Shown here: positions 1 to 64,000 of the stretch, one piece after another | How positions within the stretch are numbered: the first letter of the stretch is position 1 | How the letters are laid out: each line of letters starts with the position of its first letter | Origin: Escherichia coli | GTDB lineage: Bacteria > Pseudomonadota > Gammaproteobacteria > Enterobacterales > Enterobacteriaceae | NCBI RefSeq assembly: GCF_048403405.1 | Contig: NZ_CP183136.1 | Direction: 5' to 3' (one strand) | Length of the DNA stretch: 64,000 nucleotides | Notes under the pieces: generated by a model | What the model saw: only the letters and a program-made list of their open reading frames with translations | Told to the model about the DNA's origin: nothing | Database searches by the model: none | Program-made: the position numbers and the translations under genes

Positions 1-17
1 CACCACGAGGCATCCCT

Positions 18-230
18 ATGTCTAGTCCACATCAGGATAGCCTCTTACCGCGCTTTGCGCAAGGAGAAGAAGGCCATGAAACTACCACGAAGTTCCCTTG
101 TCTGGTGTGTGTTGATCGTGTGTCTCACACTGTTGATATTCACTTATCTGACACGAAAATCGCTGTGCGAGATTCGTTACAGAGACGGACACAGGGAGGT
201 GGCGGCTTTCATGGCTTACGAATCCGGTAA
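18..230 (+). CDS. mok: Mok, overlapping frame required for hok translation
   Basis: 70-aa ORF that overlaps hok in another frame and ends just inside hok, as in hok/mok/sok loci. Confidence 0.55.
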
Positions 231-234
231 GTAG
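76..234 (+). CDS. hok: Hok-family type I toxin (52 aa)
   Basis: Translation [52 protein letters not shown] matches the Hok/FlmA family from recall. Confidence 0.85.
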
Positions 235-240
235 CAACCT

Positions 241-275
241 GGAGGCGGGCGCAGGCCCGCCTTTTCAGGGCTGAT
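241..275 (+). terminator. Rho-independent terminator, hok mRNA 3' end
   Basis: GC hairpin ggcgggcgcaggcccgcc followed by a T-run. Confidence 0.6.
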
Positions 276-599
276 GCTGGTCTGACTGCACTGAAGCGCC
301 TTTATAAAGGGGCTGCTGGTTCGCCGGTGGCCCCTTTCTCCTTGCTGGCATTGTACGGGCATGAACAACCAGACTGCCAGGAAGGCCGTTTCCCTTCGGG
401 AACGGGGATGAACGTGCGCCTGCGGCGCCCGTTCTTTTCCCCCGCCTTCTCTGTTTATGACTTACCAGAAATCACATCACCTTCCCTTTGATTATTCTCT
501 TTTTCTTCCTGCTCTGACTCTGACTACTGCTGCCCTGATTGTCCTGTCTGCCTGGTCGTACCTTCGGCTCCTAGCTGCCTGGCGGTATCCGGGCGTCAG

Positions 600-1128
600 G
601 CCCGACTCCGGCGGGGCGGGCTGCTGGCGCAACGGCCAGTCCAGCGAAGCTGTCTGCGCCCTGGTTTCGGGCTGTTGCCACGGTCCGCTGACGCAAAAAC
701 CCGGGTTTGCAGCGACCGGACCGGTCGCGCCGCCCTCTGTCGCGCCGTGGCCTGCGCTCCCGGCATCCCGGCAAAAGGCGCCGGGATGTAAGGCGCAACG
801 CCGTTTCGCGAACCGCGCTTCACGTCGTTGCGGCGGGTCCCTGCCCGTTGTTGTGTCCGGTGCCATTCACCTGTTTAAGCCCCTGTCGCCGGGGGCATAG
901 ACAGCCACAACCTGCCGCACTGACTGTCCAGGGTAAATGAACAGCCCACAAAATTTTTTACCCAAAACCCGGTAAAAACTTTTGCGGTCTGCCCAGGACA
1001 GGTGCGTTTCCGGCCGTGGCAGTGATGCCCCTTGCGGCGAAGGTTCTCAAACAGGTGATGGTGAATACCGGAGGGAACAAAAGGCAGGTCCCCGCAAAAC
1101 GTCAAAACCGCGGCTCCCGAAACTCAAC
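600..1128 (+). repeat. Frpo-like leading-region repeat, copy A
   Basis: About 530 bp of GC-rich sequence near-identical to 58066..58603 and 61376..61908, with internal inverted repeats; ends about 40 bp before the next gene. Confidence 0.7.
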
Positions 1129-1168
1129 AGATGATGGGGGCTGAAAACCAGATAGAGGAGGAAGCAGG

Positions 1169-1372
1169 ATGAGTACCCGAAATATCCACGTTAACACCGC
1201 GTCGTACACGCTATCTTGTTGCCGGGAAGAGAAAAACACAACCGGGGAAGAGTGGGACGTCCTGGAATTCAGGCAGATCCTGCACATCAGAGCTGACAAG
1301 ATATCGCAAAAGCCACCCGGAAAGGATGGCTCTATCAGGTCAATAATGAGCTACGCGACTCAGTCAGGGTAG
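1169..1372 (+). CDS. Hypothetical leading-region protein (67 aa)
   Basis: ORF directly after Frpo copy A with upstream gaggagg RBS; no recognisable family. Confidence 0.4.
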   Translation: MSTRNIHVNTASYTLSCCREEKNTTGEEWDVLEFRQILHIRADKISQKPPGKDGSIRSIMSYATQSG

Positions 1373-1612
1373 CCTGGATAAGCAGTACTCCGCCATATCA
1401 GAAACATTGCGGATGAGCCGATCGCTTCAAACAGTTCCTGCGTCAGATTCAAGCGTGCCGGCCTCGATATCCGGGCGATCTGCTGACCGGATGTGATGAA
1501 TACTCCCTCCTCGGAATTGTTGTCAATCTTGTTAATGGTAGATCGAGGGGGGATGATATTAAGCGGAAAAATTTTTTATTAAATTTATTCTTTCATAAAG
1601 GAGTTAGCTGTT

Positions 1613-2435
1613 ATGCGATTAGCTTCCCGTTTTGGTCGGTATAATTCCATCCGCCGTGAACGTCCTTTAACGGATGATGAATTAATGCAGTTCGTGCCTT
1701 CGGTATTTTCCGGTGATAAACATGAGTCCCGGAGTGAACGTTATACGTATATTCCAACAATCAATATCATCAATAAGTTACGTGATGAAGGTTTCCAGCC
1801 ATTCTTTGCCTGTCAGAGTCGGATTCGTGATTTGGGACGTCGCGAATACAGTAAACATATGTTACGTCTTCGCAGGGAAGGGCATATTAACGGGACAGGA
1901 AGTTCCTGAAATTATCCTGCTTAATTCACATGATGGTTCATCCAGTTATCAGATGATCCCCGGAATTTTTCGTTTTGTCTGCACAAATGGCCTGGTGTGT
2001 GGAAATAATTTTGGCGAAATCCGCGTTCCACATAAAGGTGATATTGTCGGGCAGGTTATCGAGGGAGCGTATGAAGTGCTCGGTGTCTTTGATAAGGTCA
2101 CTGATAATATGGAGGCGATGAAAGAAATTCATCTTAACAGTGACGAGCAACATTTATTTGGCAGAGCTGCACTGATGGTCAGGTATGAAGATGAAAATAA
2201 AACGCCAGTGACACCTGAACAGATAATTACTCCCCGTCGTCGGGAAGACAAACAGAACGATCTCTGGACAACCTGGCAGCGGGTTCAGGAGAATATGATA
2301 AAAGGTGGATTATCGGGGCGAAGTGCCTCCGGGAAAAATACCAGGACAAGAGCCATTACAGGTATTGATGGTGATATAAGAATCAACAAGGCGTTATGGG
2401 TGATTGCCGAACAGTTCAGAAAGTGGAAGTCATGA
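1613..2435 (+). pseudogene. yubP: Leading-region DUF932-like protein (orf273/yubP), frameshifted
   Basis: ORFs 1613..1909 and 1713..2435 are in different frames and together span 823 nt, one base more than 273 codons plus stop; break near 1870. Confidence 0.6.
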
Positions 2436-2440
2436 TAATA

Positions 2441-2480
2441 TAAGTAAAGCCCCGAAAAAATTTTCGGGGCTTTACTTATA
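2441..2480 (+). terminator. Rho-independent terminator after yubP
   Basis: Hairpin aaagccccgaaaa/ttttcggggcttt. Confidence 0.6.
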
Positions 2481-2796
2481 TTATCATTTTGCGGCATTGC
2501 TGTGTCGTCTGATATACCTCAATTTCATCAACCGGCTTTCCGGTTGTCTGTAAATATTGTGCCCGCGAAAAATGGTCTGGCAGGAGGCTGCACAGTTACC
2601 GGGTATATATAAGATGGGTTCCCGCTTCGCGGGGCTTCGGCCAGTCAGCATTATCACTCATATGATATTTTTGTGTGTGGCCTTCCATGCCGCTGTCGCG
2701 GCATAACCGGTATTTGACAATGTCTATAAGATTAATTGTTCTGCACACTGTTAATTTGCGGAAAGTGATTTCTTCGTGGTCGGAAGCCGGATGCCT

Positions 2797-3243
2797 TTAC
2801 TGCTTTTTATCCCAGGTATAAATCCGGTAAACCTCTGATGCGTAGGCAAGACGTCTCTGGTTCTGGCGTTCGGTCTTCCTGAATCCGGCATTGTATGCAC
2901 CAACGGCCTCCCAGGTGACGCCCCATTTTTTAAAGGCTATTGCCAGATAATAAGCACCGGTATAAATGTTCATACAGGGATCTGTTGTCAGATGTTCCGG
3001 CTTAATTCCATAGCGGGCCAGTTCGTTAAAATGCTGGGAATCTACCTGCATCAGTCCGCTGCCATATCCCGTTACCGGATTAATACCGATGGCATTAACC
3101 CGGTAACGGGATTCTTGCCATGATATCGCTCTCAGTAAATCCGGGTCTATTTTGTAATCCCGACCTGCAAGATCAAAGCAATCAGTGGCTTCGCAGATCT
3201 CATTTATAAACATCAGGCAGATTGTTAACATCCATTTTTTCAT
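2797..3243 (-). CDS. Lytic transglycosylase (gene X / orf169)
   Basis: SLT-domain-like sequence ([16 protein letters not shown]...GAYNAG); start [10 protein letters not shown] preceded by gaggtgg RBS; N-terminal signal peptide. Confidence 0.85.
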
Positions 3244-3289
3244 TTTTCCACCTCTGGTGACTTTATCCGTAAATAATTTAACCCACTCC

Positions 3290-3660
3290 ACAAAAAGGCT
3301 CAACAGGTTGGTGGTTCTCACCACCAAAAGCACCACACCCTACGCAAAAACAAGTTTTTGCTGATTTTTCTTTAATATCATAGAGTAGTATATGAAAAAT
3401 TAGTATTGTCTTAACTCTCTTTATGATATTTAAAAAAGCGGTCGTCGACGCAGCTACAGCAACGCGCCGACACCGCTTTGTAGGGGTGGTACTGACTATT
3501 TTTATAAAAAACATTATTTTATATTAGGGGTGCTGCTAGCGGCGCGGTGTGTTTTTTTATAGGATACCGTCTAGGGGCGCTGCTAGCGGTGCGTCCCTGT
3601 TTGCACTATGAATTCTAGTGTTTCGAAATTAACTTTGTTTTATGTTTAAAAAAGGTAATA
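3290..3660 (-). other. oriT: oriT, R100-type; nic on minus strand at about 3334/3335
   Basis: Minus strand reads tttttgcgtagggtgtggtgcttttggtggtgagaaccaccaacctgttgagcc, matching the F/R100 nic region from recall; direct repeats taggggtgctgctagcggcgcg and ctaggggcgctgctagcggtgcg (likely TraM sites) upstream of traM. Confidence 0.8.
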
Positions 3661-3664
3661 TCTA

Positions 3665-4048
3665 ATGGCTAAGGTGAATCTGTATATCAGCAATGATGCT
3701 TATGAAAAAATAAACGCGATTATTGAAAAACGTCGACAGGAAGGGGCAAGAGAAAAAGATGTCAGTTTTTCAGCAACGGCTTCAATGCTTCTTGAACTGG
3801 GTCTTCGTGTATATGAGGCTCAGATGGAGCGCAAAGAGTCTGCATTTAATCAGGCCGAGTTTAATAAACTACTTCTTGAATGCGTTGTAAAAACACAGTC
3901 ATCAGTAGCGAAAATTTTGGGTATTGAGTCTCTCAGTCCTCATGTCTCAGGAAATCCAAAGTTTGAATATGCCAATATGGTTGAAGATATCAGAGAGAAG
4001 GTGTCGGCTGAGATGGAAAGGTTCTTTCCAAAAAATGATGATGAATAA
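3665..4048 (+). CDS. traM: TraM, relaxosome accessory protein
   Basis: 127-aa ORF MAKVNLYISNDAYEKINAIIEKRRQEG..., first gene after oriT. Confidence 0.9.
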   Translation: MAKVNLYISNDAYEKINAIIEKRRQEGAREKDVSFSATASMLLELGLRVYEAQMERKESAFNQAEFNKLLLECVVKTQSSVAKILGIESLSPHVSGNPKFEYANMVEDIREKVSAEMERFFPKNDDE

Positions 4049-4164
4049 AGGGAAATAAATTTTGACTTTGTTCAAATATCAGACTTTTTAATGGTTCAAA
4101 CTGATGACAATAATCGAGAGATAATTAGTATATTAATTACGTGGTTAATGCCACGTTAAAATTT

Positions 4165-4245
4165 GAACTTGAAAATCGCCGATGCAGGGAGCTTGTCCCT
4201 CCCTGCATCGACTGTCCATAGAATCCTTTGTGAGGAGGTTCCTAT
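4165..4245 (-). ncRNA. finP: FinP antisense RNA (approximate bounds)
   Basis: Perfect stem-loop cgatgcagggag-cttgtc-ctccctgcatcg at 4180..4210 in the traJ leader, plus a second hairpin over the traJ RBS and start; bounds inferred. Confidence 0.5.
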
Positions 4246-4938
4246 GTATCCGATGGATCGTATTCAACAAAAACATGCTCGTCAAATCAGATCTGCTGGA
4301 AAATCTGACGGCAGTTATTCAGGATTATCCAAATCCAGCCTGTATCAGGGACGAAACTGGAAAATTTATTTTTTGCAATACGCTGTTTCATGAGTCATTT
4401 CTTACACATAGATCAAAGTGCTGAAAAATGGCTTCTGTCGCAGAGAGATTTTTGTGAATTGATCTCTGTCACAGAGATGGAAGCATACAGGAATGAGCAT
4501 ACGCATCTTAATCTTGTAGAGGATGTTTTTATTCAGAACAGATTCTGGACAATATCTGTCCAGTCATTTCTTAATGGACACAGAAATATTATTACTGGTG
4601 GCAATTTTATGATGCTGCTCATGTTCGTCATAAAGACAGTTATAATCAAAAAACGATTGTCAGTGATGATATCAGAAATATAATCAGAAGAATGAGTGAT
4701 GATTCTTCTGTATCATCATATGTAAATGATGTCTTTTACTTATATAGCACCGGAATCAGTCATAATGCTATAGCAAGAATATTAAATATATCCATCTCCA
4801 CATCAAAGATAACACGCATCTCTGATATGCGACTACTTCTCTGTTTCTAATAAAGATGAGTTAATTATCTTACTCTACAATAAAAAGTTTATTTATTATT
4901 TATACGAGAAGGCTATGTGTATCATAAATACGCGTTAA
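4244..4938 (+). pseudogene. traJ: TraJ transfer activator, multiply frameshifted
   Basis: ORFs 4163..4393, 4182..4424 and 4390..4683 in three frames carry consecutive TraJ-like segments (MYPMDRIQQKHARQI / DLLENLTAVIQDYPNPACIRDETGKF / DQSAEKWLLSQRDFCELISVTEMEAYRNEH). Confidence 0.7.
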
Positions 4939-5030
4939 TAAGGTGTTGATAAAATATAGACTTTCCGTCTATTTACCTTTTCTGATTATTCTGTAAACAT
5001 AAGTGGTAACCAGAAGATAAACAGCGGGAG

Positions 5031-5441
5031 GTGTTATTGAAAAGATTTGGTACACGTTCTGCAACAGGTAAGATGGTAAAACTAAAATTACCTGTAGATG
5101 TGGAAAGTCTATTAATTGAGGCAAGTAACAGAAGCGGAAGAAGTCGATCGTTTGAGGCAGTAATAAGACTTAAAGATCATCTTCACCGCTATCCAAAGTT
5201 TAACAGGGCAGGGAATATCTATGGTAAGTCGCTGGTTAAGTATCTGACAATGCGTCTGGATGATGAAACTAACCAGCTACTTACTTGCAGCCAAAAATCG
5301 TAGTGGATGGTGTAAAACAGATGAGGCATGCAGACAGAGTTATTGATCATTTGATCAAGTTATCCTGATTTTTATAACTCGGAGAAATATTCAGGGAGGC
5401 AGATAGAAGAGGAACGATATCAACATTTAAATACACTCTAG
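5031..5441 (+). pseudogene. traY: TraY (ribbon-helix-helix), apparent frameshift at the 3' end
   Basis: GTG-start ORF MLLKRFGTRSATGKMVKLKLPVDVESLLIEASNRSGRSRSFEAVIRL stops at 5303 while TraY-like coding continues in another frame. Confidence 0.6.
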
Positions 5442-5477
5442 TTTTATTCATTTATCCGTATTAATTAGAGGTAATCT

Positions 5478-5849
5478 TATGAATGCTGTTTTAAGTGTTC
5501 AGGGTGCTTCTGCGCCCGTCGAAAAGAAGTCGTTTTTTTCTAAATTCACTCGTCTGAATATGCTTCGCCTGGCTCGCGCAGTGATCCCGGCTGCTGTTCT
5601 GATGATGTTCTTCCCTGCAGCTGGCGATGGCCGCTGGCAGCAATGGTCACGGACCTGATGGCTAAGCGGTCAGGACCACGGTTAAGGCGACCTTCGGTAA
5701 GGACTCCAGTATCGTTAAATGGGTTGTTCTGGCTGAAGTTCTGGTCGGTGCAGTCATGTACATGATGACCAAAAACGTCAAGTTCCTGGTCGGCTTTGCC
5801 ATACATCTCTGTATTTATTGCTGTGGGTATGGCCGTCGTTGGCTTCTGA
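5478..5849 (+). pseudogene. traA: TraA propilin, frameshifted
   Basis: MNAVLSVQGASAPVEKKSFFSKFTRLNMLRLARAVIPAAVLMMFFP then a frame break; pilin C-terminus ([34 protein letters not shown]) continues in other frames into ORF 5756.. Confidence 0.65.
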
Positions 5850-5863
5850 CAGGAAATAAAACG

Positions 5864-6175
5864 ATGTCGGGAGACGAGAATAAACTTAAGAAATATCGTT
5901 TCCCGGAAACACTGACCAACCAGAGCCGCTGGTTTGGCCTGCCACTGGATGAACTGATCCCCGCAGCAATCTGTATTGGCTGGGGTATCACAACATCGAA
6001 ATATCTGTTCGGTATTGGTGCAGCGGTTCTGGTTTATTTCGGGATTAAAAAACTGAAAAAAGGGCGGGGCAGTTCCTGGTTACGTGACCTGATTTACTGG
6101 TATATGCCAACAGCCCTGCTGCGCGGTATTTTTCATAATGTTCCCGATTCGTGTTTCCGGCAGTGGATTAAATAG
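5864..6175 (+). CDS. traL: TraL, pilus assembly
   Basis: [33 protein letters not shown]..., internal start within ORF 5756..6175. Confidence 0.85.
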
Positions 6176-6196
6176 AACTGATACCAGGATTGTTAT

Positions 6197-6763
6197 ATGG
6201 AACACGGTGCCCGTTTAAGTACCAGTCGTGTAATGGCCATCGCCTTTATATTTATGTCAGTGCTTATTGTTCTCAGCCTCTCTGTTAACGTCATTCAGGG
6301 GGTGAATAACTACCGTCTTCAGAATGAGCAACGCACTGCCGTGACGCCAATGGCATTTAATGCCCCCTTTGCCGTGTCACAGAACAGTGCCGACGCCTCT
6401 TATTTACAGCAGATGGCGCTGTCATTTATTGCCCTCCGTCTGAATGTTTCATCAGAAACCGTCGATGCCTCACATCAGGCGCTTCTGCAATATATCCGCC
6501 CGGGCGCACAGAACCAGATGAAAGTTATTCTGGCTGAAGAAGCGAAGCGTATTAAAAACGATAACGTGAACTCAGCCTTTTTCCAGACCAGTGTTCGTGT
6601 CTGGCCTCAGTATGGCCGTGTGGAAATTCGAGGTGTGCTTAAAACCTGGATTGGTGATTCAAAACCTTTCACTGATATCAAACATTACATCCTTATTCTG
6701 AAGCGGGAAAACGGGGTGACCTGGCTGGATAATTTCGGGGAAACAGACGATGAGAAAAAATAA
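6197..6763 (+). CDS. traE: TraE, pilus assembly
   Basis: 188-aa ORF with N-terminal membrane anchor, position in tra operon. Confidence 0.85.
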
Positions 6764-7478
6764 TACGGCAATAATATTCGGCAGCCTGTTTTTTTCCTGC
6801 AGCGTGATGGCCGCAAACGGTACGCTGGCCCCCACCGTGGTGCCAATGGTGAACGGTGGTCAGGCCAGTATTGCCATCAGCAATACCAGCCCGAATCTGT
6901 TTACCGTTCCCGGTGACCGGATTATCGCCGTGAACAGTCTGGATGGTGCCCTGACCAATAATGAGCAGACCGCCTCCGGCGGTGTGGTGGTTGCCACCGT
7001 CAACAAAAAGCCCTTTACGTTCATTCTGGAAACAGAACGTGGTCTGAATCTTTCCATTCAGGCCGTTCCCCGTGAAGGCGCGGGGCGTACCATTCAGCTG
7101 GTCAGTGACCTGCGCGGAACCGGAGAAGAAGCCGGTGCGTGGGAAACGTCCACGCCTTACGAATCCCTGCTTGTGACCATCAGCCAGGCCGTCCGTGGCG
7201 GAAAATTACCCGCAGGCTGGTATCAGGTCCCAGTGACAAAGGAAACCCTGCAGGCCCCGGCGGGGCTGTCTTCAGTGGCAGATGCCGTATGGACGGGGAA
7301 TCACCTGAAGATGGTCCGCTTTGCCGTGGAAAATAAAACGCTGTCTGCCCTGAATATCCGGGAAAGTGACTTCTGGCAGCCGGGAACCCGTGCCGTGATG
7401 TTCAGCCAGCCTGCCAGCCAGTTACTGGCAGGTGCGCGCATGGATGTGTATGTCATCCGTGACGGGGAGGGCAACTGA
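6750..7478 (+). CDS. traK: TraK, secretin-like
   Basis: 242-aa ORF with signal peptide, overlaps traE stop and traB start. Confidence 0.85.
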
Positions 7479-8905
7479 TGGCCAGTATCAATACCATTGT
7501 GAAACGCAAGCAGTACCTGTGGCTGGGGATTGTGGTTGTCGGTACAGCCTCCGCGATTGGTGGGGCACTGTATCTGTCTGATGTGGACATGTCCGGTAAC
7601 GGTGAAACCGTGGCTGAACAGGAGCCTGTGCCGGATATGACCGGTGTGGTGGATACGACCTTTGATGACAAGGTGCGTCAGCATGCCACCACCGAGATGC
7701 AGGTGACGGCAGCGCAGATGCAGAAGCAGTATGAGGAAATCCGTCGTGAGCTGGATGTTCTGAACAAACAGCGCGGTGATGACCAGCGTCGTATTGAAAA
7801 GTTGGGACAGGACAATGCCGCCCTGGCAGAGCAGGTAAAAGCCCTGGGTGCTAATCCCGTCACGGCGACCGGTGAGCCTGTACCGCAGATGCCTGCCTCA
7901 CCGCCCGGCCCGGAAGGCGAACCACAGCCAGGAAACACCCCCGTATCCTTCCCGCCGCAGGGCAGCGTTGCTGTTCCACCGCCGACGGCGTTTTATCCCG
8001 GGAATGGTGTCACGCCACCACCACAGGTGACGTACCAGTCTGTGCCGGTGCCTAACCGGATACAGCGTAAGGTGTTTACCCGTAATGAGGGAAAACAGGG
8101 ACCATCACTGCCGTACATTCCGTCAGGAAGTTTTGCGAAAGCCATGCTGATTGAAGGGGCGGATGCCAATGCCTCTGTCACCGGTAATGAATCCACGGTG
8201 CCGATGCAGCTGCGTATCACCGGCCTGGTGGAAATGCCGAACAGCAAGACGTATGACGCAACGGGATGTTTTGTGGGTCTGGAAGCCTGGGGGGATGTGT
8301 CCAGTGAGCGTGCCATTGTACGCACCCGCAATATCAGTTGCCTGAAGGACGGCAAAACTATTGATATGCCGATTAAGGGGCATGTCAGCTTCCGGGGTAA
8401 AAACGGTATCAAGGGCGAAGTGGTGATGCGTAACGGCAAAATCCTCGGCTGGGCATGGGGCGCGGGATTTGTTGACGGTATCGGTCAGGGAATGGAGCGC
8501 GCCTCCCAGCCGGCTGTCGGGCTGGGTGCCACAGCCGCTTACGGGGCTGGTGATGTCCTGAAAATGGGTATCGGTGGCGGCGCATCGAAAGCCGCACAGA
8601 CGCTCAGTGACTACTACATCAAACGTGCCGAACAGTATCACCCGGTGATACCGATTGGTGCGGGCAACGAAGTGACCGTGGTGTTCCAGGACGGCTTCCA
8701 GCTGAAAACCGTGGAAGAGATGGCGCTGGAACGCACGCAGAGCAGAGCGGAAGAAGACAATCCGGAAAGTCCGGTTCCTGTTCCGCCATCGGCTGAAAGT
8801 CATCTTAACGGCTTTAATACTGACCAGATGCTGAAGCAGCTGGGCAACCTGAATCCGCAGCAGTTTATGTCCGGCAGCCAGGGAGGGGGCAACGATGGCA
8901 AATAA
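7478..8905 (+). CDS. traB: TraB, VirB10-like
   Basis: 475-aa ORF with coiled-coil and proline-rich region typical of TraB. Confidence 0.9.
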   Translation: MASINTIVKRKQYLWLGIVVVGTASAIGGALYLSDVDMSGNGETVAEQEPVPDMTGVVDTTFDDKVRQHATTEMQVTAAQMQKQYEEIRRELDVLNKQRGDDQRRIEKLGQDNAALAEQVKALGANPVTATGEPVPQMPASPPGPEGEPQPGNTPVSFPPQGSVAVPPPTAFYPGNGVTPPPQVTYQSVPVPNRIQRKVFTRNEGKQGPSLPYIPSGSFAKAMLIEGADANASVTGNESTVPMQLRITGLVEMPNSKTYDATGCFVGLEAWGDVSSERAIVRTRNISCLKDGKTIDMPIKGHVSFRGKNGIKGEVVMRNGKILGWAWGAGFVDGIGQGMERASQPAVGLGATAAYGAGDVLKMGIGGGASKAAQTLSDYYIKRAEQYHPVIPIGAGNEVTVVFQDGFQLKTVEEMALERTQSRAEEDNPESPVPVPPSAESHLNGFNTDQMLKQLGNLNPQQFMSGSQGGGNDGK

Positions 8906-9485
8906 TATGTCGTCCCGTCAGGCGTGCCATGCCGCCCGGTATGTTGTCGCCCGGGTTCTGCGAGGACTGTTCTGGTGTCTGAAGTACACCGTCATTCTGC
9001 CACTGGCCACAATGGCCCTGATGGCTCTGTTTGTTTTATGGAAGGACAACACCACGCCGGGGAAATTACTGGTTAAGGAGATTAACTTCGTAAGACAAAC
9101 AGCACCTGCCGGACAGTTCCCGGTCAGTGAATGCTGGTTTTCTTCCTCTGATTCTTCAGGCAGATCAGAAATACAGGATATCTGCCATTACCGCGCGGCT
9201 GATGCTGCAGATTATGTCAGGGAGACTGACCGGTCACTGATGCAACTGGTCACCGCATTATGGGCAACACTGGCACTGATGTATGTCTCGCTGGCAGCGA
9301 TCACCGGGAAATATCCGGTGCGACCAGGAAAAATGAAATGTATCCGGGTGGTAACCGCAGATGAACATCTGAAGGAAGTTTATACGGAAGACGCTTCCCT
9401 GCCGGGAAAAATCAGGAAATGCCCTGTTTATCTTCCTGATGACAGAACAAACAGAAACAACGGAGATAAAAATGAACATGCGTAA
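8895..9485 (+). CDS. traP: TraP
   Basis: 196-aa membrane protein after traB. Confidence 0.75.
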   Translation: MANNMSSRQACHAARYVVARVLRGLFWCLKYTVILPLATMALMALFVLWKDNTTPGKLLVKEINFVRQTAPAGQFPVSECWFSSSDSSGRSEIQDICHYRAADAADYVRETDRSLMQLVTALWATLALMYVSLAAITGKYPVRPGKMKCIRVVTADEHLKEVYTEDASLPGKIRKCPVYLPDDRTNRNNGDKNEHA

Positions 9486-9669
9486 TATTAATGTTATTAC
9501 AGCCCTCTCTGTGCCGGGTAAAACCGTGTCAGATGATTTTATGCATGCTGTTCTCAGTAACTGCGCCACAAGAATCGTACTTCCTGCACCGGAGAAATTC
9601 GGTTCTGAGTCATTGCCGGACAATTTTAATATGACTGCTGTCGGTGTGATGAAGAATTCAGAAATATAA
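9472..9669 (+). CDS. trbD: TrbD
   Basis: Small ORF MNMRNINVITALSVPGKTV... between traP and trbG. Confidence 0.6.
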   Translation: MNMRNINVITALSVPGKTVSDDFMHAVLSNCATRIVLPAPEKFGSESLPDNFNMTAVGVMKNSEI

Positions 9670-9680
9670 GGAACCCTTCG

Positions 9681-9932
9681 ATGAATAAGCTGGTTTCTGA
9701 TGGCAGCGTCAAAAAAATAAATTATCCGGTGCTGTATGAGTCCGGAATAACACCTCCGTTATGTGAAGTCAGTGCACCAGAACCTGATGCGGGTGGGAAA
9801 CGCATTGTGGCATATGTTTATAAATCATCACGGAGTACGGTTTTTGAAAATCCTGACATTGTAAAAACCTGTACGGTCAGGGATTTGAAGAAGGATTTTG
9901 TGAACTGCGATGAGAAAGGTGAGGGACAATGA
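9681..9932 (+). CDS. trbG: TrbG
   Basis: 83-aa ORF before traV, gene order. Confidence 0.65.
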   Translation: MNKLVSDGSVKKINYPVLYESGITPPLCEVSAPEPDAGGKRIVAYVYKSSRSTVFENPDIVKTCTVRDLKKDFVNCDEKGEGQ

Positions 9933-10444
9933 AACAGATTTCTTTCTTTATTCCTCTGCTGGGGACCTTATTACTTTCCGGCTGTGCCGGAACCAGTACG
10001 GAATTTGAGTGTAACGCCACCACATCCGATACCTGTATGACGATGGAGCAGGCCAATGAGAAGGCCAAAAAACTGGAGCAGTCCTCAGAAGCAAAGCCGG
10101 TTGCGGCATCACTGCCGCGCCTGGCTGAAGGGAACTTCCGGACAATGCCGGTGCAGACCGTCACCGCGACCACTCCGTCCGGCAGCAGACCTGCGGTGAC
10201 AGCACATCCGGAGCAGAAACTGCTGGCACCTCGCCCGCTGTTTACCGCTGCCCGGGAAGTGAAAACGGTTGTTCCGGTCAGTTCAGTTACGCCGGTAACA
10301 CCTCCTCGTCCGCTAAGAACGGGTGAGCAGACGGCAGCATTATGGATAGCGCCTTATATTGATAACCAGGATGTTTATCATCAGCCATCCAGCGTGTTTT
10401 TTGTTATTAAACCGTCTGCGTGGGGAAAACCACGTATTAATTAA
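9929..10444 (+). CDS. traV: TraV lipoprotein
   Basis: Lipobox LLLSGC, 171 aa, proline-rich. Confidence 0.85.
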   Translation: MKQISFFIPLLGTLLLSGCAGTSTEFECNATTSDTCMTMEQANEKAKKLEQSSEAKPVAASLPRLAEGNFRTMPVQTVTATTPSGSRPAVTAHPEQKLLAPRPLFTAAREVKTVVPVSSVTPVTPPRPLRTGEQTAALWIAPYIDNQDVYHQPSSVFFVIKPSAWGKPRIN

Positions 10445-10578
10445 CTGGCCCTGAAGTTGTATATCAGCCGGCAATGCCGGCGGGCTTTCTGTATTCAAAA
10501 TCCGCCTGTAAAACGAGTGCCCTGTGCGTGAAAAGGGATGGGCGGTAGCGTGTCAGAACATGTCGGGAGGAATATTCC

Positions 10579-10800
10579 GTGAGTGATGAAGCCGATGAAG
10601 CATATTCAGTGACAGAACAACTGACCATGACAGGAATAAACCGGATACGCCAGAAAATAAATGCTCATGGTATTCCTGTTTATCTCTGTGAAGCATGCGG
10701 AAATCCTATTCCGGAAGCCCGGCGGAAAATATTTCCCGGTGTGACGTTGTGCGTTGAATGTCAGGCGTATCAGGAAAGACAGAGAAAACATTATGCATAA
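10579..10800 (+). CDS. traR: TraR, DksA-like zinc-finger protein
   Basis: 73 aa with CEACGNPIP...CVECQ zinc-finger motif. Confidence 0.85.
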   Translation: MSDEADEAYSVTEQLTMTGINRIRQKINAHGIPVYLCEACGNPIPEARRKIFPGVTLCVECQAYQERQRKHYA

Positions 10801-10959
10801 GTCAGTCGCAGAACATAGTGATTTAATTCCGGATGAACATGAGTGGATATTCAGAAAACAGAAATCTTTGTATATGCGCCGGGAAATGGCGCGTTAATTA
10901 CAGGTATTCCCTTCATGGCTACCGCATTTCTCGCTTTATTTTTCAACTAAGGAATTCAT

Positions 10960-13587
10960 GTGAATAACCCACTTGAGGCCGTCACTCAGGCGGTTAACTC
11001 CCTCGTCACAGCACTGAAACTGCCTGACGAATCCGCAAAGGCCAATGAAGTTCTGGGCGAAATGAGCTTCCCGCAGTTCAGCCGTCTGCTGCCGTACCGT
11101 GATTACAACCAGGAATCCGGTCTGTTCATGAATGACACCACGATGGGCTTTATGCTGGAAGCCATCCCCATCAATGGGGCGAATGAGTCCATTGTGGAGG
11201 CCCTCGATCACATGCTGCGCACCAAACTGCCGCGCGGTATTCCGTTGTGTATCCATCTGATGTCCAGTCAGCTGGTTGGTGACAGGATTGAATACGGGCT
11301 GCGTGAGTTCTCCTGGTCAGGTGAACAGGCTGAACGGTTTAACGCCATTACCCGGGCCTATTATATGAAAGCGGCAGCGACACAGTTTCCGCTGCCGGAG
11401 GGGATGAATCTGCCCCTGACCCTGCGCCATTACCGGGTGTTTATCTCGTACTGTTCTCCTTCGAAGAAAAAAAGCCGGGCCGACATTCTGGAAATGGAAA
11501 ACCTGGTGAAAATCATCCGGGCGTCGTTACAGGGGGCCAGTATCACCACACAGACGGTGGATGCACAGGCCTTTATCGATATTGTCGGGGAGATGATTAA
11601 CCATAACCCGGACTCCCTGTACCCGAAAAGACGTCAGCTGGACCCGTATTCTGATCTGAATTATCAGTGTGTGGAGGACAGTTTTGATCTGAAAGTCCGG
11701 GCTGATTACCTGACGCTGGGCCTGCGTGAGAACGGCAGGAACAGCACGGCCCGCATCCTGAATTTCCATCTGGCCCGTAACCCGGAAATCGCCTTCCTGT
11801 GGAACGTGGCCGACAACTACAGCAACCTGCTGAACCCGGAACTGTCCATCTCCTGTCCGTTCATCCTGACGCTGACTCTGGTGGTGGAAGACCAGGTGAA
11901 AACCCACAGCGAAGCCAACCTGAAGTACATGGACCTGGAGAAAAAGTCGAAGACCTCCTATGCCAAATGGTTTCCGTCCGTGGAGAAAGAGGCGAAGGAG
12001 TGGGGGGAACTGCGTCAGCGGCTGGGCTCCGGTCAGTCCTCCGTGGTGTCCTACTTCCTCAACATCACAGCATTCTGCAAGGACAATAATGAAACGGCGC
12101 TGGAAGTGGAGCAGGACATCCTGAACAGCTTTCGTAAAAACGGTTTTGAGCTGATTTCACCGCGCTTTAACCACATGCGCAATTTCCTGACCTGCCTGCC
12201 CTTTATGGCCGGGAAAGGGCTGTTTAAACAGTTGAAAGAGGCCGGAGTGGTTCAGCGCGCAGAGAGCTTTAATGTTGCCAACCTGATGCCGTTAGTGGCG
12301 GATAACCCCCTGACACCGGCAGGTCTGCTGGCACCCACCTACCGTAACCAGCTGGCGTTTATCGATATTTTCTTCCGGGGGATGAATAACACCAACTACA
12401 ACATGGCGGTCTGTGGCACCTCCGGGGCCGGTAAAACCGGGCTGATACAGCCACTTATCCGCAGCGTGCTGGACTCCGGAGGCTTTGCCGTGGTGTTCGA
12501 CATGGGGGATGGATACAAGTCCCTGTGTGAGAACATGGGCGGGGTGTATCTGGACGGTGAAACCCTGCGTTTTAACCCGTTTGCGAACATCACCGATATT
12601 GACCAGTCAGCGGAGCGTGTCCGTGACCAGTTGTCAGTGATGGCCAGCCCCAACGGTAACCTGGATGAAGTGCATGAAGGTCTGCTGTTGCAGGCGGTCA
12701 GAGCCTCCTGGCTGGCCAAAGAGAACAGAGCACGTATTGATGACGTGGTGGATTTCCTGAAAAACGCCAGTGACAGCGAGCAGTATGCCGAGTCACCGAC
12801 TATCCGCAGCCGTCTGGACGAAATGATTGTGCTGCTTGACCAGTACACTGCCAACGGCACTTACGGCCAGTATTTTAACTCTGATGAGCCGTCCCTGCGG
12901 GATGACGCAAAAATGGTGGTGCTGGAGCTGGGCGGACTGGAAGACCGTCCGTCACTGCTGGTTGCGGTGATGTTCTCCCTGATTATCTACATCGAGAACA
13001 GGATGTACCGCACGCCGCGTAACCTCAAGAAACTGAACGTTATTGATGAAGGCTGGCGTCTGCTGGACTTCAAAAATCACAAGGTCGGTGAATTTATTGA
13101 GAAAGGCTACCGTACGGCCCGCCGTCATACCGGTGCCTATATCACCATCACACAGAACATCGTCGACTTTGACTCTGATAAGGCCTCCAGTGCTGCCCGC
13201 GCGGCATGGGGTAACTCCTCCTACAAAATTATCCTCAAACAGAGTGCGAAGGAGTTCGCGAAATACAACCAACTGTATCCGGACCAGTTCCTGCCACTGC
13301 AGCGCGACATGATTGGTAAGTTTGGTGCGGCCAAAGACCAGTGGTTCAGTTCCTTCCTGCTGCAGGTGGAAAACCATTCCTCCTGGCACCGTCTGTTTGT
13401 GGACCCGTTAAGCCGCGCCATGTACAGCTCTGACGGCCCGGATTTTGAGTTTGTGCAGCAGAAGCGTAAAGAGGGGCTGAGTATTCATGAGGCAGTGTGG
13501 CAGCTGGCGTGGAAGAAGTCAGGGCCGGAAATGGCTTCGCTGGAAGCCTGGCTGGAAGAACATGAGAAATACAGGAGTGTGGCATGA
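10960..13587 (+). CDS. traC: TraC, VirB4-like ATPase
   Basis: 875-aa ORF with Walker A GTSGAGKTG. Confidence 0.95.
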   Translation: MNNPLEAVTQAVNSLVTALKLPDESAKANEVLGEMSFPQFSRLLPYRDYNQESGLFMNDTTMGFMLEAIPINGANESIVEALDHMLRTKLPRGIPLCIHLMSSQLVGDRIEYGLREFSWSGEQAERFNAITRAYYMKAAATQFPLPEGMNLPLTLRHYRVFISYCSPSKKKSRADILEMENLVKIIRASLQGASITTQTVDAQAFIDIVGEMINHNPDSLYPKRRQLDPYSDLNYQCVEDSFDLKVRADYLTLGLRENGRNSTARILNFHLARNPEIAFLWNVADNYSNLLNPELSISCPFILTLTLVVEDQVKTHSEANLKYMDLEKKSKTSYAKWFPSVEKEAKEWGELRQRLGSGQSSVVSYFLNITAFCKDNNETALEVEQDILNSFRKNGFELISPRFNHMRNFLTCLPFMAGKGLFKQLKEAGVVQRAESFNVANLMPLVADNPLTPAGLLAPTYRNQLAFIDIFFRGMNNTNYNMAVCGTSGAGKTGLIQPLIRSVLDSGGFAVVFDMGDGYKSLCENMGGVYLDGETLRFNPFANITDIDQSAERVRDQLSVMASPNGNLDEVHEGLLLQAVRASWLAKENRARIDDVVDFLKNASDSEQYAESPTIRSRLDEMIVLLDQYTANGTYGQYFNSDEPSLRDDAKMVVLELGGLEDRPSLLVAVMFSLIIYIENRMYRTPRNLKKLNVIDEGWRLLDFKNHKVGEFIEKGYRTARRHTGAYITITQNIVDFDSDKASSAARAAWGNSSYKIILKQSAKEFAKYNQLYPDQFLPLQRDMIGKFGAAKDQWFSSFLLQVENHSSWHRLFVDPLSRAMYSSDGPDFEFVQQKRKEGLSIHEAVWQLAWKKSGPEMASLEAWLEEHEKYRSVA

Positions 13588-13970
13588 GTTCAACGCAGAA
13601 ACCCGCCGACGTCATGGCAGAACGACGCAGCCACTGGTGGTGGACGGTGCCGGGATGCCTGGCAATGGTGTTACTGAACGCAGCCGTCAGTTACGGCATT
13701 GTCAGACTGAACGCACCGGTGACTGTCGCCTTCAACATGAAACAGACCGTGGATGCGTTTTTTGACAGAGCCAGTCAGAAACAACTGTCAGAAGCGCAGT
13801 CAAAAGCCCTTTCAGCGCGTTTTAACACGGCACTGGAAGCCAGCCTGCAGGCGTGGCAGCAGAAACACCACGCGGTCATTCTGGTGTCGCCTGCTGTGGT
13901 ACAGGGGGCACCGGATATCACCCGGGAAATCCAGCAGGATATTGCCCGGCGAATGAGGGCGGAACCATGA
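13584..13970 (+). CDS. trbI: TrbI
   Basis: 128-aa ORF overlapping traC stop. Confidence 0.8.
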   Translation: MSSTQKPADVMAERRSHWWWTVPGCLAMVLLNAAVSYGIVRLNAPVTVAFNMKQTVDAFFDRASQKQLSEAQSKALSARFNTALEASLQAWQQKHHAVILVSPAVVQGAPDITREIQQDIARRMRAEP

Positions 13971-14599
13971 GATGCCGGGGGCTGATTGCCCTGCTGATAT
14001 GGGGGCAGAGTGTGGCCGCCGCCGATCTTGGTACCTGGGGCGATCTGTGGCCGGTAAAGGAGCCGGACATGCTGACGGTGATCATGCAGCGCCTGACGGC
14101 ACTGGAGCAGTCCGGTGAGATGGGCCGGAAAATGGATGCCTTTAAGGAGCGGGTGATCCGCAACAGTCTGCGGCCCCCTGCCGTGCCCGGTATCGGACGC
14201 ACGGAGAAATACGGCAGCCGGTTGTTTGACCCGTCCGTCAGACTGGCTGCGGATATCCGGGATAACGAAGGGCGGGTGTTTGCCCGTCAGGGTGAAGTGA
14301 TGAATCCGCTGCAGTATGTTCCTTTTAACCAGACGCTGTATTTCATCAATGGCGATGATCCGGCGCAGGTGGCCTGGATGAAACGCCAGACGCCGCCCAC
14401 ACTGGAGAGCAAAATTATCCTCGTGCAGGGCAGTATCCCGGAGATGCAGAAGTCTCTGGACAGCCGTGTTTACTTTGACCAGAACGGTGTGCTCTGCCAG
14501 CGCCTCGGCATTGATCAGGTCCCGGCACGGGTGAGCGCCGTTCCCGGCGATCGCTTCCTGAAGGTGGAATTTATTCCGGCAGAGGAGGGCAGAAAATGA
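13967..14599 (+). CDS. traW: TraW
   Basis: MRCRGLIALLIWGQSVAAADLG signal peptide; internal start of ORF 13853..14599. Confidence 0.85.
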   Translation: MRCRGLIALLIWGQSVAAADLGTWGDLWPVKEPDMLTVIMQRLTALEQSGEMGRKMDAFKERVIRNSLRPPAVPGIGRTEKYGSRLFDPSVRLAADIRDNEGRVFARQGEVMNPLQYVPFNQTLYFINGDDPAQVAWMKRQTPPTLESKIILVQGSIPEMQKSLDSRVYFDQNGVLCQRLGIDQVPARVSAVPGDRFLKVEFIPAEEGRK

Positions 14600-15588
14600 A
14601 GCGAAGGCTGTGGCTGCTGATGTTATTCCTTTTCGCCGGTCATGTCCCTGCGGCGTCTGCGGATTCTGCCTGTGAGGGGCGTTTTGTAAACCCGATCACA
14701 GATATCTGCTGGAGCTGTATTTTCCCGCTCTCGCTGGGCAGTATCAAAGTCAGTCAGGGGAAGGTCCCCGACACGGCGAACCCGTCGATGCCCATTCAGA
14801 TTTGTCCGGCACTGCCGCCGCTGTTCAGGCGTATCGGGCTGGCCATTGGTTACTGGGAGCCGATGGCGTTGACGGACGTCACCCGGTCACCGGGATGCAT
14901 GGTGAACCTGGGCTTCAGCCTGCCGGCTTTTGGTAAAACGGCACAGGGAACGGCGAAAAAGGATGAGAAGCAGGTAAATGGGGCGTTCTATCACGTTCAC
15001 TGGTACAAATACCCGCTGACGTACTGGCTGAACATCATCACATCGCTGGGCTGTCTGGAAGGTGGTGACCTGGATATCGCTTATCTTTCTGAAATCGACC
15101 CCACCTGGACGGACAGCAGCCTGACCACCATTCTCAATCCGGAAGCTGTCATCTTTGCCAATCCGATAGCACAGGGAGCCTGCGCAGCAGATGCGATTGC
15201 CAGCGCCTTTAATATGCCTCTCGATGTTCTGTTCTGGTGTGCCGGTTCGCAGGGAAGTATGTACCCGTTCAATGGCTGGGTGAGTAATGAGTCCAGTCCG
15301 TTGCAGTCCTCCCTGCTGGTCAGTGAACGCATGGCGTTCAAGCTGCACCGTCAGGGCATGATTATGGAAACCATCGGGAAAAATAACGCCGTCTGTAATG
15401 AATATCCATCCCCAATCCTGCCCAAAGAACGCTGGCGTTACCAGATGGTGAATATGTACCCGGACAGCGGACAGTGCCACCCGTTCGGGCGCAGTGTGAC
15501 CCGCTGGGAAACCGGGAAAAATCCGCCCAATACAAAGAAAAACTTCGGCTACCTGATGTGGCGTAAACGTAACTGTGTCTTCCTGTGA
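14596..15588 (+). CDS. traU: TraU
   Basis: 330-aa ORF with signal peptide, gene order. Confidence 0.9.
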   Translation: MKRRLWLLMLFLFAGHVPAASADSACEGRFVNPITDICWSCIFPLSLGSIKVSQGKVPDTANPSMPIQICPALPPLFRRIGLAIGYWEPMALTDVTRSPGCMVNLGFSLPAFGKTAQGTAKKDEKQVNGAFYHVHWYKYPLTYWLNIITSLGCLEGGDLDIAYLSEIDPTWTDSSLTTILNPEAVIFANPIAQGACAADAIASAFNMPLDVLFWCAGSQGSMYPFNGWVSNESSPLQSSLLVSERMAFKLHRQGMIMETIGKNNAVCNEYPSPILPKERWRYQMVNMYPDSGQCHPFGRSVTRWETGKNPPNTKKNFGYLMWRKRNCVFL

Positions 15589-15593
15589 GGTGA

Positions 15594-16235
15594 ATGATGA
15601 AGCTGAGTATGAAATCTCTGGCAGCACTGCTGATGATGCTGAACGGGGCGGTTATGGCGTCAGAAAACGTGAACACTCCTGAAAACCGCCAGTTCCTGAA
15701 GCAGCAGGAAAATTTAAGCAGACAACTGCGTGAAAAACCTGACCATCAGCTGAAAGCCTGGGCGGAGAAGCAGGTGCTGGAAACCCCCCTTCAGCGTTCA
15801 GATAACCATTTCCTGGATGAGCTGGTTCGTAAACAGCAGGCTTCGCAGGACGGGAAACCCCGGCAGGGTGCCCTGTATTTTGTGTCGTTTTCCATTCCCG
15901 AAGAGGGGCTGAAACGAATGCTGGGCGAAACCCGGCACTACGGTATACCCGCCACACTGCGGGGCATGGTGAACAATGACCTGAAGACCACCGCTGAAGC
16001 CGTGCTGTCCCTGGTGAAAGACGGCGCGACTGATGGTGTTCAGATCGACCCGACGCTGTTTTCACAGTACGGCATTCGCAGTGTACCGGCACTGGTGGTG
16101 TTCTGCAGTCAGGGATACGACATCATCCGGGGAAACCTGCGGGTCGGCCAGGCGCTGGAGAAAGTGGCCGCCACGGGTGACTGCCGGCAGGTGGCTCATG
16201 ATTTACTGGCAGGGAAAGGAGATTCCGGGAAATGA
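15594..16235 (+). CDS. trbC: TrbC
   Basis: 213-aa ORF with signal peptide. Confidence 0.85.
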   Translation: MMKLSMKSLAALLMMLNGAVMASENVNTPENRQFLKQQENLSRQLREKPDHQLKAWAEKQVLETPLQRSDNHFLDELVRKQQASQDGKPRQGALYFVSFSIPEEGLKRMLGETRHYGIPATLRGMVNNDLKTTAEAVLSLVKDGATDGVQIDPTLFSQYGIRSVPALVVFCSQGYDIIRGNLRVGQALEKVAATGDCRQVAHDLLAGKGDSGK

Positions 16236-18040
16236 AACGTATTTTACCTCTGATACTGGCTCTGGTTGCCGGCATGGCACAGGCTGACAGCAACAGTGAT
16301 TACCGGGCCGGCTCTGATTTTGCTCACCAGATCAAAGGGCAGGGAAGCAGCAGTATTCAGGGCTTTAAGCCACAGGAGAGTATCCCCGGCTATAACGCGA
16401 ATCCGGACGAGACAAAATATTACGGTGGCGTGACTGCCGGCGGGGATGGCGGCCTGAAAAATGACGGCACCACGGAATGGGCGACCGGTGAAACCGGAAA
16501 AACCATCACAGAGTCATTCATGAACAAGCCGAAAGACATTCTTTCACCGGATGCACCGTTTATCCAGACCGGCAGGGATGTGGTGAACCGGGCTGACAGC
16601 ATTGTGGGAAACACCGGGCAGCAGTGCAGTGCGCAGGAGATTAGCCGGAGTGAATACACGAATTACACCTGTGAGAGGGATTTACAGGTGGAGCAGTACT
16701 GCACACGAACTGCCCGTATGGAGCTGCAGGGGAGTACCACATGGGAAACCCGGACGCTGGAGTATGAAATGAGTCAGCTACCTGCACGTGAAGTGAATGG
16801 TCAGTATGTTGTCTCCATTACCTCTCCCGTTACCGGTGAAATTGTCGATGCGCATTACAGCTGGAGTCGTACTTACCTGCAGAAGAGTGTACCTATGACA
16901 ATTACAGTACTGGGAACCCCACTGAGCTGGAATGCCAAATACTCAGCAGATGCCTCATTTACACCAGTACAGAAAACACTGACTGCCGGTGTTGCTTTTA
17001 CGTCATCTCACCCCGTCCGGGTCGGGAATACAAAATTCAAACGTCATACGGCAATGAAGCTGCGTCTGGTTGTCAGGGTAAAAAAAGCCTCGTACACCCC
17101 GTATGTTGTCTGGTCTGAAAGCTGCCCGTTCAGCAAGGAGCTGGGGAAACTGACAAAAACAGAATGTACGGAGGCTGGCGGGAACAGGACGCTGGTGAAA
17201 GACGGTCAGTCATACAGCATGTACCAGAGCTGCTGGGCATACCGGGACACGTATGTCACGCAGTCAGCAGACAAGGGAACCTGTCAGACCTACACCGACA
17301 ATCCTGCCTGTACCCTGGTGTCACACCAGTGTGCCTTTTACTCCGAAGAAGGTGCCTGTCTGCATGAATATGCCACGTACTCCTGTGAGTCAAAAACATC
17401 CGGGAAAGTGATGGTCTGTGGGGGAGACGTCTTCTGTCTCGATGGCGAATGCGATAAGGCTCAGAGCGGGCAGAGTAATGATTTTGCCGAAGCCGTTTCT
17501 CAGCTGGCGGCACTGGCCGCAGCAGGTAAGGATGTTGCGGCGCTGAACGGGGTGGATGTCCGTGCTTTCACCGGTCAGGCGAAATTTTGTAAGAAGGCTG
17601 CAGCCGGATACAGCAACTGCTGTAAGGACAGCGGCTGGGGACAGGATATCGGGCTGGCCAAATGCAGCAGTGATGAAAAGGCCCTGGCTAAAGCAAAATC
17701 AAACAAACTGACCGTCAGCGTCGGGGAGTTCTGTTCGAAGAAAGTGCTGGGTGTCTGTCTGGAGAAAAAACGCAGCTACTGTCAGTTTGATTCGAAGCTG
17801 GCGCAGATAGTCCAGCAGCAGGGGCGCAACGGTCAGTTGCGTATCAGTTTTGGTAGTGCGAAGCATCCTGACTGTCGGGGGATTACGGTTGATGAGCTGC
17901 AGAAAATTCAGTTCAACAGACTGGATTTCACTAACTTCTACGAAGACCTGATGAATAACCAGAAAATCCCGGACAGTGGCGTTCTGACGCAGAAAGTGAA
18001 AGAGCAGATTGCTGACCAGCTGAAACAGGCAGGACAGTAA
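16232..18040 (+). CDS. traN: TraN, mating-pair stabilisation protein
   Basis: 602 aa, cysteine-rich, signal peptide. Confidence 0.9.
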   Translation: MKRILPLILALVAGMAQADSNSDYRAGSDFAHQIKGQGSSSIQGFKPQESIPGYNANPDETKYYGGVTAGGDGGLKNDGTTEWATGETGKTITESFMNKPKDILSPDAPFIQTGRDVVNRADSIVGNTGQQCSAQEISRSEYTNYTCERDLQVEQYCTRTARMELQGSTTWETRTLEYEMSQLPAREVNGQYVVSITSPVTGEIVDAHYSWSRTYLQKSVPMTITVLGTPLSWNAKYSADASFTPVQKTLTAGVAFTSSHPVRVGNTKFKRHTAMKLRLVVRVKKASYTPYVVWSESCPFSKELGKLTKTECTEAGGNRTLVKDGQSYSMYQSCWAYRDTYVTQSADKGTCQTYTDNPACTLVSHQCAFYSEEGACLHEYATYSCESKTSGKVMVCGGDVFCLDGECDKAQSGQSNDFAEAVSQLAALAAAGKDVAALNGVDVRAFTGQAKFCKKAAAGYSNCCKDSGWGQDIGLAKCSSDEKALAKAKSNKLTVSVGEFCSKKVLGVCLEKKRSYCQFDSKLAQIVQQQGRNGQLRISFGSAKHPDCRGITVDELQKIQFNRLDFTNFYEDLMNNQKIPDSGVLTQKVKEQIADQLKQAGQ

Positions 18041-18063
18041 GGTATGGGAAATAACCGGGGGAA

Positions 18064-18324
18064 ATGATGAAAGTCATATTCACGTCGAACCGTTTTATTG
18101 ATTTTCTTATCCGGCTTTTGATTACAGCGATTGTCATTTCTCTGGTAATTATCTGGTCGTGGGATACGGTAAAAGAAACCACGGCAGACGGGATGCTTGC
18201 CGCTGCTTTCGTTATCCTTTACTCCGGTGTGCTCCTGTTTATTCTGTATTTTTGTTTTTCTGCCCTGACTGACCTGCAGAAACCTGATGAAAGAAAAAGT
18301 GATGAAAGGAATGAAGATGAATAA
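18064..18324 (+). CDS. trbE: TrbE
   Basis: 86-aa membrane protein after traN. Confidence 0.75.
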   Translation: MMKVIFTSNRFIDFLIRLLITAIVISLVIIWSWDTVKETTADGMLAAAFVILYSGVLLFILYFCFSALTDLQKPDERKSDERNEDE

Positions 18325-19060
18325 AGCATTACTGCCACTGTTACTCTGCTGCTTTATTTTTCCGGCGTCAGGAAAAGATGCAGGCTGGCAGTGGTATAAC
18401 GAGAAAATAAATCCGAAGGAAAAAGAAAATAAACCTGTACCTGCAGCCCCCCGTCAGGAACCGGATATTATGCAGAAACTGGCCGCACTGCAGACGGCAA
18501 CAAAGCGGGCGCTGTACGAAGCCATTCTGTATCCCGGCGTGGATAATTTTGTGAAATATTTCCGGCTGCAAAATTACTGGACTCAGCAGGCCGGGCTTTT
18601 CACCATGAGCGCCAGAAAGGCCATGCTGGCACATCCTGAACTGGACTATAACCTGCAGTACAGCCATTACAACGGCACGGTACGGAACCAGCTGGCAGCA
18701 GACCAGGCGCAGCAGCGACAGGCCATTGCGAAACTGGCTGAACACTACGGCATCATGTTTTTTTACCGGGGGCAGGACCCCATCGACGGGCAGCTGGCGC
18801 AGGTCATTAATGGCTTCCGGGATACCTATGGTCTGAGTGTTATTCCCGTTTCCGTGGATGGCGTGATTAATCCGCTGTTGCCGGATTCCCGGACTGACCA
18901 GGGGCAGGCGCAGCGCCTCGGCGTGAAATATTTCCCGGCCATGATGCTGGTTGACCCGAAACAGGGTAGTGTTCGTCCGTTATCATACGGTTTTATTTCG
19001 CAGGACGACCTGGCAAAACAGTTCCTGAATGTCTCTGAGGATTTTAAACCGAATTTTTAA
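18317..19060 (+). CDS. traF: TraF, thioredoxin-fold pilus assembly protein
   Basis: MNKALLPLLLCCFIFPASG signal peptide; internal start of ORF 18287..19060. Confidence 0.85.
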   Translation: MNKALLPLLLCCFIFPASGKDAGWQWYNEKINPKEKENKPVPAAPRQEPDIMQKLAALQTATKRALYEAILYPGVDNFVKYFRLQNYWTQQAGLFTMSARKAMLAHPELDYNLQYSHYNGTVRNQLAADQAQQRQAIAKLAEHYGIMFFYRGQDPIDGQLAQVINGFRDTYGLSVIPVSVDGVINPLLPDSRTDQGQAQRLGVKYFPAMMLVDPKQGSVRPLSYGFISQDDLAKQFLNVSEDFKPNF

Positions 19061-19073
19061 CCAAAGGATATAT

Positions 19074-19415
19074 ATGCATACAGGGGATTTGTGTTTTTTT
19101 ACAGGTGCCAGCCTGTTTATCGTGGGGGTTGTTGGTTATTTCTTTACAGGACTAAATAATAAAGGAGTTTATCTACTGAGCTCGTTTGTCTTCTTTGTAG
19201 TAAATGTCATAAGTGTATGTATGCTGCCAGATAATTTCTTGTTTCTTTGTGGTGCGGTTATGAATCAGTGTGCCGTACCGGTTGTTTCAATGGCAGTCAG
19301 CACCATGCCGATTATCACGAAGTTTGACAGTTTCAGAAGGATGTTTATTTGTATTATGTTGTCAGCCATATGGTCTGGAGTGATGTGGTTTTTTATTATT
19401 TCATTAGTGAAATGA
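19074..19415 (+). CDS. trbA: TrbA-like membrane protein
   Basis: Hydrophobic ORF after traF, RBS aaagga before ATG at 19074. Confidence 0.55.
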   Translation: MHTGDLCFFTGASLFIVGVVGYFFTGLNNKGVYLLSSFVFFVVNVISVCMLPDNFLFLCGAVMNQCAVPVVSMAVSTMPIITKFDSFRRMFICIMLSAIWSGVMWFFIISLVK

Positions 19416-19731
19416 CTGGTGCTAATTTGTCATAAATGCCAAATCCAATAGTGAGGTTGATTACCACAGACCAGAGGATAAACCAGACTGCTATCCAGTG
19501 ACTTCTGAATAAATCACAAAAATAAACATAGATGATTAGAAATAGCCATATCACAACAGCGATAATTGCTATAAATAACAGTATCGTCACAAATAAATCA
19601 GCAAAGGTTTTAATGGGGAGAGTGTGCAATAATGAATACACCAGTAAAGCAAAAGCCGCATTACCTGATAATGACTCTCTTATGATGTTTCTCACTATTT
19701 CCAGTTTTTCTTTAAAAGATCGCTTTTCCAT
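19396..19731 (-). CDS. artA: ArtA-like membrane protein, antisense to the tra operon
   Basis: 111-aa hydrophobic ORF on the opposite strand between trbA and traQ, as in F. Confidence 0.5.
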   Translation of the reverse strand: MEKRSFKEKLEIVRNIIRESLSGNAAFALLVYSLLHTLPIKTFADLFVTILLFIAIIAVVIWLFLIIYVYFCDLFRSHWIAVWFILWSVVINLTIGFGIYDKLAPVISLMK

Positions 19732-19811
19732 TTGTACCTCTGACTAATATCACACAAACGCGAATATTACAGACATGAATACTCTCATGTAAATAATAAC
19801 CGGAGTTTAAC

Positions 19812-20096
19812 ATGATAAGTAAACGCAGATTCTCTTTACCCCGGCTTGATATTACGGGAATGTGGGTATTTTCCCTGGGCGTCTGGTTTCATATCGTCGC
19901 CCGTCTTGTTCACAGCAAACCCTGGATGGCTTTTTTTCTGGCGGAGCTGATTGCGGCCATCCTTGTGCTGTTCGGCGCATACCAGGTGCTGGATGCATGG
20001 ATTGCCCGTGTCAGCCGGGAAGAGCGTGAGGCACTGGAAGCCAGGCAACAGGCCATGATGGCAGAGCAGCAGGAGGGCGGACATGTCTCTCACTAA
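19812..20096 (+). CDS. traQ: TraQ, pilin chaperone
   Basis: 94-aa ORF MISKRRFSLPRLDITGMWVF... Confidence 0.85.
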   Translation: MISKRRFSLPRLDITGMWVFSLGVWFHIVARLVHSKPWMAFFLAELIAAILVLFGAYQVLDAWIARVSREEREALEARQQAMMAEQQEGGHVSH

Positions 20097-20637
20097 ATTA
20101 CTGCCGGTTATTCTGTTGATGATGGCCACAGGTGTGCAGGCCTCCACCCGGGATGAAATTGAACGACTCTGGCATCCGCAGGGTATGGCTGCGCAGCCTG
20201 CACAACCGGCAGCAGACACGCCAGCCAGGACAGACAAGACAGAAAAGCCGGCTCCCCGCTGGTTCCGCCTCAGCAACGGCAGGCAGGTTAACCTGGCCGA
20301 CTGGAAGGTGGTGCTGTTTATGCAGGGGCATTGCCCTTACTGTCACCAGTTTGACCCGGTACTGAAGCAGCTGGCACAGCAGTACGGCTTTTCCGTTTTT
20401 CCCTACACTCTGGATGGTCAGGGGGATATGGCCTTTCCGGAAGCATTACCGGTGCCACCGGACGTGATGCAGACCTTCTTCCCGAATATCCCGGTGGCCA
20501 CACCGACCACCTTCCTGGTCAACGTCAACACGCTTGAGGCATTACCGCTTTTACAGGGGGCAACGGATGCCGCCGGTTTTATGGCGCGGATGGATACCGT
20601 TCTGCAGATGTACGGAGGGAAAAAAGGTGCGAAATAA
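20083..20637 (+). CDS. trbB: TrbB, thioredoxin-like disulfide isomerase
   Basis: CPYC motif, signal peptide, 184 aa. Confidence 0.85.
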   Translation: MSLTKLLPVILLMMATGVQASTRDEIERLWHPQGMAAQPAQPAADTPARTDKTEKPAPRWFRLSNGRQVNLADWKVVLFMQGHCPYCHQFDPVLKQLAQQYGFSVFPYTLDGQGDMAFPEALPVPPDVMQTFFPNIPVATPTTFLVNVNTLEALPLLQGATDAAGFMARMDTVLQMYGGKKGAK

Positions 20638-20941
20638 GCAGGTGGTGTTACTCATTGCCGGAATATCCGGCATCGCGACGGGAATAATCGTCAGCCTGAA
20701 TATTCCCTTTATCCGTCAGGGGCTTTTTTATCCCGCCAGTCCTGTAGAAATAGTCGTTTCGCTGTGTCTTACCTTTTCTGTTTCTGTTGTGTTTTTTGTG
20801 GGGGCAATTGTGGGATGGATTTCGGTGTCTGAAATATATTACAGCCGCATGACCGGTCTGAATGAATCATCAGTAATATCAGAGGAAACTTATAATGACA
20901 AAAAACAAAAAGAATCAGGAATTCAAAATCAGAAAAATTAG
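20627..20941 (+). CDS. trbJ: TrbJ
   Basis: GTG start after ggaggg RBS; small membrane protein. Confidence 0.6.
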   Translation: MRNKQVVLLIAGISGIATGIIVSLNIPFIRQGLFYPASPVEIVVSLCLTFSVSVVFFVGAIVGWISVSEIYYSRMTGLNESSVISEETYNDKKQKESGIQNQKN

Positions 20942-21287
20942 ACGGAATATTGAGTATAGTTTCAGAGGTTCTGACAGATATTTTTATTTGTTTATTGTTT
21001 TCCTTGTTGCCGGAATTGTTTTATGGGCTGTTATGCACGTTATTTTCGATGTCTGTATTGATTCGTGGATGGCCGACCCGAAATTACTTAATTTCCAGTA
21101 TATGTGGAATGTTCTGATGAAAGTCATTCCGTTTACGTTATGGGCGCTGGCAGCAAGGTTTCTTGTTACATTTTTTCTGTCCCCAATGTGCGAATTAATA
21201 TTCGGAAATATCATGATATTCCTGCTGAAACGCCGTATGCGCCGGGAGAACACATTAAGGGAGGGCAAGAATGATGCCACGCATTAA
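20895..21287 (+). CDS. trbF: TrbF
   Basis: 130-aa membrane protein before traH. Confidence 0.65.
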   Translation: MTKNKKNQEFKIRKIRRNIEYSFRGSDRYFYLFIVFLVAGIVLWAVMHVIFDVCIDSWMADPKLLNFQYMWNVLMKVIPFTLWALAARFLVTFFLSPMCELIFGNIMIFLLKRRMRRENTLREGKNDATH

Positions 21288-22660
21288 ACCTCTTCTGGTT
21301 CTTTGTGCTGCTTTACTGACGGTCACACCCGCAGCGTCAGCGGATGTGAACAGCGACATGAATCAGTTCTTTAACAAGCTGGGCTTCGCCTCCAATACCA
21401 CCCAGCCGGGCGTCTGGCAGGGGCAGGCCGCCGGCTATGCTTACGGTGGCTCCCTGTATGCCCGTACTCAGGTTAAAAATGTTCATCTGATTTCCATGAC
21501 GCTGCCGGATATCAATGCCGGATGTGGCGGCATCGACGCCTATCTCGGCTCGTTCAGCTTTATTAATAGCGAGCAGTTGCAGCGTTTTGTTAAGCAGATT
21601 ATGAGCAATGCTGCCGGTTACTTCTTTGACCTTGCCCTGCAGACAACGGTGCCGGAAATCAAAACCGCAAAAGACTTCCTGCAGAAAATGGCAAGCGACA
21701 TTAACAGTATGAACCTCAGTTCCTGCCAGGCGGCACAGGGGATTATCGGCGGGCTTTTCCCCCGGACGCAGGTGTCCCAGCAGAAAGTCTGTCAGGACAT
21801 TGCCGGTGAGAGCAATATTTTTGCTGACTGGGCTGCTTCCCGGCAGGGATGTACCGTTGGCGGGAAATCTCGACAGCGTCAGGGATAAAGCCAGCGACAA
21901 GGATAAGGAGCGGGTGACCGAAAAACATCAACATCATGTGGAATGCGCTTTCCAAAAACAGAATGTTTGACGGCAACAAAGAGCTGAAAGAGTTTGTGAT
22001 GACGCTGACCGGCTCACTGGTGTTTGGTCCCAGACGGCGAAATCACACCGCTATCGGCGCAGAACCACTGACCGCTCATATTATCCGGGCCATGATGGAA
22101 GGCGGTACAGCAAAAATTTATCACTGCAACGATTCTGACAAATGCCTGAAAGTGGTGGCAGACACACCGGTGACCATCAGCCCGGGATAATGCACTGAAG
22201 TCTCAGATTACTAAACTTCTGGCCAGCATTCAGAACAAGGCTGTCAGTGACACGCCTCTGGATGACAAGGAAAAAGGCTTTATTTCCAGTACCACCATCC
22301 CCGTCTTCAAATACCTGGTTGACCCGCAGATGCTCGGTGTTTCCAACAGTATGATTTACCAGCTGACGGACTATATCGGTTACGACATCCTGCTGCAGTA
22401 CATTCAGGAGCTGATACAGCAGGCCCGGGCGATGGTGGCCACCGGGAAATTATCGACGAAGCAGTTATCGAACAGTATTAACTGGACAATATGAATGATG
22501 CCACCGCGGCAGATTGCGGCGTTTCCAGTCACAGGTACAGGTGCAGCAGGATGCGCTGCTGGTCGTCGACCGTCAGATGAGCTACATGCGTCAGCAGCTT
22601 TCCGCCCGCATGCTCAGTCGTTACCAGAACAACTATCACTTCGGAGGGAGCACGCTGTGA
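21271..22660 (+). pseudogene. traH: TraH, frameshifted
   Basis: N-terminal 205 aa in ORF 21271..21888; later TraH-like segments (MWNALSKNRMFDGNKELKEF..., NDSDKCLKVVADTPVTIS) lie in other frames; total span is not a multiple of 3. Confidence 0.7.
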
Positions 22661-25348
22661 ATGAAGTTTATGTGATTGCCGGTGGTGAATGGTTGCGGAA
22701 TAACCTGAACGCCATTGCCGCCTTTATGGGAACCAGGACGTGGGATTCCATTGAAAAAATTGCTCTCACCCTGTCTGTTGTTGCGGTGGCCTTTATGTGG
22801 GTACAGCGGCACAACGTGATGGATTTGCTGGGCTGGGCGGCGGTGTTTGTGCTTATCAGCCTGCTGGTTAATATCCGTACGTCGGTGCAGATTATTGATA
22901 ACAGTGACCTGGTCAAAGTCCATCGGGTGGATAATGTGCCGGTCGGACTGGCGATGCCACTTTCACTGACGACCCGTATCGGGCATGCAATGGTGGCCAG
23001 TTACGAGATGATCTACACGCAACCGGACAGTTTCACCTACAGCAAAACGGGGATGCTGTTTGGCGCAGAACCTGGTATGCAAAAAGCACCGACTTTTTGT
23101 CCCGCAATCCGGAAATCGCCAATCTTTTTCAGGATTATGTGCAGAACTGTGTGATGGGGGATATTTACCTGAACCACAAATACACGCTGGAGGAGCTGAT
23201 GGCCTCCGCTGATCCCTACACGCTGATTTTTTCCCGCCCCAGTCCGCTGCGGGGCGTTTATGACAGCAATAATAATTTCGTGACCTGTAAGGACGCGTCG
23301 GTTTCGCTGAAAGACAAGCTGAATCTGGACACACAGACGTGGCGGCAAAACCTGGCATTATTATGTGCAGCAGATATTTGGCGGTCAGCCCGGATCCGGA
23401 CCTGTTATTCAGTGCAACTGGTTGAGTGACAGTTACCGTTATTTCTACGGCTCCAGCCAGTCTGCCAGTCAGATCATGCGCCAGAACGTCACCATGAATG
23501 CGCTGAAGGAGGGTATCACCAGTTATGCAGCCCGTAACGGTGACTACCGCCAGCCTGGTGAATCTGGCCACCACGTCATCGATGGAGAAGCAACGTCTGG
23601 CACATGTCTCCATTGGTCATGTGGCTGATGCGAAACACTGCCGATGGCGCAGACCATTCTGGTGGGCATTACCATCGGTATTTTCCCGCTCCTGGTACTG
23701 GCGGCTGTCTTCAACAAACTGACGCTGTCTGTTCTGAGAGGCTATGTGTTTGCCCTGATGTGGTTGCAGTCATGGCCAATGTTGTATGCCATTCTGAACA
23801 GCGCCATGACATTTTATGCGAAGCAGAATGGTGCACCGGTGGTGCTCTCGGAAATTTCACAGATACAGCTGAAATACTCCGATCTGGCTTCCACTGCCGG
23901 GTATCTTTCCATGATGATACCCGCCATTATCCTGGATGATGGTCAGAGGCCTTGGCGCCGGTTTTTCCAGCGTGTACAGCCATTTCGCTTCCTCTGCTAT
24001 CAGCCCGACTGCCAGTGCGGCAGGCAGTGTGGTTGACGGTAATTACTCCTACGGCAACATGCAGACGGAAAACGTGAACGGCTTCAGCTGGAGCACCAAC
24101 AGCACCACGTCGTTTGGTCAGATGATGTACCAGACCGGCAGTGGCGCAACTGCCACACAGACCCGTGACGGTAATATGGTGATGGATGCAAGCGGAGCGA
24201 TGTCCCGTTTACCGGTTGGTATCAATGCAACGCGTCAGATTGCAGCGGCACAACAGGAAATGGCCCGGGAGGCGTCGAACAGAGCAGAAAGCGCCCTGCA
24301 TGGTTTCAGCAGCAGTATTGCCAGTGCCTGGAACACGCTCAGTCAGTTTGGTTCTAACCGGGGGAGCAGTGATTCTGTCACCGGTGGCGCTGACAGCACC
24401 ATGAGTGCACAGGACTCCATGATGGCCAGCCGTATGCGCAGTGCAGTGGAAAGCTATGCGAAGGCGCATAATATCAGTAATGAGCAGGCGACTCAGGAAC
24501 TGGCATCAACAGGTTCTAGGTTCTCGTCTGGCGGAATGTATGCAGATGCTCATGCTGAATGGGGGATTAAACCTGAAATTCTTGGTGTTGGTGGTGGGGT
24601 TGGTGTCAGAGGCGGGTTTAAGGGAAGTCTTGGATGCGAACGGATGATGACTCACATTCTGCAAGTAGTGGCAGCAGAGCTACCCATGATGCTCGCCATG
24701 ATATTGACGCTAAAGCCAGTACAGGACTTTAAAGAAGCCAGCGATTACTTTACCAGTCGCAAGGTCAGTGAGTCCGGCAGCCATACTGACAATAATGCTG
24801 ACTCCCGGGTGGACCAGTTGTCTGCAGCCCTGAACTCAGCGAAACAGAGTTACGACCAATACACGACGAATATGACCCGCAGCCATGAATATGCGGAAAT
24901 GGCCTCCCGTACTGAAAGCATGAGCGGGCAGATGAGTGAAGACCTGTCGCAACAGTTTGCACAGTATGTGATGAAACGCGCACCGCAGGATGCAGAAGCT
25001 ATTCTGACAAATACCAGTTCGCCGGAGATTGCAGAACGTCGTCGGGCGATGGCATGGTCTTTTGTGCAGGAACAGGTACAGCCTGGTGTTGATAATGCCT
25101 GGCGGGAATCCCGTGGCGATATTGGTAAAGGAATGGAGAGCGTACCTTCGGGTGGTGGCAGTCAGGATATTATTGCTGACCATCAGGGACATCAGGCCAT
25201 TATTGAGCAAAGAACGCAGAACAGTAATATCCGTAATGATGTAAAACATCAGGTTGATAATATGGTCACAGAATATCGTGGCAATATCGGAGATACTCAG
25301 AACAGTATCCGTGGCGAGGAAAATATTGTAAGACGGGCAGTATTCTGA
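22657..25348 (+). pseudogene. traG: TraG, mating-pair stabilisation / entry exclusion, multiply frameshifted
   Basis: Starts at GTG (VNEVYVIAGGEWLRNNLNAIAAF); successive segments in ORFs 22495..23154, 23097..23429, 23365..23628, 23644..24036 and 23936..25348 in different frames. Confidence 0.7.
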
Positions 25349-25502
25349 ACTGCAAAATCATCATAAAACAGGAGGCATTATCTACAGAATAATAAATATA
25401 ATGAAGAGCAAGAAACGTCAGAAGATTAATACCTGACGCCATCAGAAGAGGCTGTGAAAACAGATGGTGGATGATAAGAAGGATACGACTGAAGGGGCCA
25501 TT

Positions 25503-25911
25503 ATGATCACTCACTATGATATAAAAACGGAGACACAGAAACTAAAGGATGTACTCTCTGTAGAGGGAGTTAATATTCCGCCATTATTACAAGTCATAAA
25601 GCCAGGGAACTGTATGTGTTTTTATGGGTTTTATTATGGCCAACTTTTCTGCGTTTAGCTATCAGTTAAAAGTTGATGTCCGGGATGCTGGCTTTGATAT
25701 ATGTGCTAGTGGCATGATGGGGTTCCTCCTTTTTGTGGCCATTACAAATGGAATGATGTTATACCTTGCGATTCCTGATAGTTTCAGAAATGAGTCGAAA
25801 ATAATAACTTTTATGTATGATAAGAACAAAACTTATATCTTGTCGTTTGTGATTGTTTTTTCTATGGTTTCCTTTGCTGCATACGTATCTTATTTGGGTT
25901 TTTGCATCTAA
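25503..25911 (+). pseudogene. traS: TraS-like entry exclusion protein, possible frameshift
   Basis: Hydrophobic ORFs 25464..25658 and 25624..25911 in two frames between traG and traT; identification by position only. Confidence 0.4.
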
Positions 25912-26036
25912 TGATTACTATTCGTAATTATTTCTCTTGGTGTATACCATAGATATAAATCGTTATAATCTCTCTGCAATAGTCTCAGTAATAGGTCTGT
26001 TCAAAAAAGAGTCTGTTAGTTAAAAGGATATTCTGG

Positions 26037-26768
26037 ATGAAAACAAAAAAATTGATGATGGTTGCACTGGTCAGTTCCACTCTGGCCCTTTCAGGGTGTG
26101 GTGCGATGAGCACAGCAATCAAGAAGCGTAACCTTGAGGTGAAGACTCAGATGAGTGAGACCATCTGGCTTAAACCCGCCAGCGAACGCACGGTATTTCT
26201 GCAGATCAAAAACACGTCTGATAAAGACATGAGTGGGCTGCAGGGCAAAATTGCTGATGCTGTGAAAGCAAAAGGATATCAGGTGGTGACTTCTCCGGAT
26301 GCAGCCTACTACTGGATTCAGGCGAATGTGCTGAAGGCCGATAAGATGGATCTGCGGGAGTCTCAGGGATGGCTGAACCGTGGTTATGAAGGCGCAGCTG
26401 TTGGTGCAGCGTTAGGTGCCGGTATTACCGGCTATAACTCAAATTCTGCCGGTGCCACACTCGGTGTAGGCCTTGCTGCTGGTCTGGTGGGTATGGCTGC
26501 AGATGCGATGGTGGAAGATGTGAACTATACCATGATCACGGATGTGCAGATTGCAGAGCGTACTAAGGCAACGGTGACAACGGATAATGTTGCCGCCCTG
26601 CGTCAGGGCACATCAGGTGCGAAAATTCAGACCAGTACTGAAACAGGTAACCAGCATAAATACCAGACCCGTGTGGTCTCAAATGCGAACAAGGTTAACC
26701 TGAAATTTGAAGAGGCGAAGCCTGTTCTCGAAGACCAGCTGGCCAAATCAATCGCAAATATTCTCTGA
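26037..26768 (+). CDS. traT: TraT, surface exclusion / serum-resistance lipoprotein
   Basis: 243 aa, lipobox LALSGC, matches TraT from recall. Confidence 0.9.
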
Positions 26769-27032
26769 TTATCTTCCGGAGGCTGGTCTGACCGGCCTCC
26801 TGACTGACGCCTCGCTTTGCTCGTTGTCCAACCCCGGAAAGAAATAAAATAAATTTTATTTCTCCCCGGCGTTTCCGAAATAAATATGAAAACACTGAGC
26901 GGTTGTGCAAATTCTTTGTGCGACCGTGAAGTGTTGCCGGCGAAGCCCGGAATTCTGAACGTGATTATTGAATCTTATTGCGATACGATGTGAATAATCA
27001 GTCCGACTGACTTTTTTCTTCGGAATATCATC

Positions 27033-29367
27033 ATGAGTTTTAACGCAAAGGATATGACCCAGGGCGGTCAGATTGCGTCCATGCGTATCCGCATGTTCAG
27101 CCAGATCGCCAATATCATGCTTTACTGCCTGTTTATTTTTTTCTGGATACTCGTTGGTCTGGTTTTATGGGTAAAAATAAGCTGGCAGACGTTTGTGAAC
27201 GGCTGTATTTACTGGTGGTGTACCACGCTGGAAGGCATGCGGGATTTAATCAAGTCCCAGCCGGTATATGAGATCCAGTATTACGGCAAAACCTTCCGGA
27301 TGAACGCTGCTCAGGTACTGCATGATAAATATATGATTTGGTGCGGAGAGCAGCTATGGTCCGCATTCGTTCTGGCCACAGTTGTGGCACTGGTTATTTG
27401 CCTGATTACCTTCTTTGTTGTCTCCTGGATTCTGGGGCGTCAGGGTAAACAACAGAGCGAAAATGAAGTCACAGGTGGTCGTCAGCTGACAGACAATCCG
27501 AAAGACGTTGCCCGGATGCTGAAAAAAGACGGCAAGGACTCCGATATCCGGATTGGCGACCTGCCGATTATCCGGGATTCCGAAATCCAGAACTTCTGTC
27601 TGCACGGCACGGTCGGGGCCGGTAAGTCGGAGGTTATCCGTCGTCTGGCCAACTACGCCCGTCAGCGCGGTGATATGGTGGTGATTTATGACCGTTCAGG
27701 GGAATTTGTTAAAAGTTACTATGATCCCTCCATCGATAAAATCCTGAATCCGCTGGATGCCCGCTGTGCCGCATGGGATTTGTGGAAGGAGTGCCTGACA
27801 CAGCCGGATTTTGATAATACCGCAAATACTCTGATCCCGATGGGTACAAAAGAGGACCCGTTCTGGCAGGGTTCAGGACGTACCATTTTTGCGGAAGCGG
27901 CGTACCTGATGCGTAATGACCCCAACCGCAGCTACAGCAAACTGGTGGACACACTGCTTTCCATCAAAATCGAAAAACTGCGTACCTTCCTGCGTAATTC
28001 ACCGGCGGCCAACCTGGTGGAAGAGAAAATCGAGAAAACGGCGATTTCCATCCGTGCTGTGCTGACCAACTACGTGAAAGCCATCCGTTACCTGCAGGGG
28101 ATTGAGCATAACGGTGAGCCCTTCACCATCCGTGACTGGATGCGTGGTGTCCGGGAAGATCAGAAAAACGGCTGGCTGTTTATCTCATCGAACGCCGACA
28201 CCCATGCCTCCCTGAAGCCGGTGATCTCCATGTGGCTGTCCATTGCCATTCGTGGTCTGCTGGCAATGGGAGAAAACCGTAAACGTCGTGTGTGGTTTTT
28301 CTGTGACGAGTTACCCACGTTACACAAACTGCCGGATCTGGTGGAGATCCTGCCGGAAGCCCGTAAGTTCGGTGGCTGTTATGTGTTTGGTATCCAGTCC
28401 TATGCCCAGCTGGAAGATATCTACGGTGAGAAAGCGGCGGCCACGCTGTTTGACGTCATGAACACCCGTGCTTTTTTCCGTTCTCCCGAGCCATAAGATT
28501 GCAGAGTTCGCTGCCGGTGAGATTGGTGAGAAAGAGCACCTGAAAGCCAGCGAGCAGTATTCCTACGGTGCTGATCCGGTACGTGACGGGGTATCGACCG
28601 GTAAGGATATGGAGCGTCAGACGCTGGTCAGTTATTCCGACATTCAGTCTCTGCCGGATCTGACCTGCTATGTCACTCTGCCCGGACCGTATCCGGCAGT
28701 AAAACTCTCTCTGAAATATCAGGCACGACCGAAGGTCGCTCCGGAGTTTATTCCGCGTGACATCAACCCGGAAATGGAGAACCGTCTGAGTGCCGTACTT
28801 GCCGCAAGGGAAGCAGAAGGTCGTCAGATGGCCAGCCTCTTCGAACCGGAGGTTGCCTCCGGAGAAGATGTGACTCAGGCTGAACAGCCACAACAGCCAC
28901 AACAGCCACAACAGCCACAACAGCCACAACAGTCACAACAGCCACAACAGCCACAACAGCCACAACAGCCACAACAGCCACAACAGCCACAACAGCCACA
29001 ACAGCCACAACAGCCACAACAGCCACAACAGCCACAACAGCCACAACAGCCACAACAGCCACAACAGCCACAACAGCCACAACAGCCAGTGTCTCCTGCC
29101 ATCAACGATAAGAAGTCAGATGCAGGTGTGAGTGTTCCGGCAGGGGGGATCGAGCAGGAGCTGAAAATGAAACCGGAAGAAGAGATGGAACAGCAACTGC
29201 CACCCGGGATCAGTGAATCCGGTGAAGTGGTGGATATGGCCGCTTATGAGGCATGGCAACAGGAAAATCATCCGGACACCCAGCAGCAGATGCAGCGTCG
29301 TGAAGAGGTGAACATTAATGTGCACCGGGAGCGCGGGGAGGATGTTGAGCCGGGAGATGATTTCTGA
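27033..29367 (+). pseudogene. traD: TraD coupling protein, one frameshift near 28480
   Basis: ORF 27033..28496 (Walker A GTVGAGKS) and ORF 28468..29367 (continuing ...[23 protein letters not shown]) are adjacent TraD segments in different frames; contains the QQP repeat. Confidence 0.75.
28885..29086 (+). repeat. 9-bp tandem repeat (cagccacaa), about 22 units, encoding the TraD C-terminal QQP tract
   Basis: Directly visible periodicity, with one variant unit cagtcacaa. Confidence 0.9.
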
Positions 29368-32300
29368 TGTTGAGTTTCAGCGTTGGTTAAATCGGCAGGC
29401 AGTGCCGGAAACTATTACACCGACAAGGATAATTACTATGTGCTGGGCAGCATGGGAGAACGCTGGGCTGGTCAGGGGGGCTGAACAGCTTGGGACTGCA
29501 GGGCAGCGTCGATAAGGATGTTTTTACCCGTCTTCTGGAGGGCAGGCTGCCGGACGGAGCGGATTTAAGCCGCATGCAGGATGGCAGTAATAAGCATCGT
29601 CCCGGCTACGACCTGACCTTCTCCGCCCCCAAAAGTGTCTCCATGATGGCCATGCTCGGGGGCGATAAACGCCTGATTGATGCACATAACCAGGCCGTGG
29701 ATTTTGCTGTCCGTCAGGTGGAGGCGCTGGCTTCCACACGGGTGATGACGGACGGACAGTCAGAAACGGTGCTGACCGGTAATCTGGTGATGGCACTGTT
29801 TAACCATGACACCAGTCGCGATCAGGACCCACAGTTACACACGCATGTAGTGGTGGCTAATGTCACGCAGCATAACGGCGAGTGGAAGACACTGAGCAGT
29901 GACAAAGTGGGGAAAACCGGATTTATCCGAGAACGTGCTACGCGAACCGGATTGCGTTCGGGAAGATCTATCAGAGTGAGTTACTGTCAGCGCAGGTTGA
30001 GGCGCTGGGTTATGAAACCGAAGTGGTCGGTAAGCACGGTATGTGGGAGATGCCGGGCGTACCGGTGGAGGCCTTTTCCAGTCGTTCACAGGCTATCAGG
30101 GAGGCCGTCGGTGAAGACGCCTCGCTGAAATCCCGGGATGTGGCGGCACTGGATACGCGAAAATCCAAACAGCACGTCGATCCGGAAATCAGAATGGCTG
30201 AATGGATGCAGACGCTGAAGGAAACCGGGTTCGACATCCGGGCATATCGTGACGCGGCGGATCAGCGTGCGGAGACCCGCACGCAGGCGCCCGGGGCTGT
30301 TTCACAGGAGGGGCCGGATGTGCAGCAGGCGGTGACACAGGCCATTGCCGGATTAAGTGAACGAAAAGTGCAGTTTACGTACACGGACGTGCTGGCCAGA
30401 ACGGTCGGTATACTGCCGCCGGAAAATGGTGTGATTGAACGGGCACGCGCCGGTATCGATGAGGCCATCAGTCGTGAGCAGCTTATCCCCCTCGACCGTG
30501 AGAAGGGGCTGTTCACATCAGGAATTCATGTGCTCGATGAGCTGTCCGTCCGGGCACTCAGTCGTGACATCATGAAACAGAACCGGGTGACCGTACATCC
30601 GGAGAAAAGTGTCCCCCGGACGGCTGGTTACAGCGATGCGGTCAGTGTTCTGGCACAGGACCGTCCGTCGCTGGCCATTGTGTCCGGGCAGGGCGGTGCA
30701 GCCGGGCAGCGTGAGCGGGTGGCTGAACTGGTCATGATGGCCCGGGAGCAGGGGCGGGAGGTGCAGATTATCGCTGCTGACCGTCGCTCGCAGATGAACC
30801 TGAAGCAGGATGAACGGCTGTCCGGTGAGCTGATAACCGGACGTCGTCAGCTGCAGGAGGGCATGGTCTTCACGCCGGGCAGTACTGTTATCGTCGACCA
30901 GGGCGAAAAACTCTCCCTGAAAGAGACGTTAACCCTGCTGGACGGTGCCGCACGTCATAACGTACAGGTCCTGATAACCGACAGCGGGCAGCGAACCGGT
31001 ACAGGCAGTGCGCTGATGGCCATGAAGGATGCCGGGGTGAACACGTATCGCTGGCAGGGCGGAGAACAGCGACCGGCAACCATCATCAGTGAACCGGACC
31101 GGAATGTCCGCTATGACCGGCTGGCCGGAGATTTTGCGGCCAGCGTGAAAGCCGGAGAAGAGAGCGTGGCACAGGTCAGCGGGGTACGGGAACAGGCCAT
31201 ACTGACACAGGCCATTCGCAGTGAGCTGAAAACACAGGGCGTGCTCGGACACCCGGAGGTGACCATGACCGCCCTGTCACCGGTCTGGCTGGACAGCCGG
31301 AGCCGTTATCTGCGGGATATGTACCGACCGGGGATGGTGATGGAGCAGTGGAACCCGGAGACACGCAGTCATGACCGCTATGTTATCGACCGGGTGACGG
31401 CGCAGAGTCACAGCCTGACCCTGCGGGATGCGCAGGGCGAAACGCAGGTGGTGCGTATTTCCTCCCTGGACAGCAGCTGGTCGCTGTTCCGGCCGGAAAA
31501 AATGCCGGTGGCAGACGGCGAGCGACTGAGGGTGACAGGGAAAATTCCCGGACTCCGCGTCTCCGGCGGTGACCGCCTGCAGGTGGCATCCGTCAGTGAA
31601 GATGCGATGACGGTTGTTGTGCCGGGGCGGGCTGAACCGGCCACCCTGCCTGTGGCTGATTCACCGTTCACGGCACTGAAGCTGGAGAACGGCTGGGTGG
31701 AAACGCCCGGGCATTCCGTCAGTGACAGTGCGACGGTGTTTGCCTCCGTCACACAGATGGCAATGGACAACGCCACCCTGAACGGTCTGGCCCGCAGCGG
31801 TCGTGATGTCCGGCTGTATTCCTCACTGGATGAAACCCGTACTGCGGAAAAACTTGCCCGCCATCCCTCCTTTACGGTGGTTTCTGAGCAGATAAAGGCG
31901 CGGGCCGGTGAGACATCGCTGGAAACCGCTATCAGTCTGCAGAAAACCGGGCTGCACACGCCGGCACAGCAGGCCATTCATCTGGCCCTTCCTGTGCTGG
32001 AAAGTAAAAACCTGGCCTTCAGCATGGTGGACCTGCTGACAGAGGCGAAGTCGTTTGCTGCAGAAGGAACCGGTTTTACTGAACTGGGAGGGGAAATCAA
32101 TGCGCAGATAAAACGCGGTGACTTACTGTATGTGGATGTGGCAAAAGGCTATGGCACAGGCCTGCTGGTTTCTCGTGCGTCGTATGAGGCAGAAAAAAGT
32201 ATTCTTCGCCATATTCTCGAAGGTAAGGAGGCGGTCACGCCGCTGATGGAGAGAGTACCCGGCGAACTCATGGAGACGTTAACGTCGGGACAGCGTGCCG

Positions 32301-34645
32301 CCACCCGTATGATACTGGAAACGTCCGACCGTTTCACGGTGGTACAGGGTTATGCCGGTGTGGGTAAGACCACACAGTTCCGGGCGGTGATGTCAGCCGT
32401 GAACATGCTGCCGGCGAGTGAGCGTCCCCGAGTTGTGGGGCTGGGGCCCACGCACCGTGCGGTCGGTGAGATGCGCAGCGCCGGCGTGGATGCACAGACG
32501 CTGGCGTCCTTTCTGCATGACACGCAGCTGCAGCAGCGCAGCGGAGAAACGCCGGATTTCAGCAACACGCTGTTCCTGCTCGATGAGAGCTCAATGGTGG
32601 GCAATACCGACATGGCACGGGCATACGCCCTGATTGCGGCCGGTGGCGGTCGTGCCGTGGCCAGTGGTGACACGGACCAGCTGCAGGCCATCGCGCCCGG
32701 TCAGCCTTTCCGTCTCCAGCAGACGCGCAGTGCTGCCGATGTGGTCATCATGAAGGAGATTGTGCGTCAGACGCCGGAACTGCGGGAGGCGGTATACAGC
32801 CTGATTAACCGGGATGTGGAAAAGGCACTGTCCGGGCTTGAGAGTGTGAAACCGTCTCAGGTGCCACGTCTGGAGGGCGCATGGGCACCGGAGCACTCCG
32901 TGACGGAGTTCAGTCACAGCCAGGAAGCGAAACTGGCAGAAGCGCAGCAGAAGGCGATGCTGAAAGGTGAGACTTTTCCGGATGTCCCCATGACACTGTA
33001 TGAAGCCATTGTCCGCGACTATACCGGCAGGACACCGGAAGCACGGGAGCAGACGCTGATTGTCACGCACCTGAATGAGGACCGGCGCGTACTGAACAGC
33101 ATGATTCATGATGCACGGGAAAAGGCCGGTGAGCTGGGGCAGGAGCAGGTCATGGTGCCTGTCCTGAACACAGCGAATATACGTGACGGGGAGCTGCGTC
33201 GTCTCTCCACCTGGGAGAATAACCCGGATGCCCTTGCCCTGGTGGATAGTGTGTATCACCGGATTGCCGGTATCAGCAAGGATGACGGGCTGATAACCCT
33301 GGAGGATGCGGAAGGTAACACGCGGCTGATTTCGCCCCGGGAGGCGGTGGCTGAAGGTGTCACACTGTACACCCCGGACAAAATCCGGGTGGGGACCGGC
33401 GACCGGATGCGCTTCACGAAGAGTGACCGGGAGCGCGGTTATGTGGCCAACAGCGTCTGGACGGTGACAGCGGTTTCCGGTGACAGTGTCACGCTGTCAG
33501 ACGGACAGCAGACCCGGGTGATTCGCCCCGGCCAGGAGCGGGCAGAGCAACATATTGACCTGGCTTATGCCATCACCGCCCACGGTGCGCAGGGGGCGAG
33601 TGAAACCTTTGCCATCGCGCTTGAAGGCACGGAAGGTAACCGGAAACTGATGGCCGGCTTTGAGTCAGCCTACGTGGCCCTGTCGCGTATGAAGCAGCAT
33701 GTGCAGGTGTACACCGATAACCGTCAGGGCTGGACGGATGCCATTAACAATGCCGTACAGAAAGGAACTGCCCACGATGTGCTGGAGCCGAAACCGGACC
33801 GGGAGGTCATGAATGCGCAGCGGCTGTTCAGTACGGCACGGGAACTGCGGGACGTGGCGGCAGGCCGTGCCGTTCTCCGTCAGGCAGGGCTGGCCGGGGG
33901 AGACAGCCCTGCACGGTTTATTGCACCGGGACGTAAATATCCGCAGCCGTATGTGGCACTGCCGGCGTTTGACCGTAACGGCAAGTCAGCTGGTATCTGG
34001 CTGAACCCACTGACCACGGATGACGGAAACGGGCTGCGGGGATTCAGTGGTGAAGGACGGGTGAAAGGCAGCGGGGATGCGCAGTTCGTGGCCCTGCAGG
34101 GCAGCCGTAACGGAGAGAGCCTGCTGGCTGATAATATGCAGGATGGCGTCCGGATTGCCCGTGATAATCCTGACAGCGGTGTGGTGGTGAGAATTGCCGG
34201 TGAAGGTCGTCCGTGGAATCCCGGTGCCATCACCGGTGGCCGCGTGTGGGGGGATATCCCGGATAACAGCGTCCAGCCGGGGGCCGGAAATGGCGAACCG
34301 GTCACGGCAGAGGTACTGGCACAGCGGCAGGCTGAAGAGGCCATCCGCCGTGAAACGGAACGCCGCGCAGATGAAATTGTCAGGAAAATGGCAGAGAACA
34401 AACCTGACTTGCCGGACGGCAAAACAGAGCTGGCTGTCAGGGATATTGCCGGGCAGGAACGTGACCGGACTGCCACTTCTGAACGGGAAACCGCACTGCC
34501 GGAGAGTGTGCTGCGTGAATCACAACGGGAGCGGGAAGCGGTCCGGGAGGTTGCCCGGGAAAATCTGCTGCAGGAGCGTCTGCAGCAGATGGAGCGGGAT
34601 ATGGTTCGTGACCTGCAGAAAGAGAAAACCCTGGGCGGAGACTGA
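29367..34645 (+). pseudogene. traI: TraI relaxase-helicase; 5' relaxase-domain region frameshifted, remainder intact
   Basis: ORF 30023..34645 (1540 aa) is the intact C-terminal part; ORF 29490..30128 carries relaxase-domain sequence (…HDTSRDQDPQLHTHVVVANV…) in another frame; the first ~40 codons are also broken. Confidence 0.8.
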
Positions 34646-34664
34646 TACAGGAAGACAAACACTG

Positions 34665-35411
34665 ATGACAACGGATAACACGAACACGACACGTAACGAT
34701 TCACTGGCTGCACGGACCGATACCTGGTTGCAGTCGTTTCTGGTCTGGTCACCCGGACAGCGGGATATCATCAAAACGGTGGCGCTGGTGCTGATGGTAC
34801 TGGACCACATCAATCTGATATTCCAGCTGAAGCAGGAATGGATGTTTCTGGCCGGGCGAGGAGCCTTTCCGCTGTTTGCCCTGGTGTGGGGGCTGAATCT
34901 GTCCCGTCATGCGCATATCCGGCAACCGGCCATTAACCGGCTGTGGGGATGGGGAATTATTGCCCAGTTCGCATATTATCTGGCCGGCTTTCCCTGGCAT
35001 GAGGGGAATATCCTGTTTGCCTTTGCAGTGGCGGCACAGGTGCTGACGTGGTGTGAAACGCGCAGTGGGTGGCGTACAGCAGCGGCCATTCTTCTGATGG
35101 CCCTGTGGGGGCCTTTGTCCGGCACCAGTTACGGCATTGCCGGGCTGCTGATGCTGGCGGTCAGTTACCGACTGTACCGGGCGGAAGACAGAGCGGAACG
35201 TCTGGCGCTGCTTGCATGCCTGCTGGCCGTTATTCCGGCACTTAACCTTGCCTCCAGTGATGCAGCGGCGGTGGCCGGTCTTGTAATGACGGTGCTGACC
35301 GTTGGTCTGGTGTCGTGTGCAGGAAAATCATTACCCCGTTTCTGGCCCGGGGATTTTTTCCCGGTATTCTACGCCTGTCATCTGGCTGTGCTGGGCGTTC
35401 TGGCGTTGTGA
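34665..35411 (+). CDS. traX: TraX, pilin N-acetylase
   Basis: 248-aa polytopic membrane protein after traI. Confidence 0.85.
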   Translation: MTTDNTNTTRNDSLAARTDTWLQSFLVWSPGQRDIIKTVALVLMVLDHINLIFQLKQEWMFLAGRGAFPLFALVWGLNLSRHAHIRQPAINRLWGWGIIAQFAYYLAGFPWHEGNILFAFAVAAQVLTWCETRSGWRTAAAILLMALWGPLSGTSYGIAGLLMLAVSYRLYRAEDRAERLALLACLLAVIPALNLASSDAAAVAGLVMTVLTVGLVSCAGKSLPRFWPGDFFPVFYACHLAVLGVLAL

Positions 35412-35469
35412 CTGGTATGATACTGACGCTGATTCTGATTATTAATAAACAACATAACACAGGATATTT

Positions 35470-36330
35470 ATGAAAATTACGGATCACAAACTCTCTGAAG
35501 GTATTGCCCTGACATTTCGTGTTCCTGAAGGAAATATAAAACATCCTTTGATTATCTTATGCCATGGGTTTTGCGGTATCAGGAATGTTCTGCTCCCTTG
35601 CTTTGCGAATGCCTTCACAGAAGCAGGATTCGCAACGATTACTTTTGATTATCGAGGATTCGGTGAGAGTGATGGAGAACGAGGGCGTCTGGTTCCTGCA
35701 ATGCAGACCGAAGATATTATTTCAGTTATCAATTGGGCAGAAAAGCAGGAATGTATTGATAATCAGCGTATTGGGTTATGGGGAACATCGCTGGGAGGGG
35801 GGCATGTCTTCAGTGCAGCTGCGCAGGACCAACGCGTAAAATGTATTGTCAGCCAGCTGGCTTTTGCTGACGGTGATGTTCTGGTTACCGGAGAGATGAA
35901 TGAATCGGAGAGAGCGTCTTTTCTGTCCACGCTGAATAAAATGGCAGAGAAGAAGAAAAACACCGGGAAAGAGATGTTTGTGGGGGTTACCCGGGTACTG
36001 AGTGATAATGAATCAAAGGTATTCTTCGAGAAGGTAAAAGGTCAGTATCCTGAAATGGATATAAAAATACCTTTCCTTACGGTTATGGAGACGTTGCAAT
36101 ATAAACCGGCAGAGAGCGCAGCCAAAGTACAGTGCCCAGTTTTGATTGTTATTGCCGGCCAGGATAGTGTTAATCCACCAGAACAGGGAAAAGCCTTATA
36201 TGATGCTGTTGCTTCTGGTACTAAGGAATTATACGAGGAAGCTGACGCATGCCATTATGATATTTATGAAGGCGCGTTTTTTGAACGTGTGGCGGCAGTA
36301 CAGACGCAATGGTTTAAAAAACATCTTTAA
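35470..36330 (+). CDS. Alpha/beta-fold hydrolase
   Basis: HGFCG oxyanion-hole-like motif and GTSLGG nucleophile elbow. Confidence 0.7.
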   Translation: MKITDHKLSEGIALTFRVPEGNIKHPLIILCHGFCGIRNVLLPCFANAFTEAGFATITFDYRGFGESDGERGRLVPAMQTEDIISVINWAEKQECIDNQRIGLWGTSLGGGHVFSAAAQDQRVKCIVSQLAFADGDVLVTGEMNESERASFLSTLNKMAEKKKNTGKEMFVGVTRVLSDNESKVFFEKVKGQYPEMDIKIPFLTVMETLQYKPAESAAKVQCPVLIVIAGQDSVNPPEQGKALYDAVASGTKELYEEADACHYDIYEGAFFERVAAVQTQWFKKHL

Positions 36331-36432
36331 TTGTCGGTATTAATATGTCAGAGGTCGTTGAGGTCAGCTTAATATCATAGTGAGTAGTTTCAACGACCTG
36401 GAGGACATATTTTCACAAAGGTCAGGGCAATC

Positions 36433-36993
36433 ATGACAGAGCAGAAACGACCGGTACTGACACTGAAACGGAAAACGGAAGGGGAAACACCGACCCGGAG
36501 CCGGAAAACCATCATCAATGTCACCACGCCACCAAAATGGAAGGTGAAAAAGCAGAAACTGGCGGAGAAGGCTGCCCGGGAAGCAGAGCTGACAGCAAAA
36601 AAAGCGCAGGCCAGACAGGCGCTGTCCATTTATCTGAACCTGCCCTCGCTGGATGAGGCCGTGAACACCCTGAAACCCTGGTGGCCGGGATTATTTGACG
36701 GTGACACACCCCGACTTCTGGCCTGCGGTATCCGGGACGTGTTACTGGAAGACGTGGCGCAGCGGAATATCCCGCTCTCGCATAAAAAACTGCGCAGGGC
36801 GCTGAAGGCCATCACCCGTTCAGAAAGCTATCTGTGTGCCATGAAAGCCGGTGCCTGCCGGTATGACACGGAAGGGTATGTGACGGAGCATATTTCTCAG
36901 GAGGAAGAAGTGTATGCGGCAGAGCGTCTGGATAAAATCCGCCGCCAGAACCGGATAAAGGCAGAACTTCAGGCCGTGCTTGATGAACAATAA
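36433..36993 (+). CDS. finO: FinO fertility-inhibition RNA chaperone, apparently intact
   Basis: 186 aa, basic N-terminus; matches FinO from recall. Confidence 0.85.
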
Positions 36994-36994
36994 A

Positions 36995-37025
36995 AAAGCC
37001 TCCTTCACACTAAAGGAGGCGGAAA
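36995..37025 (+). terminator. Rho-independent terminator after finO
   Basis: Hairpin gcctcctt...aaggaggc. Confidence 0.6.
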
Positions 37026-37577
37026 AATAAGGCTTCTCTGAAACCTTCTTCCATACCCGGCAGAAGAAGGTTATAAAAATTTATAACACATTCACCGGCC
37101 TGGATTAAAGGGGGAAGGAAAATGAACGGAACAGGGCGTGATTCGCAAAACTCCGGGGTATGGCGCTACCGGCAGGTCGGACGCCGGGCTGTCCGGCTGG
37201 AAGTCAGGGGGACTGGCCGGGAGCCGCTGAGGCATGGCTACGGGCTGCGCAGTCTGCTCCCCGGACAGACTGGCAGCAGTTTGCCCGAAAAAGGGCTGAA
37301 CACTGCCACCGGCGCTGCCGGGGAAGGGTGTAACGAAAAAGCAGCCTTCATTACTCCAGGGATTCAGAAGGCTGAATAATGCATGAGATTTGCTTTTTTT
37401 AATATCCGGTCGGAAAGTATGACCGGACAGTTCTGAGTAGCACAGAGTTTTTTCCATATTAAGTCGTGATTTTATATTTTGTGATTAATTTCACAAAATA
37501 AGGTGTTATTCAGTGTGTGCTGCGATATTCAGGATTACCTGAAATACAGGTGCCATTTATCTGATATGGAGAATAAC

Positions 37578-38039
37578 ATGAGGAAATATATTCCACTGGT
37601 ATTATTTATCTTTTCATGGCCGGTATTGTGTGCAGATATTCATGGACGGGTTGTTCGTGTACTGGACGGTGATACCATCGAGGTCATGGACTCACGGAAG
37701 GCAGTGCGGATCAGGCTGATAAATATTGATGCACCGGAAAAGAAACAGGATTATGGCCGGTGGTCAACGGACATGATGAAATCACTGGTTGCAGGAAAAA
37801 CGGTTACCGTCACATATTTTCAGCGAGATCGTTATGGTCGTATTCTCGGGCAGGTTTATGCACCAGACGGAATGAATGTTAATCAGTTTATGGTCCGGGC
37901 CGGGGCTGCCTGGGTATATGAGCAGTACAACACAGATCCCGTGCTGCCTGTCCTTCAGAACGAAGCCAGACAACAAAAACGTGGGCTCTGGTCAGATGCT
38001 GATCCGGTTCCCCCCTGGATATGGAGACACCGTAAATAA
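37578..38039 (+). CDS. Secreted thermonuclease (micrococcal-nuclease family)
   Basis: Signal peptide MRKYIPLVLFIFSWPVLCA and SNase-like motifs (VLDGDTIEV, RLINIDAPE). Confidence 0.75.
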   Translation: MRKYIPLVLFIFSWPVLCADIHGRVVRVLDGDTIEVMDSRKAVRIRLINIDAPEKKQDYGRWSTDMMKSLVAGKTVTVTYFQRDRYGRILGQVYAPDGMNVNQFMVRAGAAWVYEQYNTDPVLPVLQNEARQQKRGLWSDADPVPPWIWRHRK

Positions 38040-38084
38040 AGCGATGGCAATCTTATCATTCATCTGTTCTCAGCGGGAATAAAA

Positions 38085-38294
38085 ATGGCGAAAACAAAAC
38101 AGGAATGGCTGTATCAGTTACGGCGATGTTCATCAGTCAATACGCTGGAAAAAATTATTCATAAAAACAGAGACAGTTTATTAAACAGTGAACGTGAATC
38201 ATTTAATTCAGCAGCAGACCACCGGTTAGCGGAATTAATCACCGGAAAGTTATATGACAGGATACCAAAAGAGATATGGAAATATGTAAGGTAA
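38085..38294 (+). CDS. Hypothetical protein (69 aa)
   Basis: ORF only. Confidence 0.3.
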   Translation: MAKTKQEWLYQLRRCSSVNTLEKIIHKNRDSLLNSERESFNSAADHRLAELITGKLYDRIPKEIWKYVR

Positions 38295-38331
38295 TAATTC
38301 AGAATAATTAATTACCAGGAGCAGATAAACA

Positions 38332-38922
38332 ATGAAGCTGATTATTTTTATTCTCATTGTTCTGATTATTGCAGCGTTACTTATCCGGATTATCCTCAAA
38401 AGTGTAAATCAGCATTCTCCTTTGCTGATGCAGTTGCATGCGGCAGGTATACGGACCGGTGATGCAGAGCGAATACTGTCCGGCGGTGAATACTGGCAAC
38501 GTCAGAAGACGCTGCTGACAGAAAGGGAAGTCAGTTTTATGAAAGGACTGTTCAGAATTGTGGATATGAAGCGGTGGTATCTGTGTCCGCAGGTACGGGT
38601 CGCGGATATCGTCCAGCTGAACGGGAATATCCGGCCACGATCACGCCAGTGGTGGCAGTTATTCAGGATGGTGTCTCAGTGGCATGTTGATGTGGTTATC
38701 GTTGAGCGGCGTTCGTTCAGTATTGTTGCAGCAGTAGAGCTGGATGATGCCAGCCATTTACGACCGGAACGCAGACGCCGGGATATTCTTCTGGAAGAGG
38801 TTCTGAGGCAGGCTGGTATTCCGTTGCTCAGAAGCCACGATGCCAGAAAACTGCTGCAGATGACCGGAGAATGGCTGAATACAACAGGAACTGATCAGCA
38901 ATCACCGGAACATCGTAGCTGA
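38332..38922 (+). CDS. DUF2726-like protein with N-terminal transmembrane helix
   Basis: 196-aa ORF with hydrophobic N-terminus; family assignment from recall. Confidence 0.55.
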   Translation: MKLIIFILIVLIIAALLIRIILKSVNQHSPLLMQLHAAGIRTGDAERILSGGEYWQRQKTLLTEREVSFMKGLFRIVDMKRWYLCPQVRVADIVQLNGNIRPRSRQWWQLFRMVSQWHVDVVIVERRSFSIVAAVELDDASHLRPERRRRDILLEEVLRQAGIPLLRSHDARKLLQMTGEWLNTTGTDQQSPEHRS

Positions 38923-39161
38923 CGCCTTCGCGTTGCTCAGTTGTCCAACCCCGGAAACGGGAAAAAGCAAGTTTTCCCCGCTCCCGGCGTTTCCATAACT
39001 GAAAACCATACTATTTCACAGTTTAAATCACATTAAACGACAGTAATCCCCGTTGATTTGTGCGCCAACACAGATCTTCGTCACAATTCTCAAGTCGCTG
39101 ATTTCAAAAAACTGTAGTATCCTCTGCGAAACGATCCCTGTTTGAGTATTGAGGAGGCGAG

Positions 39162-39419
39162 ATGTCGCAGACAGAAAATGCAGTGACTTCCTCATCTGGC
39201 GCAAAACGAGCATACAGAAAGGGTAAACCTTTGAGTGAAGCAGAACGACAGAGAGCAGCTTCTGCGCGCAAACGATCTGTATGTAAAGAGATCAAGGTTT
39301 TCGTCAGACCAGAACTGAAAAACTACCTTACCAGTCTGTGTGCAGAGGAAGGGGTAACTCAGGCAGAGTTGATAGAAAGGCTTATCGAGAAAGAGGCCTG
39401 TCACAGGAACATGATGTGA
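39162..39419 (+). CDS. copB: CopB (RepA2) replication repressor
   Basis: 85-aa ORF MSQTENAVTSSSGAKRAYRKGKPLSEAERQRA..., IncFII CopB from recall. Confidence 0.85.
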   Translation: MSQTENAVTSSSGAKRAYRKGKPLSEAERQRAASARKRSVCKEIKVFVRPELKNYLTSLCAEEGVTQAELIERLIEKEACHRNMM

Positions 39420-39469
39420 TGGGATCACATTCTTGCTAGTTTTTTCTGTCAGTGCTAGATTACTGATCG

Positions 39470-39570
39470 TTTAAGGAATTTTGTGGCTGGCCACGCCGTA
39501 AGGTGGCAGGGAACTGGTTCTGATGTGGATTTACAGGAGCCAGAAAAGTGAAAACCCCGATAATCTTCAG
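39470..39570 (-). ncRNA. copA: CopA antisense RNA (approximate)
   Basis: Position between copB and tap/repA1 in a RepFII replicon; bounds not resolved. Confidence 0.4.
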
Positions 39571-39654
39571 CAAGTTTGGCGACTAAGAAGAAGATTAACG
39601 GGGCTAACAAGAAACCGCATAGAAGCTGTTGCTCTATGCGGGGAGTATAGTTAT

Positions 39655-39729
39655 ATGCCCGGAAAAGTTCAAGACTTCTTTCTGTGCTCACTCCTTCTGT
39701 GCAACATAAGTGCAGGATGGTGTGACTGA
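39655..39729 (+). CDS. tap: Tap (RepA6) leader peptide
   Basis: 24-codon [27 protein letters not shown] whose stop overlaps the repA1 start. Confidence 0.7.
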
Positions 39730-40579
39730 TCTTCACCAAACGTATTACCGCCAGGTAAAGAACCCGAATCCGGTGTTTACACCCCGTAAAGGTGCCGGAA
39801 CGCTGAAGTTCTGCGAAAAACTGATGGAAAAGGCGGTGGGCTTCACCTCCCGTTTTGACTTCGCCATTCATGTGGCGCATGCCCGTTCGCGTGGTCTGCG
39901 TCGACGCATGCCACCGGTGCTGCGTCGACGGGCAATTGATGCGCTGCTGCAGGGGCTGTGTTTCCACTATGACCCGCTGGCCAACCGCGTCCAGTGCTCC
40001 ATCACCACACTGGCCATTGAGTGCGGACTGGCGACAGAGTCCGGTGCAGGAAAACTCTCCATCACCCGTGCCACCCGGGCCCTGACGTTCCTGTCAGAGC
40101 TGGGACTGATTACCTACCAGACGGAATATGACCCGCTTATCGGGTGCTACATTCCGACCGACATCACGTTCACACCGGCACTGTTTGCCGCTCTCGATGT
40201 GTCTGAGGTGGCGGTGGCTTCCGCACGCCGCAGTCGTGTGGAATGGGAAAACAGACAGCGCAAGAAGCAGGGACTGGATGCACTGGGCATGGATGAACTG
40301 ATAGCGAAAGCCTGGCGTTTTGTTCGTGAGCGTTTTCGCAGTTATCAGACAGAGCTTAAGTCCCGGGGAATAAAGCGTGCCCGTGCGCGTCGTGATGCGG
40401 ACAGGGAACGTCAGGATATTGTCACCCTGGTGAAACGGCAGCTGACGCGCGAAATCGCGGAAGGGCGCTTCACTGCCAATCGTGAGGCGGTAAAACGCGA
40501 AGTTGAGCGTCGTGTGAAGGAGCGCATGATTCTGTCACGTAACCGTAATTACAGCCGGCTGGCCACAGCTTCCCCCTGA
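39722..40579 (+). CDS. repA1: RepA1 replication initiator (IncFII)
   Basis: 285 codons from [29 protein letters not shown]..., matches R100/R1 RepA1 from recall. Confidence 0.9.
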
Positions 40580-40589
40580 AAGTGACCTC

Positions 40590-40850
40590 CTCTGAATAAT
40601 CCGGCCCGCGCTGGAGGCATTCGCACGCCTGAAGCCCGTCGATGCACAAAAAAACAGCACCACATACAAAAAACAACCTCATCATCCAGCTTCTGGTGCA
40701 TCCGGCCCCCCCTGTTTTCGATACAAAACACGCCTCACAGACGGGGAATTTTGCTTATCCACATTAAACTGCAAGGGACTTCCCCATAAGGTTACAACCG
40801 TTCATGTCATAAAGCGCCAGCCGCCAGTCTTACAGGGTGCAATGTATCTT
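40590..40850 (+). other. oriR: oriR vegetative origin region
   Basis: Directly downstream of repA1; DnaA box ttatccaca at 40755..40763. Confidence 0.6.
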
Positions 40851-41298
40851 TTAAACACCTGTTTATATCTCCTTTAAACTACTTAATTACATTCATTTAA
40901 AAAGAAAACCTATTCACTGCCTGTCCTGTGGACAGACAGATATGCACCTCCCACCGCAAGCGGCGGGCCCCGACCGGAGCCATTTTAGTTACAACACTCA
41001 AATACAAGCACCGGGAAAACCCCAGTCCAGCGCAGAACTGAAACCACAAAGCCCCTCCTCATAACTGAAAAGCGGCCCCGCCCCGGCCCGAAGGGCCGGA
41101 ACAGAGTCGCTTTTAATTATGAATGTTGTAACTACATCATCATCGCTGTCAGTCTTCTGGCTGGAAGTTCTCAGTACACGCTCGTAAGCGGCCCTGACGG
41201 CCCGCTAACGCGGAGATACGCCCCGACTTCGGGTAAACCCTCGTCGGGACCACTCCGACCGCGCACAGAAGCTCTCTCATAGCTGAAAACGGGTATAG

Positions 41299-41430
41299 TC
41301 TGGCAGGGCAAGGGATGGGTAAGGTGAAATCTATCAATCAGTACCGGCTTACGCCGGGCTTCGGCGGTTTTACTCCGGTATCACATGTAACCACAGCGTG
41401 CCGCCTTCCATGCCGCTGGCGCGGCATAAG
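41299..41430 (+). repeat. Conserved motif, copy 2 of 3 (gggtaaggtgaaatctatcaatcagtaccggcttacgccgg ... gccttccatgccgctggcgcggcataa)
   Basis: Shares blocks with 49934..50050 and 2620..2710. Confidence 0.5.
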
Positions 41431-41645
41431 CATATGTTGGTGGCTGTGTCTGAAAGGTTATATACTCTGCATAAAACCTGACAACACGCAGATTGCCAGG
41501 CAAATGAGCATTATGCATCCGGTTATCGCCTGCCTGTGAAACAATATCACCGGGGCGAATATCGATACTCTGACTCGTTATACCCATGCGTGCGGCATCA
41601 AAAAACCTGCAATTGCCCTTTATTGAATGAAAGGGGGAGTCAATT

Positions 41646-41909
41646 ATGAATAGCACCACACATTACGAAAACGCCAATTTCCTGCGCGAGCTGGCCGAAA
41701 GCCTGCCTCGTATTTTTCCAGAAGGCAGTACAGACAAGTCTGCACTATTGCAACGCCTCGCTAATGAAGAACTGGCACGGGCGGAATACGACGAACAGAT
41801 CCGAGCGAAAGTTGCCGCTGCCCGCGCCGATAAGCGGCCGGGAATGAGTTCCGCGCAACTGCGCCAGCAACTACAGGGACGTTATCAGGAACTGCGCAAT
41901 GAGTTATGA
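41646..41909 (+). CDS. yacA: Antitoxin (YacA-like)
   Basis: 87-aa ORF overlapping the toxin start. Confidence 0.65.
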   Translation: MNSTTHYENANFLRELAESLPRIFPEGSTDKSALLQRLANEELARAEYDEQIRAKVAAARADKRPGMSSAQLRQQLQGRYQELRNEL

Positions 41910-42198
41910 AATAGAATGGCGACCAGGTGCGATTGAGGATATAACGGCGTTGTTTGAATATCTGGTCGAGAATGCATCTCTTTGGGATGCAAGGAACGTG
42001 ACAGAGCGTCTGATCACTGCAACCGATCGCCTGGCTGATTACCCCAGGCTGTATGAAACGGATGAACGCTATGGTGAAGGGGTTCGCCGTATTAGCTTAC
42101 TTGGACAGCATGTACTTTATGAAGTGAATGATGAGGCCAGTCGTGTCAATATCCTGGCGGTTGTAGGCCAGCGTCAGAATCCCCGATTCATTCTTTGA
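41899..42198 (+). CDS. yacB: RelE/ParE-family toxin (YacB-like)
   Basis: 99-aa ORF overlapping the antitoxin stop; RelE/ParE-like size and C-terminus. Confidence 0.7.
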   Translation: MSYEIEWRPGAIEDITALFEYLVENASLWDARNVTERLITATDRLADYPRLYETDERYGEGVRRISLLGQHVLYEVNDEASRVNILAVVGQRQNPRFIL

Positions 42199-42233
42199 GT
42201 GTCCGGCTTGGAACTCCATCTTCAGAGAATCGA

Positions 42234-42899
42234 TCAACGTTCTTTAGCTCCTTCCACTAACAGCCGACCTATCTCAAACACCGCAGCTGACCGTCCCGAC
42301 TTCACCGCTTCGGCTTTCTGTCCCTCAACAAACCAGTTATTACCGTCCGTTCGGACCAACTCAAACATCCATGACATATCGTAAACGTGTTCCGGGATCA
42401 GCGACCCTTCTCCGGCCAGAATACCCGCCGTTATGGAGTGGTTGCCCCCGTGCACAAAGCCAATACGCCAGGGCAACCACAGGTCAACATAGTGGTTGTT
42501 TTTATCTTGCTTCCACGGCTTCCCCTTATGGGTTCCAATGCGTGAAACGTTATCGATATAGCGTGGTAGGCTCCAAGGCCACGGCAGCACTATGTCGCTT
42601 GCCAGCGACAACGGATAATCAGCGCCGTTCATCTCACACTCTTTCATCTTTTCGTAAGATTGTATTTGGGTAAGTCCCTTAAAGAAGAACTCCTGCGGGG
42701 TCATATCCGGGCGGGCATCTGTTCCCTCCTCAGCTACCGCCAGCAAGAAATCACTCTGTACTGGCCGCACGATAGCGCGAATGAGATCTGGTAGCGCCTT
42801 AACGGGTAGTTTCTCTGCCACAGAAAGCAGATGATTGAAGCGTTTTTTTTCATTGGCTATAGTTGCTTTATCTTTCTTGTTTCGGTTCCAGAACATCAC
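42234..42899 (-). CDS. Hypothetical protein (221 aa)
   Basis: Long ORF; no family recognised. Confidence 0.5.
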   Translation of the reverse strand: MMFWNRNKKDKATIANEKKRFNHLLSVAEKLPVKALPDLIRAIVRPVQSDFLLAVAEEGTDARPDMTPQEFFFKGLTQIQSYEKMKECEMNGADYPLSLASDIVLPWPWSLPRYIDNVSRIGTHKGKPWKQDKNNHYVDLWLPWRIGFVHGGNHSITAGILAGEGSLIPEHVYDMSWMFELVRTDGNNWFVEGQKAEAVKSGRSAAVFEIGRLLVEGAKER

Positions 42900-43468
42900 T
42901 GTCTGTAGCCCTCCTTATCGTGATCAGGATGATGGTTTTCATTCTAATGGTGTAGTAGTTTCACGTCACGCGCACGTGCATATTCTTCGAAAGCTTCGGC
43001 GTTAGCCGGTCAACCAGGGGGTTGAGGCCCAACCGTACGAGATCGTACGCTAAGTTCATTTTTTGAGCAGAAGAGGTGAGTAAAGAAAACGAGGGTTTTG
43101 TTTACTCTTCCCGTCAATGCCAGTAGCCATGCGGTTTCAGGGACTTTCAGTGTTAATAAACTCGGTAATCAAATCAACGTAAACCTGCCTAACAACGCCA
43201 CGACTTTATTGACTTAAAATCATATAGTTAGCTTCTTAGCGTACGTTTCCGCTCCATTGGGCTTCAAACCCCACACCCAATGACATGAGAAAAGCTGGAT
43301 CTGATTCTCAAAATGCTGGGATACCCATCGAGATGGAGAACTCAGTCAATGTTCCATTCTTTCTGAAATATGTGTGGGGACACTGATCTGTCGGGAGCCG
43401 GATGCGGTAGTTCCGCAGGTCCGGTTCTGAGGAGGGGCCCGTCCGGGCAACCGGCGGGTCTACTCACC

Positions 43469-44032
43469 TCATCCCCCTACAACCACTCCCATTCGTTTAA
43501 GTATTTTTAAACCTGCTTCCTGTGGTATCTTTATAGATAAGATCCTGTTTATCTCAGGATTTATATCGAGACCTTCTGTCATTGAAAAATCACAGTGAGA
43601 CAAATCAGAATGTCTGAACTCTGTATTATTAAACTCCGAACCAGTAAAATCAGATTTACGAAGGTCTGTTTCCTCAAATAAACAATCACGGAAGCGACTG
43701 GATAAAAAAATAGATTTCTGTAACCGTAAACTAATAAAATCAACAAATCTCAAATCACAATTTACAAGAGAAAAAGTACAGGGAAACATAATGTCTGCTG
43801 CATTTACTCCTTGTAATAAACAATCTTTGAATTCACAGTCAATAAGTTTAAAAAAATTAAGTTTTAAATTCTTTATTGAGCAGTTTACGAAGCGACATTT
43901 TTCGAACTCACAATCGCGAAAGTTAAAGTTGTCAAGCTGTATTCGTTCAAATATACAATTGTAATAATTTACACCTGATAATTCACTTTCACTGAGGTGT
44001 CGTTTTGTGATTCTTTTTTCTATTATATCCAT
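43469..44032 (-). CDS. mcbG: McbG, pentapeptide-repeat microcin B17 immunity protein
   Basis: 187 aa with pentapeptide repeats; last gene of the mcb operon. Confidence 0.85.
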   Translation of the reverse strand: MDIIEKRITKRHLSESELSGVNYYNCIFERIQLDNFNFRDCEFEKCRFVNCSIKNLKLNFFKLIDCEFKDCLLQGVNAADIMFPCTFSLVNCDLRFVDFISLRLQKSIFLSSRFRDCLFEETDLRKSDFTGSEFNNTEFRHSDLSHCDFSMTEGLDINPEINRILSIKIPQEAGLKILKRMGVVVGG

Positions 44033-44035
44033 GTG

Positions 44036-44767
44036 TCAGTCTCCTGTTCCCATAACTTCTTTAATAAATGCCTTTTCTGGAGTTGTTTCATTATTGGATT
44101 GAATAAAATCACTCATATCAGAATAACGATTTATACTATTTTTTGAAAGCATATAGAAGGGGATTTTATCTCTTGTTAATTCATCAAAAATATGAGTTGA
44201 GAAAAATACAGTTTTCCCGTCAGCGGTGATCTTATTTATCAGTTCCCATAACATCATTCTGTACTGAATATCAATGCCTACAGTTGGTTCATCCAGTAAA
44301 AATAAACGGGCATTTTTGCAAAGCGTTAGCATCAAAGATATGATAAGCCAACGCTTCTCTCCATAACTTACCGTGTAAGTCCTTTTACGTCTTATTTTAT
44401 CATAGCGAATGAAAAAATTATCATTCCATTTATGATTAAGCTCTGTCCATGCCTGTTTTTTAGTTAACTTATTGAAGCAGCAAATCAAATCAAGAACCTC
44501 CTCATTCCTTAGTGTACCTGAAAGATTTATGACTTGAGGTAGACTTACTAATTCTCCATCAGAGAAATTTCGCTTGAGGGTCCCTTCATAATTACTGACT
44601 CCGCCCCTGATAAGGTTAAAAAGAGTGGTCTTCCCGGCTCCATTTTCTCCAAGCAGACCTATCAACTCTCCCTGCTCAATCTTAAGCGACAGATTATTGA
44701 AAACAGGGGGTAAATTTACTTTATATGAAAAGCTCAGAGAGTTGATTTCTAAAAGAGGTATGGTCAT
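44036..44767 (-). CDS. mcbF: McbF, ABC transporter ATP-binding subunit
   Basis: Walker A GENGAGKTT, ABC signature. Confidence 0.85.
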   Translation of the reverse strand: MTIPLLEINSLSFSYKVNLPPVFNNLSLKIEQGELIGLLGENGAGKTTLFNLIRGGVSNYEGTLKRNFSDGELVSLPQVINLSGTLRNEEVLDLICCFNKLTKKQAWTELNHKWNDNFFIRYDKIRRKRTYTVSYGEKRWLIISLMLTLCKNARLFLLDEPTVGIDIQYRMMLWELINKITADGKTVFFSTHIFDELTRDKIPFYMLSKNSINRYSDMSDFIQSNNETTPEKAFIKEVMGTGD

Positions 44768-45489
44768 TGAGAACTCCAGACTGGCTCAGTTTTGAAGGTT
44801 AGTGCTGAAATAATACTTATGATTAACATTATACTATAGAAAAATATCGTCATCAGAGACAACTCCTGATCTGACTGGAGTATTGTAGAATAGATGGCGA
44901 TAGGATTAACCTGATTTATCCAGTAAACGATCCCCTCATTATATTTTAATGATACAATTCCTGATACCATACAGACAGTTATTAATACAGAATAGATAGT
45001 GCTGGCTGTTTGGAATGTGACTCTGAACGATGCCATGAAAGTGAGTGAAACCATCATAAATGCATTTATGTATATCGATTTTAAAATAATCATTACTATT
45101 TGATAATCTGGACTTGCCTGGAATCCTGTTAGTACGACTAAAATGAAAAAAAACACATACAAAATAGACATGATAAGTGAGGCTATTAATTGAGAACGAA
45201 TAAATAATAGTCGACCATCCATATTATGCACGAAGGTAGCAATAAAACCACTTTCTCTTCTTCCGACCAGATACAGACAGTAATTAAACAGAACAACAGA
45301 AAAAGAAATGTAGCCTACAAACCATGATATTTGTTTTCCGAGCCATGCTGTATCACCATAATGAAGTTCAATTTCATTGAAATGAAGGAAAAAGAACAAC
45401 ACTGTAGGTGACATAATTGTCCATATTAAGCTGAAAGGGGTTCTGATTTGTTCCATCAGAAAAATTATCGCCATTTTTAATGTAACCAT
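44764..45489 (-). CDS. mcbE: McbE, ABC transporter permease
   Basis: 241-aa polytopic membrane protein. Confidence 0.8.
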   Translation of the reverse strand: MVTLKMAIIFLMEQIRTPFSLIWTIMSPTVLFFFLHFNEIELHYGDTAWLGKQISWFVGYISFSVVLFNYCLYLVGRRESGFIATFVHNMDGRLLFIRSQLIASLIMSILYVFFFILVVLTGFQASPDYQIVMIILKSIYINAFMMVSLTFMASFRVTFQTASTIYSVLITVCMVSGIVSLKYNEGIVYWINQVNPIAIYSTILQSDQELSLMTIFFYSIMLIISIISALTFKTEPVWSSQ

Positions 45490-45498
45490 TTGTTATCC

Positions 45499-46689
45499 TT
45501 ATGGGAATGGTACCATCTTTGATTCTCTGACTTTAATACCGTCCCCGGTATGGTAAATTTTATTATTAATGTTTATTGCACCTGAGTTATTCATATGAAG
45601 GAAAAAATCAGGGCTTACTATTTTTGTGTACCAGACAAGGCTGTTACTTACTCTTTCCCTGGCATAGTAAACAAAAATATTATCAGAAATTTGTTGAAGA
45701 TAGTTTAATAAATTTGTGTCTGACGTAATATTTTCCTCAAGCGTTAACTTGACATCATCAGACAGTAGTACCGTATTTTCACACAAATCCGTAAACGACT
45801 CGTACTTGTTGCATGACATAAAGTGACGCTGGTAACTATCAATGATGTCATCATCAGTATAACCGCCAATAAGAAAGTTGTGCAGGCATATATACGATTG
45901 CCACAATTCCACTACGGATTTACAAAGTGCTTTTTTCAGACTATTAGCATAGGATAATCCGGTACTGTATTTTATTCGACTGATTTTGTTTTTTGTGCCA
46001 TACAGGGTTAGTACTGCGTGTCCAGGAGCTCCGGGCAGGGTGATATCGAAAATCCTGATATCTCCTTCTGACCTGAGAGCCAGTAAAATCTCATCTATAT
46101 GATTTATGCCTGTTACTATTTCACTGGATATTTCAGTATTGGCTTTTCCCTGTAACCAGTAAAGAAGGAGGGACTGTCTCTCCATAAATTCACACAAGGA
46201 ACCTTCTATGGCATCGTTCAAACTACCATGAAAGCTACATCCGCATGTATCTCTGTCAGGATAAAATTTCAGATCATCTGCAGCGGTTATATTGTCGAGT
46301 GCAATTATGACTGCAGGTATTTCTTGTTGTTCAAGGCTAAACAGATTAAAGGCTCTGACCGTTTTAAATTTATGGGTTATGATTTCATCGCGGGTCAGTG
46401 ATGAGATCTGAAAAAATGCTTCGGTAAAAGCCTTTGCAGCAGATGGAGGCATCATCTCATATAATGTTTTCTGACCACCGGTGACTATCTCATTAAAAAA
46501 ATGACGGCGTTCAAAATATTCACCTATTGCCCCCTGAATTGACTTCAGAGTTTCACCGGCCGCGCTGGCTGGTGTAATACGCTCATAGTCCCATATCTGA
46601 GAAAACGTTGGCATATTTCTGTTCAGTTTTGGACTCATGGCCATTGTGGCCGGCCATGCGGACATAAGGTTACTGTAGACATTTATCAT
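45499..46689 (-). CDS. mcbD: McbD, YcaO-type cyclodehydratase
   Basis: 396 aa, operon position. Confidence 0.85.
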   Translation of the reverse strand: MINVYSNLMSAWPATMAMSPKLNRNMPTFSQIWDYERITPASAAGETLKSIQGAIGEYFERRHFFNEIVTGGQKTLYEMMPPSAAKAFTEAFFQISSLTRDEIITHKFKTVRAFNLFSLEQQEIPAVIIALDNITAADDLKFYPDRDTCGCSFHGSLNDAIEGSLCEFMERQSLLLYWLQGKANTEISSEIVTGINHIDEILLALRSEGDIRIFDITLPGAPGHAVLTLYGTKNKISRIKYSTGLSYANSLKKALCKSVVELWQSYICLHNFLIGGYTDDDIIDSYQRHFMSCNKYESFTDLCENTVLLSDDVKLTLEENITSDTNLLNYLQQISDNIFVYYARERVSNSLVWYTKIVSPDFFLHMNNSGAININNKIYHTGDGIKVRESKMVPFP

Positions 46690-47488
46690 CGTTTACATCT
46701 CCAAAAAACTGAACGATCAGTGGCGCTACAGTCCTCTGATCCAGATTCATTGTTTTTGCTACGTATGAATCGGTATATCCCGCCCATACCCGGTTTTTCA
46801 GTCCTATTTGATCTGCAACCAATACTGCGTTCTGATACATCGAACCTGTTTCCATTAAGGCCATCCGGTATCCTCTGTAGCGATATTTGAACAAAGCTTT
46901 TTCAAAAATAATGCAATAGACGAGAGCAAAATGGGGTTTACCAAGACGTTCCGAATCCCCACCGGACAGGCTTCGGTAGAGTGACTGAGTATTACATGTA
47001 GCAACAGGTTCCAGTGCCTGACTTAGCGGCAGGTAGTGATAAACATTAGTTCCTGCCTGCCAGTTTTCTGTATTTTCAGATAATCTGCATAAAAAAACTT
47101 CAATCGGGTACAATGCCCCCCCAGAAGGATAAGGTCTTCTTACAGAGCCAGGATCAGGTGAGCTGAATGCATTGACTAATAACTTTTCAATAGTACGAAT
47201 GGAAAGTTTATTTTTGTCGCAAAAGTTTATTCCTGATGGGAGCCTTTCACGACTAAAATTATGTGATGAGGATATGTTTATTACGGAGCTGAAACCTGGC
47301 CTGAAGAGAACTTCTTTATTTTCAAATTTCTCCAGATGGGCAAGAGGTACCGCGGACACGAAAGTTCGTTCAGCAAATTCGGGGAGGGAAGCAAAGTTAC
47401 CTCTGACATGAAAATCTTTAACAATGGCCAGAACTTCAGGATCTGTGTAATGCGTTACTTCCACTAAAGAGAGTTCGTGTTTTGACAT
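46670..47488 (-). CDS. mcbC: McbC, FMN-dependent dehydrogenase
   Basis: 272 aa, operon position. Confidence 0.85.
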   Translation of the reverse strand: MSKHELSLVEVTHYTDPEVLAIVKDFHVRGNFASLPEFAERTFVSAVPLAHLEKFENKEVLFRPGFSSVINISSSHNFSRERLPSGINFCDKNKLSIRTIEKLLVNAFSSPDPGSVRRPYPSGGALYPIEVFLCRLSENTENWQAGTNVYHYLPLSQALEPVATCNTQSLYRSLSGGDSERLGKPHFALVYCIIFEKALFKYRYRGYRMALMETGSMYQNAVLVADQIGLKNRVWAGYTDSYVAKTMNLDQRTVAPLIVQFFGDVNDDKCLQ

Positions 47489-47489
47489 G

Positions 47490-48277
47490 TTATCTCTCCA
47501 GACAGCTGCAAGCCTGCCAGTGAATTACCGGCTCTTTACATAAAATACAGGTGATTAAATCAGCGCTAACAGATGACATAAAGTTATCGACATGACTTTT
47601 AACCAGTGAAGTACCTGTCAACTCCTGAAGTCGCCGTTTTATTAAATGATAGCTGAATCCTCTTTCTGATTCGCCTAAAGCCAATGCTGGTAGTGTCATT
47701 TGGTATTTTTTCAGTAACTGAAGTAAGTTTGCCCAGGACATTTCGTTACGTCTGAAGCTTTTTTCTTCCCTGCTCAGCCATCTATCTATATGACAAAAAT
47801 GGCAGGGAGTACCAAGATCAGGTGAATATACTCCATCTATCCTGAATGACTCCTTTAGGTAGTAGCTTTGGATGAAGGCAACACCAGGGTTACTTTCAAA
47901 TTTTGAATAGATTCTTTTTACAATGTCTGAATGATAGTTTTCGAGATGTAACCAGATTAGTGTTGAATCGCTCACATTAATATTATTATCTTTTATATCA
48001 ATGATATGAGAAACAAAAACACCATCAGATTTCCATTGTTCCCGGGCATTACTGAAAAGATGTGGAACATCGCTTATTATGACTGAGTTTACCCAGAGAG
48101 GTGATGTTTTCGTTTTATTTATCACGCCTGTGGTAATAAGAAACTCTTTGCCCTTGTCTTTATCAATAAGCGATTCGTCCAGTAGTTTATCAAGGAGGTA
48201 TTCAGAAATAATACCCTGTTTGGATCGTAGGCTTTCGAGTACTTTTTTCATTCCCTCATGTGTAATGTCTACTGAAG
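47490..48277 (-). pseudogene. mcbB: mcbB 3' fragment, interrupted by IS903
   Basis: Reading frame continues upstream of the ORF's first Met to the IS903 boundary; rejoins the 5' fragment exactly when IS903 and one copy of the 9-bp duplication are removed. Confidence 0.8.
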
Positions 48278-48286
48278 AAATGTAGG

Positions 48287-49343
48287 GGCTTTGTTGAATA
48301 AATCGAACTTTTGCTGAGTTGAAGGATCAGATCACGCATCTTCCCGACAACGCAGACCGTTCCGTGGCAAAGCAAAAGTTCAAAATAACCAACTGGCCCA
48401 CCTACAATAAAGCCCTCATCAACCGTGGCTCCATAACTTTCTGGCTGGATGATGAAGCTATTCAGGCCTGGTATGAGTCAGCAACACCTTCTTCACGAGG
48501 CAGACCTCAGCGCTATTCTGACCTTGCCATCACGACTGTGCTGGTCATTAAACGCGTATTCAGGCTGACCCTGCGCGCTGCGCAGGGCTTTATTGATTCC
48601 ATTTTTTCTCTGATGAACGTTCCGCTACGCTGCCCGGATTACAGCTGTGTCAGCAGGCGGGCAAAGTCGGTTAATATCAGTTTCAAAACGCCCACCCGGG
48701 GTGAAATCGCACACCTGGTAATTGATTCCACCGGGCTGAAGGTCTTCGGTGAAGGCGAGTGGAAAGTCAAAAAGCATGGTCAGGAACGCCGCCGTATCTG
48801 GCGTAAGCTGCATCTGGCAGTTGACAGCAACACACATGAAATCATCTGTGCAGACCTGTCGCTGAACAATGTGACGGACTCAGAAGCCTTCCCGGGTCTT
48901 ATCCGGCAGACTCACAGAAAAATCAGGGCAGCATCGGCAGACGGCGCTTACGACACCCGGCTCTGTCACGATGAACTGCGGCGTAAGAAAATCAGCGCGC
49001 TTATCCCACCCCGAAAAGGCGCGGGTTACTGGCCCGGTGAATATGCAGACCGTAACCGTGCTGTTGCGAATCAGCGAATGACCGGGAGTAATGCGCGGTG
49101 GAAATGGACAACAGATTACAACCGTCGCTCGATAGCGGAAACGGCGATGTACCGGGTAAAACAGCTGTTCGGGGGTTCACTGACGCTGCGTGACTACGAT
49201 GGTCAGGTTGCGGAGGCTATGGCCCTGGTACGAGCGCTGAACAAAATGACGAAAGCAGGTATGCCTGAAAGCGTGCGTATTGCCTGAAAACACAACCCGC
49301 TACGGGGGAGACTTACCCGAAATCTGATTTATTCAACAAAGCC
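48287..49343 (+). mobile_element. IS903 (IS5 family), 1057 bp, 18-bp terminal inverted repeats, 9-bp target duplication AAATGTAGG
   Basis: IR ggctttgttgaataaatc at 48287 and its reverse complement ending 49343; identical aaatgtagg at 48278..48286 and 49344..49352. Confidence 0.9.
48319..49287 (+). CDS. IS903 transposase
   Basis: 322-aa ORF filling the element; IS903/IS102 transposase from recall. Confidence 0.9.
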   Translation: MKDQITHLPDNADRSVAKQKFKITNWPTYNKALINRGSITFWLDDEAIQAWYESATPSSRGRPQRYSDLAITTVLVIKRVFRLTLRAAQGFIDSIFSLMNVPLRCPDYSCVSRRAKSVNISFKTPTRGEIAHLVIDSTGLKVFGEGEWKVKKHGQERRRIWRKLHLAVDSNTHEIICADLSLNNVTDSEAFPGLIRQTHRKIRAASADGAYDTRLCHDELRRKKISALIPPRKGAGYWPGEYADRNRAVANQRMTGSNARWKWTTDYNRRSIAETAMYRVKQLFGGSLTLRDYDGQVAEAMALVRALNKMTKAGMPESVRIA

Positions 49344-49410
49344 AAATGTAGGTAATAAGCAGGGTCTTTGTATTTCTGGAAATTATCTCAAACGGCAGAA
49401 TATTGATCAT
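49344..49410 (-). pseudogene. mcbB: mcbB 5' fragment (first 22 codons, MINILPFEIISRNTKTLLITYI)
   Basis: Minus-strand ATG at 49410 with RBS; coding continues to the IS903 junction. Confidence 0.75.
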
Positions 49411-49469
49411 ATCTTTTCCTTTTTTAATATCAGGGAGCACCATGCTCCCTGAACGGTTAATTCAACGTA

Positions 49470-49679
49470 TCAGATATGTGAACCACTTCCGCCGCTGCCA
49501 CCGTTTCCACCACTACAACCGTTGCTGCAACCACCACAACCGCCACCTTGACCACCGCAGCTACCGCCGCCGCCGCCGCCGCCACCACCACCAATGCCAA
49601 CACCTAATGGAGACTGGCGTGATAATTTAAGAGCATCAACGGACAAAACTACACCAAATTCACTCGCTTTTAATTCCAT
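49470..49679 (-). CDS. mcbA: McbA, microcin B17 precursor
   Basis: 69-aa translation with leader MELKASEFGVVLSVDALKLSRQSPLG and Gly/Ser/Cys-rich core, matches McbA. Confidence 0.95.
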   Translation of the reverse strand: MELKASEFGVVLSVDALKLSRQSPLGVGIGGGGGGGGGGSCGGQGGGCGGCSNGCSGGNGGSGGSGSHI

Positions 49680-49900
49680 AAGGACTCCTTTTTTAAGGGA
49701 AATTAATGCTTATGACATCTGAATAGTATGTTGGCCAACACTAGTTACTTGCCGTAATTAACTATATTTTGCAATGATAATTTGAACTAAATTTGTACGC
49801 TTGTTAAATATTTAATAATAATATCAGTTGGTTATGTTTATGCTGTTATTGTTTTTTTACAAAAATTAATATTGTGTTTACATTTTGCTTTCAGTTGCTG
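49680..49900 (-). promoter_or_regulatory. AT-rich mcb promoter region
   Basis: AT-rich sequence directly upstream of mcbA; inferred from position. Confidence 0.4.
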
Positions 49901-49933
49901 TCAGGATGTCACACTACCCCTTTAAGCCCCCAC

Positions 49934-50050
49934 TGGTCTGGCAGGGCCGGGGGTGGGTAAGGTGAAACCTGTCAATCAGTACCGGCTTACGCCGGTATCA
50001 TATGCAACAACTGAGTGCCGCCTTCCATATCATATCATTTGCCCGTTTCC
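49934..50050 (+). repeat. Conserved motif, copy 3 of 3
   Basis: tctggcagggccgggggtgggtaaggtgaaacctgtcaatcagtaccggcttacgccgg ... tgccgccttccata, similar to 41299..41430. Confidence 0.5.
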
Positions 50051-50208
50051 CGCCGTGCAGATCCGGTTTCCGGCTGAAGTGGATCCAGACCTGATTTGTT
50101 GCTGAGTATCGGTAAAAGAGCGGCTTATAATCTATTCTGAAACATGGCAAGTGAATCTGGGCTGTATAATTCCGGCAAGTGTCATCTGTATTTAAAGGTC
50201 GTGTGAGT

Positions 50209-50661
50209 ATGAAATTTATGGAATGTGCTGTCCGGGATGTGATTTATGGGACCAATGTCCGTATTGTCAAACCGGTCAACATTTATGAATGTGAACTCAG
50301 GGACAATGTGTTTGTCGGCCCCTTCGTTGAGATACAGAAAGGCTGTGTCATTGGTAGTGGAAGCCGGATACAGTCGCACACGTTTATTTGTGAGAACGTA
50401 ACACTGGGGGAGAACTGCTTCATTGGTCATAACGTGACGTTCGCCAACGATCTGTTTCGTTCAGGAGCACCAGATCCGTCACCGGATAACTGGATCAGCA
50501 TTACCCTGGGGGATTCGGTTACTGTTGGCAGTGGAGCCATTATTCTGTCTCCGTATATATGCAGCGGAGCTGTTATTGGTGCGGGGGCAGTTGTAGTAAA
50601 ACCGATTGAGAACAAAGGCATTTATGCAGGAAACCCGGCAAGACTGATCAGAATATTATGA
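50209..50661 (+). CDS. Hexapeptide-repeat acyl/acetyltransferase
   Basis: Left-handed beta-helix hexapeptide repeats; start at MKFMECAVRD is inferred. Confidence 0.65.
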   Translation: MKFMECAVRDVIYGTNVRIVKPVNIYECELRDNVFVGPFVEIQKGCVIGSGSRIQSHTFICENVTLGENCFIGHNVTFANDLFRSGAPDPSPDNWISITLGDSVTVGSGAIILSPYICSGAVIGAGAVVVKPIENKGIYAGNPARLIRIL

Positions 50662-50665
50662 AAAA

Positions 50666-50696
50666 GAAAAGGGCCGTTACTGGCCCTTTTTATCAG
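50666..50696 (+). terminator. Rho-independent terminator
   Basis: Hairpin gggccgttactggccc flanked by A and T runs. Confidence 0.6.
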
Positions 50697-51063
50697 AGGT
50701 AGGTCTGTGAATACGGCAGGTGTACAGAAATCGACTGCCGGGGATCGATTTCCAGGGCCGCCCGGTATTCTGCGTCAGTGATATCACCTTTTTTCAGTAA
50801 ATAACCGAGAGCATCGTTTCCCAGCCCTGACAGTATGCGTATTCTGGCGATCCGGACTGGCAAATAACCCATCAAAAACGTTATTGCCAGACATTGCGAA
50901 CTCACCAATTTTGATTATTGGAGCCACTTTTTCATAAGTTCCGTGAAATTATTTCATAATAACGACCCTGTTTATTTTATGTAATGACTGGCAATAAAAT
51001 AACTTGATTAAGTTCCCTTTATCCAGCCTGATAGTGGATAAAGGAAACTCAATCATAATTTAA

Positions 51064-51417
51064 TTAGTTTATTAACTTCATCGCATTCTTTTTTGTCTCC
51101 TCATCACTTTTTTGCTCCGATTGTGAAGAGGACTGAATGATTGTTGAAGAATTTAAATCGGCCATCTCTTTTGGAAATAGCGATCTCAATATATTCACGA
51201 TATCTGAAAATGTGGTTTCTTTCGTCAGCAGTTCACATAAAAGGAAAGGGGCCCTGGGATCTTGTCTGTATAAGGCCAGACCTGCCGTCAGTGCAGCCCG
51301 GTTAAGGCGGCTGCGTTCCCCTTGCGGGATACTGTCCAGTGTATCACAAACAATTTTATCTGTTTGATTTACATCTGGATTTAGCTTAAAGGCAATGGTT
51401 CTGCGCTTGTCCATCAT
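51064..51417 (-). CDS. parR: ParR (StbB) centromere-binding protein
   Basis: 117-aa ORF downstream of parM. Confidence 0.8.
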   Translation of the reverse strand: MMDKRRTIAFKLNPDVNQTDKIVCDTLDSIPQGERSRLNRAALTAGLALYRQDPRAPFLLCELLTKETTFSDIVNILRSLFPKEMADLNSSTIIQSSSQSEQKSDEETKKNAMKLIN

Positions 51418-52379
51418 TAATTACCTATGAGATACATACCGTTAACTAAATCATATTGAGAGTTATTGGTTTTAAAAAAACGTTCATCACGAATCTGTGT
51501 GTGTTTTTTTACTGCATCGCATATTAATTCTGCGCCACCACCTATAACCATAACATGAGTATAACCAGAAAATTCATTGAGTGTATTTAATACACGTTGC
51601 TCAAGTTTACGAAGTGCTTCATTCATTGCTTCGGTGACTATTGATATTTTGTTCTCATCATTAATTCGTTGCTTCAGATAGTTATTATCTTTTCTGTGAA
51701 TAATTATATCATCAGCAAGATAGCTACTTCCTTTTGTTCTCGCAAGAGAAAGGGCATCTTTTACTGCAGATGTGACCAGAGATACACCAAGAGATGAGTC
51801 TCCGTATATTTTACTGATCCCCGATAATTTCCCCATTACCTGAGAAATATCTAATGTGGTGCCCCCGAGATCTATAATTAATAAAGAATCTAACTCATCC
51901 AGTTCTTGTAGAACTTCATAACCTGCCGGTATAGATTCAGGCATGACTTTTACATCTTTTATTGTGAATGTATCCCCACCATTTAATGTAATTTTTTTCC
52001 GGAAGTTTGCTTTCTTACGCTCAATATTTTCCGTATTGGGTTGGTTATTCCTGTCGTAATACTCTGTCAGAGGAAGTGTGCAAACAATATCCACTTCGCT
52101 TACCGGCAGACCACTGGTCAGTAAGGCGTGGTGCACCGCAACGACATTAACGTCGCTGTATTGCCATGCGATATTGGTTGTGACTACAGCATCCGGGCTG
52201 ATTGGATCAAATGAATACTGTTCGCCGTTCAGTGTGTAGTTAAAGACCTTTTTATCACCAAAAGAAACTGCCCACTCGCGTTTGAAGCTGTTCGGGCTAA
52301 TGTGCTGTTTAATTGTTCCGTCGCTTTCCTGCCACTGTAGTTTGATGTTTGTTGAACCGTCATCAATGAATACCAACAT
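51417..52379 (-). CDS. parM: ParM (StbA) actin-like partition ATPase
   Basis: 320 aa, [16 protein letters not shown]... with actin-fold phosphate motifs ([16 protein letters not shown]). Confidence 0.9.
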
Positions 52380-52384
52380 TTATA

Positions 52385-52560
52385 AAACTCCTTATGGTGT
52401 TTTTTTGGTGTTTGTTTGGGTGTGTTTTGGGCTTTAAATGGGTTTATTTGTCAAGTTTACCCCATTTTAACTATCAATCAATGATTATTTGTCTTGTTTT
52501 GGTGTTTTGTTGGGCTTGGTATGGGTTGTTTTTGGGTTTTGTTTGGCGGATAACAAAAGA
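52385..52560 (-). other. parC: parC centromere
   Basis: Tandem short iterons (ggtgtttgtttgg variants) directly upstream of parM. Confidence 0.65.
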
Positions 52561-52870
52561 TGTCGCCGGGCTCCTCTTTTTACTGCGCCGGCTGACGCGG
52601 CGCGGCATAAACGCTGCCTGTGGTCAGTGTCCCGCGTCCGGTGGGCACGGGACGGGCGCTTTTACCGCTCCCGGCTGGCGTCGGTGACAGTGTACGCCAG
52701 CCTGTCGCCCTTTTCTGATGAACGCCCTTCAAGCCGCTTTCGCGGCATAGCCTTGCCGTCAGAAAGACGACGGCTGCGGTATTCCACGGTCGGCCTGACC
52801 CGTTACCGGACGCGGTGAACAGCCCACAGGCAGCGGGGAACGGGCGCCACAGGGGCGCCCTCCCGATGCT
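52555..52870 (+). repeat. About 320-bp leading-region repeat, family 2, copy 1
   Basis: Near-identical to 53855..54185; GC-rich; ends at the start codon of the downstream gene. Confidence 0.8.
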
Positions 52871-52873
52871 CCT

Positions 52874-53815
52874 GTGAGGATAATTCCCATGCCAAACTGG
52901 TGCTCGAATCGTATGTATTTTTCTGGTGAACCGGCACAGATCGCTGAGATTAAACGACTGGCCAGCGGTGCAGTCACACCGCTTTATCGCCGCGCCACAA
53001 ATGAAGGTATTCAGCTGTTTCTGGCCGGAAGTGCCGGACTTCTGCAGATCACTGAAAATATCCGCTCTGAGCAGTGCCCCGGAGTGACGGCTGCCGGACG
53101 TGGTGCTGTATCACTGGAAAATATCGCGTTCACCCGCTGGCTGACACACCTGCAGAACGGTGTACTGCTGGATGAGCAAAACTGCCTGATGCTGCATGAA
53201 CTCTGGCTGCAGAGCGGTACTGGACAGCGTCGCTGGGAAGGGTTACCGGATGATGTCAGGGAAACTATCACTGTGCATTTCACCGCAAAAAGAGGTGACT
53301 GGTGTGACATCTGGGGTAACGAGGATGTATCGGTGTGGTGGAACCGTCTGTGTGACAACGTACTGCCGGAAAAAACCATGCCGTTTGACCTGCTGACGGT
53401 TTTGCCGACCCGCCTGGATATTGAAGTGAATGGCTTTAACGGCGGTGTTCTGAACGGTGTTCCTTCTGCATATCACTGGTATACAGAACGGTATGGCGTG
53501 AAGTGGCCTTGTGGGTATGACCTGAATATCAGCAGTCAGGGGGAAAACTTCATTCAGGTGGATTTCGACACGCCGTGGTGTCAGCCGGAAAGCGACGTTG
53601 TTGCAGAATTAAGCCGCCGTTTCGGCTGCACGCTGGAGCACTGGTACGCCGAACAGGGCTGCAATTTCTGTGGCTGGCAGTTGTATGAGCGCGGAGAGCT
53701 TGTTGATGTGCTGTGGGGGGAACTGGAATGGTCTTCCCCGACAGATGACGATGAGCTGCCGGAAGTCACCGGACCTGCGTGGATAGTCGACAATGTGACG
53801 CATTATGGCGGATGA
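52874..53815 (+). CDS. Hypothetical leading-region protein (313 aa)
   Basis: Long ORF bracketed by the family-2 repeats; no family recognised. Confidence 0.6.
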   Translation: MRIIPMPNWCSNRMYFSGEPAQIAEIKRLASGAVTPLYRRATNEGIQLFLAGSAGLLQITENIRSEQCPGVTAAGRGAVSLENIAFTRWLTHLQNGVLLDEQNCLMLHELWLQSGTGQRRWEGLPDDVRETITVHFTAKRGDWCDIWGNEDVSVWWNRLCDNVLPEKTMPFDLLTVLPTRLDIEVNGFNGGVLNGVPSAYHWYTERYGVKWPCGYDLNISSQGENFIQVDFDTPWCQPESDVVAELSRRFGCTLEHWYAEQGCNFCGWQLYERGELVDVLWGELEWSSPTDDDELPEVTGPAWIVDNVTHYGG

Positions 53816-53854
53816 AGTATGACGGAGACGGGCGGGCAACCGCCCGTTTCTTTT

Positions 53855-54185
53855 CCGACAAAGGATGTCGCCGTGCTCCTCTTTTTACTGCGCCGGCTGA
53901 CGCGGCGCGGCATAAACGCTGCCTGTGGTCAGTGTCCCGCGTCCGGCGGGCACGGGGCGGGCGCTTTTACCGCTCCCGGCTGGCGTCGGTGACAGTGTAC
54001 GCCAGCCCGTCGCCCTTTTCTGATGAACGCCCTTCAAGCCGCTTTCGCGGCATAACCTTGCCGTCAAAAAGACGACGGCTGCGGTATTCCACGGTCGGCC
54101 TGACCCGTTACCGGACGCGGTGAACAGCCCACAGGCAGCGGGGAACGGGCACCACAGGGGTGCCCTCCCGGTGCCCTCTGTAAGA
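53855..54185 (+). repeat. About 320-bp leading-region repeat, family 2, copy 2
   Basis: Near-identical to 52555..52870; abuts the methyltransferase start. Confidence 0.8.
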
Positions 54186-54198
54186 GAAGGAGTTTCGT

Positions 54199-54882
54199 AT
54201 GTCCCGTTTTGTCCTCGGTAACTGCATCGATGTTATGGCCCGTATTCCTGATAACGCCATTGATTTCATCCTCACCGACCCGCCATATCTCGTCGGTTTC
54301 CGTGACCGTTCCGGGCGCACCATCGCCGGCGATAAAACCGATGAGTGGCTGCAACCGGCCTGTAATGAAATGTTCCGCGTGCTGAAAAAAGACGCGTTAA
54401 TGGTGAGCTTCTACGGCTGGAACCGCGTCGATCGCTTTATGGCCGCCTGGAAAAATGCGGGATTCAGCGTTGTTGGTCACCTGGTCTTCACCAAAAACTA
54501 TACATCGAAGGCCGCATATGTGGGCTATCGCCACGAATGCGCCTACATCCTGGCAAAAGGCCGTCCACGTCTGCCACAAAACCCGCTGCCGGACGTGCTG
54601 GGCTGGAAATATTCGGGCAATCGCCATCACCCGACGGAAAAGCCCGTTACCAGCCTGCAACCGCTGATTGAGAGCTTCACACACCCGAACGCAATTGTGC
54701 TGGACCCGTTTGCAGGCAGCGGCTCAACCTGCGTCGCCGCCCTCCAGTCCGGACGCCGGTATATCGGTATCGAGCTGCTTGAGCAGTATCACCGTGCCGG
54801 GCAGCAACGCCTTGCCGCCGTGCAACGGGCCATGCAGCAGGGGGCCGCGAATGATAACTGGTTTATGCCGGAGGCTGCGTAA
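54199..54882 (+). CDS. Orphan DNA methyltransferase (beta-class amino-MTase, DPPY motif)
   Basis: Motifs ILTDPPY and VLDPFAGSGST; no adjacent restriction endonuclease. Confidence 0.8.
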   Translation: MSRFVLGNCIDVMARIPDNAIDFILTDPPYLVGFRDRSGRTIAGDKTDEWLQPACNEMFRVLKKDALMVSFYGWNRVDRFMAAWKNAGFSVVGHLVFTKNYTSKAAYVGYRHECAYILAKGRPRLPQNPLPDVLGWKYSGNRHHPTEKPVTSLQPLIESFTHPNAIVLDPFAGSGSTCVAALQSGRRYIGIELLEQYHRAGQQRLAAVQRAMQQGAANDNWFMPEAA

Positions 54883-55104
54883 ATGAACTATGCAGGACAC
54901 GAAAAACTGCGCGCCGAAGTGGCGGAGGTGGCCAATGCCATGTGCGACCTGCGTACAACCATGAATGAGATGGAGCAGCGGTACAGCTTTAATGCCGACA
55001 CCCTGCCGGAACGTCTGGTGCGTCAGACGCTGTTTCGCGCAAACCGCCTCCTGATGGAGGCATATACCGAAATTCTGGAACTGGATGCGTGCTTTAAAGA
55101 TTGA
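54883..55104 (+). CDS. Hypothetical protein (73 aa)
   Basis: ORF directly after the methyltransferase. Confidence 0.4.
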   Translation: MNYAGHEKLRAEVAEVANAMCDLRTTMNEMEQRYSFNADTLPERLVRQTLFRANRLLMEAYTEILELDACFKD

Positions 55105-55117
55105 GAAGGAGACGAGA

Positions 55118-55552
55118 ATGTACGGAACATGCGAAACGCTATGCCGGGAGCTGGCAGTAAAGTATCCGGGAGACATGCCGCTGATGCTGGTTATCTGGTC
55201 CCCGGAAGAGATTCAGGCCCTCGCTGACGGAATGGATATTTCCCTGTCCGATCATGAAATCAGAACCGTCCTGGCGCGCCTGGAGGACATCCCGGAAGAC
55301 CAGCGGACTGAATCCGGTATTTCTTCCGGCGTGGCGATGGAGATCATCAATAACGTGAGCGAAAACCGCCAGGTGACCGTCCCTGCTGAACTGCTGGCGT
55401 CCCTGATTCAGACCGCTGAACAGGCATTGTGGAAACGTGAATGGGCCGCCCGGGATCATGGCCTCGCCGTCCCGGAATGCGTCACCCGCCGTCAGGCGGT
55501 GATTAATCAGGCCCGCACCCTGCTGAAAAACAACAGACACGAAAACGACTGA
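55118..55552 (+). CDS. Hypothetical protein, paralogue of 57260..57679
   Basis: RBS ggagacgag before ATG; shares the RQVTVPA motif and N-terminal MY.T pattern with 57260..57679. Confidence 0.55.
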   Translation: MYGTCETLCRELAVKYPGDMPLMLVIWSPEEIQALADGMDISLSDHEIRTVLARLEDIPEDQRTESGISSGVAMEIINNVSENRQVTVPAELLASLIQTAEQALWKREWAARDHGLAVPECVTRRQAVINQARTLLKNNRHEND

Positions 55553-55597
55553 TGTTATCGCCGCCTCCGGGCGGCGATTCAGGGAGAACGATTAATC

Positions 55598-56374
55598 ATG
55601 AACGAAAACACAACGCTGAACGCACTGATTTGTCGCCACGCCCGTAACCTGCTGCTGGCGCAGGGCTGGCCGGAAGAGACGGATGTTGACCAGCGAAATC
55701 CGAACCATCCGGGCTGGATCAGCATTTACGTGCGGCTGGATGCGCCCCGGCTGGCGACGTTACTTATCAACCGTCACGGCGGCGTACTGCCGCCGGTCCT
55801 GGCGTCTGCCATGCAAAAACTGACCGGAACCGTGGCGGAACTTGTACTGTCCGGCAGCCAGTGGCAGGCGCTGCCGGTACTTCCGGCAGACGGAACGCAG
55901 GTGTTTTTCCCGTATGCCGGTGAATGGCTGACGGAGGAAGAAATCAGGGCAGTTCTTGATGCGGTGCGCAATGCAGTACGAAGCATCTGTTACCAGGTGG
56001 CAGACGATGCGCGGCGTATCCGGGCGGCGCTGACCACCACCGGTCAGACGTTGCTGACCCGGCAGACGCGCCGCTTTCGTCTGGTTGTGAAGGAAAGCGA
56101 TTACCCCTGCTGGCTTGATGAAGATGACGAAAATCTGCCCGTGGTGCTCGATGCCATTCTGAACCGTGGCGCCCGTTTTTCCTCTGTGGAAATGTACCTG
56201 GTCTGTGAGTGTGTGGAGCATATCCTGGCCAGTGGTCTGGTCTGTGATGTGCTGCGTATACCGGATGAACCGTCCCGTCGCTGGTTTGACAGGGATATTC
56301 TGCGGGAGGTTGTTCTGGAGGCACGGGATGAAATCCGCAGCATGGCGGATGCACTGGCGAAAATCAGGGGCTGA
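55598..56374 (+). CDS. Hypothetical protein (258 aa)
   Basis: Long ORF in the leading region. Confidence 0.55.
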
Positions 56375-56379
56375 TGATG

Positions 56380-56790
56380 GCGGGGAAAATCCCCGCCTTT
56401 TTCCTGCCGGTCCCCGGACAGAGCACAAAGGAAGTCGCCGCCGGCTCCGCTTTACCCGGCCATGCGGGGCATGGCCTTGTGGGGGTTCAGTTATGTGGCC
56501 TCAGCGTCGTGTGCGGGCTGTGCCGTGCCTCCATCGTAGCCGGGCTTCTGCGGGCGGGTTGCAAGGTAAGGTGAACCGCTGCGGTCACCCGGTCCCTCCT
56601 TCCCGTCTGCCGTGATTTTCCGGTCGTTCACCCGCTCAGATTTCGCGGTCTCACCCTCCAACTCCCGCCAGCCGTGTGCGTCAGGCTGCGGCTTCCCTTG
56701 CGCCCTTGCAACCCTGCAGGCCCGGCAAAGATGGAGGCACGGCACCGCCCGGTGTCGCGGAATATGTGAACAACGGAGGAAAACATCATG
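56380..56790 (+). promoter_or_regulatory. Structured GC-rich intergenic region upstream of the klcA homologue
   Basis: Long-range inverted repeats (tgccgtgcctccatc at 56519.. pairs with gatggaggcacggca at 56730..; ttgcaagg / ccttgcaa). Confidence 0.5.
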
Positions 56791-57213
56791 CAATATGCGA
56801 AACCTGTCACTCTGAACGTTGAAGAGTGTGACCGTCTCTCCTTTCTGCCTTACCTGTTTGGCAACGATTTTCTGTATGCCGAGGCGTATGTGTACGCGCT
56901 GGCGCAAAAAATGATGCCGGAATATCAGGGAGGCTTCTGGCATTTCATCCGCCTGCCGGACGGTGGCGGTTACATGATGCCGGATGGCGACCGTTTTCAT
57001 CTGGTCAACGGTGAAAACTGGTTTGACCGCACTGTGAGTGCTGATGCCGCAGGTATCATCCTGACTTCCCTTGTGATTAACCGCCAGTTGTGGCTGTACC
57101 ACGACAGCGGGGATGCGGGACTGACACACCTTTACCGGATGCGCGATGCGCAGTTGTGGCGTCACATCGAATTTCACCCCGAATGCAATGCGATTTACGC
57201 GGCACTGGACTGA
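56788..57213 (+). CDS. klcA: KlcA/ArdB-family anti-restriction protein homologue
   Basis: 141 aa, resembles KlcA/ArdB from recall (LSFLPYLFG...[15 protein letters not shown]...[12 protein letters not shown]). Confidence 0.7.
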
Positions 57214-57259
57214 TTAACGGACGGGGCGGCGATGCCGCCCCTGTAAAGGAGACGAGAAC

Positions 57260-57679
57260 ATGTACTGTACTGTTAAAGAAATTATCCGCGAAGTGCTGGA
57301 TACAGACGTGCCGGACAGTGAATGCGTTTTTGCCGTGGTGCTGACCCGTGGGGATGTGCGTCACATAGCCCAGGACTGGAGTCTGACAGACGATGAGCTG
57401 GAAACCGTCATGCAGCGGCTGGACGATGCCTTTGAGCATGGTGCTGATGTCAGCATTGTTCACGACGTTGTTTGTGAACTGATGGAAGAAAAGCGCGCCA
57501 GCCGTCAGGTGACAGTCCCGGCGGTGATGCTGGAAAAAGTGATGGCGCTGGCAGGCAGTGAAATGAAGCGCCTGTATGCCGTCGGGAGTGAGAACGGGGG
57601 CGACGGTGACGCATTTGTCAGGGAAGAACGTGAGATTATGCGGGTGATGCGTCAGGCGCTGGACGGGGAGAATGGGTAA
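57260..57679 (+). CDS. Hypothetical protein, paralogue of 55118..55552
   Basis: RBS aaggagacgag; shared RQVTVPA motif. Confidence 0.55.
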   Translation: MYCTVKEIIREVLDTDVPDSECVFAVVLTRGDVRHIAQDWSLTDDELETVMQRLDDAFEHGADVSIVHDVVCELMEEKRASRQVTVPAVMLEKVMALAGSEMKRLYAVGSENGGDGDAFVREEREIMRVMRQALDGENG

Positions 57680-57870
57680 TGAATATCAGCAAGGAAACCC
57701 GCGAAATTCTGCGTAATTACAGGGCCGTGATTAATGCGCGGCGTCGTGAAATGGGGCAGAAACCGCTCACCACCGCGCAGATTGTTGATGAAATATGTGA
57801 TTTTGTGGTGAATCAGCAGGCTGTTTTCCTCGGTGGTCACTACATCCTTCAGGGCAGCAGGCACAGGTGA
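57679..57870 (+). CDS. Hypothetical protein (63 aa)
   Basis: ORF overlapping the previous stop. Confidence 0.35.
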   Translation: MNISKETREILRNYRAVINARRREMGQKPLTTAQIVDEICDFVVNQQAVFLGGHYILQGSRHR

Positions 57871-58065
57871 TACAGGGCAGGCGGTGGAGGCCGCCTGTCA
57901 GCCCGCGCGAAAACCCCTGGCAGGCTGGCGCCTGCCGGAAGGGAAGCGGGCCACGCTGGCGCGTCGCCCGTTACCCTTCCCGTTTGTGATGTGTCCGGAA
58001 TGTTTTTTCCTGATGTTATGTTTCTGTGGTTACTGTTCTTCTTCTTCCTCTTCTTTCCGTTCCTC

Positions 58066-58603
58066 TCCTGTTTATGCCTTTTCCGGGCGTCCCCCTGGCG
58101 GGGCGGGCTGTCGTGAACGGAGCCAGCGGAGCTGTCTCCGCCCTGGCGGGCTTCCATCCCTGACGCAAAACCCCGGGTTTGCAGCGACCGGAACGGTCGC
58201 GCCACCCCTGTCGCGCCGTGGCCTGCGCTCCCGGCATCCCGGCAAAAAGACGCCGGGATGTAAGGAGCAACGCCGTTTCGCAAACCGCGCTTCACGTCGT
58301 TGCAGCGGGTCCCTGCTCATTGCCTGCCGGGTGCCACACACCCGTATGAGTCCCTGTCGCCGGGGGCTGATACAGCCACAACCTGCCGCACTGACTGTCC
58401 AGGGTAAATGAACAGCCCACAAAATTTTTTACCCAAAACCCGGTAAAAAATTTTGCGTTCTGCCCAGGACAGGTGCGTCAGGCCGTGGCAGTGATGCCCC
58501 TTGCGGCGAAGGTTCTCAAACGGGTGAAGTTCATACCACAGGGAATACAGCAGCAGGTTCCCGCGAAACGTCAAAACCGCGGCTCCCGAAACTCAACGGG
58601 TGA
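58066..58603 (+). repeat. Frpo-like leading-region repeat, copy B
   Basis: Near-identical to copy C at 61376..61908 and similar to copy A. Confidence 0.8.
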
Positions 58604-58837
58604 TGTTCTTTAAAAATCAGGATTTATTTCAGGCTCCGGCAATACGCATTTATGTGTTCTGTCAGTCATCCGGCTGGCAGGTAATGAAAACGCAGGAACA
58701 GAAGGAGGAAAACACCGGAAAGCGTCAGATGCAGATATGAAAAAAAGCAGGTCAGGGACCTGCTTAATCCACGCCGTAAGAATTGTGCGACCAATTTTGA
58801 CGGCATTGTTAACCAATTTGTCATAAGGAATCCATTT

Positions 58838-59068
58838 ATGACTGTAAGCATTGTTTCACCTTCCGCAGCGGCTGTAAAGCCCCGCCGTCATCCCCGTTTC
58901 AGACGCGAAGACATCCCCGCGCCGGAACTTGACCCCGTGCTGAAAGCCTTCGGGCGACACATTGCCCGGAGTTTTCGCCGGGGGCGTGGTGTACACATCC
59001 CCGCCATGAAAAACACGGCCTTCGGGCAGGTGCTCCGCACACTCGAACTGAAACGCGCTTTTAACTGA
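58838..59068 (+). CDS. Hypothetical basic protein (76 aa)
   Basis: ORF downstream of Frpo copy B. Confidence 0.4.
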   Translation: MTVSIVSPSAAAVKPRRHPRFRREDIPAPELDPVLKAFGRHIARSFRRGRGVHIPAMKNTAFGQVLRTLELKRAFN

Positions 59069-59119
59069 TGAGGTGAGCCGCCCCGCGAGGGGCGGCAACA
59101 GACGGAAGGAGAACATTTT

Positions 59120-60481
59120 ATGACATTAGCAGCAATCACCATGACCGCCCCGGAAGCCGCCAGCCCGGTGCAGATGTACCGCGCGACCTACTCACCGGAT
59201 GACAACAAACTGCGCCTGTATGCCGTGTCACGTCTTGACCCGGAGACGTATAAAAAAGTGCATGATGCCGGTTTTCGCTGGGCACCAGAACAGGCGCTGT
59301 TTGTGGCTCCAGCCTGGACACCGGGCCGGGAAGACGTGCTCCTCTCACTTGCCGGAGAGATTGAGGATGAAGACAGCACGCTCGCTGAACGTCAGGAAGC
59401 ACGGGCGGAGCGGTTTACCGGATACAGCGGAAAGCGGGCCAGTGAATCCGCACAGGCACTTGATGAAGTGGAAAGACTGGCCGCGATGATCCCGCCCGGT
59501 CAGCCCATTCTTGTGGGGCATCACAGCGAACGCCGCGCCCGTCGTGATGCGCAGCGTATTGAAAACGGCATGAAACGTGCCGTGATGCTCTTTGAACGTG
59601 CGGAATACTGGGAAGAACGTGCGCGGTCGGCACTGCTTCACGCGAAGTATAAAGAACGTCCGGACGTTCGCTGGCGTCGTATCAAAAAAATCGAAGCTGA
59701 TTTGCGCAAGGCTGAAAAGACCATCGCACAGTCGCAGAAATATCTGACGATGTGGCGGGCTGAATCGCTGGATCTGAATATGGCAAAACTCATCAGCAGT
59801 CATGACCATATCAGCGCCTGTTTCCCGCTGGATACGTATCCGCGCCCGGCAGAAAAAAGCCAGTATGAAGGAAGTCGATCGTTATGGTCGGCCCTGGATG
59901 ATGACATCATCACCACGGAGCAGGCCCGCGAAATTGCGATCCGCTGTCATGAACGGCAGATTCAGCATCAGCAACGCTGGGTTAACCACTATCAGAACCG
60001 CCTGATCTATGAGCGTGCCATGCTGGACGAAAGCGGCGGCGTGGTTACCCGGACACAGGATTTTGAGCCGGGCGGACAGGTTTTCAGCCGGGGCGAGTGG
60101 CTGACCATCATCCGCGTGAACAAAAGCAACGGGGCGGTGAGTTCAGTCACAACGCCGAATTACAGTTTTCTCGGGTACAGCGGCACGATGAAAGTGACGC
60201 CCGATCGCATCACGGACTACAAAGCACCATCGGCAGAAGAGGCTGCCGTCGCCAGCCAGGCCGCGAAGCGTCCGCCGGTAGTCAACTATCCGGGGGAAGG
60301 TTTCCGGGAAATGACAAAGGCGCAGTGGGCCGCCCTGCCCCGGGACTGTAAGGCCGTGCGCAGTGTGGCAGAGACAGAAGACCACGGGGCATACCGCTAC
60401 CGCCGCACAATGGACAATAATTTCCGCCTGGTGAATGTGTATATCACCGACATGAAAATCACGGAAATCCCGCAGAAATAA
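59120..60481 (+). CDS. Hypothetical leading-region protein (453 aa)
   Basis: Long ORF with RBS ggaaggag; no family recognised. Confidence 0.6.
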   Translation: MTLAAITMTAPEAASPVQMYRATYSPDDNKLRLYAVSRLDPETYKKVHDAGFRWAPEQALFVAPAWTPGREDVLLSLAGEIEDEDSTLAERQEARAERFTGYSGKRASESAQALDEVERLAAMIPPGQPILVGHHSERRARRDAQRIENGMKRAVMLFERAEYWEERARSALLHAKYKERPDVRWRRIKKIEADLRKAEKTIAQSQKYLTMWRAESLDLNMAKLISSHDHISACFPLDTYPRPAEKSQYEGSRSLWSALDDDIITTEQAREIAIRCHERQIQHQQRWVNHYQNRLIYERAMLDESGGVVTRTQDFEPGGQVFSRGEWLTIIRVNKSNGAVSSVTTPNYSFLGYSGTMKVTPDRITDYKAPSAEEAAVASQAAKRPPVVNYPGEGFREMTKAQWAALPRDCKAVRSVAETEDHGAYRYRRTMDNNFRLVNVYITDMKITEIPQK

Positions 60482-60527
60482 GGTATATCCCCCCGGGAAA
60501 TCCCCGGGGGATGACGGAGATAATGAT

Positions 60528-61091
60528 ATGCACAGTCAGTTAAAAGAACGTATCCGGCTGATGCGCGCAAGGCTGGATAACGCCGCGCCGGTTGCTGAAA
60601 TCCGGGCTGAATCTCAGCTTTTTGTGACTCCTGCCCCGGTCTGTGATCGCCTGGTGACGCTGGCGGAGATCAGCAACCGTGATCACATTCTGGAACCCTC
60701 TGCCGGCACCGGGGCCATACTGCGGGCGATTCGTCATGTCGCGCCGGGGGCCATGTGTGATGCGGTGGAGATTAACAGCGGGCTGGTCCGGTATCTGCGG
60801 GATAATTTTAACGGTGTCAGGGTTCAGTGTGGCGACTTCATGGAATGGCAGCCGGTGCAGTATTACAGCCGGATTATCATGAATCCGCCGTTCAGTCACG
60901 GGCAGGATATCCGGCATATCCTGCGGGCTTTTTCCCTGTTGCGTCCGGGTGGTGTGCTGGTTGCCGTCTGTCTGAACGGGCCGCGCCAGCAGGAGAAGCT
61001 GTTACCGTTTTCTGATGTCCGCGAGGTGCTGCCGTGCGGCACATTTGCTTATACCCGTGTTCCGACGATGATTATTCGTCTGCGTGCCTGA
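60528..61091 (+). CDS. Putative SAM-dependent methyltransferase (NPPF motif)
   Basis: Motifs EPSAGTGA and IIMNPPF. Confidence 0.65.
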   Translation: MHSQLKERIRLMRARLDNAAPVAEIRAESQLFVTPAPVCDRLVTLAEISNRDHILEPSAGTGAILRAIRHVAPGAMCDAVEINSGLVRYLRDNFNGVRVQCGDFMEWQPVQYYSRIIMNPPFSHGQDIRHILRAFSLLRPGGVLVAVCLNGPRQQEKLLPFSDVREVLPCGTFAYTRVPTMIIRLRA

Positions 61092-61270
61092 TGACTCCGG
61101 GCAGGCGGGAGGATAAATGCCCGTCTGCCCGCGCCGGGAAAAGACCGCGCGCCGGTGGCGCTGAAAGGGGCCGCGCTTACGCGCCGCCCCTTTCATTACG
61201 CGGACGTTCTGCTGTGGGCTTCTGTCTTTTCAGACCTGTCATTTGCTTGTTACTGATGATGTTGTTGTTC

Positions 61271-61327
61271 CTGCTACTGCTACTGCTACTGCTACTGCTA
61301 CTGCTACTGCTACTGCTACTGCTACTG
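61271..61327 (+). repeat. Hexanucleotide microsatellite (CTGCTA), about 9.5 units
   Basis: Directly visible perfect period-6 repeat. Confidence 0.95.
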
Positions 61328-61375
61328 TTCTTCTTTTTTCTGCTGCTCTGATTACTGTCTGTTTTGTTGTTCTCC

Positions 61376-61908
61376 TGCTTATGCCTTTTCCGGGCGTCCC
61401 CCTGGCGGGGCGGGCTGTCGTGAACGGAGCCAGCGGAGCTGTCTCCGCCCTGGCGGGCTTCCATCCCTGACGCAAAAACCCGGGTTTGCAGCGACCGGAA
61501 CGGTCGCGCCACCCTTGTCGCGCCGTGGCCTGCGCTCCCGGCATCCCGGCAAAAGACGCCGGGATGTAAGGAGCAACGCCGTTTCGCAAACCGCGCTTCA
61601 CGTCGTTGCGGCGGGTCCCTGCCCGTTGTTCTGTCCGGTGCCATTCACCTGTTTAAGCCCCTGTCGCCGGGGGCATAGACAGCCACAACCTGCCGCACTG
61701 ACTGTCCAGGGTAAATGAACAGCCCACAAAATTTTTTACCCAAAACCCGGTAAAAAATTTTGCGTTCTGCCCAGGACAGGTGCGTCAGGCCGTGGCAGTG
61801 ATGCCCCATGCGGCGAAGGTTCTCAAACAGGTGATGGTGAATACCGGAGGGAACAAAAGGCAGGTCCCCGCAAAACGTCAAAACCGCGGCTCCCGAAACT
61901 CAACAGAT
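61376..61908 (+). repeat. Frpo-like leading-region repeat, copy C, upstream of ssb
   Basis: Near-identical to copy B; ends about 40 bp before the ssb start. Confidence 0.8.
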
Positions 61909-61945
61909 GATGGGGGCTGAAAACATCAACAGAAGGAGACACATC

Positions 61946-62473
61946 ATGGCAGTTCGTGGCATTAACAAGGTCATTCTTGTCGGTCGTCTGGGAAAAGATC
62001 CGGAAGTCCGTTACATCCCCAACGGGGGCGCAGTGGCAAACCTGCAGGTGGCCACGTCAGAAACCTGGCGCGACAAACAGACGGGGGAAATGAAGGAGCA
62101 GACGGAATGGCACCGCGTGGTGCTGTTCGGCAAGCTCGCGGAAGTGGCAGGTGAATATCTGCGTAAGGGGGCGCAGGTCTACATTGAAGGCCAGCTTCGC
62201 ACCCGTAGCTGGGAAGATAACGGTATTACCCGTTACGTCACCGAAATCCTTGTTAAAACCACGGGCACCATGCAGATGCTGGGGAGTGCACCACAGCAGA
62301 ACGCTCAGGTGCAACCGCAGCCTCAGCAGAATGGTCAGTCACAGAGTGCTGACGCGACGAAAAAAGGGAGCGCGAAAACGAAAGGCCGTGGACGTAAGGC
62401 TGCGCAGCCGGAGCCTCAGCCGCAACCACCGGAGGGGGAGGATTACGGGTTTTCAGACGATATCCCGTTCTGA
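61946..62473 (+). CDS. ssb: Plasmid single-stranded DNA-binding protein
   Basis: [28 protein letters not shown]... OB fold and acidic tail DDIPF. Confidence 0.9.
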
Positions 62474-62491
62474 CTGGCCTGACTGTGATAA

Positions 62492-62764
<273 letters not shown>

Positions 62765-62823
62765 GAGAGGTGCCGGACGGGGATCACGTCCGGCAGACAT
62801 TAACTACACAATAAGGGGATAGT

Positions 62824-64000
62824 CATGTCAGTAACAAAGTCTGAACCAAAATCTACCCGTAAAGCAAGCCGTAAACCTGCAAAAACGCAGGAAACTGTCC
62901 TGTCTGCCCTGCTGGCGCAGACGGAGGAAGTGAGCGTGCCGCTGGCCTCGCTGATTAAGTCACCACTGAATGTGCGCACGGTGCCGTATTCTGCGGAGTC
63001 CGTCAGCGAACTGGCTGATTCCATTAAGGGGGTCGGCCTGCTGCAGAATCTGGTTGTTCATGCCCTGCCAGGTGACCGCCACGGTGTCGCCGCAGGTGGT
63101 CGCCGACTGGCAGCACTCAACATGCTGGCAGAGCGTGGCATCATTCCGGCTGACTGGCCTGTCCGCGTGAAAATTATTCCGCAGGAACTGGCGACGGCCG
63201 CATCGATGACCGAGAACGGTCATCGTCGGGATATGCACCCAGCCGAACAGATTGCCGGATTCTGTGCAATGGCGCAGGAAGGCAAAACACCTGCACAAAT
63301 CGGTGATTTGCTGGGCTATTCACCCCGCCACGTTCAGCGAATGCTGAAACTGGCTGACCTTGCGCCTGTCATCCTCGATGCGCTGGCAGAAGACCTCATC
63401 ACCACCGAGCACTGTCAGGCGCTGGCGCTGGAGAACGACACCGCGCGTCAGGTGCAGGTGTTTGAAGCCGCCTGTCAGTCGGGATGGGGCGGTAAACCGG
63501 AAGTACAGACCATTCGTCGTCTGGTGACCGAAAGTGAAGTGGCGGTGGCAGGGAACAGTAAATTCCGCTTCGTGGGGGCTGATGCCTTCTCGCCAGATGA
63601 ACTGCGCACTGACCTGTTCAGCGACGACGAGGGTGGCTATGTGGACTGCGTGGCGCTCGATGCCGCCCTGCTGGAAAAACTCCAGGCTGTTGCTGAACAC
63701 CTTCGGGAAGCCGAAGGCTGGGGATGGTGCGCCGGACGCATGGAGCCTGTCGGTGAGTGCCGTGAGGATGCCGGAACATACCGCTGTCTGCCGGAGCCGG
63801 AAGCGGTGCTGACGGAGGCGGAAGAAGAACGTCTGAACGAACTGATGACGCGTTACGACGCGCTGGAAAACCAGTGTGAGGAATCTGACCTGCTGGAAGC
63901 AGAAATGAAGCTGATGCGCTGCATGGCGAAGGTCAGGGCGTGGACGCCGGAGATGCGTGCCGGAAGCGGTGTGGTGGTGTCCTGGCGTTATGGCAACGTG
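62824..64000 (+). CDS. ParB-like nuclease-domain protein, 3' end beyond the window
   Basis: Open frame from ATG at 62824 to the window end; ParB N-terminal-like motif (VHALPGDRHGVAAGGRRLAAL) and HTH region. Confidence 0.7.

Follow-up and report, generated by a model that had tools for sequence, protein, structure and literature searches.

The window, a stretch of 64,000 nucleotides, opens with two overlapping plus-strand open reading frames in different frames, hok and mok, and with part of the antisense RNA gene sok (Table 1). The hok product matched the Pfam family HOK_GEF (PF01848; E = 1.2e-21, 76.5 bits against a cut-off of 22), and the mok product matched PF17496 (DUF5431; E = 2.6e-41); the RefSeq name for an identical mok ORF is "plasmid maintenance protein Mok". 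Nucleotides 1-300 showed 100% identity to the hok/sok (parB) locus of plasmid R100 (NC_002134.1, 47292-47591), and a comparison with the plasmid collection revealed identity in many F-type plasmids as well, with 2,565 plasmid records at 99% identity or above. The sequence-only reading had proposed a hok/mok toxin module at the window start with both genes complete, and the R100 identity, the two Pfam matches and the full lengths of the ORFs agree with it on each point. In the public RefSeq annotation of the identical sequence, Hok is given as a protein of 41 aa with its start codon at an internal GTG (window 109; 109-234), whereas the Hok protein that has been studied is the 52-aa product of the upstream ATG; older plasmid annotations often omit mok.

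Table 1. Features of the hok/mok/sok locus and small-RNA matches elsewhere in the window
Feature	Window positions	Strand	Details
Sok RNA, 5' 27 of 64 nt	1-27	-	11-nt single-stranded recognition tail (27->17) and start of the stem
mok Shine-Dalgarno sequence (SD), GAGG	7-10	+	hok mRNA +105 to +108; 7 nt before the mok AUG
Sok target hairpin (sokT)	7-44	+	Rfam RF01794 structure line; MFE fold of window 1-300
mok ORF	18-230	+	ATG (AUG at 18-20), 70 aa + stop; overlaps hok in another frame
sok promoter (predicted)	34-62	-	-35 TTGCGC (62->57), 17-nt spacer, -10 TATCCT (39->34); start 7 nt downstream of -10
hok ORF	76-234	+	ATG (AUG at 76-78), 52 aa + stop, MKLPRSS...YESGK; membrane toxin
3' stem-loop of the processed (truncated, translatable) hok mRNA	241-263	+	G345 = window 247, C358 = window 260
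fbi (fold-back inhibition) element	290-300	+	3' end of the 398-nt full-length hok mRNA; partner tac (+1 to +10) off window
Hairpin followed by UUUCUCCUU (candidate terminator)	306-337	+	14-bp stem, -26.6 kcal/mol (fold of window 296-350); directly past the mRNA 3' end
traJ 5' UTR/FinP	4139-4250		Rfam gathering-level match
AS-traG	23379-23467		Rfam gathering-level match
AS-traI	32224-32300		Rfam gathering-level match
AS-pc02	37230-37413		Rfam gathering-level match
CopA	39546-39637		Rfam gathering-level match
AS-pc01	58742-58843		Rfam gathering-level match

To place the locus on the numbering used for plasmid R1, we rebuilt the hok mRNA (398 nt in total) by joining window 1-300 to the 98 nt found immediately before the shared segment in R100, with +1 set at L001 2403, so that window 1 corresponds to +99 and subtracting 98 from a hok mRNA position gives the window position. 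Agreement was complete for the 13 nucleotides to which Le Rhun et al. (PMC9841398) assign a hok mRNA position (G4, C5, T6, G64, A70, G71, C72, G105, A106, T204, G311, G345, and C358). On this scale the window lacks the hok promoter, hok mRNA +1 to +98 (containing tac, the metastable hairpin, and ucb) and the last 37 nt of Sok (nt 28-64), while every hok/sok element that lies inside it is unmutated; over window 1-530, the comparison with R100 revealed one mismatch and no indels. The Rfam model of the hok leader (RF01794, sense orientation) aligned window 1-78 to model positions 78-157 of 157 and flagged the match as cut at its 5' end. Its score of 33.6 bits fell below the gathering score of 59 because the part in the window is truncated: R100, identical over the shared part, passed with 88.9 bits over positions 1-157. 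The earlier view that the window edge cuts the module and leaves the hok mRNA 5' end before position 1 was right; the missing part of the hok side amounts to 98 nt plus the promoter.

In the sokT hairpin, whose mechanism has been described for the R1 system (PMC9841398 and PMC1635323), the mok SD (7-11) is paired with a downstream complementary box (40-44), and the loop holds the mok AUG and a CUAG (YUNR) motif. The 5' end of Sok could be set from a published antisense agent: the anti-Sok PNA-1 has the sequence TATGTCTAGTC, described as "11 bases complementary to the 5'-tail of Sok-RNA" (PMC1635323), and this string is window 17-27, which places the Sok 5' end at about window 27 on the minus strand. 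In the fold of a 64-nt Sok rebuilt from R100, a tail of 11 nt was followed by a single long hairpin and a U-rich end.

Transcription of sok would run leftward, antisense to the mok initiation region, from a promoter to the right of the sok body and inside mok. This promoter is predicted from its position, its conservation and what is known of the R1 locus. Its spacing agrees with the Sok 5' end set by PNA-1, its hexamers are weak (7/12 against the consensus), and both the promoter and Sok nt 1-27 are identical in R1/R100, whereas Sok nt 28-64, including the terminator hairpin, lie off the window. The sequence-only reading was thus right that sok is cut by the edge and wrong that the gene lies at or before position 1; it had also expected the sok promoter upstream of the window, and its proposed inspection of that region was misplaced, since the predicted promoter (62->34) is inside. 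A simple consensus promoter/terminator scan made no call for the sok promoter or for the hairpins at 241-263 and 306-337; the calls that it did make all fell inside hok and were regarded as chance.

Downstream of hok, a G+C-rich hairpin followed by TTTT (241-265) had been taken as a terminator. We instead assign 241-263 to the 3' end structure of the processed mRNA, because it contains the positions of G345 and C358 and because the published stem-loop acts as a "road-block" to 3' trimming during the slow removal of the terminal 39 nt of hok mRNA (PMC1635323). The stem with the C-G pairs required for stability of the truncated mRNA (G345, C358) corresponds to window 243-260, and the full-length mRNA reads through it to about 300. 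The range of 1-275 given earlier for the module is therefore too short at its right end, where fbi follows. The window fbi is complementary to the R100 tac, in line with the exact "blunt-ended" pairing of the two hok mRNA ends described by Faridani et al. (PMC1635323). Folded to its MFE structure, the rebuilt RNA of 398 nt joined +1-7 to +392-398 and +9-10 to +389-390 (tac/fbi), and the mok SD to +72-75 (ucb), matching the published closed full-length form; the tac/fbi pairing was recovered only after the R100 5' flank had been added. Directly past the mRNA end, the strong hairpin at 306-337 may be the actual transcription terminator, possibly a bidirectional one. This candidacy follows from the fold, and we found no literature support for it beyond that.

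If the mechanism established for R1 (PMC9841398, PMC4147584, and PMC1635323) applies to this locus, as the shared sequence suggests, a stable hok mRNA would be made in a closed form, with 5' tac paired to 3' fbi and ucb sequestering the mok SD. Slow 3' trimming of about 39 nt would halt at the 241-263 stem-loop, and the trimmed mRNA would refold so that the mok SD is placed in the sokT hairpin. Ribosomes would then translate mok and, through coupling to it, hok, and Hok would act at the inner membrane to kill the cell. Sok, an unstable RNA of 64 nt started at about window 27, would counteract this by binding the sokT loop through its 11-nt 5' tail, which would block mok translation and lead to RNase III cleavage. 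In plasmid-free cells Sok would be lost first, and death would follow. The post-segregational killing role at this locus is accordingly a putative one carried over from R1.

The identity with R100, the 13 of 13 agreeing positions, the Pfam and Rfam matches, the fold, the PNA-1 site and the gene order together lead us to read the window start as a type I toxin-antitoxin locus, the canonical hok/mok/sok (parB) of R1/R100 type, of which the 3' three-quarters are present. We give this assignment, made by sequence comparison, a probability of about 95%, and no observation spoke against it. Small ORFs are common in this DNA (29 of at least 20 aa in the first 1.5 kb) and neighbouring genes carry frameshifts, so that the ORFs could in principle be chance occurrences or a decayed, functionless hok-like remnant. 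Against this stand 300 nt of complete identity to an experimentally studied locus, the Pfam E-values, and the freedom of positions 1-530 from insertions and substitutions relative to the dozens in the adjacent 0.53-5.8 kb. We rejected the chance or remnant explanation, which is scarcely credible given the Pfam matches, the R100 identity and the agreement with R1 numbering.

The neighbouring frameshifts belong to two blocks (530-5800 and 21800-29900) with dozens of window-specific single-base insertions that are not homopolymer-linked. Comparison with L002 revealed 57 window-only bases versus 1 L002-only base over 1.4-6 kb, and comparison with L003 revealed 17 versus 0, whereas 6.0-21.8 kb was nearly identical to L002, with one mismatch and no gaps. 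The insertions break a DUF932 gene, traJ, traH, traG, traD, and traI. These blocks look like assembly or sequencing error rather than natural decay. The 50-mer at window 551-600 had no exact match in genome, viral or metagenome contig collections, and an exact-protein look-up of a frameshift-specific 98-aa product returned no match; no PLSDB record or complete E. coli genome exceeded about 95% identity over window 1-1400 or 1-3000.

Compared with known systems, the locus shares hok, mok, the mok SD, sokT, the sok promoter and 5' tail, the 3' stem-loop and fbi with hok/sok (parB) of R1 and R100. There is no difference from R100 in the part present; the leader region that is missing from the window shows single-base differences between R100 and other alleles. 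A divergent Hok/Gef locus (e.g. that of pJKHS004_3, flm/srnB-like) has the same architecture and the same position after psiA, and its hok promoter/tac and 3' stem-loop/fbi regions are nearly identical to the R1/R100 type. Its antisense promoter (TTGCAA-17 nt-CATACT) sits at the same coordinates as the sok promoter of the window. It differs centrally, in the Sok target loop, the antisense promoter bases and the mok/hok coding sequence, and is expected to have a different Sok specificity, whereas the window locus is of the R1/R100 type. The locus itself is already known: among type I toxin-antitoxin systems it is the one studied best, and here it occupies its customary position on an F-type plasmid, a textbook module with little discovery value. 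The practical value lies in the corrected map, in which the predicted sok promoter and the Sok 5' recognition tail are inside mok, the road-block hairpin is not the mRNA end, and fbi lies beyond it.

By its gene content, the window is most of an IncFII-type, F-like conjugative plasmid of about 66-69 kb with microcin B17 genes. After hok come leading-region genes, traM-traJ and the whole tra operon, then finO, IncFII repA with CopA, a RelE/ParE pair, the microcin B17 operon and parMR; the window end is leading region again, with an antirestriction gene, ssb and a ParB-like gene at the very end. In relatives the order is psiB-psiA-hok-...-traM, and a position of hok/sok after psiA in the leading region is the usual arrangement (bioRxiv 10.1101/2025.08.07.668861). 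Circular relatives have only about 2.2 kb between the window end and start, comprising the rest of the ParB-like gene, psiB, psiA and the 5' part of hok. A look-up of TraM returned only more distant relatives.

What lies to the left of position 1 can be read in two ways, with roughly even odds between them, and either is compatible with the hok/mok/sok assignment since they concern the state of the locus only. Plasmid pCRE-015_1 (CP128774.1), 98% identical to window 1-28032, carries a 1,443-bp IS150 (L002 1560-3002; target duplication CCA) that ends exactly at window position 2. We searched PLSDB with three 50-nt probes, counting records at a coverage of at least 80%. The IS150 junction at the window start was found in 288 records, which include most of the best tra-region relatives of the window, and the uninterrupted sequence across the same point in 2,351. 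A second IS150 site, at about +5 of the hok mRNA between the promoter and tac, was found in 65 records. This second site is independent of the first; it is seen in NZ_CP015086.1 (L005 1110-2552), and its 65 PLSDB carriers are mostly E. coli, one of them O25b:H4.

One reading, which we hold at a little under an even chance, is that the module is split in the source plasmid by IS150 (or another assembly-breaking repeat) left of window 1-3, between +100 and +101. Were the window start arbitrary, it would lie no more than 2 nt from the junction about once in 10^4, a coincidence that suggests a source contig beginning at a repeat boundary and broken at IS150. The window end in the ParB-like gene fits as well, since with the gap seen in relatives the window would be a contig of the whole plasmid minus a repeat, and so do the want of a close record in the complete-genome and plasmid collections and the assembly-like error blocks. 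IS150 also hits hok/sok regulatory regions repeatedly, both at the second plasmid site and at chromosomal loci, where such insertions are recurrent in experimental evolution (PMC5419217). The allele, however, speaks against a split. All 288 junction records have a different hok 3' UTR allele (A at 270, GC deleted at 288-289), whereas the window has the R100-type allele (G at 270, GC at 288-289), so that a split would need either a separate insertion or recombination over a very short tract. A chimeric 358-nt query joining the IS150 junction to the window allele gave no exact one-piece match, the best being 99.2-99.4%. Moreover, the opening CA is as compatible with the intact sequence as with the IS end, and De Bruijn-graph contigs normally keep k-1 repeat bases, whereas the window keeps at most 2. 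A wrap-around check within the window found no trace of the 200 nt upstream in R100, no IS150 and no second hok, which is thus single-copy there. The window would share its class of event with known IS-interrupted hok loci (IS150 in plasmid leaders and chromosomal regulatory regions) if the source is split at 1-3, but it differs from them in having no IS sequence and an allele unlike those of all the junction plasmids.

The other reading, to which we give an even chance, is that the source has an intact locus and that the edge fell where it did by chance; the 98-nt leader, the hok promoter and the 3' half of sok would then lie directly upstream and complete a working addiction system. The window allele is identical to those of R100, pA16EC0321-2 and pKP121-3, all of them uninterrupted, the uninterrupted form outnumbers the IS150 form in PLSDB, and every element in the window is unmutated. 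An intact locus leaves unexplained why the window start coincides exactly with a recurrent IS150 junction. The two forms differ in the bases left of window 1, which would read ...GTAAGTTAATTTTCATTAAC / ...CCCCGTAGTAAGTTAATTTTCATTAAC in the uninterrupted form and ...TTGGGGTCAGTA / ...CTTTTTGGGGTCAGTA in the IS150-split form.

Were the source split, hok would be left without promoter, tac, and ucb, and transcription from the sok promoter would run on into IS150. On the sok-transcribed strand the element has a terminator-like hairpin 45-80 nt from its edge, and the product would be a chimeric Sok-IS150 RNA that ends there. The module would most likely be disarmed or re-wired, and the plasmid would be without the normal hok/sok addiction. 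Such a case would add evidence for IS150 targeting of hok regulatory regions and be of modest interest for plasmid stability and the reading of draft assemblies. An independent IS150 insertion on the R100-type allele at the same nucleotide as in the 288 plasmids (+100/+101, inside sok) seems to us rather unlikely; if true, it would point to a genuine hot spot for IS150 in the hok/sok leaders of plasmids, repeatedly uncoupling hok from its promoter and fold-back control.

Elsewhere in the window, the region at about 41500-52000 (homology to L007 13550-23217) contains mcbA-G homologues, namely a TOMM precursor, McbB, a SagB-type dehydrogenase, YcaO and immunity genes, together with the RelE/ParE toxin-antitoxin pair and parM/parR. 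In its backbone the window is similar to IncFII plasmids of about 69 kb that carry mcb genes and have another allele at their own hok locus. The six small-RNA matches at the Rfam gathering level (Table 1) form the expected IncFII/F-like complement. Weak Rfam hits at 2364-2529 (PyrG, His leaders, RsmY, mir-1302, ohsC, and others) were set aside as chance matches to one palindromic, terminator-like hairpin. This is a near-perfect 55-nt palindrome (2432-2486) with a G+C core and A/T flanks between convergent DUF932 and SLT-transglycosylase genes, probably a bidirectional terminator, which draws several such spurious hits. The leading region also contains a repeat of about 0.55-0.65 kb in three diverged copies (about 506-1163, 58064-58605, and 61298-61928) with 83-97% identity to the R100 version. 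The copy beside hok is an unusual mosaic, with at most about 94% identity to anything in PLSDB. The three copies may correspond to the single-strand promoter (Frpo/ssi-type) regions of F-like plasmids.

Follow-up and report, generated by a model that had tools for sequence, protein, structure and literature searches.

Three Frpo/ssi-family repeats, probable single-strand promoters, in an IncFII plasmid's leading region

Described single-strand promoters and the plasmid studied here

A role of Frpo/ssi elements in early gene expression is established for F and for IncI1 plasmids, and thousands of homologues have been catalogued in large surveys. The minus-strand origins of M13/f1 and the sso of rolling-circle plasmids prime DNA synthesis only and drive no operons. 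These origins resemble the elements described below in that host RNA polymerase recognises a folded single strand, which leads to a primer (PMC7690428), but they have no sequence relationship to them, and a search of the phage collection with the element gave no match. The F homologues are needed for early (zygotic) expression of leading-region genes and prime the complementary strand (PMC9849209; bioRxiv 10.64898/2026.01.09.698686), and deletion of Frpo1 or Frpo2 in F abolishes downstream gene expression (PMC9849209). In pESBL the same promoter class was mapped by 5' RACE (PMC12672017). Class-2 (ssp2, 'Frpo3') and class-3 (ssp3) promoters of F and pESBL follow the same principle in the same region, with reported differences in strength and in replication-roadblock behaviour (PMC12672017; bioRxiv 10.64898/2026.01.09.698686).

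The stretch of DNA analysed here (the window, 64,000 nucleotides) is from an IncFII, pHK01-like conjugative plasmid. Its transfer origin was located by motif match and adjoins traM and traJ:

3326..3343, minus strand: oriT nic-site motif of the R100 type, GTAGGGTGT/GGTGCTTTT (also given as GTAGGGTGT/GGTGC)
3665-4048: traM, adjoining the nic motif
4139-4250: traJ 5'UTR/FinP, adjoining the nic motif

Since the minus strand carries the nic motif, that strand is the one transferred, and the leading genes of the plus strand have it as their template. Both points had been made in an initial annotation of this DNA, and they agree with the common orientation of the repeats and the plus-strand genes downstream of them. 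In the annotation of CP090301.1, the closest complete relative, the leading genes are on the plus strand with two exceptions, a transglycosylase gene adjoining oriT and a small hypothetical ORF beside hok.

Within the window are three direct, GC-rich repeats of approximately 540-560 bp, all in one orientation, here named A, B and C. They belong to the Frpo/ssi element of F-like conjugative plasmids, which has been studied in depth, and as such are already known. We estimate a probability of roughly 0.88 that all three are class-1 ssDNA promoters of the Frpo/ssi family (recently ssp1) in the IncFII leading region.

Repeat copies and their relation to the F elements

588..1148, minus strand (transferred and probably active): copy A, an Frpo1/ssiD-type element by repeat alignment and F homology
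58064..58605, minus strand: copy B, the third copy, at the head of a module absent from F, by repeat alignment
61371..61924, minus strand: copy C, an Frpo2-type element 5' of ssb, by repeat alignment and F homology
588-803 (A), 58064-58274 (B) and 61371-61580 (C): GC-rich extension of about 200 bp, repeated with each hairpin

Three similar copies had initially been placed at 600..1128, 58066..58603 and 61376..61908, and alignment recovered them with boundaries within about 20 bp. Pairwise identities are 92.7% for A and C (561 nt), 93.2% for B and C (544 nt) and 86.6% for A and B (551 nt), and all three share an identical 72-nt core, for which shuffles give an expectation of 0 matches. Conservation is highest in the upper hairpin, with 97-99% identity across the copies (98.7% for that of B). 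In the lower 5' hairpin arm A and C are 100% identical while B reaches only 70.5%, and in the extension B and C share 97.3% identity while A stands at about 80%. The copies are thus mosaics, so that the earlier description of B and C as nearly identical is imprecise. The copies had also been called dispersed, which is true of the window but is an effect of where it was cut, as in CP090301.1 all three are located within 9.2 kb of leading region. The GC content of the copies is 0.61-0.63 versus 0.51 for the window, which explains why ORFs overlap on the two strands, as had been put down to the repeat.

In alignments with the minus strand, the ssiD/Frpo sequence from the literature is 89.1% identical to A (1140->789), 87.9% to C and 79.7% to B (58594->58261). 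Copy A is 86.7% identical to the F Frpo1 locus (NC_002483 63400-64132). Copy C shares 93.8% identity with the F Frpo2 locus and, over 290 nt, 97.2% with the Frpo2 fragment serving as promoter in PMC11541004 (2024). The upstream flank of B runs on into the F Frpo2 flank. All three copies are thus homologous to the experimentally characterised ssiD/Frpo1 and Frpo2 of F, elements also known as ssp1a and ssp1b. The likeness to F (87-94% identity) includes the same strand and the same hairpin of about 320 nt, and for A and C also the gene order, hok followed by Frpo1 and ygeA, and Frpo2 followed by ssb. Homology and shared gene context together justify the label "Frpo-like" used initially. Two differences from F are evident, in that the plasmid studied here has a third copy (B) and that a 3.3-kb DUF4496-DUF3560-methyltransferase module, lying between B and C, is missing from F. 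The F Frpo2 element has a 3' arm of B type (98.1%) and a 5' arm of C type (98.9%), and from these similarities it looks like the product of a crossover between B and C.

Among IncI1 plasmids, the class-1 elements ssi1-ssi3 of ColIb-P9/pESBL are likewise three dispersed leading-region copies, one of them 5' of ssb, with an AT-rich hairpin tip and blocks of 78-88% identity in the upper hairpin and extension. However, their main hairpin is shorter and its lower-stem sequence differs, leaving two short blocks that can be aligned by BLAST. Searches of plasmid records with the hairpin gave hits in at least 5000 records at 13383 places, or some 2.7 copies per record, which makes a set of three typical.

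The hairpin on the transferred strand and candidate promoter boxes

804..1122, minus strand: copy A hairpin, DNA fold -101.3 kcal/mol, z -11.9 (plus strand -87.8 kcal/mol)
58275..58592, minus strand: copy B hairpin, -97.3 kcal/mol, z -10.2 (plus strand -85.3 kcal/mol)
61581..61899, minus strand: copy C hairpin, loop at about 61739-61751, -107.8 kcal/mol (plus strand -98.5 kcal/mol)

Structure prediction for the minus strand returned a single long, stable and imperfect stem-loop of about 318 nt in each of A, B and C (-97 to -108 kcal/mol, z -10.2 to -11.9; z -11.0 for the full 555-nt fold of C). The minus strand is the more stable by 9.3-13.5 kcal/mol and contains 7-8 G.T pairs versus 2-4 on the plus strand, yet the plus strand is strongly folded as well (z -9.5), and the strand bias is therefore moderate. 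In an alignment of eight homologues, Serratia and insect-metagenome sequences among them, 94.4% of the cells pair. Compensatory changes were found at 12 base pairs, compared with no more than 6 in slid controls, and the covariation score was reached by 0 of 500 shuffles.

At least two weak -35/-10 placements fit the stem, none of them canonical:

61798..61826, minus strand: favoured putative promoter in C, TTGAGA-17-nt spacer-CATCAC, on the 5' arm towards the loop
1022-1050 (A) and 58491-58519 (B), minus strand: putative equivalents of the favoured placement
61701..61740, minus strand: less favoured putative promoter in C, AT tract with TTGTGG-17-GACAGT, on the 3' arm away from the loop
923-962 (A) and 58394-58433 (B), minus strand: putative equivalents of the less favoured placement

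With low certainty, we prefer the boxes on the 5' arm. TTGAGA-17-CATCAC is invariant in A, B, C and both F elements, and CATCAC falls within a conserved internal loop, with covarying pairs on the flanks of the bubble; the two hexamers match the consensus at just 4/6 and 3/6 positions. The 3' arm placement has in its favour that it lies in the upper hairpin, the most conserved part and the sole part of the hairpin that BLAST aligns to ColIb-P9, but bulges take up 8 of its 17 spacer bases. Other candidates, namely TTGACG near the stem base, a 5' arm pair CTGACG-20-CAAAAT and a further 3' arm pair TTGTGG-17-GACAGG, were rejected for poor spacing or lack of conservation in F Frpo1/ColIb-P9. A strict scan for sigma-70 promoters on the plus strand in and after the copies, ahead of the three downstream genes, returned none, nor did a terminator scan of the same plus-strand regions, where the stems are not followed by a T-run.

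Downstream operons and alternative roles of the repeats

As first annotated, a gene on the plus strand comes after every copy (the 67-aa ORF, the 76-aa ORF and ssb, respectively):

1169..1372, plus strand: 67-aa ygeA-like ORF, 21 nt downstream of A
58838..61091, plus strand: operon after B, from the CP090301.1 annotation
58838-59068, plus strand: 76-aa DUF4496 ORF, 233 nt downstream of B
59120-60481, plus strand: DUF3560 gene of the operon after B
60528-61091, plus strand: 187-aa SAM-dependent methyltransferase of the operon after B
61946-62473, plus strand: plasmid ssb, true start 61946, 22 nt downstream of C
62525-62764, plus strand: DUF905/yfjA-like gene after ssb (C-downstream genes 61946..62764)

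The N-terminus of the 67-aa ORF is homologous to F YgeA (66% identity, 41 aa), and its ribosome binding site is GAGGAGG; a strong site follows both A and C. PHROG DNA-methyltransferase matches fall in the operon after B (best 2e-30). The ssb product matches NCBIfam NF010292 (1.5e-116, covering 1-175 of 175), and a ParB-like yfjB is next after the yfjA-like gene and runs off the window. An antisense RNA gene lies between copy B and the 76-aa ORF.

If the elements behave as their F homologues do, the minus strand would enter the recipient 5' to 3' from a nick near 3333, and about 318 nt of each arriving element would fold into the long imperfect hairpin. The stem would mimic duplex promoter DNA, with the -10-like region partly unpaired, and host sigma-70 RNA polymerase would bind it and transcribe the same strand in the plus direction. 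Before a complementary strand is made, A would drive the ygeA-like and DUF932 genes, B the DUF4496, DUF3560 and methyltransferase genes, and C ssb, yfjA, yfjB, psiB and psiA. The transcripts could also prime complementary-strand synthesis, and conversion of the region to double-stranded DNA would abolish the hairpin and switch the promoters off. Activity restricted to single strands, a requirement for RNA polymerase and SSB, and priming are all attributed to A, B and C by homology.

The elements might instead have been selected mainly as ssi sites, at which RNA polymerase makes the primer for the complementary strand and mRNA is secondary, a possibility to which we give some weight while considering it rather unlikely. 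The ssiD element was originally isolated as a priming signal, ssp1/Frpo transcripts prime conversion in vivo (bioRxiv 10.64898/2026.01.09.698686; PMC7690428), and a homologue of another ssi, ssiE, is found on the same strand at 2737->2549. However, every copy is located 21-233 nt 5' of an operon on the right strand, in two cases with the strong ribosome binding site, and downstream expression in F is lost upon Frpo1/Frpo2 deletion (PMC9849209). The priming and promoter roles are compatible and not exclusive. It is improbable that only some copies are active and that B is a passive by-product of recombination or module insertion whose genes are expressed otherwise. Although the lower stem of B has diverged furthest and its ORF is the most distant, and although the copies are clearly recombining mosaics with the B-to-C module missing from F, B retains the full hairpin (-97.3 kcal/mol, z -10.2), the invariant TTGAGA-17-CATCAC motif and the 98.7%-identical upper hairpin. 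Its lower-stem differences still pair, no plus-strand duplex promoter precedes the 76-aa ORF, and the order of B, module and C recurs in at least 2405 plasmid records. Of the three, B is nonetheless the copy whose activity is least certain, given its diverged lower stem, the 233 nt to the ORF and the intervening antisense RNA gene.

That the repeat works through RNA, whether as a structured 5' leader, an inter-operon terminator or insulator, or a small RNA gene, appears very unlikely. Strong folding would be expected of the plus strand too, and so of its RNA, and a transcript starting in the 3' arm would have a leader including the upper hairpin. However, plus-sense RNA has A.C mismatches in place of the minus-strand G.T pairs, the plus-strand fold is weaker by 9-13 kcal/mol, the stems lack a following T-run, and no Rfam family was found for the repeats at gathering or permissive thresholds. 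We rejected the reading of the repeats as protein-coding or as a mobile element. Many ORFs of 40-190 aa do cross the copies on both strands, and some database records annotate a 'hypothetical protein' there, yet these ORFs are spread over several frames, which is to be expected with 61-63% GC, and the copies differ by indels whose lengths are not multiples of three. In most records no gene is annotated at the match, and neither terminal inverted repeats nor a transposase accompany the copies.

As single-strand promoters the elements would allow anti-SOS, single-strand-binding and probable anti-restriction genes to be expressed within minutes of plasmid entry, aiding the establishment of resistance plasmids. 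The value of A, B and C is mainly one of annotation, in that spurious GC-rich ORFs are explained and three early operons are defined. Part of the extension is conserved out to ColIb-P9 and Salmonella elements. Speculatively, it could be a separate module, for example an array of small hairpins stalling complementary-strand synthesis or insulating early operons, and the whole unit is perhaps a portable promoter cassette that recombines to gain, lose or swap leading modules, as the apparent hybrid nature of F Frpo2 suggests; we regard this as doubtful. Homologues of the class-2 and class-3 ssDNA promoters, which differ from A, B and C in having no sequence similarity to them, were also located:

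52550-52900, 53850-54200 and 56450-56800: class-2/class-3 ssDNA promoter homologues

The window thus contains six candidate single-strand promoters of three classes.

The three repeat copies and the plasmid that carries them

Three similar copies of the GC-rich Frpo-like repeat had been proposed in the initial annotation, and all three were recovered as direct repeats whether by alignment, by repeat finding or by BLAST:

588-1148, copy A
58064-58605, copy B
61371-61924, copy C

A 72-nt core contains no difference among the three, where none of that kind is expected by chance. Overall identity is 92.7% for A-C, 93.2% for B-C and 86.6% for A-B, and the copies are mosaics. Within the hairpin described below, A and C have the same lower 5' arm (100% identity), against 70.5% in B. 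The upper hairpin varies little, at 97–99% identity among all three, and in the lower 3' arm identity is 97.3% for A-C and 84–87% for B with either of them. In the ~200-bp extension repeated along with each hairpin (588-803, 58064-58274 and 61371-61580), B and C share 97.3% identity, with A at about 80%. The description of B and C as nearly identical therefore holds for the extension and upper hairpin only, the lower arms having diverged in B. Because the copies have a GC content of 0.61–0.63, against 0.51 for the window, they hold many overlapping ORFs on both strands, the spurious frames that had been ascribed to the repeat. Directly upstream of copy C is a tandem (ACTGCT)n of about 9 units (61277-61330), and B and A are preceded by pyrimidine-rich CT tracts (57990-58060 and 500-590, respectively); all are purine-rich on the transferred strand.

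Thousands of IncF plasmids match the window ends, the best being ~70-kb IncFII plasmids at 99.7% identity. Rfam also placed antisense RNAs originally described on plasmid pHK01 in the window, in addition to two of the following features:

4139-4250, traJ 5' UTR and FinP (Rfam)
39546-39637, CopA (Rfam)
3326-3343, minus strand, R100-type nic motif (GTAGGGTGT/GGTGCTTTT)

The nic motif lies immediately left of traM (at 3665). Because it sits on the minus strand, this is the transferred strand, as had been claimed. Entering 5' to 3' in the direction of decreasing coordinates, it serves as template for the plus-strand leading genes. In a complete relative (CP090301.1), the ~2.2 kb between the window's end and start comprise the remaining parB-like gene, psiB and psiA. 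All three copies fall inside 9.2 kb of one leading region of that plasmid, and no fourth copy was found in it.

Hairpin structure and candidate promoter placements on the transferred strand

DNA folding, which had been suggested as a check, gave a single imperfect hairpin of ~318 nt on the minus strand of each copy:

804-1122, minus strand, hairpin A, -101.3 kcal/mol, z -11.9
58275-58592, minus strand, hairpin B, -97.3 kcal/mol, z -10.2
61581-61899, minus strand, hairpin C, -107.8 kcal/mol (full 555-nt copy, z -11.0)

The plus strand folds too (z -9.5), yet in every copy its fold is 9.3–13.5 kcal/mol weaker, with 2–4 G.T pairs against 7–8 on the minus strand, the pattern expected if pairing were selected on the transferred strand. 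Copies A, B and C, F Frpo1 and Frpo2, and three distant published candidates (Serratia marcescens, insect metagenome) were aligned for covariation. The consensus structure of these eight sequences has 92 pairs, with 94.4% of cells paired. Compensatory changes occur in 12 pairs, against 2–6 when partners were slid by 1–3 columns, and the covariation score was attained by 0 of 500 column shuffles, although these are related sequences and the structure came from the same alignment on which it was tested.

A strict sigma-70 scan found no canonical -35/-10 pair in the copies. The placement we favour, with a probability of roughly 0.55, is TTGAGA-17-CATCAC, which runs along the 5' arm in the direction of the loop (61826-61798 in C). 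The opposite arm measures 16 nt across this stretch, and therefore the duplex geometry is near that of a normal promoter. CATCAC within the internal loop is unpaired in all homologues, the pairs flanking the loop covary, and the motif is invariant in 5/5 F-type copies, including B, where the surrounding lower stem has diverged by 30%. A second placement, in which the AT tract at the tip is followed by TTGTGG-17-GACAGT along the 3' arm and the promoter points away from the loop (61740-61701 in C), is less probable: it falls where the element is most conserved, in the only hairpin segment aligned with ColIb-P9 by BLAST, and was wholly kept in the 2024 construct, but 8 bases of the 17-nt spacer bulge out and its spacing is shifted in F Frpo1. 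That neither placement is correct is less probable still. With the 5'-arm placement as with the 3'-arm alternative, the minus strand is the sole available template and transcription proceeds into the downstream plus-strand genes.

By analogy with F and IncI1 homologues (PMC9849209, PMC12672017, PMC7690428, bioRxiv 10.64898/2026.01.09.698686), the entering single strand would fold into the hairpin, on which host RNA polymerase would start. The downstream operon would then be expressed ahead of complementary-strand synthesis, which the hairpin transcript could itself prime, and conversion to duplex DNA would turn the promoter off.

Relation to F, downstream genes and prevalence

The ssiD locus of F is reportedly the element that Masai and Arai named Frpo. 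Its sequence, published in supplementary file 4 of PMC11541004, aligned to the minus strands of A, C and B at 89.1%, 87.9% and 79.7%, respectively, which bears out the Frpo-like identity. In F (NC_002483), the counterpart of A is Frpo1, located between hok and ygeA (86.7% over 777 nt), and that of C is Frpo2, which precedes ssb (93.8% over 711 nt). PMC11541004 used an Frpo2 fragment to drive an anti-CRISPR gene, and this fragment matches 61659-61948 at 97.2% identity. The upstream flank of B runs on into the F Frpo2 flank, and therefore the 3.3-kb module between B and C is absent from F. Frpo2 of F combines a B-type lower 3' arm (98.1%) with a C-type lower 5' arm (98.9%), which is the product expected of a B x C crossover inside the upper hairpin, where the two are almost the same; the reverse event, by which the window lineage acquired the module, is an alternative.

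Each copy heads a plus-strand gene, as initially annotated. The 67-aa ORF begins 21 nt past A and shares 66% identity with F YgeA over residues 1–41, beyond which it departs. Plasmid ssb (61946-62473; NCBIfam NF010292, 1.5e-116) begins 22 nt past C and is followed by a DUF905 gene and then a ParB-like gene. The 76-aa DUF4496 ORF starts 233 nt past B, followed by DUF3560 and a SAM-dependent methyltransferase of 187 aa that matches DNA-methyltransferase PHROGs. An AS-pc01 antisense RNA (Rfam; 58742-58878, minus strand) overlaps the RBS and start codon of the 76-aa ORF, with its own sigma-70-like promoter (TTTACA-17-AACAAT, 58878->58850) and terminator (58765-58745). Its transcription requires the plus strand, and it may therefore silence this ORF once the DNA is double-stranded. 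A frameshift, through either pseudogene formation or sequencing error, splits the DUF932/ygeB-like gene (1613-2435) into two overlapping frames of 98 and 240 aa; its counterpart in relatives is one gene of 273 aa.

Earlier work found that ColIb-P9 and further IncI1 plasmids carry three dispersed Frpo-like repeats within a single leading region (PMC3817090, through which the description is also attributed to Bates 1999) and that F carries two (PMC9849209). Surveys have reported 13,089 Frpo homologues among 6,006 conjugative elements (PMC11541004) and annotated homologues across PLSDB (PMC12826799). The copy C hairpin matches at least 5000 plasmid records, at 13,383 places among the matches listed (~2.7 per record), and had no match in phage records. 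Sampled plasmid records carry 1–4 copies, most often 3, and at least 2405 keep the entire stretch from B through the module to C. Because of these earlier descriptions, surveys and counts, the finding correctly identifies an element that is already known, in an arrangement that is typical.

Other candidate single-strand elements and repeats

A GC-rich stretch at 56430-56800, upstream of an antirestriction (klcA/ardB-like) ORF (56788-57213), has a strong minus-strand fold of -92.4 kcal/mol (z -4.7). Its identity to the sequence ahead of yfgB in F is 90.6%, and in ColIb-P9 the sequences ahead of klcA and ardA match it at 91.6% and 88.9%, respectively. The stretch probably represents the class-2 ssDNA promoter (ssp2) described in the literature. 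A 300-nt direct repeat (97%; 52553-52852 and 53858-54157), labelled 'hypothetical protein' in related records, lies upstream of a DUF1281 gene and a DNA methylase gene. Its minus strand reaches about -92 to -93 kcal/mol in a 300-nt sliding fold, and a 356-nt fold of the second copy gave -102.9 kcal/mol (z -6.0). Identity to the sequence that precedes the methylase in F is 93–95%. Both copies are probably class-3 ssDNA promoters (ssp3), whereas the F stretch examined holds one. A homologue (94.2%) of ssiE, another published single-strand initiation sequence of F, is located at 2549-2737 on the minus strand, between the DUF932 gene and a transglycosylase gene near oriT. A 60-nt direct repeat (92%) occurs outside the leading region at 41298-41357 and 49936-49995, 8.6 kb apart, and about 33 units of a 9-nt tandem repeat within the tra region (28831-29133) are probably a coding repeat.

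Follow-up and report, generated by a model that had tools for sequence, protein, structure and literature searches.

Frameshifts across the transfer region of an F-like Escherichia coli plasmid are very probably consensus errors from two merged templates

Does the transfer region at this locus belong to an F-like plasmid that has lost conjugation through frameshifts, or do the frameshifts come from the way in which the sequence was built? The window, i.e. the whole stretch of 64,000 nucleotides analysed here (Escherichia coli, GCF_048403405.1, NZ_CP183136.1), contains the overlapping out-of-frame ORFs that the initial annotation had described. The two TraD pieces (27033–28496 and 28468–29367) and the two TraI pieces (29490–30128 and 30023–34645) are present in the ORF list, and TraG is represented by multiple out-of-frame ORFs between 22495 and 25348. 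Two readings had been offered for these breaks: a plasmid without pilin, TraJ or functional relaxase, unable to transfer, or local assembly indels. From the comparisons below, the frameshifts are very probably consensus errors that arose by merging two different F-like transfer regions into one sequence, and almost certainly they are not a real biological feature.

Over 1–38.9 kb, the window is collinear with the annotated E. coli plasmids pK71-77-2 and pHK17a, which identifies it as an F-like plasmid. This part covers the end of the leading region, oriT and the whole tra operon, in the order SLT gene, oriT, traM, traJ, traY, traA, traL to trbF, traH, traG, traS, traT, traD, traI, traX, alpha/beta hydrolase gene and finO; from oriT/traM to traX/finO, this is the canonical F-like gene order. 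The segment from 37 to 64 kb corresponds to IncFII plasmids with a size of about 69 kb and a microcin B17 operon, such as pJKHS004_3. We used three plasmids as references: pK71-77-2 (NZ_CP040885; reference A), the closest public plasmid; pHK17a (NC_016039; reference B), which represents a second F-like type, IncFII; and pJKHS004_3 (NZ_CP147071; reference C), a natural plasmid of a third lineage. The 3' part of the transfer region and the backbone are 98.7–98.9% identical to pHK17a and pJKHS004_3. At a coarse scale, an A-like 5' tra region is joined to a B/C-like traI–finO segment and an IncFII/mcb backbone. This layout may be either a real recombinant or a chimeric contig.

The annotated genes of reference A were mapped onto the window through the BLAST alignment in order to count the extra bases in each gene. 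The features concerned are as follows.

1213–1604, no strand: intergenic leading-region stretch upstream of yubP; 30 insertion events, type A sequence with type B bases added
1613–2435, plus strand: yubP (DUF932); one extra base, a G at 1892, frame broken
2732–3324, minus strand: SLT-domain transglycosylase gene (orf169/gene 19 homologue); two insertions, at 2762 and 2815
3327–3570, no strand: oriT region; eight single-base insertions, at 3375–3443 and 3570
3665–4048, plus strand: traM; without indels, B-type alleles, 23 nucleotide differences from A
4244–4938, plus strand: traJ; five single-base insertions (4288, 4409, 4594, 4597, 4810), no substitution relative to A
5037–5441, plus strand: traY; nine inserted bases, no substitution relative to A
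5479–5849, plus strand: traA (pilin); five insertions (5616, 5650, 5663, 5671, 5803)
5864–21287, plus strand: traL to trbF, the clean block; a single substitution relative to pK71-77-2, indels absent
21274–22660, plus strand: traH; 13 inserted bases and one substitution relative to A, the inserted bases being B alleles at A/B SNP sites
22657–25506, plus strand: traG; 24 inserted bases, A and B alleles interleaved at a fine scale
25503–26023, plus strand: traS (entry exclusion); 11 inserted bases, with A and B alleles mixed at about 50:50
26037–26768, plus strand: traT; intact, no indels
26948–26992, no strand: traT–traD intergenic stretch; 13 single-base insertions in 45 bases
27033–29367, plus strand: traD; one inserted G at 28488, ORF split
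29367–34645, plus strand: traI; eight single-base insertions at 29379–29977, inside the relaxase domain
34665–35411, plus strand: traX; intact, no indels

Ten genes are out of frame: yubP, the SLT gene, traJ, traY, traA, traH, traG, traS, traD and traI. All the genes previously reported as broken do carry insertions: traJ, traY, traA, traH, traG, traD and traI have between 1 and 24 extra bases each and none keeps an intact frame, and yubP, said to show the same pattern, has its single inserted G. Absent from that list were traS and the SLT gene, as well as the insertions in intergenic DNA and around oriT, including three clusters at 1213–1604 (30 events), 3375–3570 beside oriT (8 insertions) and 26948–26992 (13 insertions), so that the phenomenon is wider than first noted. 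The genes given as intact (traL to trbF, traT and traX) are indeed free of indels relative to A, as is traM. The nic-site core of oriT, GGTGTGGTGCTTT, is found intact as an exact match at 3327–3339 on the minus strand. Beyond its insertions, the remaining 4.6 kb of traI are clean and of type B/C. The traD gene also holds an in-frame array of QQP repeats (28883–29088, 22.9 copies of a 9-bp unit).

Relative to reference A, the first 34 kb of the window display 524 substitutions. There are 150 insertion events, which add 174 bases in all, against only 8 deletions. These differences are confined to three zones (about 1–5.9 kb, 21.87–26.99 kb and 28.49–29.98 kb), in agreement with the clustering of breaks reported initially, and between 5804 and 21870 there is one substitution and no indel. 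Most of the inserted bases are not in a homopolymer context: among 132 single-base insertions, 100 lie outside any homopolymer (run length 1), 21 are in runs of length 2, 8 in runs of length 3 and 3 in runs of length 4, i.e. only 11 are in runs of at least 3. A homopolymer-length error of the ONT, 454 or Ion type, or slippage, is excluded by this context. Programmed frameshifting was also set aside, as insertions occur equally in intergenic DNA and reach 24 per gene. Per kb, non-coding DNA carries more insertions than coding DNA, with 31 versus 6 in the first zone and 53 versus 9 in the second.

When the inserted bases are deleted, open frames return in all ten genes. The repaired traJ and traY have no nucleotide difference from A, the repaired traH has one, and the repaired yubP has one nucleotide and no amino acid difference. 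The repaired traG retains one stop codon; keeping the B-side base in place of the A-side base removes it, and this residual stop is thus explained by which of the two bases was deleted. With 150 insertions against 8 deletions, and no substitution in traJ and traY, such an insertion-only spectrum beside 16 kb of near-identity is not, as far as sequence comparison can tell, the product of mutational decay. Given the intact nic core and the return of all the broken genes to known intact alleles, nothing justifies describing the plasmid as devoid of pilin, TraJ or relaxase. The claim of a non-transmissible plasmid therefore finds no support: deleting the inserted bases gives intact genes that match known functional alleles, and on this comparison the inference of transfer deficiency is unwarranted.

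Then, we examined where the inserted and substituted bases come from, using a three-way alignment of the window with references A and B. From traH to traT, about 640 sites are variable: the window carries the A base at 417 sites and the B base at 211 sites, while only 8 sites are private to the window and 4 are three-way. The same restriction to A or B alleles is found in 1.6–6.3 kb and 27–31.5 kb, and nearly all the substitutions relative to A are the B allele. The affected zones are thus composed of two templates. At sites where A and B differ, the inserted bases carry the allele that was not chosen, and both alleles stand side by side at roughly one in ten A/B differences. For example, where A has CCCA-ACGG and B has GAAG-ACAG, the window has CCCAGACGG; where A has GACT-C and B has GATA-C, it has GACTAC. 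In the DNA upstream of yubP, the A sequence is interspersed with entire B-type strings, and the strings inserted at 1213–1604 match pHK17a (e.g. GCAGATCCTGCACATCAGAG, TCAGGTCAATAATGAG, AGCC, CAGAAA and GATGAG). In the 26948–26992 stretch, the A sequence is contained in the window as a subsequence. We know of no biological process that puts both alleles of a SNP in tandem.

We asked how often an isolated single-base insertion repeats the allele of the other parent at a neighbouring A/B SNP, and this was the case for 37 out of 43. In a null model with insertions simulated at random in the same zones (2,000 simulations per zone), the mean total was about 2.5, and the count observed in each zone was reached in none of its 2,000 simulations. 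The alternation between parents is also very fine, with 99–113 runs of A or B alleles in about 4 kb, and with 88 runs in 2.7 kb for a mean tract length of about 30 bp. The zones with this mosaic are exactly those with the insertions. Under a simple adjacency rule, 27 inserted bases, mostly in multi-base runs, are explained neither by A nor by B or C, which suggests that the true second template differs somewhat from these three references. For traJ and traY, reference C was considered in the role of second template and rejected, as it has the same traY allele as A and cannot explain the insertions there; in this zone, the second template may be pHK17a-like or of another type.

The same test was applied to two natural plasmids, with the following results.

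Window: 8 private substitutions, 4 three-way sites, no deletion, alternative-allele insertions 24 out of 34, 99 runs
Reference C (natural): 307 private substitutions, 57 three-way sites, 13 deletions, alternative-allele insertions 0 out of 40, 93 runs
p2005FS026 (natural, close to A): 4 private substitutions, no three-way site, no deletion, no alternative-allele insertion, 1 run (a single A-run)

The number of A/B runs was discarded as a sole marker of artefact: because the natural plasmid C gives 93 runs, the switch count alone is not diagnostic and is no evidence by itself. Our argument rests on three features taken together, namely few private substitutions, alternative-allele insertions and absence of deletions. 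The window alone combines few private changes, about 100 switches, no deletion and 24 alternative-allele insertions out of 34. A third lineage would carry private changes, and a recent natural recombinant would carry few switches; the two features together fit only a fine-scale mixing of two templates, judging from these alignments.

We also searched for the insertion pattern in public sequences. It was not found by megablast in PLSDB (at least 5,000 records), where the best identity was 95.9% over 21.5–30.5 kb and 95.9% over 1–6.2 kb. For 24.4–26.1 kb, the best PLSDB megablast match among those listed had 95.3% identity and belonged to the other plasmid type (IncFII plasmids of about 70 kb, e.g. 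pHK17a). Among complete RefSeq E. coli genomes (3,251 records), the best megablast match to 21.8–26.1 kb had 94.5% identity. Exact-protein look-ups of two chimeric ORFs gave no match, and exact 53-mer scans of metagenome and genome collections found no sequence sharing the insertions. Many further plasmids match a 3.5–28.4 kb query with a score equal to that of A. The errors are thus absent from the independent records of the lineage that were searched, with 94.5–95.9% identity in the noisy zones versus one substitution in the 16 kb clean block.

These observations give a precise form to the earlier suggestion of local assembly indels. This suggestion is strongly supported, the indels being almost all insertions with the allele of a second F-like template, and the artefact is now specified as a putative mixed-template consensus rather than generic indels. 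We infer that the cause lies in an assembly or polishing step and that the underlying plasmid or plasmids have intact tra genes. The templates would be of the pK71-77-2 type (A) and of the IncFII pHK17a/pJKHS004_3 type (B/C). Two co-resident or co-sampled plasmids would share an identical traL–trbF block, which the assembler would collapse, and the reads leaving this block into homologous but divergent flanks would pile up together on one backbone. Wherever both templates were recruited, the consensus caller would choose the A or the B allele site by site. If the caller or aligner prefers a base over a gap, the minority allele would be added as an insertion at some SNPs, and alleles would be flipped elsewhere; keeping both alleles would produce single-base insertions with almost no deletions, hence the frameshifts.

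Such a mechanism, in which a base competing with a gap is kept, would account for the bias towards insertions and for the way in which they follow A/B divergence, being densest in intergenic DNA and in traS and lacking where A and B agree. It would also account for the clean centre and the sharp boundaries of the zones. The clean 16 kb from traL to trbF imply that only one sequence contributed there, the second template being presumably identical or not recruited. A second template that was pHK17a-like throughout would make 6–21.8 kb noisy too, given the divergence of about 3.4% between A and B in that stretch. The model therefore needs an extra assumption at this point, namely that the second template was identical to A or was not recruited in this block.

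Could the lesions nevertheless be real? A plasmid in genuine decay, i.e. a non-transmissible remnant without TraJ, TraY, pilin, TraH, TraG, TraS, TraD and relaxase, would have for it that the frameshifts are present in the deposited sequence, that degenerate F-like tra regions exist in nature and that the IS903-like insertion found elsewhere in the window represents a true lesion. Bacterial mutation is usually deletion-biased, and the ratio of 150 insertions to 8 deletions goes in the opposite direction. Nor does decay account for 5 and 9 insertions in traJ and traY with no substitution beside 16 kb with one substitution, for insertions mostly outside homopolymers and denser in non-coding than in coding DNA, for inserted bases that are the allele of the other plasmid type in 37 cases out of 43, or for the fact that not one zone is shared by any relative among the thousands searched. 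We therefore consider decay extremely unlikely. It is even harder to believe that the insertions are real because a process in the cell, such as repeated template switching between two co-resident F-like plasmids during DNA synthesis associated with conjugation or recombination, copied both alleles in tandem at mismatched sites and left a transfer-dead tra region; of all the readings, this one would be the least credible.

Random sequencing noise, from low-coverage uncorrected PacBio or ONT reads of a single natural A/B recombinant and with no second template, is very unlikely as well. Long-read consensus can be insertion-rich, with residual errors clustered in difficult regions (PMC8812927), and the coarse layout, A-like in the 5' tra region and B/C-like in the 3' tra region and backbone, could be a natural mosaic. 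However, noise would not reproduce the allele of the other parent beside SNPs (37 out of 43, versus about 2.5 expected), and it predicts deletions and private substitutions, while only 8 deletions were seen, and 8 private substitutions from traH to traT. In a natural recombinant, 99–113 parent switches in about 4 kb with almost no private changes would also be unexpected. An in vivo patchwork, i.e. a real fine-scale mosaic left by homeologous recombination between two co-resident F-like plasmids and by patchy mismatch repair after it, with only the insertions as artefacts, seems even less likely than noise. It agrees with the B alleles that make up almost all the substitutions relative to A, and mosaicism is frequent in the tra genes of F-like plasmids. 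Against it stand the mean tract of about 30 bp (88 runs in 2.7 kb), the absence of such a mosaic from any public plasmid searched and the exact coincidence of the mosaic and insertion zones, which points to one common cause.

In its gene order, the window is identical to the F-like (MOBF12/MPF-F) transfer regions of pK71-77-2 and pHK17a; it differs from the other members by its ten out-of-frame genes and by inserted bases that are present in no other member. It resembles the degenerate tra regions of non-conjugative virulence plasmids in the apparent loss of several essential tra genes. Natural tra remnants contain deletions, IS insertions and truncations, and these are inherited by relatives, whereas the lesions of the window are single-base insertions only, unique, and reversible to known intact alleles. 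The closest likeness is with the collapsed-repeat or mixed-haplotype consensus errors of long-read and hybrid assemblies: errors occur only where the sequence is shared with or homologous to another replicon, alleles from both templates are found mixed together, the unique sequence stays free of errors and genes become frameshifted “pseudogenes”. According to the Polypolish paper, residual assembly errors concentrate in repeats, and typical residual long-read errors are homopolymer-length indels (PMC8812927). The window departs from the latter, with 100 out of 132 single-base insertions outside homopolymers and with the allele of the other template.

An annotation that took the sequence at face value would list ten tra pseudogenes on an F-like plasmid and class it as non-conjugative and non-mobilisable, with misleading consequences for plasmid typing, mobility prediction and pseudogene statistics. 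A diagnosis that needs no reads is to align a suspect sequence with two divergent relatives and to look for differences made up of insertions only, for a near absence of private substitutions and for inserted bases equal to the allele of the other relative beside a SNP.

Outside the affected zones, the small indels between the window and reference C over 31–64 kb are balanced, with no excess of insertions, so that the anomaly is local. The biological content is ordinary, that of an F-like plasmid of the IncFII microcin-B17 type with probably intact tra genes. The window also carries, elsewhere, a real IS903-like insertion.

At its 3' end, the tra region was compared with pK71-77-2 (NZ_CP040885), the closest public plasmid, and with the IncFII plasmids pHK17a (NC_016039) and pJKHS004_3 (NZ_CP147071).

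35470-36330: alpha/beta hydrolase gene (286 aa) between traX and finO
28883-29088: tandem array of a 9-bp QQP-encoding unit, 22.9 copies, in the TraD C-terminal region

The hydrolase gene lies between traX and finO in pHK17a and pJKHS004_3, as in the window, whereas pK71-77-2 lacks it. The tra 3' end is therefore of the IncFII type, while the traL-trbF block is of the pK71-77-2 type. Between traT and traD (26769-27032), the window follows the pK71-77-2 layout and lacks the 738-bp hypothetical gene found there in pHK17a and pJKHS004_3, even though traS and traI on either side are pHK17a-like. This layout is a further sign of either template switching or recombination in the 3' tra region. The QQP array is in frame and exceeds its counterparts in pK71-77-2 and pHK17a by about 144 bp; its length may reflect natural repeat variation or an expansion made by the same mixed-template consensus as the tra frameshifts.

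Downstream lies an IncFII backbone, which has its repA gene at about 39.7-40.6 kb and carries a microcin B17 operon.

43469-48251, minus strand: microcin B17 operon, homologues of mcbG, F, E, D, C and B
48287-49343: IS903/IS102-like element (IS5 family; 1,057 bp) within the 5' end of mcbB

The ORF lengths of this operon are those of pJKHS004_3, with the sole exception of mcbB, a microcin B17 synthetase gene split near its 5' end by a clean insertion. The element encodes a 322-aa transposase and has 18-bp inverted repeats (GGCTTTGTTGAATAAATC) and flanking 9-bp target-site duplications (48278-48286 and 49344-49352; AAATGTAGG). In contrast to the tra frameshifts, this insertion looks like a genuine lesion, one that would probably stop microcin B17 production.

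Finally, a diverged repeat of about 450-650 bp, probably of the ssi/Frpo type, is present in three copies in the leading region.

498-1148: leading-region repeat
58167-58605: leading-region repeat
61474-61925: leading-region repeat

These copies share 84-97% identity and also match several sites in the reference plasmids. The copy at 498-1148 sits where the window has insertions and deletions relative to pK71-77-2.

Follow-up and report, generated by a model that had tools for sequence, protein, structure and literature searches.

Two hairpin elements of an F-like IncFII plasmid are probable phiX174-type primosome assembly sites on the transferred strand

The window analyzed here, a 64,000-nucleotide stretch of the Escherichia coli contig NZ_CP183136.1, contains two related hairpin elements that are probably phiX174-type primosome assembly sites (PAS; also n'-pas or PriA-dependent ssi), active as single-stranded DNA on the minus strand, which is nicked at oriT and transferred in conjugation. 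Judged by resemblance to known sites, PriA-dependent priming of complementary-strand synthesis in the recipient is their most likely function. The two elements, here called PAS-A and PAS-B, are related in sequence and structure to the priming sites of phiX174 and ColE1, their stems are under strand-specific selection and both are located on the transferred strand (T-strand). Elements of this kind are already known and belong to ordinary F-plasmid biology; they are neither terminators nor attachment sites.

A sequence-only reading had pointed out two similar hairpin motifs, one after traT and one after a DUF2726 gene, with shared flanks around a variable hairpin, and both are present as described. 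Pairwise alignment of the copies gives 80% column identity, with conserved flanks on the left (TGACGCC(T)TCGC.TTGCTC(A)GTTGTCCAACCCCGGAAA) and right (CCCGGCGTTTCC) and a differing hairpin between them. The window holds two matches to the 18-mer GTTGTCCAACCCCGGAAA, and no more when three mismatches are permitted, against an expectation of 0.10, and none of 100 shuffles yielded two or more matches; exact matches to the 12-mer CCCGGCGTTTCC in the window are confined to the same two sites. Comparison with copies embedded in unrelated DNA refined the element limits; for PAS-B, the edges come from Klebsiella plasmids whose copies are 100% identical and have unrelated surroundings. With filters switched off, two covariance models detected only these two sites in the window; matches at 3066-3112 and 2431-2515 are plain hairpins without the conserved flanks and do not represent further copies. 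At neither site does the RefSeq or PLSDB annotation of matching records show a feature. The stop codon of the DUF2726 open reading frame (TGA, 38920-38922) falls within the terminal CTGACGCC of PAS-B. The GC-rich hairpin between the traT stop codon and PAS-A is absent from PAS-B and may be either a traT 3' hairpin or an extra structure flanking the PAS. A hairpin of different sequence is predicted at the equivalent place in a Klebsiella copy (L018).

Table 1 Features of the window bearing on the two elements (strand given where assigned).
Feature	Position	Strand	Description
PAS-A	26804..26876	-	Complete element, probable phiX174-type primosome assembly site; traT-traD intergenic; minus strand reads GGAAACGCCGGGGAGAAATAAAATTTATTTTATTTCTTTCCGGGGTTGGACAACGAGCAAAGCGAGGCGTCAG
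PAS-A main hairpin	26830..26873	-	16-bp continuous stem (26834-26869), 4-nt loop, outer 3-bp AAC/GTT helix
PAS-B	38919..38994	-	Complete element, probable phiX174-type primosome assembly site; DUF2726 ORF / IncFII repA2 promoter region; minus strand reads GGAAACGCCGGGAGCGGGGAAAACTTGCTTTTTCCCGTTTCCGGGGTTGGACAACTGAGCAACGCGAAGGCGTCAG
PAS-B main hairpin	38947..38991	-	16-bp stem (38951-38987), 5-nt loop, outer AAC/GTT helix
PAS-B small 3' hairpin	~38923-38934	-	ACGC-GAAG-GCGT
oriT nick region	3295..3345	-	TTTGCGTAGGGTGT/GGTGCTTTTGGTGGTGAGAACCACCAACCTGTTGAGCC; F-type nick sequence
traT	26037..26768	+	99.2% amino-acid identity to annotated F traT; upstream of PAS-A
GC-rich 10-bp hairpin	26778..26800		GGAGGCTGGTC TGA CCGGCCTCC
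traD	27033..29367	+	Frameshifted in this window; downstream of PAS-A
DUF2726-family ORF	38332..38922	+	196 aa; named after the annotation of matching records; upstream of PAS-B
repA2 (copB)	39162..39419	+	IncFII replicon; downstream of PAS-B
CopA RNA	39546-39637	-	IncFII replicon
repA1	39710-40579		IncFII replicon

Each element is predicted to form a stable hairpin with single-stranded, fork-like flanks on one strand of DNA. Hairpin pairing is continuous on the minus strand only and is kept in spite of differing sequences in the two copies. For PAS-A, the minus strand folds with -28.7 kcal/mol as RNA (z -5.05) and -15.0 kcal/mol as DNA (z -3.92), the corresponding plus-strand folds being weaker (z -2.88 and -2.68). 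PAS-B gives -35.6 kcal/mol (z -4.45) and -19.0 kcal/mol (z -3.30) for minus-strand RNA and DNA, respectively, and its plus-strand RNA fold reaches a z-score of only -1.07. When read on the minus strand, the stems of 22 distinct copies contain 42 G·T wobbles versus 3 A·C mismatches, an excess indicating that selection acts on this strand and not on the mRNA-sense strand. In a structural alignment fitted to the covariance model, 96.2% of cells are paired and double compensatory changes are found in 12 of 19 pairs; 0 of 500 shuffles reach the observed value and slid controls are 49-65% paired. This alignment was rebuilt through the covariance model, since MAFFT, applied to all variants (A4), had placed the stems of PAS-A, locus L010 and phiX174 out of register. 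Three divergent members (L020:7436-7522, L015:11649-11726 and L011:858-938) have wholly different stems and retain TTGGACAA...CGTCAGC.

On the minus strand, the succession of AACGCC, a long hairpin, GGGGTTG(G)ACAA and a small hairpin reproduces the layout of the phiX174 n'-pas, which is an experimentally defined PAS. In an alignment with the phiX174 F-G intergenic region (2300-2376), AACGCCG, the hairpin, GGGGTTG.ACCAAG and GCGAAGC follow in the same order with the same predicted fold. Minus-strand DNA folds, with z-scores of -3.3 to -5.0, show the dot-bracket architecture of phiX174. Common to plasmid and phage sites are, in this order, AACGCC, a hairpin of 12-16 bp whose top is A/T-rich, GGGGTTG.AC.AA and a small hairpin closed by a GAA or GAAG loop. 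They differ in that the phiX174 stem is unrelated in sequence to those of the plasmid copies and contains a 2x2 internal loop, whereas the plasmid stem is fully paired over 16 bp; a conserved 3' end (GGCGTCAG) is an addition seen in the plasmid copies. The host molecules differ as well, a conjugative plasmid strand here and a phage genome in phiX174.

Two covariance models were used for comparison, namely R1, built only from plasmid elements of the PAS-B type with PAS-A left out, and the broader R2. Although built without it, R1 scores PAS-A at 63.1 bits (E 5.7e-20); the covariance-model score of PAS-B is 99.6 bits. Scores for phiX174 and ColE1 are modest (19-31 bits) and roughly calibrated: in the whole phiX174 genome the top R1 match is 2300-2375 on the viral strand (E 1.9e-5; next match 0.05), R2 scores the phiX174 site at 28.7 bits (E 9e-7), and the only R2 site in ColE1, at 1529-1611 and adjoining rop, reaches 31.4 bits (E 1.2e-8). 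We take this ColE1 match to be the experimentally mapped ColE1 priming site. It is found on the same strand as the ColE1 nick-region motif TATACTGGCTTAAC, which as written presumably represents the nicked strand. The ColE1/pMB1 site by rop (ssiB/rriB-type; pBR322 factor Y effector site) has a 3' domain, TGACAAGCCCGTCAGGGCGCGTCAGC, almost the same as that of divergent F-like copies such as locus L011 (GGACAAGCCCGATGGGCGCGTCAGC). The start of the site coincides with the stop codon of rop, the gene upstream, a relation that PAS-B has to its own upstream gene. In contrast, the 5' AACGCC and GGGGTTGG are not conserved in ColE1. ColE1 carries a PAS that is thought to prime the transferred strand (PMC4595007). 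PAS are fork-like hairpins bound by PriA, PriB and DnaT, and what is required of them is activation of the PriA ATPase and assembly of a PriA/PriB/DnaT/DnaB/DnaC/DnaG primosome on SSB-coated DNA (PMC5778457).

The F-type nick sequence of oriT reads on the minus strand, which makes the minus strand the transferred strand and places both PAS on it; by analogy with F, nicking would occur between 3335 and 3334. Both copies, antisense to tra, thus belong to a strand that passes through a single-stranded state in vivo. At every one of about 30 loci, the site runs antisense to tra and rep genes, an orientation rule that rests on few independent contexts because many of these loci are the same homologous position.

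We hypothesize that the T-strand enters the recipient 5' to 3' in the order leading region, replicon, PAS-B, traI and traD, PAS-A and remaining tra genes. SSB would cover the single-stranded DNA, and each site would still fold as a 16-bp hairpin with its conserved flanks: 5' of it AACGCC, and 3' of it GGGGTTGGACAAC, a small hairpin with a GNA loop and GGCGTCAG. PriA should then bind by recognizing the fork-like structure and recruit PriB and DnaT, whereupon DnaB would be loaded from DnaB-DnaC and joined by DnaG. The assembled primosome would travel 5' to 3' on the T-strand toward DNA that is still entering, with primers being extended by Pol III, and the late-entering half of the plasmid would become duplex, the early-entering part presumably being covered by Frpo-type single-strand promoters of the leading region. 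It should be noted that priA recipients inherit F' plasmids with about normal efficiency; if this holds, the sites can be no more than redundant to Frpo/RNA-polymerase priming.

The motif had also been suggested to be a reused terminator, an attachment-like module or a duplication scar. Only the reuse is borne out: it is a discrete, sharply bounded element of about 75 bp that thousands of plasmids carry, in a number of gene contexts. A search of other plasmids, proposed as a check, recovered it from over 5000 plasmid records; it occupies at least two fixed positions, where the neighbor genes vary, and PAS-A is 100% identical to the F plasmid (NC_002483.1, 89578-89668). Among 5426 complete E. 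coli genomes, 4754 places were located on plasmids versus 29 on chromosomes, and sites were found in more than half of the genomes. Upstream genes encode DUF2726, DsbA, a colicin-immunity protein or a hypothetical protein beside a PIN-domain gene, and downstream genes include hok, a PLD nuclease gene and repA2. Stop codons of two unrelated upstream genes (DUF2726 and DsbA) fall within the element end, and one locus (L014) shows a tandem gene-PAS-gene-PAS arrangement. The best 5000 matches include 616 plasmids typed as non-mobilizable; retention there makes a role outside conjugation, or simple inheritance, possible. A MITE or REP-like dispersed repeat does not agree with two copies per window, near-absence from chromosomes and fixed positions. 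A Streptomyces match (L017) from a genome-wide pattern scan lacks the 3' domain and is a clear false positive.

On the coding strand, both copies closely follow a stop codon, and the hairpin can still form in plus-strand RNA, as a reused rho-independent terminator or a 3'-end stabilizing hairpin of the traT and DUF2726 transcripts would. This is nevertheless extremely unlikely. The plus-strand hairpin is followed by UUU only, the minus strand has no T-run (GGGGUUGG follows), neither site combines a GC-rich hairpin with an immediate U tract, and a terminator consensus scan lists neither of them. C·A mismatches interrupt the mRNA-sense stem, in keeping with the low plus-strand z-score of PAS-B and with the wobble excess, which places selection on the opposite strand. 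In addition, 35 nt of conserved flanking sequence would be superfluous for a terminator, and expression of traD and traI needs read-through of the tra operon across PAS-A. The G·U-containing stems do fold best as minus-strand RNA, and plasmids of this type carry several antisense RNAs (Rfam AS-traI, AS-traG, AS-pc01 and AS-pc02). Yet the likelihood that minus-strand transcription yields a structured antisense RNA or an RNA motif here is close to negligible: Rfam 15 gave no match at the gathering threshold at either site, and only chance matches far below it when E-values up to 1 were allowed on both 211-bp regions. Next to the two copies, a scan of the minus strand found neither a promoter-like site nor a terminator, and the nearest relatives of the element are single-stranded DNA signals in a single-stranded DNA phage and in ColE1.

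A PriA-type PAS could also serve vegetative replication or restart instead of conjugation, by allowing DnaB to be reloaded at stalled forks or by priming on the strand displaced from the IncFII origin. PAS-B is always located immediately upstream of the IncFII replicon and the element persists in non-mobilizable plasmids, both of which would suit such a role; overall, we regard it as unlikely. IncFII replication from oriR is unidirectional and rightward, and reasoning from this direction the minus strand would be the leading-strand template, so that a PAS on it would not serve lagging-strand priming. PAS-A, moreover, is 12 kb away from the replicon within the tra operon, and the invariant antisense-to-tra orientation agrees with the T-strand. 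A repeat downstream of oriR (41290-41435 and 49930-50035), folded as a possible G4-type site, was not significantly structured. ColE1-type plasmids do use a PAS for lagging-strand initiation (PMC3167613), but according to a review, replication of the IncFII plasmid R1, unlike that of phiX174 and pBR322, needs no DnaT (PMC4129139), which speaks against a requirement for the sites in vegetative IncFII replication. Recombination offers another reading of the same distribution, either as an attachment or attC-like site or as a passive homology patch marking module junctions for accessory-gene swaps among F-like plasmids. Sharp edges next to unrelated DNA, differing genes on both sides, the tandem array of L014 and the stop codons of two different genes within the element end would all fit. 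Integron attC sites, whose stems vary and whose ends are conserved, are likewise imperfect hairpins that act as bottom-strand single-stranded DNA 3' of cassette genes, and by direct reading plus-strand GTCCAAC fits the R'' consensus RYYYAAC. We still consider this reading very improbable. The R' core that should match it, GTTRRRY, is missing, with GTTTCC or GTTTCT at the 3' end instead, no integrase, Xer-type or other recombinase is found among the annotated neighbors, and the element occurs neither in cassette arrays nor in more than two copies per plasmid, at fixed positions and with flanks far more conserved than those of attC. On direct reading of the ends, attC and dif-like sites were rejected, and recombination would leave the match to the phiX174 and ColE1 priming sites unexplained. 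A duplication scar is contradicted by the combination of conserved flanks with a stem whose divergence is compensatory, indicating a selected structure and not a recent scar.

Homologous recombination at a conserved 75-bp patch may well occur as a side effect and is compatible with PAS identity. We tentatively raise the possibility, which we consider less likely than not, that the PAS of F-like plasmids is a portable unit of about 75 bp that marks the 3' ends of exchangeable gene modules, beyond being a fixed priming signal. If so, PriA-mediated priming of the late-entering T-strand half and recombinational joining of the mosaic finO-to-repA region would fall to one and the same sequence. phiX174, ColE1 and F-like plasmids would then share one ancestral PAS family spread by horizontal capture, and, with Frpo priming taken away, plasmid establishment should show a measurable need for PriA and DnaT.

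Nomura, Masai and colleagues reportedly recovered phiX174-type ssi from F and R100 in 1991, including homologues of the phiX174 n'-pas, and the ssi plaque assay (rifampicin-resistant complementary-strand synthesis in origin-deleted M13, expected for one orientation only) is said to have been run for both plasmids. A passage of a later article (PMC7690428) cites this work (Nomura, Masai et al., Gene 108:15 (1991)) for the ssi of F and R100. The ssi mapped at the time may correspond to the two positions described here; a full-text literature search returned no paper placing phiX174-type PAS at these positions. How and when the incoming strand of F-like plasmids becomes duplex in the recipient has been described as unclear (PMC9849209), and current discussion of this conversion focuses on the Frpo promoters of the leading region. 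PriA-type sites on the late-entering half of the transferred strand would offer a simple route for discontinuous priming during entry. Frpo-type ssi of the F leading region resemble the PAS in being T-strand hairpins, and they start primer or RNA synthesis, as is proposed for the PAS. Unlike the PAS, they are about 300-330 nt long, rebuild -35 and -10 boxes and use RNA polymerase, whereas the PAS is a 75-nt, PriA-site-like element without promoter boxes, and a promoter scan finds nothing at either site. The window also holds three Frpo-like giant hairpins, located away from both PAS.

The best-supported reading of the two hairpin elements, copy A in the traT-traD spacer and copy B between a DUF2726-family ORF and the IncFII replicon, is that both would act as primosome assembly sites (PAS) of the phiX174 type on the incoming strand transferred in conjugation (T-strand). 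The window represents the greater part of a ~68-kb IncFII F-like plasmid and contains Rfam matches to FinP, the traJ 5' UTR and CopA. Two sites with shared flanks around a differing hairpin had been proposed by the sequence-only reading, and both were found, aligning pairwise at 80% identity with a near-invariant left flank (TGACGCC.TCGC.TTGCTC.GTTGTCCAACCCCGGAAA) and right flank (CCCGGCGTTTCC). Allowing up to 3 mismatches, a search of the 64 kb gives two occurrences of the 18-mer GTTGTCCAACCCCGGAAA (0.10 expected; at least 2 matches in 0 of 100 shuffles), and no third site was found in the window with R2, the broader of two covariance models built from element copies.

Features of the window with their coordinates and strands
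Feature	Position	Strand	Description
Copy A	26804-26876	minus	35 nt 3' of traT stop, 5' of traD
Copy B	38919-38994	minus	overlaps DUF2726-family ORF stop codon; upstream of IncFII repA2
F-type nick sequence	~3345-3295	minus	TTTGCGTAGGGTGT/GGTGCTTTTGGTGGTGAGAACCACC
Frpo-like repeats	688-1148, 58019-58617, 61326-61924		leading region; ~450-600 bp each, 74-99% identical
6- and 12-bp repeat run	61248-61355	plus	TGCTAC/TGTTAC units
AS-traG	23379-23467	minus	pHK01 antisense RNA family, above Rfam gathering score
AS-traI	32224-32300	minus	as AS-traG
AS-pc02	37230-37413	minus	as AS-traG
AS-pc01	58742-58843	minus	as AS-traG
Inverted repeat	3066-3112		22 bp, near-perfect; AATCCCGTTACCGGGTTAATGCC...GGTATTAATCCGGTAACGGGAT
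traD frameshift region	28380-28560		extra G at ~28488; stop 28494-28496
traD ORFs	27033-28496, 28468-29367		split gene
traD tandem repeat	28883-29088		3' part; 9-bp unit AACAGCCAC x 22.9, 98% match
traI 5' end	29400-30050		longest ORF begins only at 30023
Short repeats	41298-41429, 49936-50028, 2675-2706, 52719-52750, 54024-54055		common to IncFII-origin-downstream region and other places
Direct repeats	52553-52852, 53858-54157		300 nt, 97% identical, spaced 1305 bp

The stems of both copies are interrupted on the plus (mRNA-sense) strand and form an uninterrupted 16-bp stem on the minus strand, because plus-strand C·A mismatches turn into G·T(U) wobbles. RNA folds of copies A and B reach z-scores of -5.05 and -4.45 for the minus strand versus -2.88 and -1.07 for the plus strand; the corresponding DNA fold values are -3.92 and -3.30 versus -2.68 and -2.29. 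Across 22 distinct copies, in an alignment fitted to the structure model and so biased towards it, 96.2% of stem cells are paired and 12 of 19 pairs carry changes on both sides; these values were reached in 0 of 500 shuffles, and slid-partner controls were 49-65% paired. The stem cells include 42 G·T versus 3 A·C, and this excess together with the pairing statistics shows selection on pairing in the minus strand. Read on that strand, the element consists of GAAACGCCGG, the hairpin, CCGGGGTTGGACAAC, a small hairpin (loop GAAG, GAG or larger) and GGCGTCAG.

This layout is shared with the F-G intergenic site of phiX174 (AACGCCGAAGCGGTAAAAATTTTAATTTTTGCCGCTGAGGGGTTGACCAAGCGAAGCGCGG), whose parts align one for one with the plasmid element and whose predicted DNA fold is identical in layout. 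As an unbiased test, covariance model R1 was built from 12 copy-B-type plasmid elements only; it recovers copy A (63 bits, E 5.7e-20), and in the entire phiX174 genome, searched on both strands with filters off, its top match is viral-strand 2300-2375 (E 1.9e-5; runner-up 0.05). With R2, the phiX174 site scores 28.7 bits (E 9e-7); ColE1 yields a single site, at 1529-1611 (31.4 bits, E 1.2e-8), which begins at the rop stop codon. This ColE1/pBR322 stretch is probably one of a mapped pair of factor Y (PriA) effector sites. Its 3' half (TGACAAGCCCGTCAGGGCGCGTCAGC) hardly differs from the one in divergent F-like copies on Kluyvera, Entomohabitans and Klebsiella michiganensis contigs, copies whose stems are wholly different.

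The F-type nick sequence is located on the minus strand, which is therefore the T-strand. Both copies lie on this strand, whose leading region enters first and tra genes last, and the element is antisense to tra and rep genes in every copy from ~30 loci and one further complete plasmid segment. The ColE1 site likewise shares one strand with the nick-region motif TATACTGGCTTAAC, and PMC4595007 reports the view that a ColE1 PAS primes the strand sent to the recipient.

The motif recurs in other plasmids, with at least 5000 matching records among 72,556 (BLAST, either copy); hosts among the matches listed include Escherichia, Klebsiella, Salmonella, Shigella, Citrobacter, Enterobacter and others. 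Matches occur in 3034 of 5426 complete E. coli genomes, at 4754 places on plasmids versus 29 on chromosomes. Klebsiella plasmids match copy B at 100% identity, limited exactly to query positions 5-79, and in a five-copy alignment the sequence beyond CTGACGCC...CCGGCGTTTC is unrelated between copies, defining a unit of ~75 bp with sharp edges. Copy-B-type elements always lie between the distal tra end and the IncFII replicon, with varying neighbors upstream (DUF2726, DsbA, a colicin-immunity gene, or a hypothetical gene adjoining a PIN-domain gene) and downstream (hok, a PLD-family nuclease, or repA2 directly). On a Buttiauxella plasmid contig (L014), PAS copies at 4524-4613 and 7045-7134 flank a DUF2726 gene in the order finO...PAS, DUF2726, PAS, repA2. 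The TGA in the terminal CTGACGCC serves as stop codon of unrelated upstream genes, namely DUF2726 at copy B and DsbA in another locus (L002:3001-3075). The tandem and these stop codons hint that the edge of the element has served to join gene modules. In two IncFIB/IncFIC-type E. coli plasmids, a copy upstream of the replicon (L026:2500-2586, L027:2501-2585) retains the hairpin and has a damaged GGGGTTGGAC core, reading GAGGGGAGGGGC in one and GGGGGGGAC in the other; both sites may be in decay. Contigs with E. coli-type F-plasmid elements are filed under Streptomyces morookaense (L008), a Lachnospiraceae MAG (L009/L010), Microbacterium sp. (L012) and Acinetobacter idrijaensis (L022/L023), most likely assemblies contaminated by enterobacterial plasmid DNA.

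The sequence-only reading had suggested a reused terminator or attachment-like module, or a duplication scar. The terminator does not hold, as there is no U tract, neither site appears in the terminator scan and selection on the stem acts on the minus strand, the wrong one for this role. For an attachment or attC-like site, one end does fit RYYYAAC, but it lacks its partner core, and the annotated neighbors include no recombinase. An RNA family was rejected, with no Rfam match at either copy, and none of the four antisense RNA matches overlaps them. Homologous exchange at the 75-bp patch could account for the varied neighbors, the L014 tandem and the DUF2726 and DsbA stops inside the element; it would then be a side effect, compatible with PAS identity.

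A role in vegetative replication would fit the retention of the element in plasmids typed non-mobilizable. It is nonetheless less likely, since the accepted direction of oriR replication makes the minus strand the leading-strand template and R1 replication is reported, in the account of PMC4129139, not to need DnaT.

The phiX174 PAS is described as a fork-like hairpin on SSB-coated DNA where DnaB is loaded by PriA, PriB, (PriC) and DnaT, after which primase acts (PMC5778457). For copies A and B we infer PriA binding, priming and any transfer effect; as PAS, they would let the half of the plasmid that enters late be primed discontinuously. The early-entering part carries three Frpo-like giant hairpins. 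These leading-region repeats look like Frpo-type single-stranded DNA promoters, a kind of single-strand initiation sequence (ssi), on the transferred strand, the third forming one giant ~330-nt minus-strand hairpin (-146.7 kcal/mol, z -13.3). The AS-pc01 match adjoins the second repeat and the 6- and 12-bp repeat run lies beside the third.

PAS of the phiX174 type and plasmid ssi signals are classical. Some ssi from a 1991 screen by Nomura et al. are said to be of the phiX174 type. As cited in PMC7690428, that screen yielded a total of eleven ssi, which came from F, R6K, R100 and ColE2 (Nomura et al., Gene 108:15 (1991)). Plasmid F has copy A in its own traT-traD spacer at 100% identity, so we rate the finding on copies A and B as already known. 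No feature is annotated at the two sites in the matching plasmid and RefSeq records, and if the screen never mapped these positions, the sites would be new and the signal type known. The gain is a correct label for the element and a testable tie to T-strand conversion to duplex.

Elsewhere in the window, traD is split by a frameshift (TCTCCCGAGCC vs TCTCCC-AGCC in the 99%-identical traD of L010), which points to a genuine pseudogene or else to an error in the assembly. At the traI 5' end, TraI N-terminal sequence switches among all three frames at least 2 times, leaving 1540 aa vs ~1756 expected. Together, these frame breaks suggest either that the transfer system has decayed or that the sequencing was prone to indels. 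The Gln/Pro-rich traD repeat gives the impression of being long for TraD. The inverted repeat ~220 bp from the oriT nick lies within a lytic transglycosylase CDS (gene X/orf169 type, minus strand), with fold z-scores of -5.3 and -5.0 by strand. The short repeats, including the GC hairpin ATGCCGCTGGCGCGGCAT and the 60-mer GTCTGGCAGGGC...CTTACGCCGG, might be G4-type primase sites, with folding overall not significant (z -0.8 to -1.8). Finally, two long direct repeats are listed in the table.

Follow-up and report, generated by a model that had tools for sequence, protein, structure and literature searches.

The window analysed here, a 64-kb stretch (64,000 nucleotides) of Escherichia coli DNA from contig NZ_CP183136.1 (assembly GCF_048403405.1), comes from an IncFII-type plasmid, about 70 kb in size, with a microcin B17 operon. 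Its transfer region includes traD, the gene for the F-type type IV coupling protein, in the order traT-traD-traI that is also found in R100. As written, traD is divided between two plus-strand open reading frames (ORFs), 27033..28496 (487 aa) and 28468..29367, the second of which contains a tandem array and ends in ...EDVEPGDDF, the TraD C-terminus. When base 28484 is removed, both ORFs join into one 777-aa protein. This repaired TraD scores 834.7 bits on TIGR02759 (TraD_Ftype, the equivalog for F-type TraD; cut-off 521.35) and 1667.6 bits on NF010254 (cut-off 1221), and its Pfam domains are TraD_N at residues 32-128 and TrwB_AAD_bind at residues 172-561. GTVGAGKS and WFFCDE are both seen in the translation, and the Walker A motif of a TrwB-type nucleotide-binding domain is present. 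The uninterrupted reading frame expected of an F-type TraD is lacking as written, owing to the extra T at 28484. The window also encodes a putative F-type TraM, the relaxosome protein with which the TraD tail docks. The coordinates of these features are collected in Table 1.

Table 1. Features of traD, its repeat array and its docking partner, by position in the 64-kb window
Feature	Positions	Strand	Basis or remark
traM, relaxosome protein docked by the TraD tail, 127 aa	3665..4048	+	Translation
traD, F-type type IV coupling protein gene	27033..29367	+	Split as written by a +1 insertion
Single inserted T, frameshifting traD at about codon 484, within the nucleotide-binding domain	28484	+	11 relatives aligned
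Degenerate unit GAACAGCCA (Glu-Gln-Pro)	28882..28890	+	5' edge of the array
22 in-frame units of CAACAGCCA, (Gln-Gln-Pro)n	28891..29088	+	Tandem Repeats Finder and unit-by-unit reading
T in unit 5, CAACAGTCA (Gln-Gln-Ser), the sole impure unit	28933	+	Unit-by-unit reading
Distal C-terminal tail of TraD, 92 aa, ending EDVEPGDDF; last 8 residues at 29341..29364	29089..29364	+	Termini compared with F and R100

Tandem Repeats Finder (TRF) places a 9-bp tandem array at 28883..29088, with 22.9 copies, 98% matches, 0% indels and a score of 405, the highest of any tandem repeat in the window. When the array is read unit by unit, 21 of the 22 units are identical and unit 5 is the exception. Together with the Gln-Pro that precedes them, the 22 units form a Q/P tract of 68 residues (618-685 of repaired TraD), located in the C-terminal extension past the nucleotide-binding domain and 92 residues from the C-terminus. 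It is impossible for a perfectly phased array of 206 bp to arise by chance, and the tract in TraD is confirmed as a 9-bp tandem repeat that has been described previously. The earlier note had assigned the gene to TraD and had located about 22 units at 28885..29086 in its C-terminal region. These coordinates and this unit number are correct by both TRF and the in-frame reading, the assignment agrees with the TIGR02759 score and the location proves to be the C-terminal extension, and the role that the note gave to the C-terminus in contacting TraM is borne out by the literature.

The impure unit was searched separately. The segment 28830..28962, which includes the Gln-Gln-Ser unit, has no 100% match in PLSDB, where the best matches are 99.2% identical and are without T28933. 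This unit, which has no PLSDB counterpart, may have arisen by a private mutation or may be an error. Three overlapping ORFs on the minus strand (28763..29080, 28875..29105 and 28456..28929; 105, 76 and 157 aa, respectively, with poly-VAV and poly-CCG translations) were rejected as genes and are regarded as stop-free read-through of the repeat. The sole other tandem repeat in the window, (CTGCTA)9.5 at 61271..61327 in the leading region, is longer by 18 bp (3 units) than in CP090301. The leading region also holds three copies of a sequence of ~540 bp that are 88-94% alike (610..1148, 58064..58605 and 61371..61912), which may represent the single-strand initiation/promoter repeats found in F-like leading regions.

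The terminus EDVEPGDDF is the same in the TraD proteins of F and R100. It is acidic, contains a glycine and ends in an aromatic residue, which is the composition that a review gives for the TraM-binding tip, and it would be such a tip here. According to the literature, the C-terminal domain of TraD is unstructured, TraM is contacted by the last ~8 residues, part of a conserved stretch of 38 at the end of the protein, and the binding of TraM by the tip of the tail affects the specificity and efficiency of transfer. In F-like TraD, the C-terminal extension is unstructured and the QQP motif forms a variable region within it, as described by Lang et al. (2011) (Mol Microbiol 82:1071, Fig. 8; PMC3245843). 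The tract in the window lies in the same protein, has the same Gln-Gln-Pro unit and occupies the same position between the nucleotide-binding and TraM interaction domains; it differs in unit number only, with 68 residues against 5 in F and 23 in R1 as given in that paper.

A homologous array is known from the Salmonella virulence plasmid pSLT, in which the 9-bp traD (PSLT104) variable-number tandem repeat (VNTR) was sized by PCR at 5-19 repeats across 220 isolates (Hiley et al., 2019; PLoS One; PMC6459517). One of the primers of that study matches the flank of the pSLT array located here. The two arrays share the traD site, the 9-bp period and the in-frame Gln-Gln-Pro unit (10.8 copies in LT2), but the unit is CAACAGCCG in pSLT and CAACAGCCA in the window, the flanks have diverged (pSLT TraD is 87% identical to the repaired TraD of the window) and the 22 units of the window lie above the published pSLT range. 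The R100 (NC_002134) and related IncFII traD alleles have the CCA-type unit and the upstream flank in common with the window, at 98-99% identity. R100 itself has 9 units, and the distal tail of the window (VSPAIN..., HPDTQQQ) is F/p109-like rather than R100-like. The combination of an R100-like upstream flank with an F/p109-like distal tail makes the traD of the window a mosaic, possibly with a recombination joint at or close to the repeat. The window tract has every sequence-level feature of the QQP motif (Lang et al., 2011) and of the 9-bp traD VNTR (Hiley et al., 2019), and the allele is not new.

The mosaic character extends to the tra region as a whole. Between 9200 and 21500 the window is near-identical to p109 (NZ_CP023372), from which it diverges from ~22.5 kb, and traD-traI is closest to R100-type plasmids (99%). 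The best identity to the window in the three collections searched is 99.0% for traD and 95.6% for traH-traG, and the segment 22000-46000 reaches 96.4-97.8% among the matches listed. Elsewhere on the plasmid, a 1057-bp insertion relative to CP090301 is found at 48287..49343 and is bounded by a 9-bp duplication (48278..48286 and 49344..49352). It codes for a transposase of the IS5 family (356 bits on NF033579) and, by its size and its 9-bp duplication, looks IS903-like. The insertion breaks mcbB of the microcin B17 operon near its 5' end, which would probably abolish microcin production.

Unit number was compared across plasmids by using a 768-bp query across the tract and by sampling evenly spaced rows of the two resulting BLAST rankings, one comprising 3212 matches among complete E. 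coli genomes and the other 3983 matches in PLSDB. In all 116 full-length sampled rows, the span differs from that of the window by an exact multiple of 9. Unit numbers derived from span, which may err by one in F-like lineages that have an extra 9 bp just upstream, range from 1 to 23 in this sample (n=116), with a median of 8 and with 2 of the 116 at 22 or more; LR890263 has 23 units by span. Individual alleles extend from a single unit in F (protein QPQQP), through the 9 of R100 and about 10 in pSLT of LT2 (10.8 TRF copies of AACAGCCGC), to 22 in NZ_CP089446, where TraD is an intact protein of 777 aa, 29 in NZ_CP173587 and 32 in NZ_JBXRYY010000002, where the ORF is likewise intact. With 22 units, the window therefore ranks among about the highest 2-3% of F-like plasmids, inside the natural range of 1-32, and is no outlier. 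A protein search with the C-terminal 289 aa of TraD returned only matches to fragments of <500 aa, none of them with a long tract. The 32-unit plasmid (L013; NZ_JBXRYY010000002.1, 3001..5424) has an intact ORF of 807 aa, which RefSeq divides into two pseudogene pieces labelled 'incomplete'; automatic annotation seems to fail on long QQP tracts.

The clearest evidence for rapid change comes from four Korean bloodstream plasmids. L011, L010, L009 and L012 have 0 differences over 7857 + 6279 flanking bases (14.1 kb), yet they carry 14, 15, 16 and 18 units, respectively. Unit number changes fast and always in frame, and the reading frame is never broken because each unit consists of three codons. 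Part of the length variation in database records could be assembly noise. PCR sizing of the pSLT array, which gave 5-19 repeats, shows that real length variation exists independently of assembly. The array occupies a homologous position in the alignment of F, R100, an O178 plasmid and pSLT. Arrays are nearly pure at the DNA level, each unit keeping one set of three codons, and the proline codon is CCG in the pSLT array and CCA in the R100-type arrays. Such near-pure arrays, with codons that depend on lineage, fit a repeat that slippage or unequal exchange has expanded repeatedly, lineage by lineage. The array shares with phase-variable contingency loci the trait of slippage mutation in an intragenic, coding tandem repeat, but its 9-bp unit is a multiple of three and can change the length of the protein only, with no on/off switch; given the multiples of 9 in the sample, an on/off contingency locus was rejected. 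The earlier note had called the tract expanded, longer than that of F and prone to slippage. The comparison with F is borne out, both by the single full unit of F and by the report of Lang et al. (2011), and the slippage-prone character is upheld by the four Korean plasmids and the PCR sizes from pSLT. The word 'expanded' stands in relation to F, R1 and R100 and falls in relation to the natural range, which includes an intact 22-unit allele as well as alleles of 29 and 32 units.

Mechanistically, the CAACAGCCA array would gain or lose whole units by replication slippage or unequal recombination. The encoded (Gln-Gln-Pro)n, with proline at each third residue, would form an unstructured spacer in the C-terminal extension of TraD. 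Proline at each third residue is incompatible with a regular helix or sheet. AlphaFold, run on an alignment of 21 sequences, predicts coil over residues 607-720 with a pLDDT of 25-33, in a whole model that is poor (mean pLDDT 44.8). When solved structures were searched, the C-terminal region matched Q/P-rich proteins by composition only, and no structure of a TraD tail of at least 20 residues was found. The spacer would lie between the membrane-anchored hexameric ATPase domain, which ends at ~residue 577, and the acidic tip that docks into the TraM tetramers bound at oriT. Unit number would then set the length of the tether, and the 68 residues of this plasmid against the 5 of F may correspond to up to ~20 nm of extra contour length, while a change in length would leave the ATPase domain and the TraM-binding tip untouched. 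Most likely, the tract acts as a passive spacer of variable length by which the TraM-binding tip is tethered to the ATPase ring.

As written, TraD would be cut short at residue 487, still within the nucleotide-binding domain, with loss of the whole C-terminal extension. The responsible base, T28484 (context cgttcTcccga), was first seen by comparison with NZ_CP173587 and is private to the window, being missing from 11/11 aligned relatives; around it, the window has no private substitution relative to those 11. A programmed frameshift or translational restart at this position was rejected, since each of the 11 relatives, without the T, encodes a single continuous protein. Similar lesions surround traD. 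Relative to p109, the window has 2 mismatches and 0 indels from 9200 to 21500, and then 13 single-base insertions and 0 mismatches in the 650 bp from 21871 to 22525. Multiple alignments assign window-private single-base insertions to traH (13), traG (21) and the first 600 bp of traI (8), in the stretches 21871..25480 (traH and traG) and 29385..29995 (the 5' end of traI), and many of these insertions fall outside homopolymers. In the 4-8 relatives aligned, which are up to ~10% diverged, no such insertions are found except for two that are in frame (9 bases in pSLT traH and 3 bases in p109 traG). The same alignments show no single-base deletions in traH or the traI 5' end of the window; in traG, 14 private deleted bases were scored and are attributed to the point at which the window segment was cut. 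Only one private insertion is found in the 2.3 kb of traD. As written, the reading frame is lost in traH, traG, traS, traD and traI. Directly upstream, traC to trbF encode proteins with 99.5-100% identity to those of p109, and no comparable insertion pattern is seen in the window at 41-64 kb.

Insertions alone, often outside homopolymers and in sequence free of substitutions, point to poor consensus quality over ~21.8-30 kb rather than natural decay. From the alignments, the frameshift at 28484 is very probably a sequence error and not a property of the plasmid. A frameshift 'at about 28480' had been reported before; the lesion is real as an extra T at 28484 in the record, and its reading as biology most likely falls. 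In the competing account, traD is a true pseudogene in a decaying transfer region, with traH, traG, traS, traD and traI really frameshifted and the tract drifting without selection. Five tra genes out of frame as written would agree with this account, as would the IS5-family element in mcbB, by which some gene loss elsewhere on the plasmid is real. Decay is nevertheless improbable, because every lesion adds a single base and none removes one, because natural decay gives no pattern of the kind seen in the 650 bp compared with p109, because traC through trbF remain almost identical at the protein level to those of a conjugative relative, and because 6 relatives spanning ~10% divergence have no frame-breaking private indels.

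The same local defects bear on the unit number. The frameshift lies within a run of window-private insertions, which points to poor local sequence quality, so that the count of 22 cannot be certified from the record alone; the caution on its reliability in the earlier note is strengthened by the many insertion-type errors in the stretch. The array could thus be present with a different true unit number, collapsed or expanded in assembly or consensus and wrong by at least one unit. This is suggested by its place inside an ~8-kb stretch with dozens of private single-base insertions, by its length of 206 bp, which exceeds that of common short reads, by the Gln-Gln-Ser unit that PLSDB lacks and by two database TraD fragments (P0022 and P0024) that stop at the left edge of the tract (...VTQAEQ and ...VTQA), consistent with contig breaks. 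The perfect 9-bp phase with 0% indels is unlike the noisy neighbouring genes, however, traD itself has just the one private insertion, and 22 units occur naturally, in the intact gene of NZ_CP089446, as do 23 by span in LR890263. An error in the count is accordingly somewhat unlikely, although less so than decay of the gene. A further question is whether length itself has been selected. Longer tethers might alter the capture of the relaxosome through TraM avidity, the mobilisation of foreign plasmids or the sensitivity to male-specific RNA phages, with lineages selecting particular lengths. Differences between F and R1 in the uptake of phage R17 have been tied to the heterogeneity of the TraD C-terminus, including the QQP motif, and phage-driven diversification has been proposed, with an effect of tract length raised as a possibility only (Lang et al., 2011; PMC3245843). 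Weak binding of the isolated tail to TraM, with a reliance on avidity and flexibility, has been described (Wong, 2011), pSLT genotypes have distinct ranges of repeat number (Hiley et al., 2019; PMC6459517), and the CCA and CCG third codons of the R100-type and pSLT arrays suggest independent expansions. Against adaptive tuning, F is efficient with a single unit, near-identical plasmids differ by 1-4 units as neutral slippage predicts, and no measurement of an effect of tract length on TraD function was found in the literature. Tuning of this kind is considered unlikely, and the still bolder proposal, in which the QQP array is a fast-evolving 'tether-length dial' whose long alleles, such as that of 22 units, are selected and are not products of neutral slippage, is a little less likely again. 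If such a dial existed, unit number would set the reach of the six TraM-binding tips of each TraD hexamer, and relaxosome capture, cross-mobilisation or the entry of male-specific RNA phages would be tuned by it.

The preferred reading, which is very probably correct, is that the tract is the known in-frame 9-bp VNTR of F-like traD and encodes a disordered spacer of variable length, with the frameshift as a probable error. In practice, the chief lesson is that sequence quality in the traH-traI part of the record calls for caution: insertion-type errors in ~8 kb, from traH to the start of traI, would mislabel a conjugative plasmid as transfer-defective. The traD repeat is also a known trouble spot for short-read assembly and automatic annotation. 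For the biology of F-like plasmids there is little that is new, as the repeat is a documented polymorphism of this group; it serves as a fast-evolving marker that separates otherwise identical plasmids.
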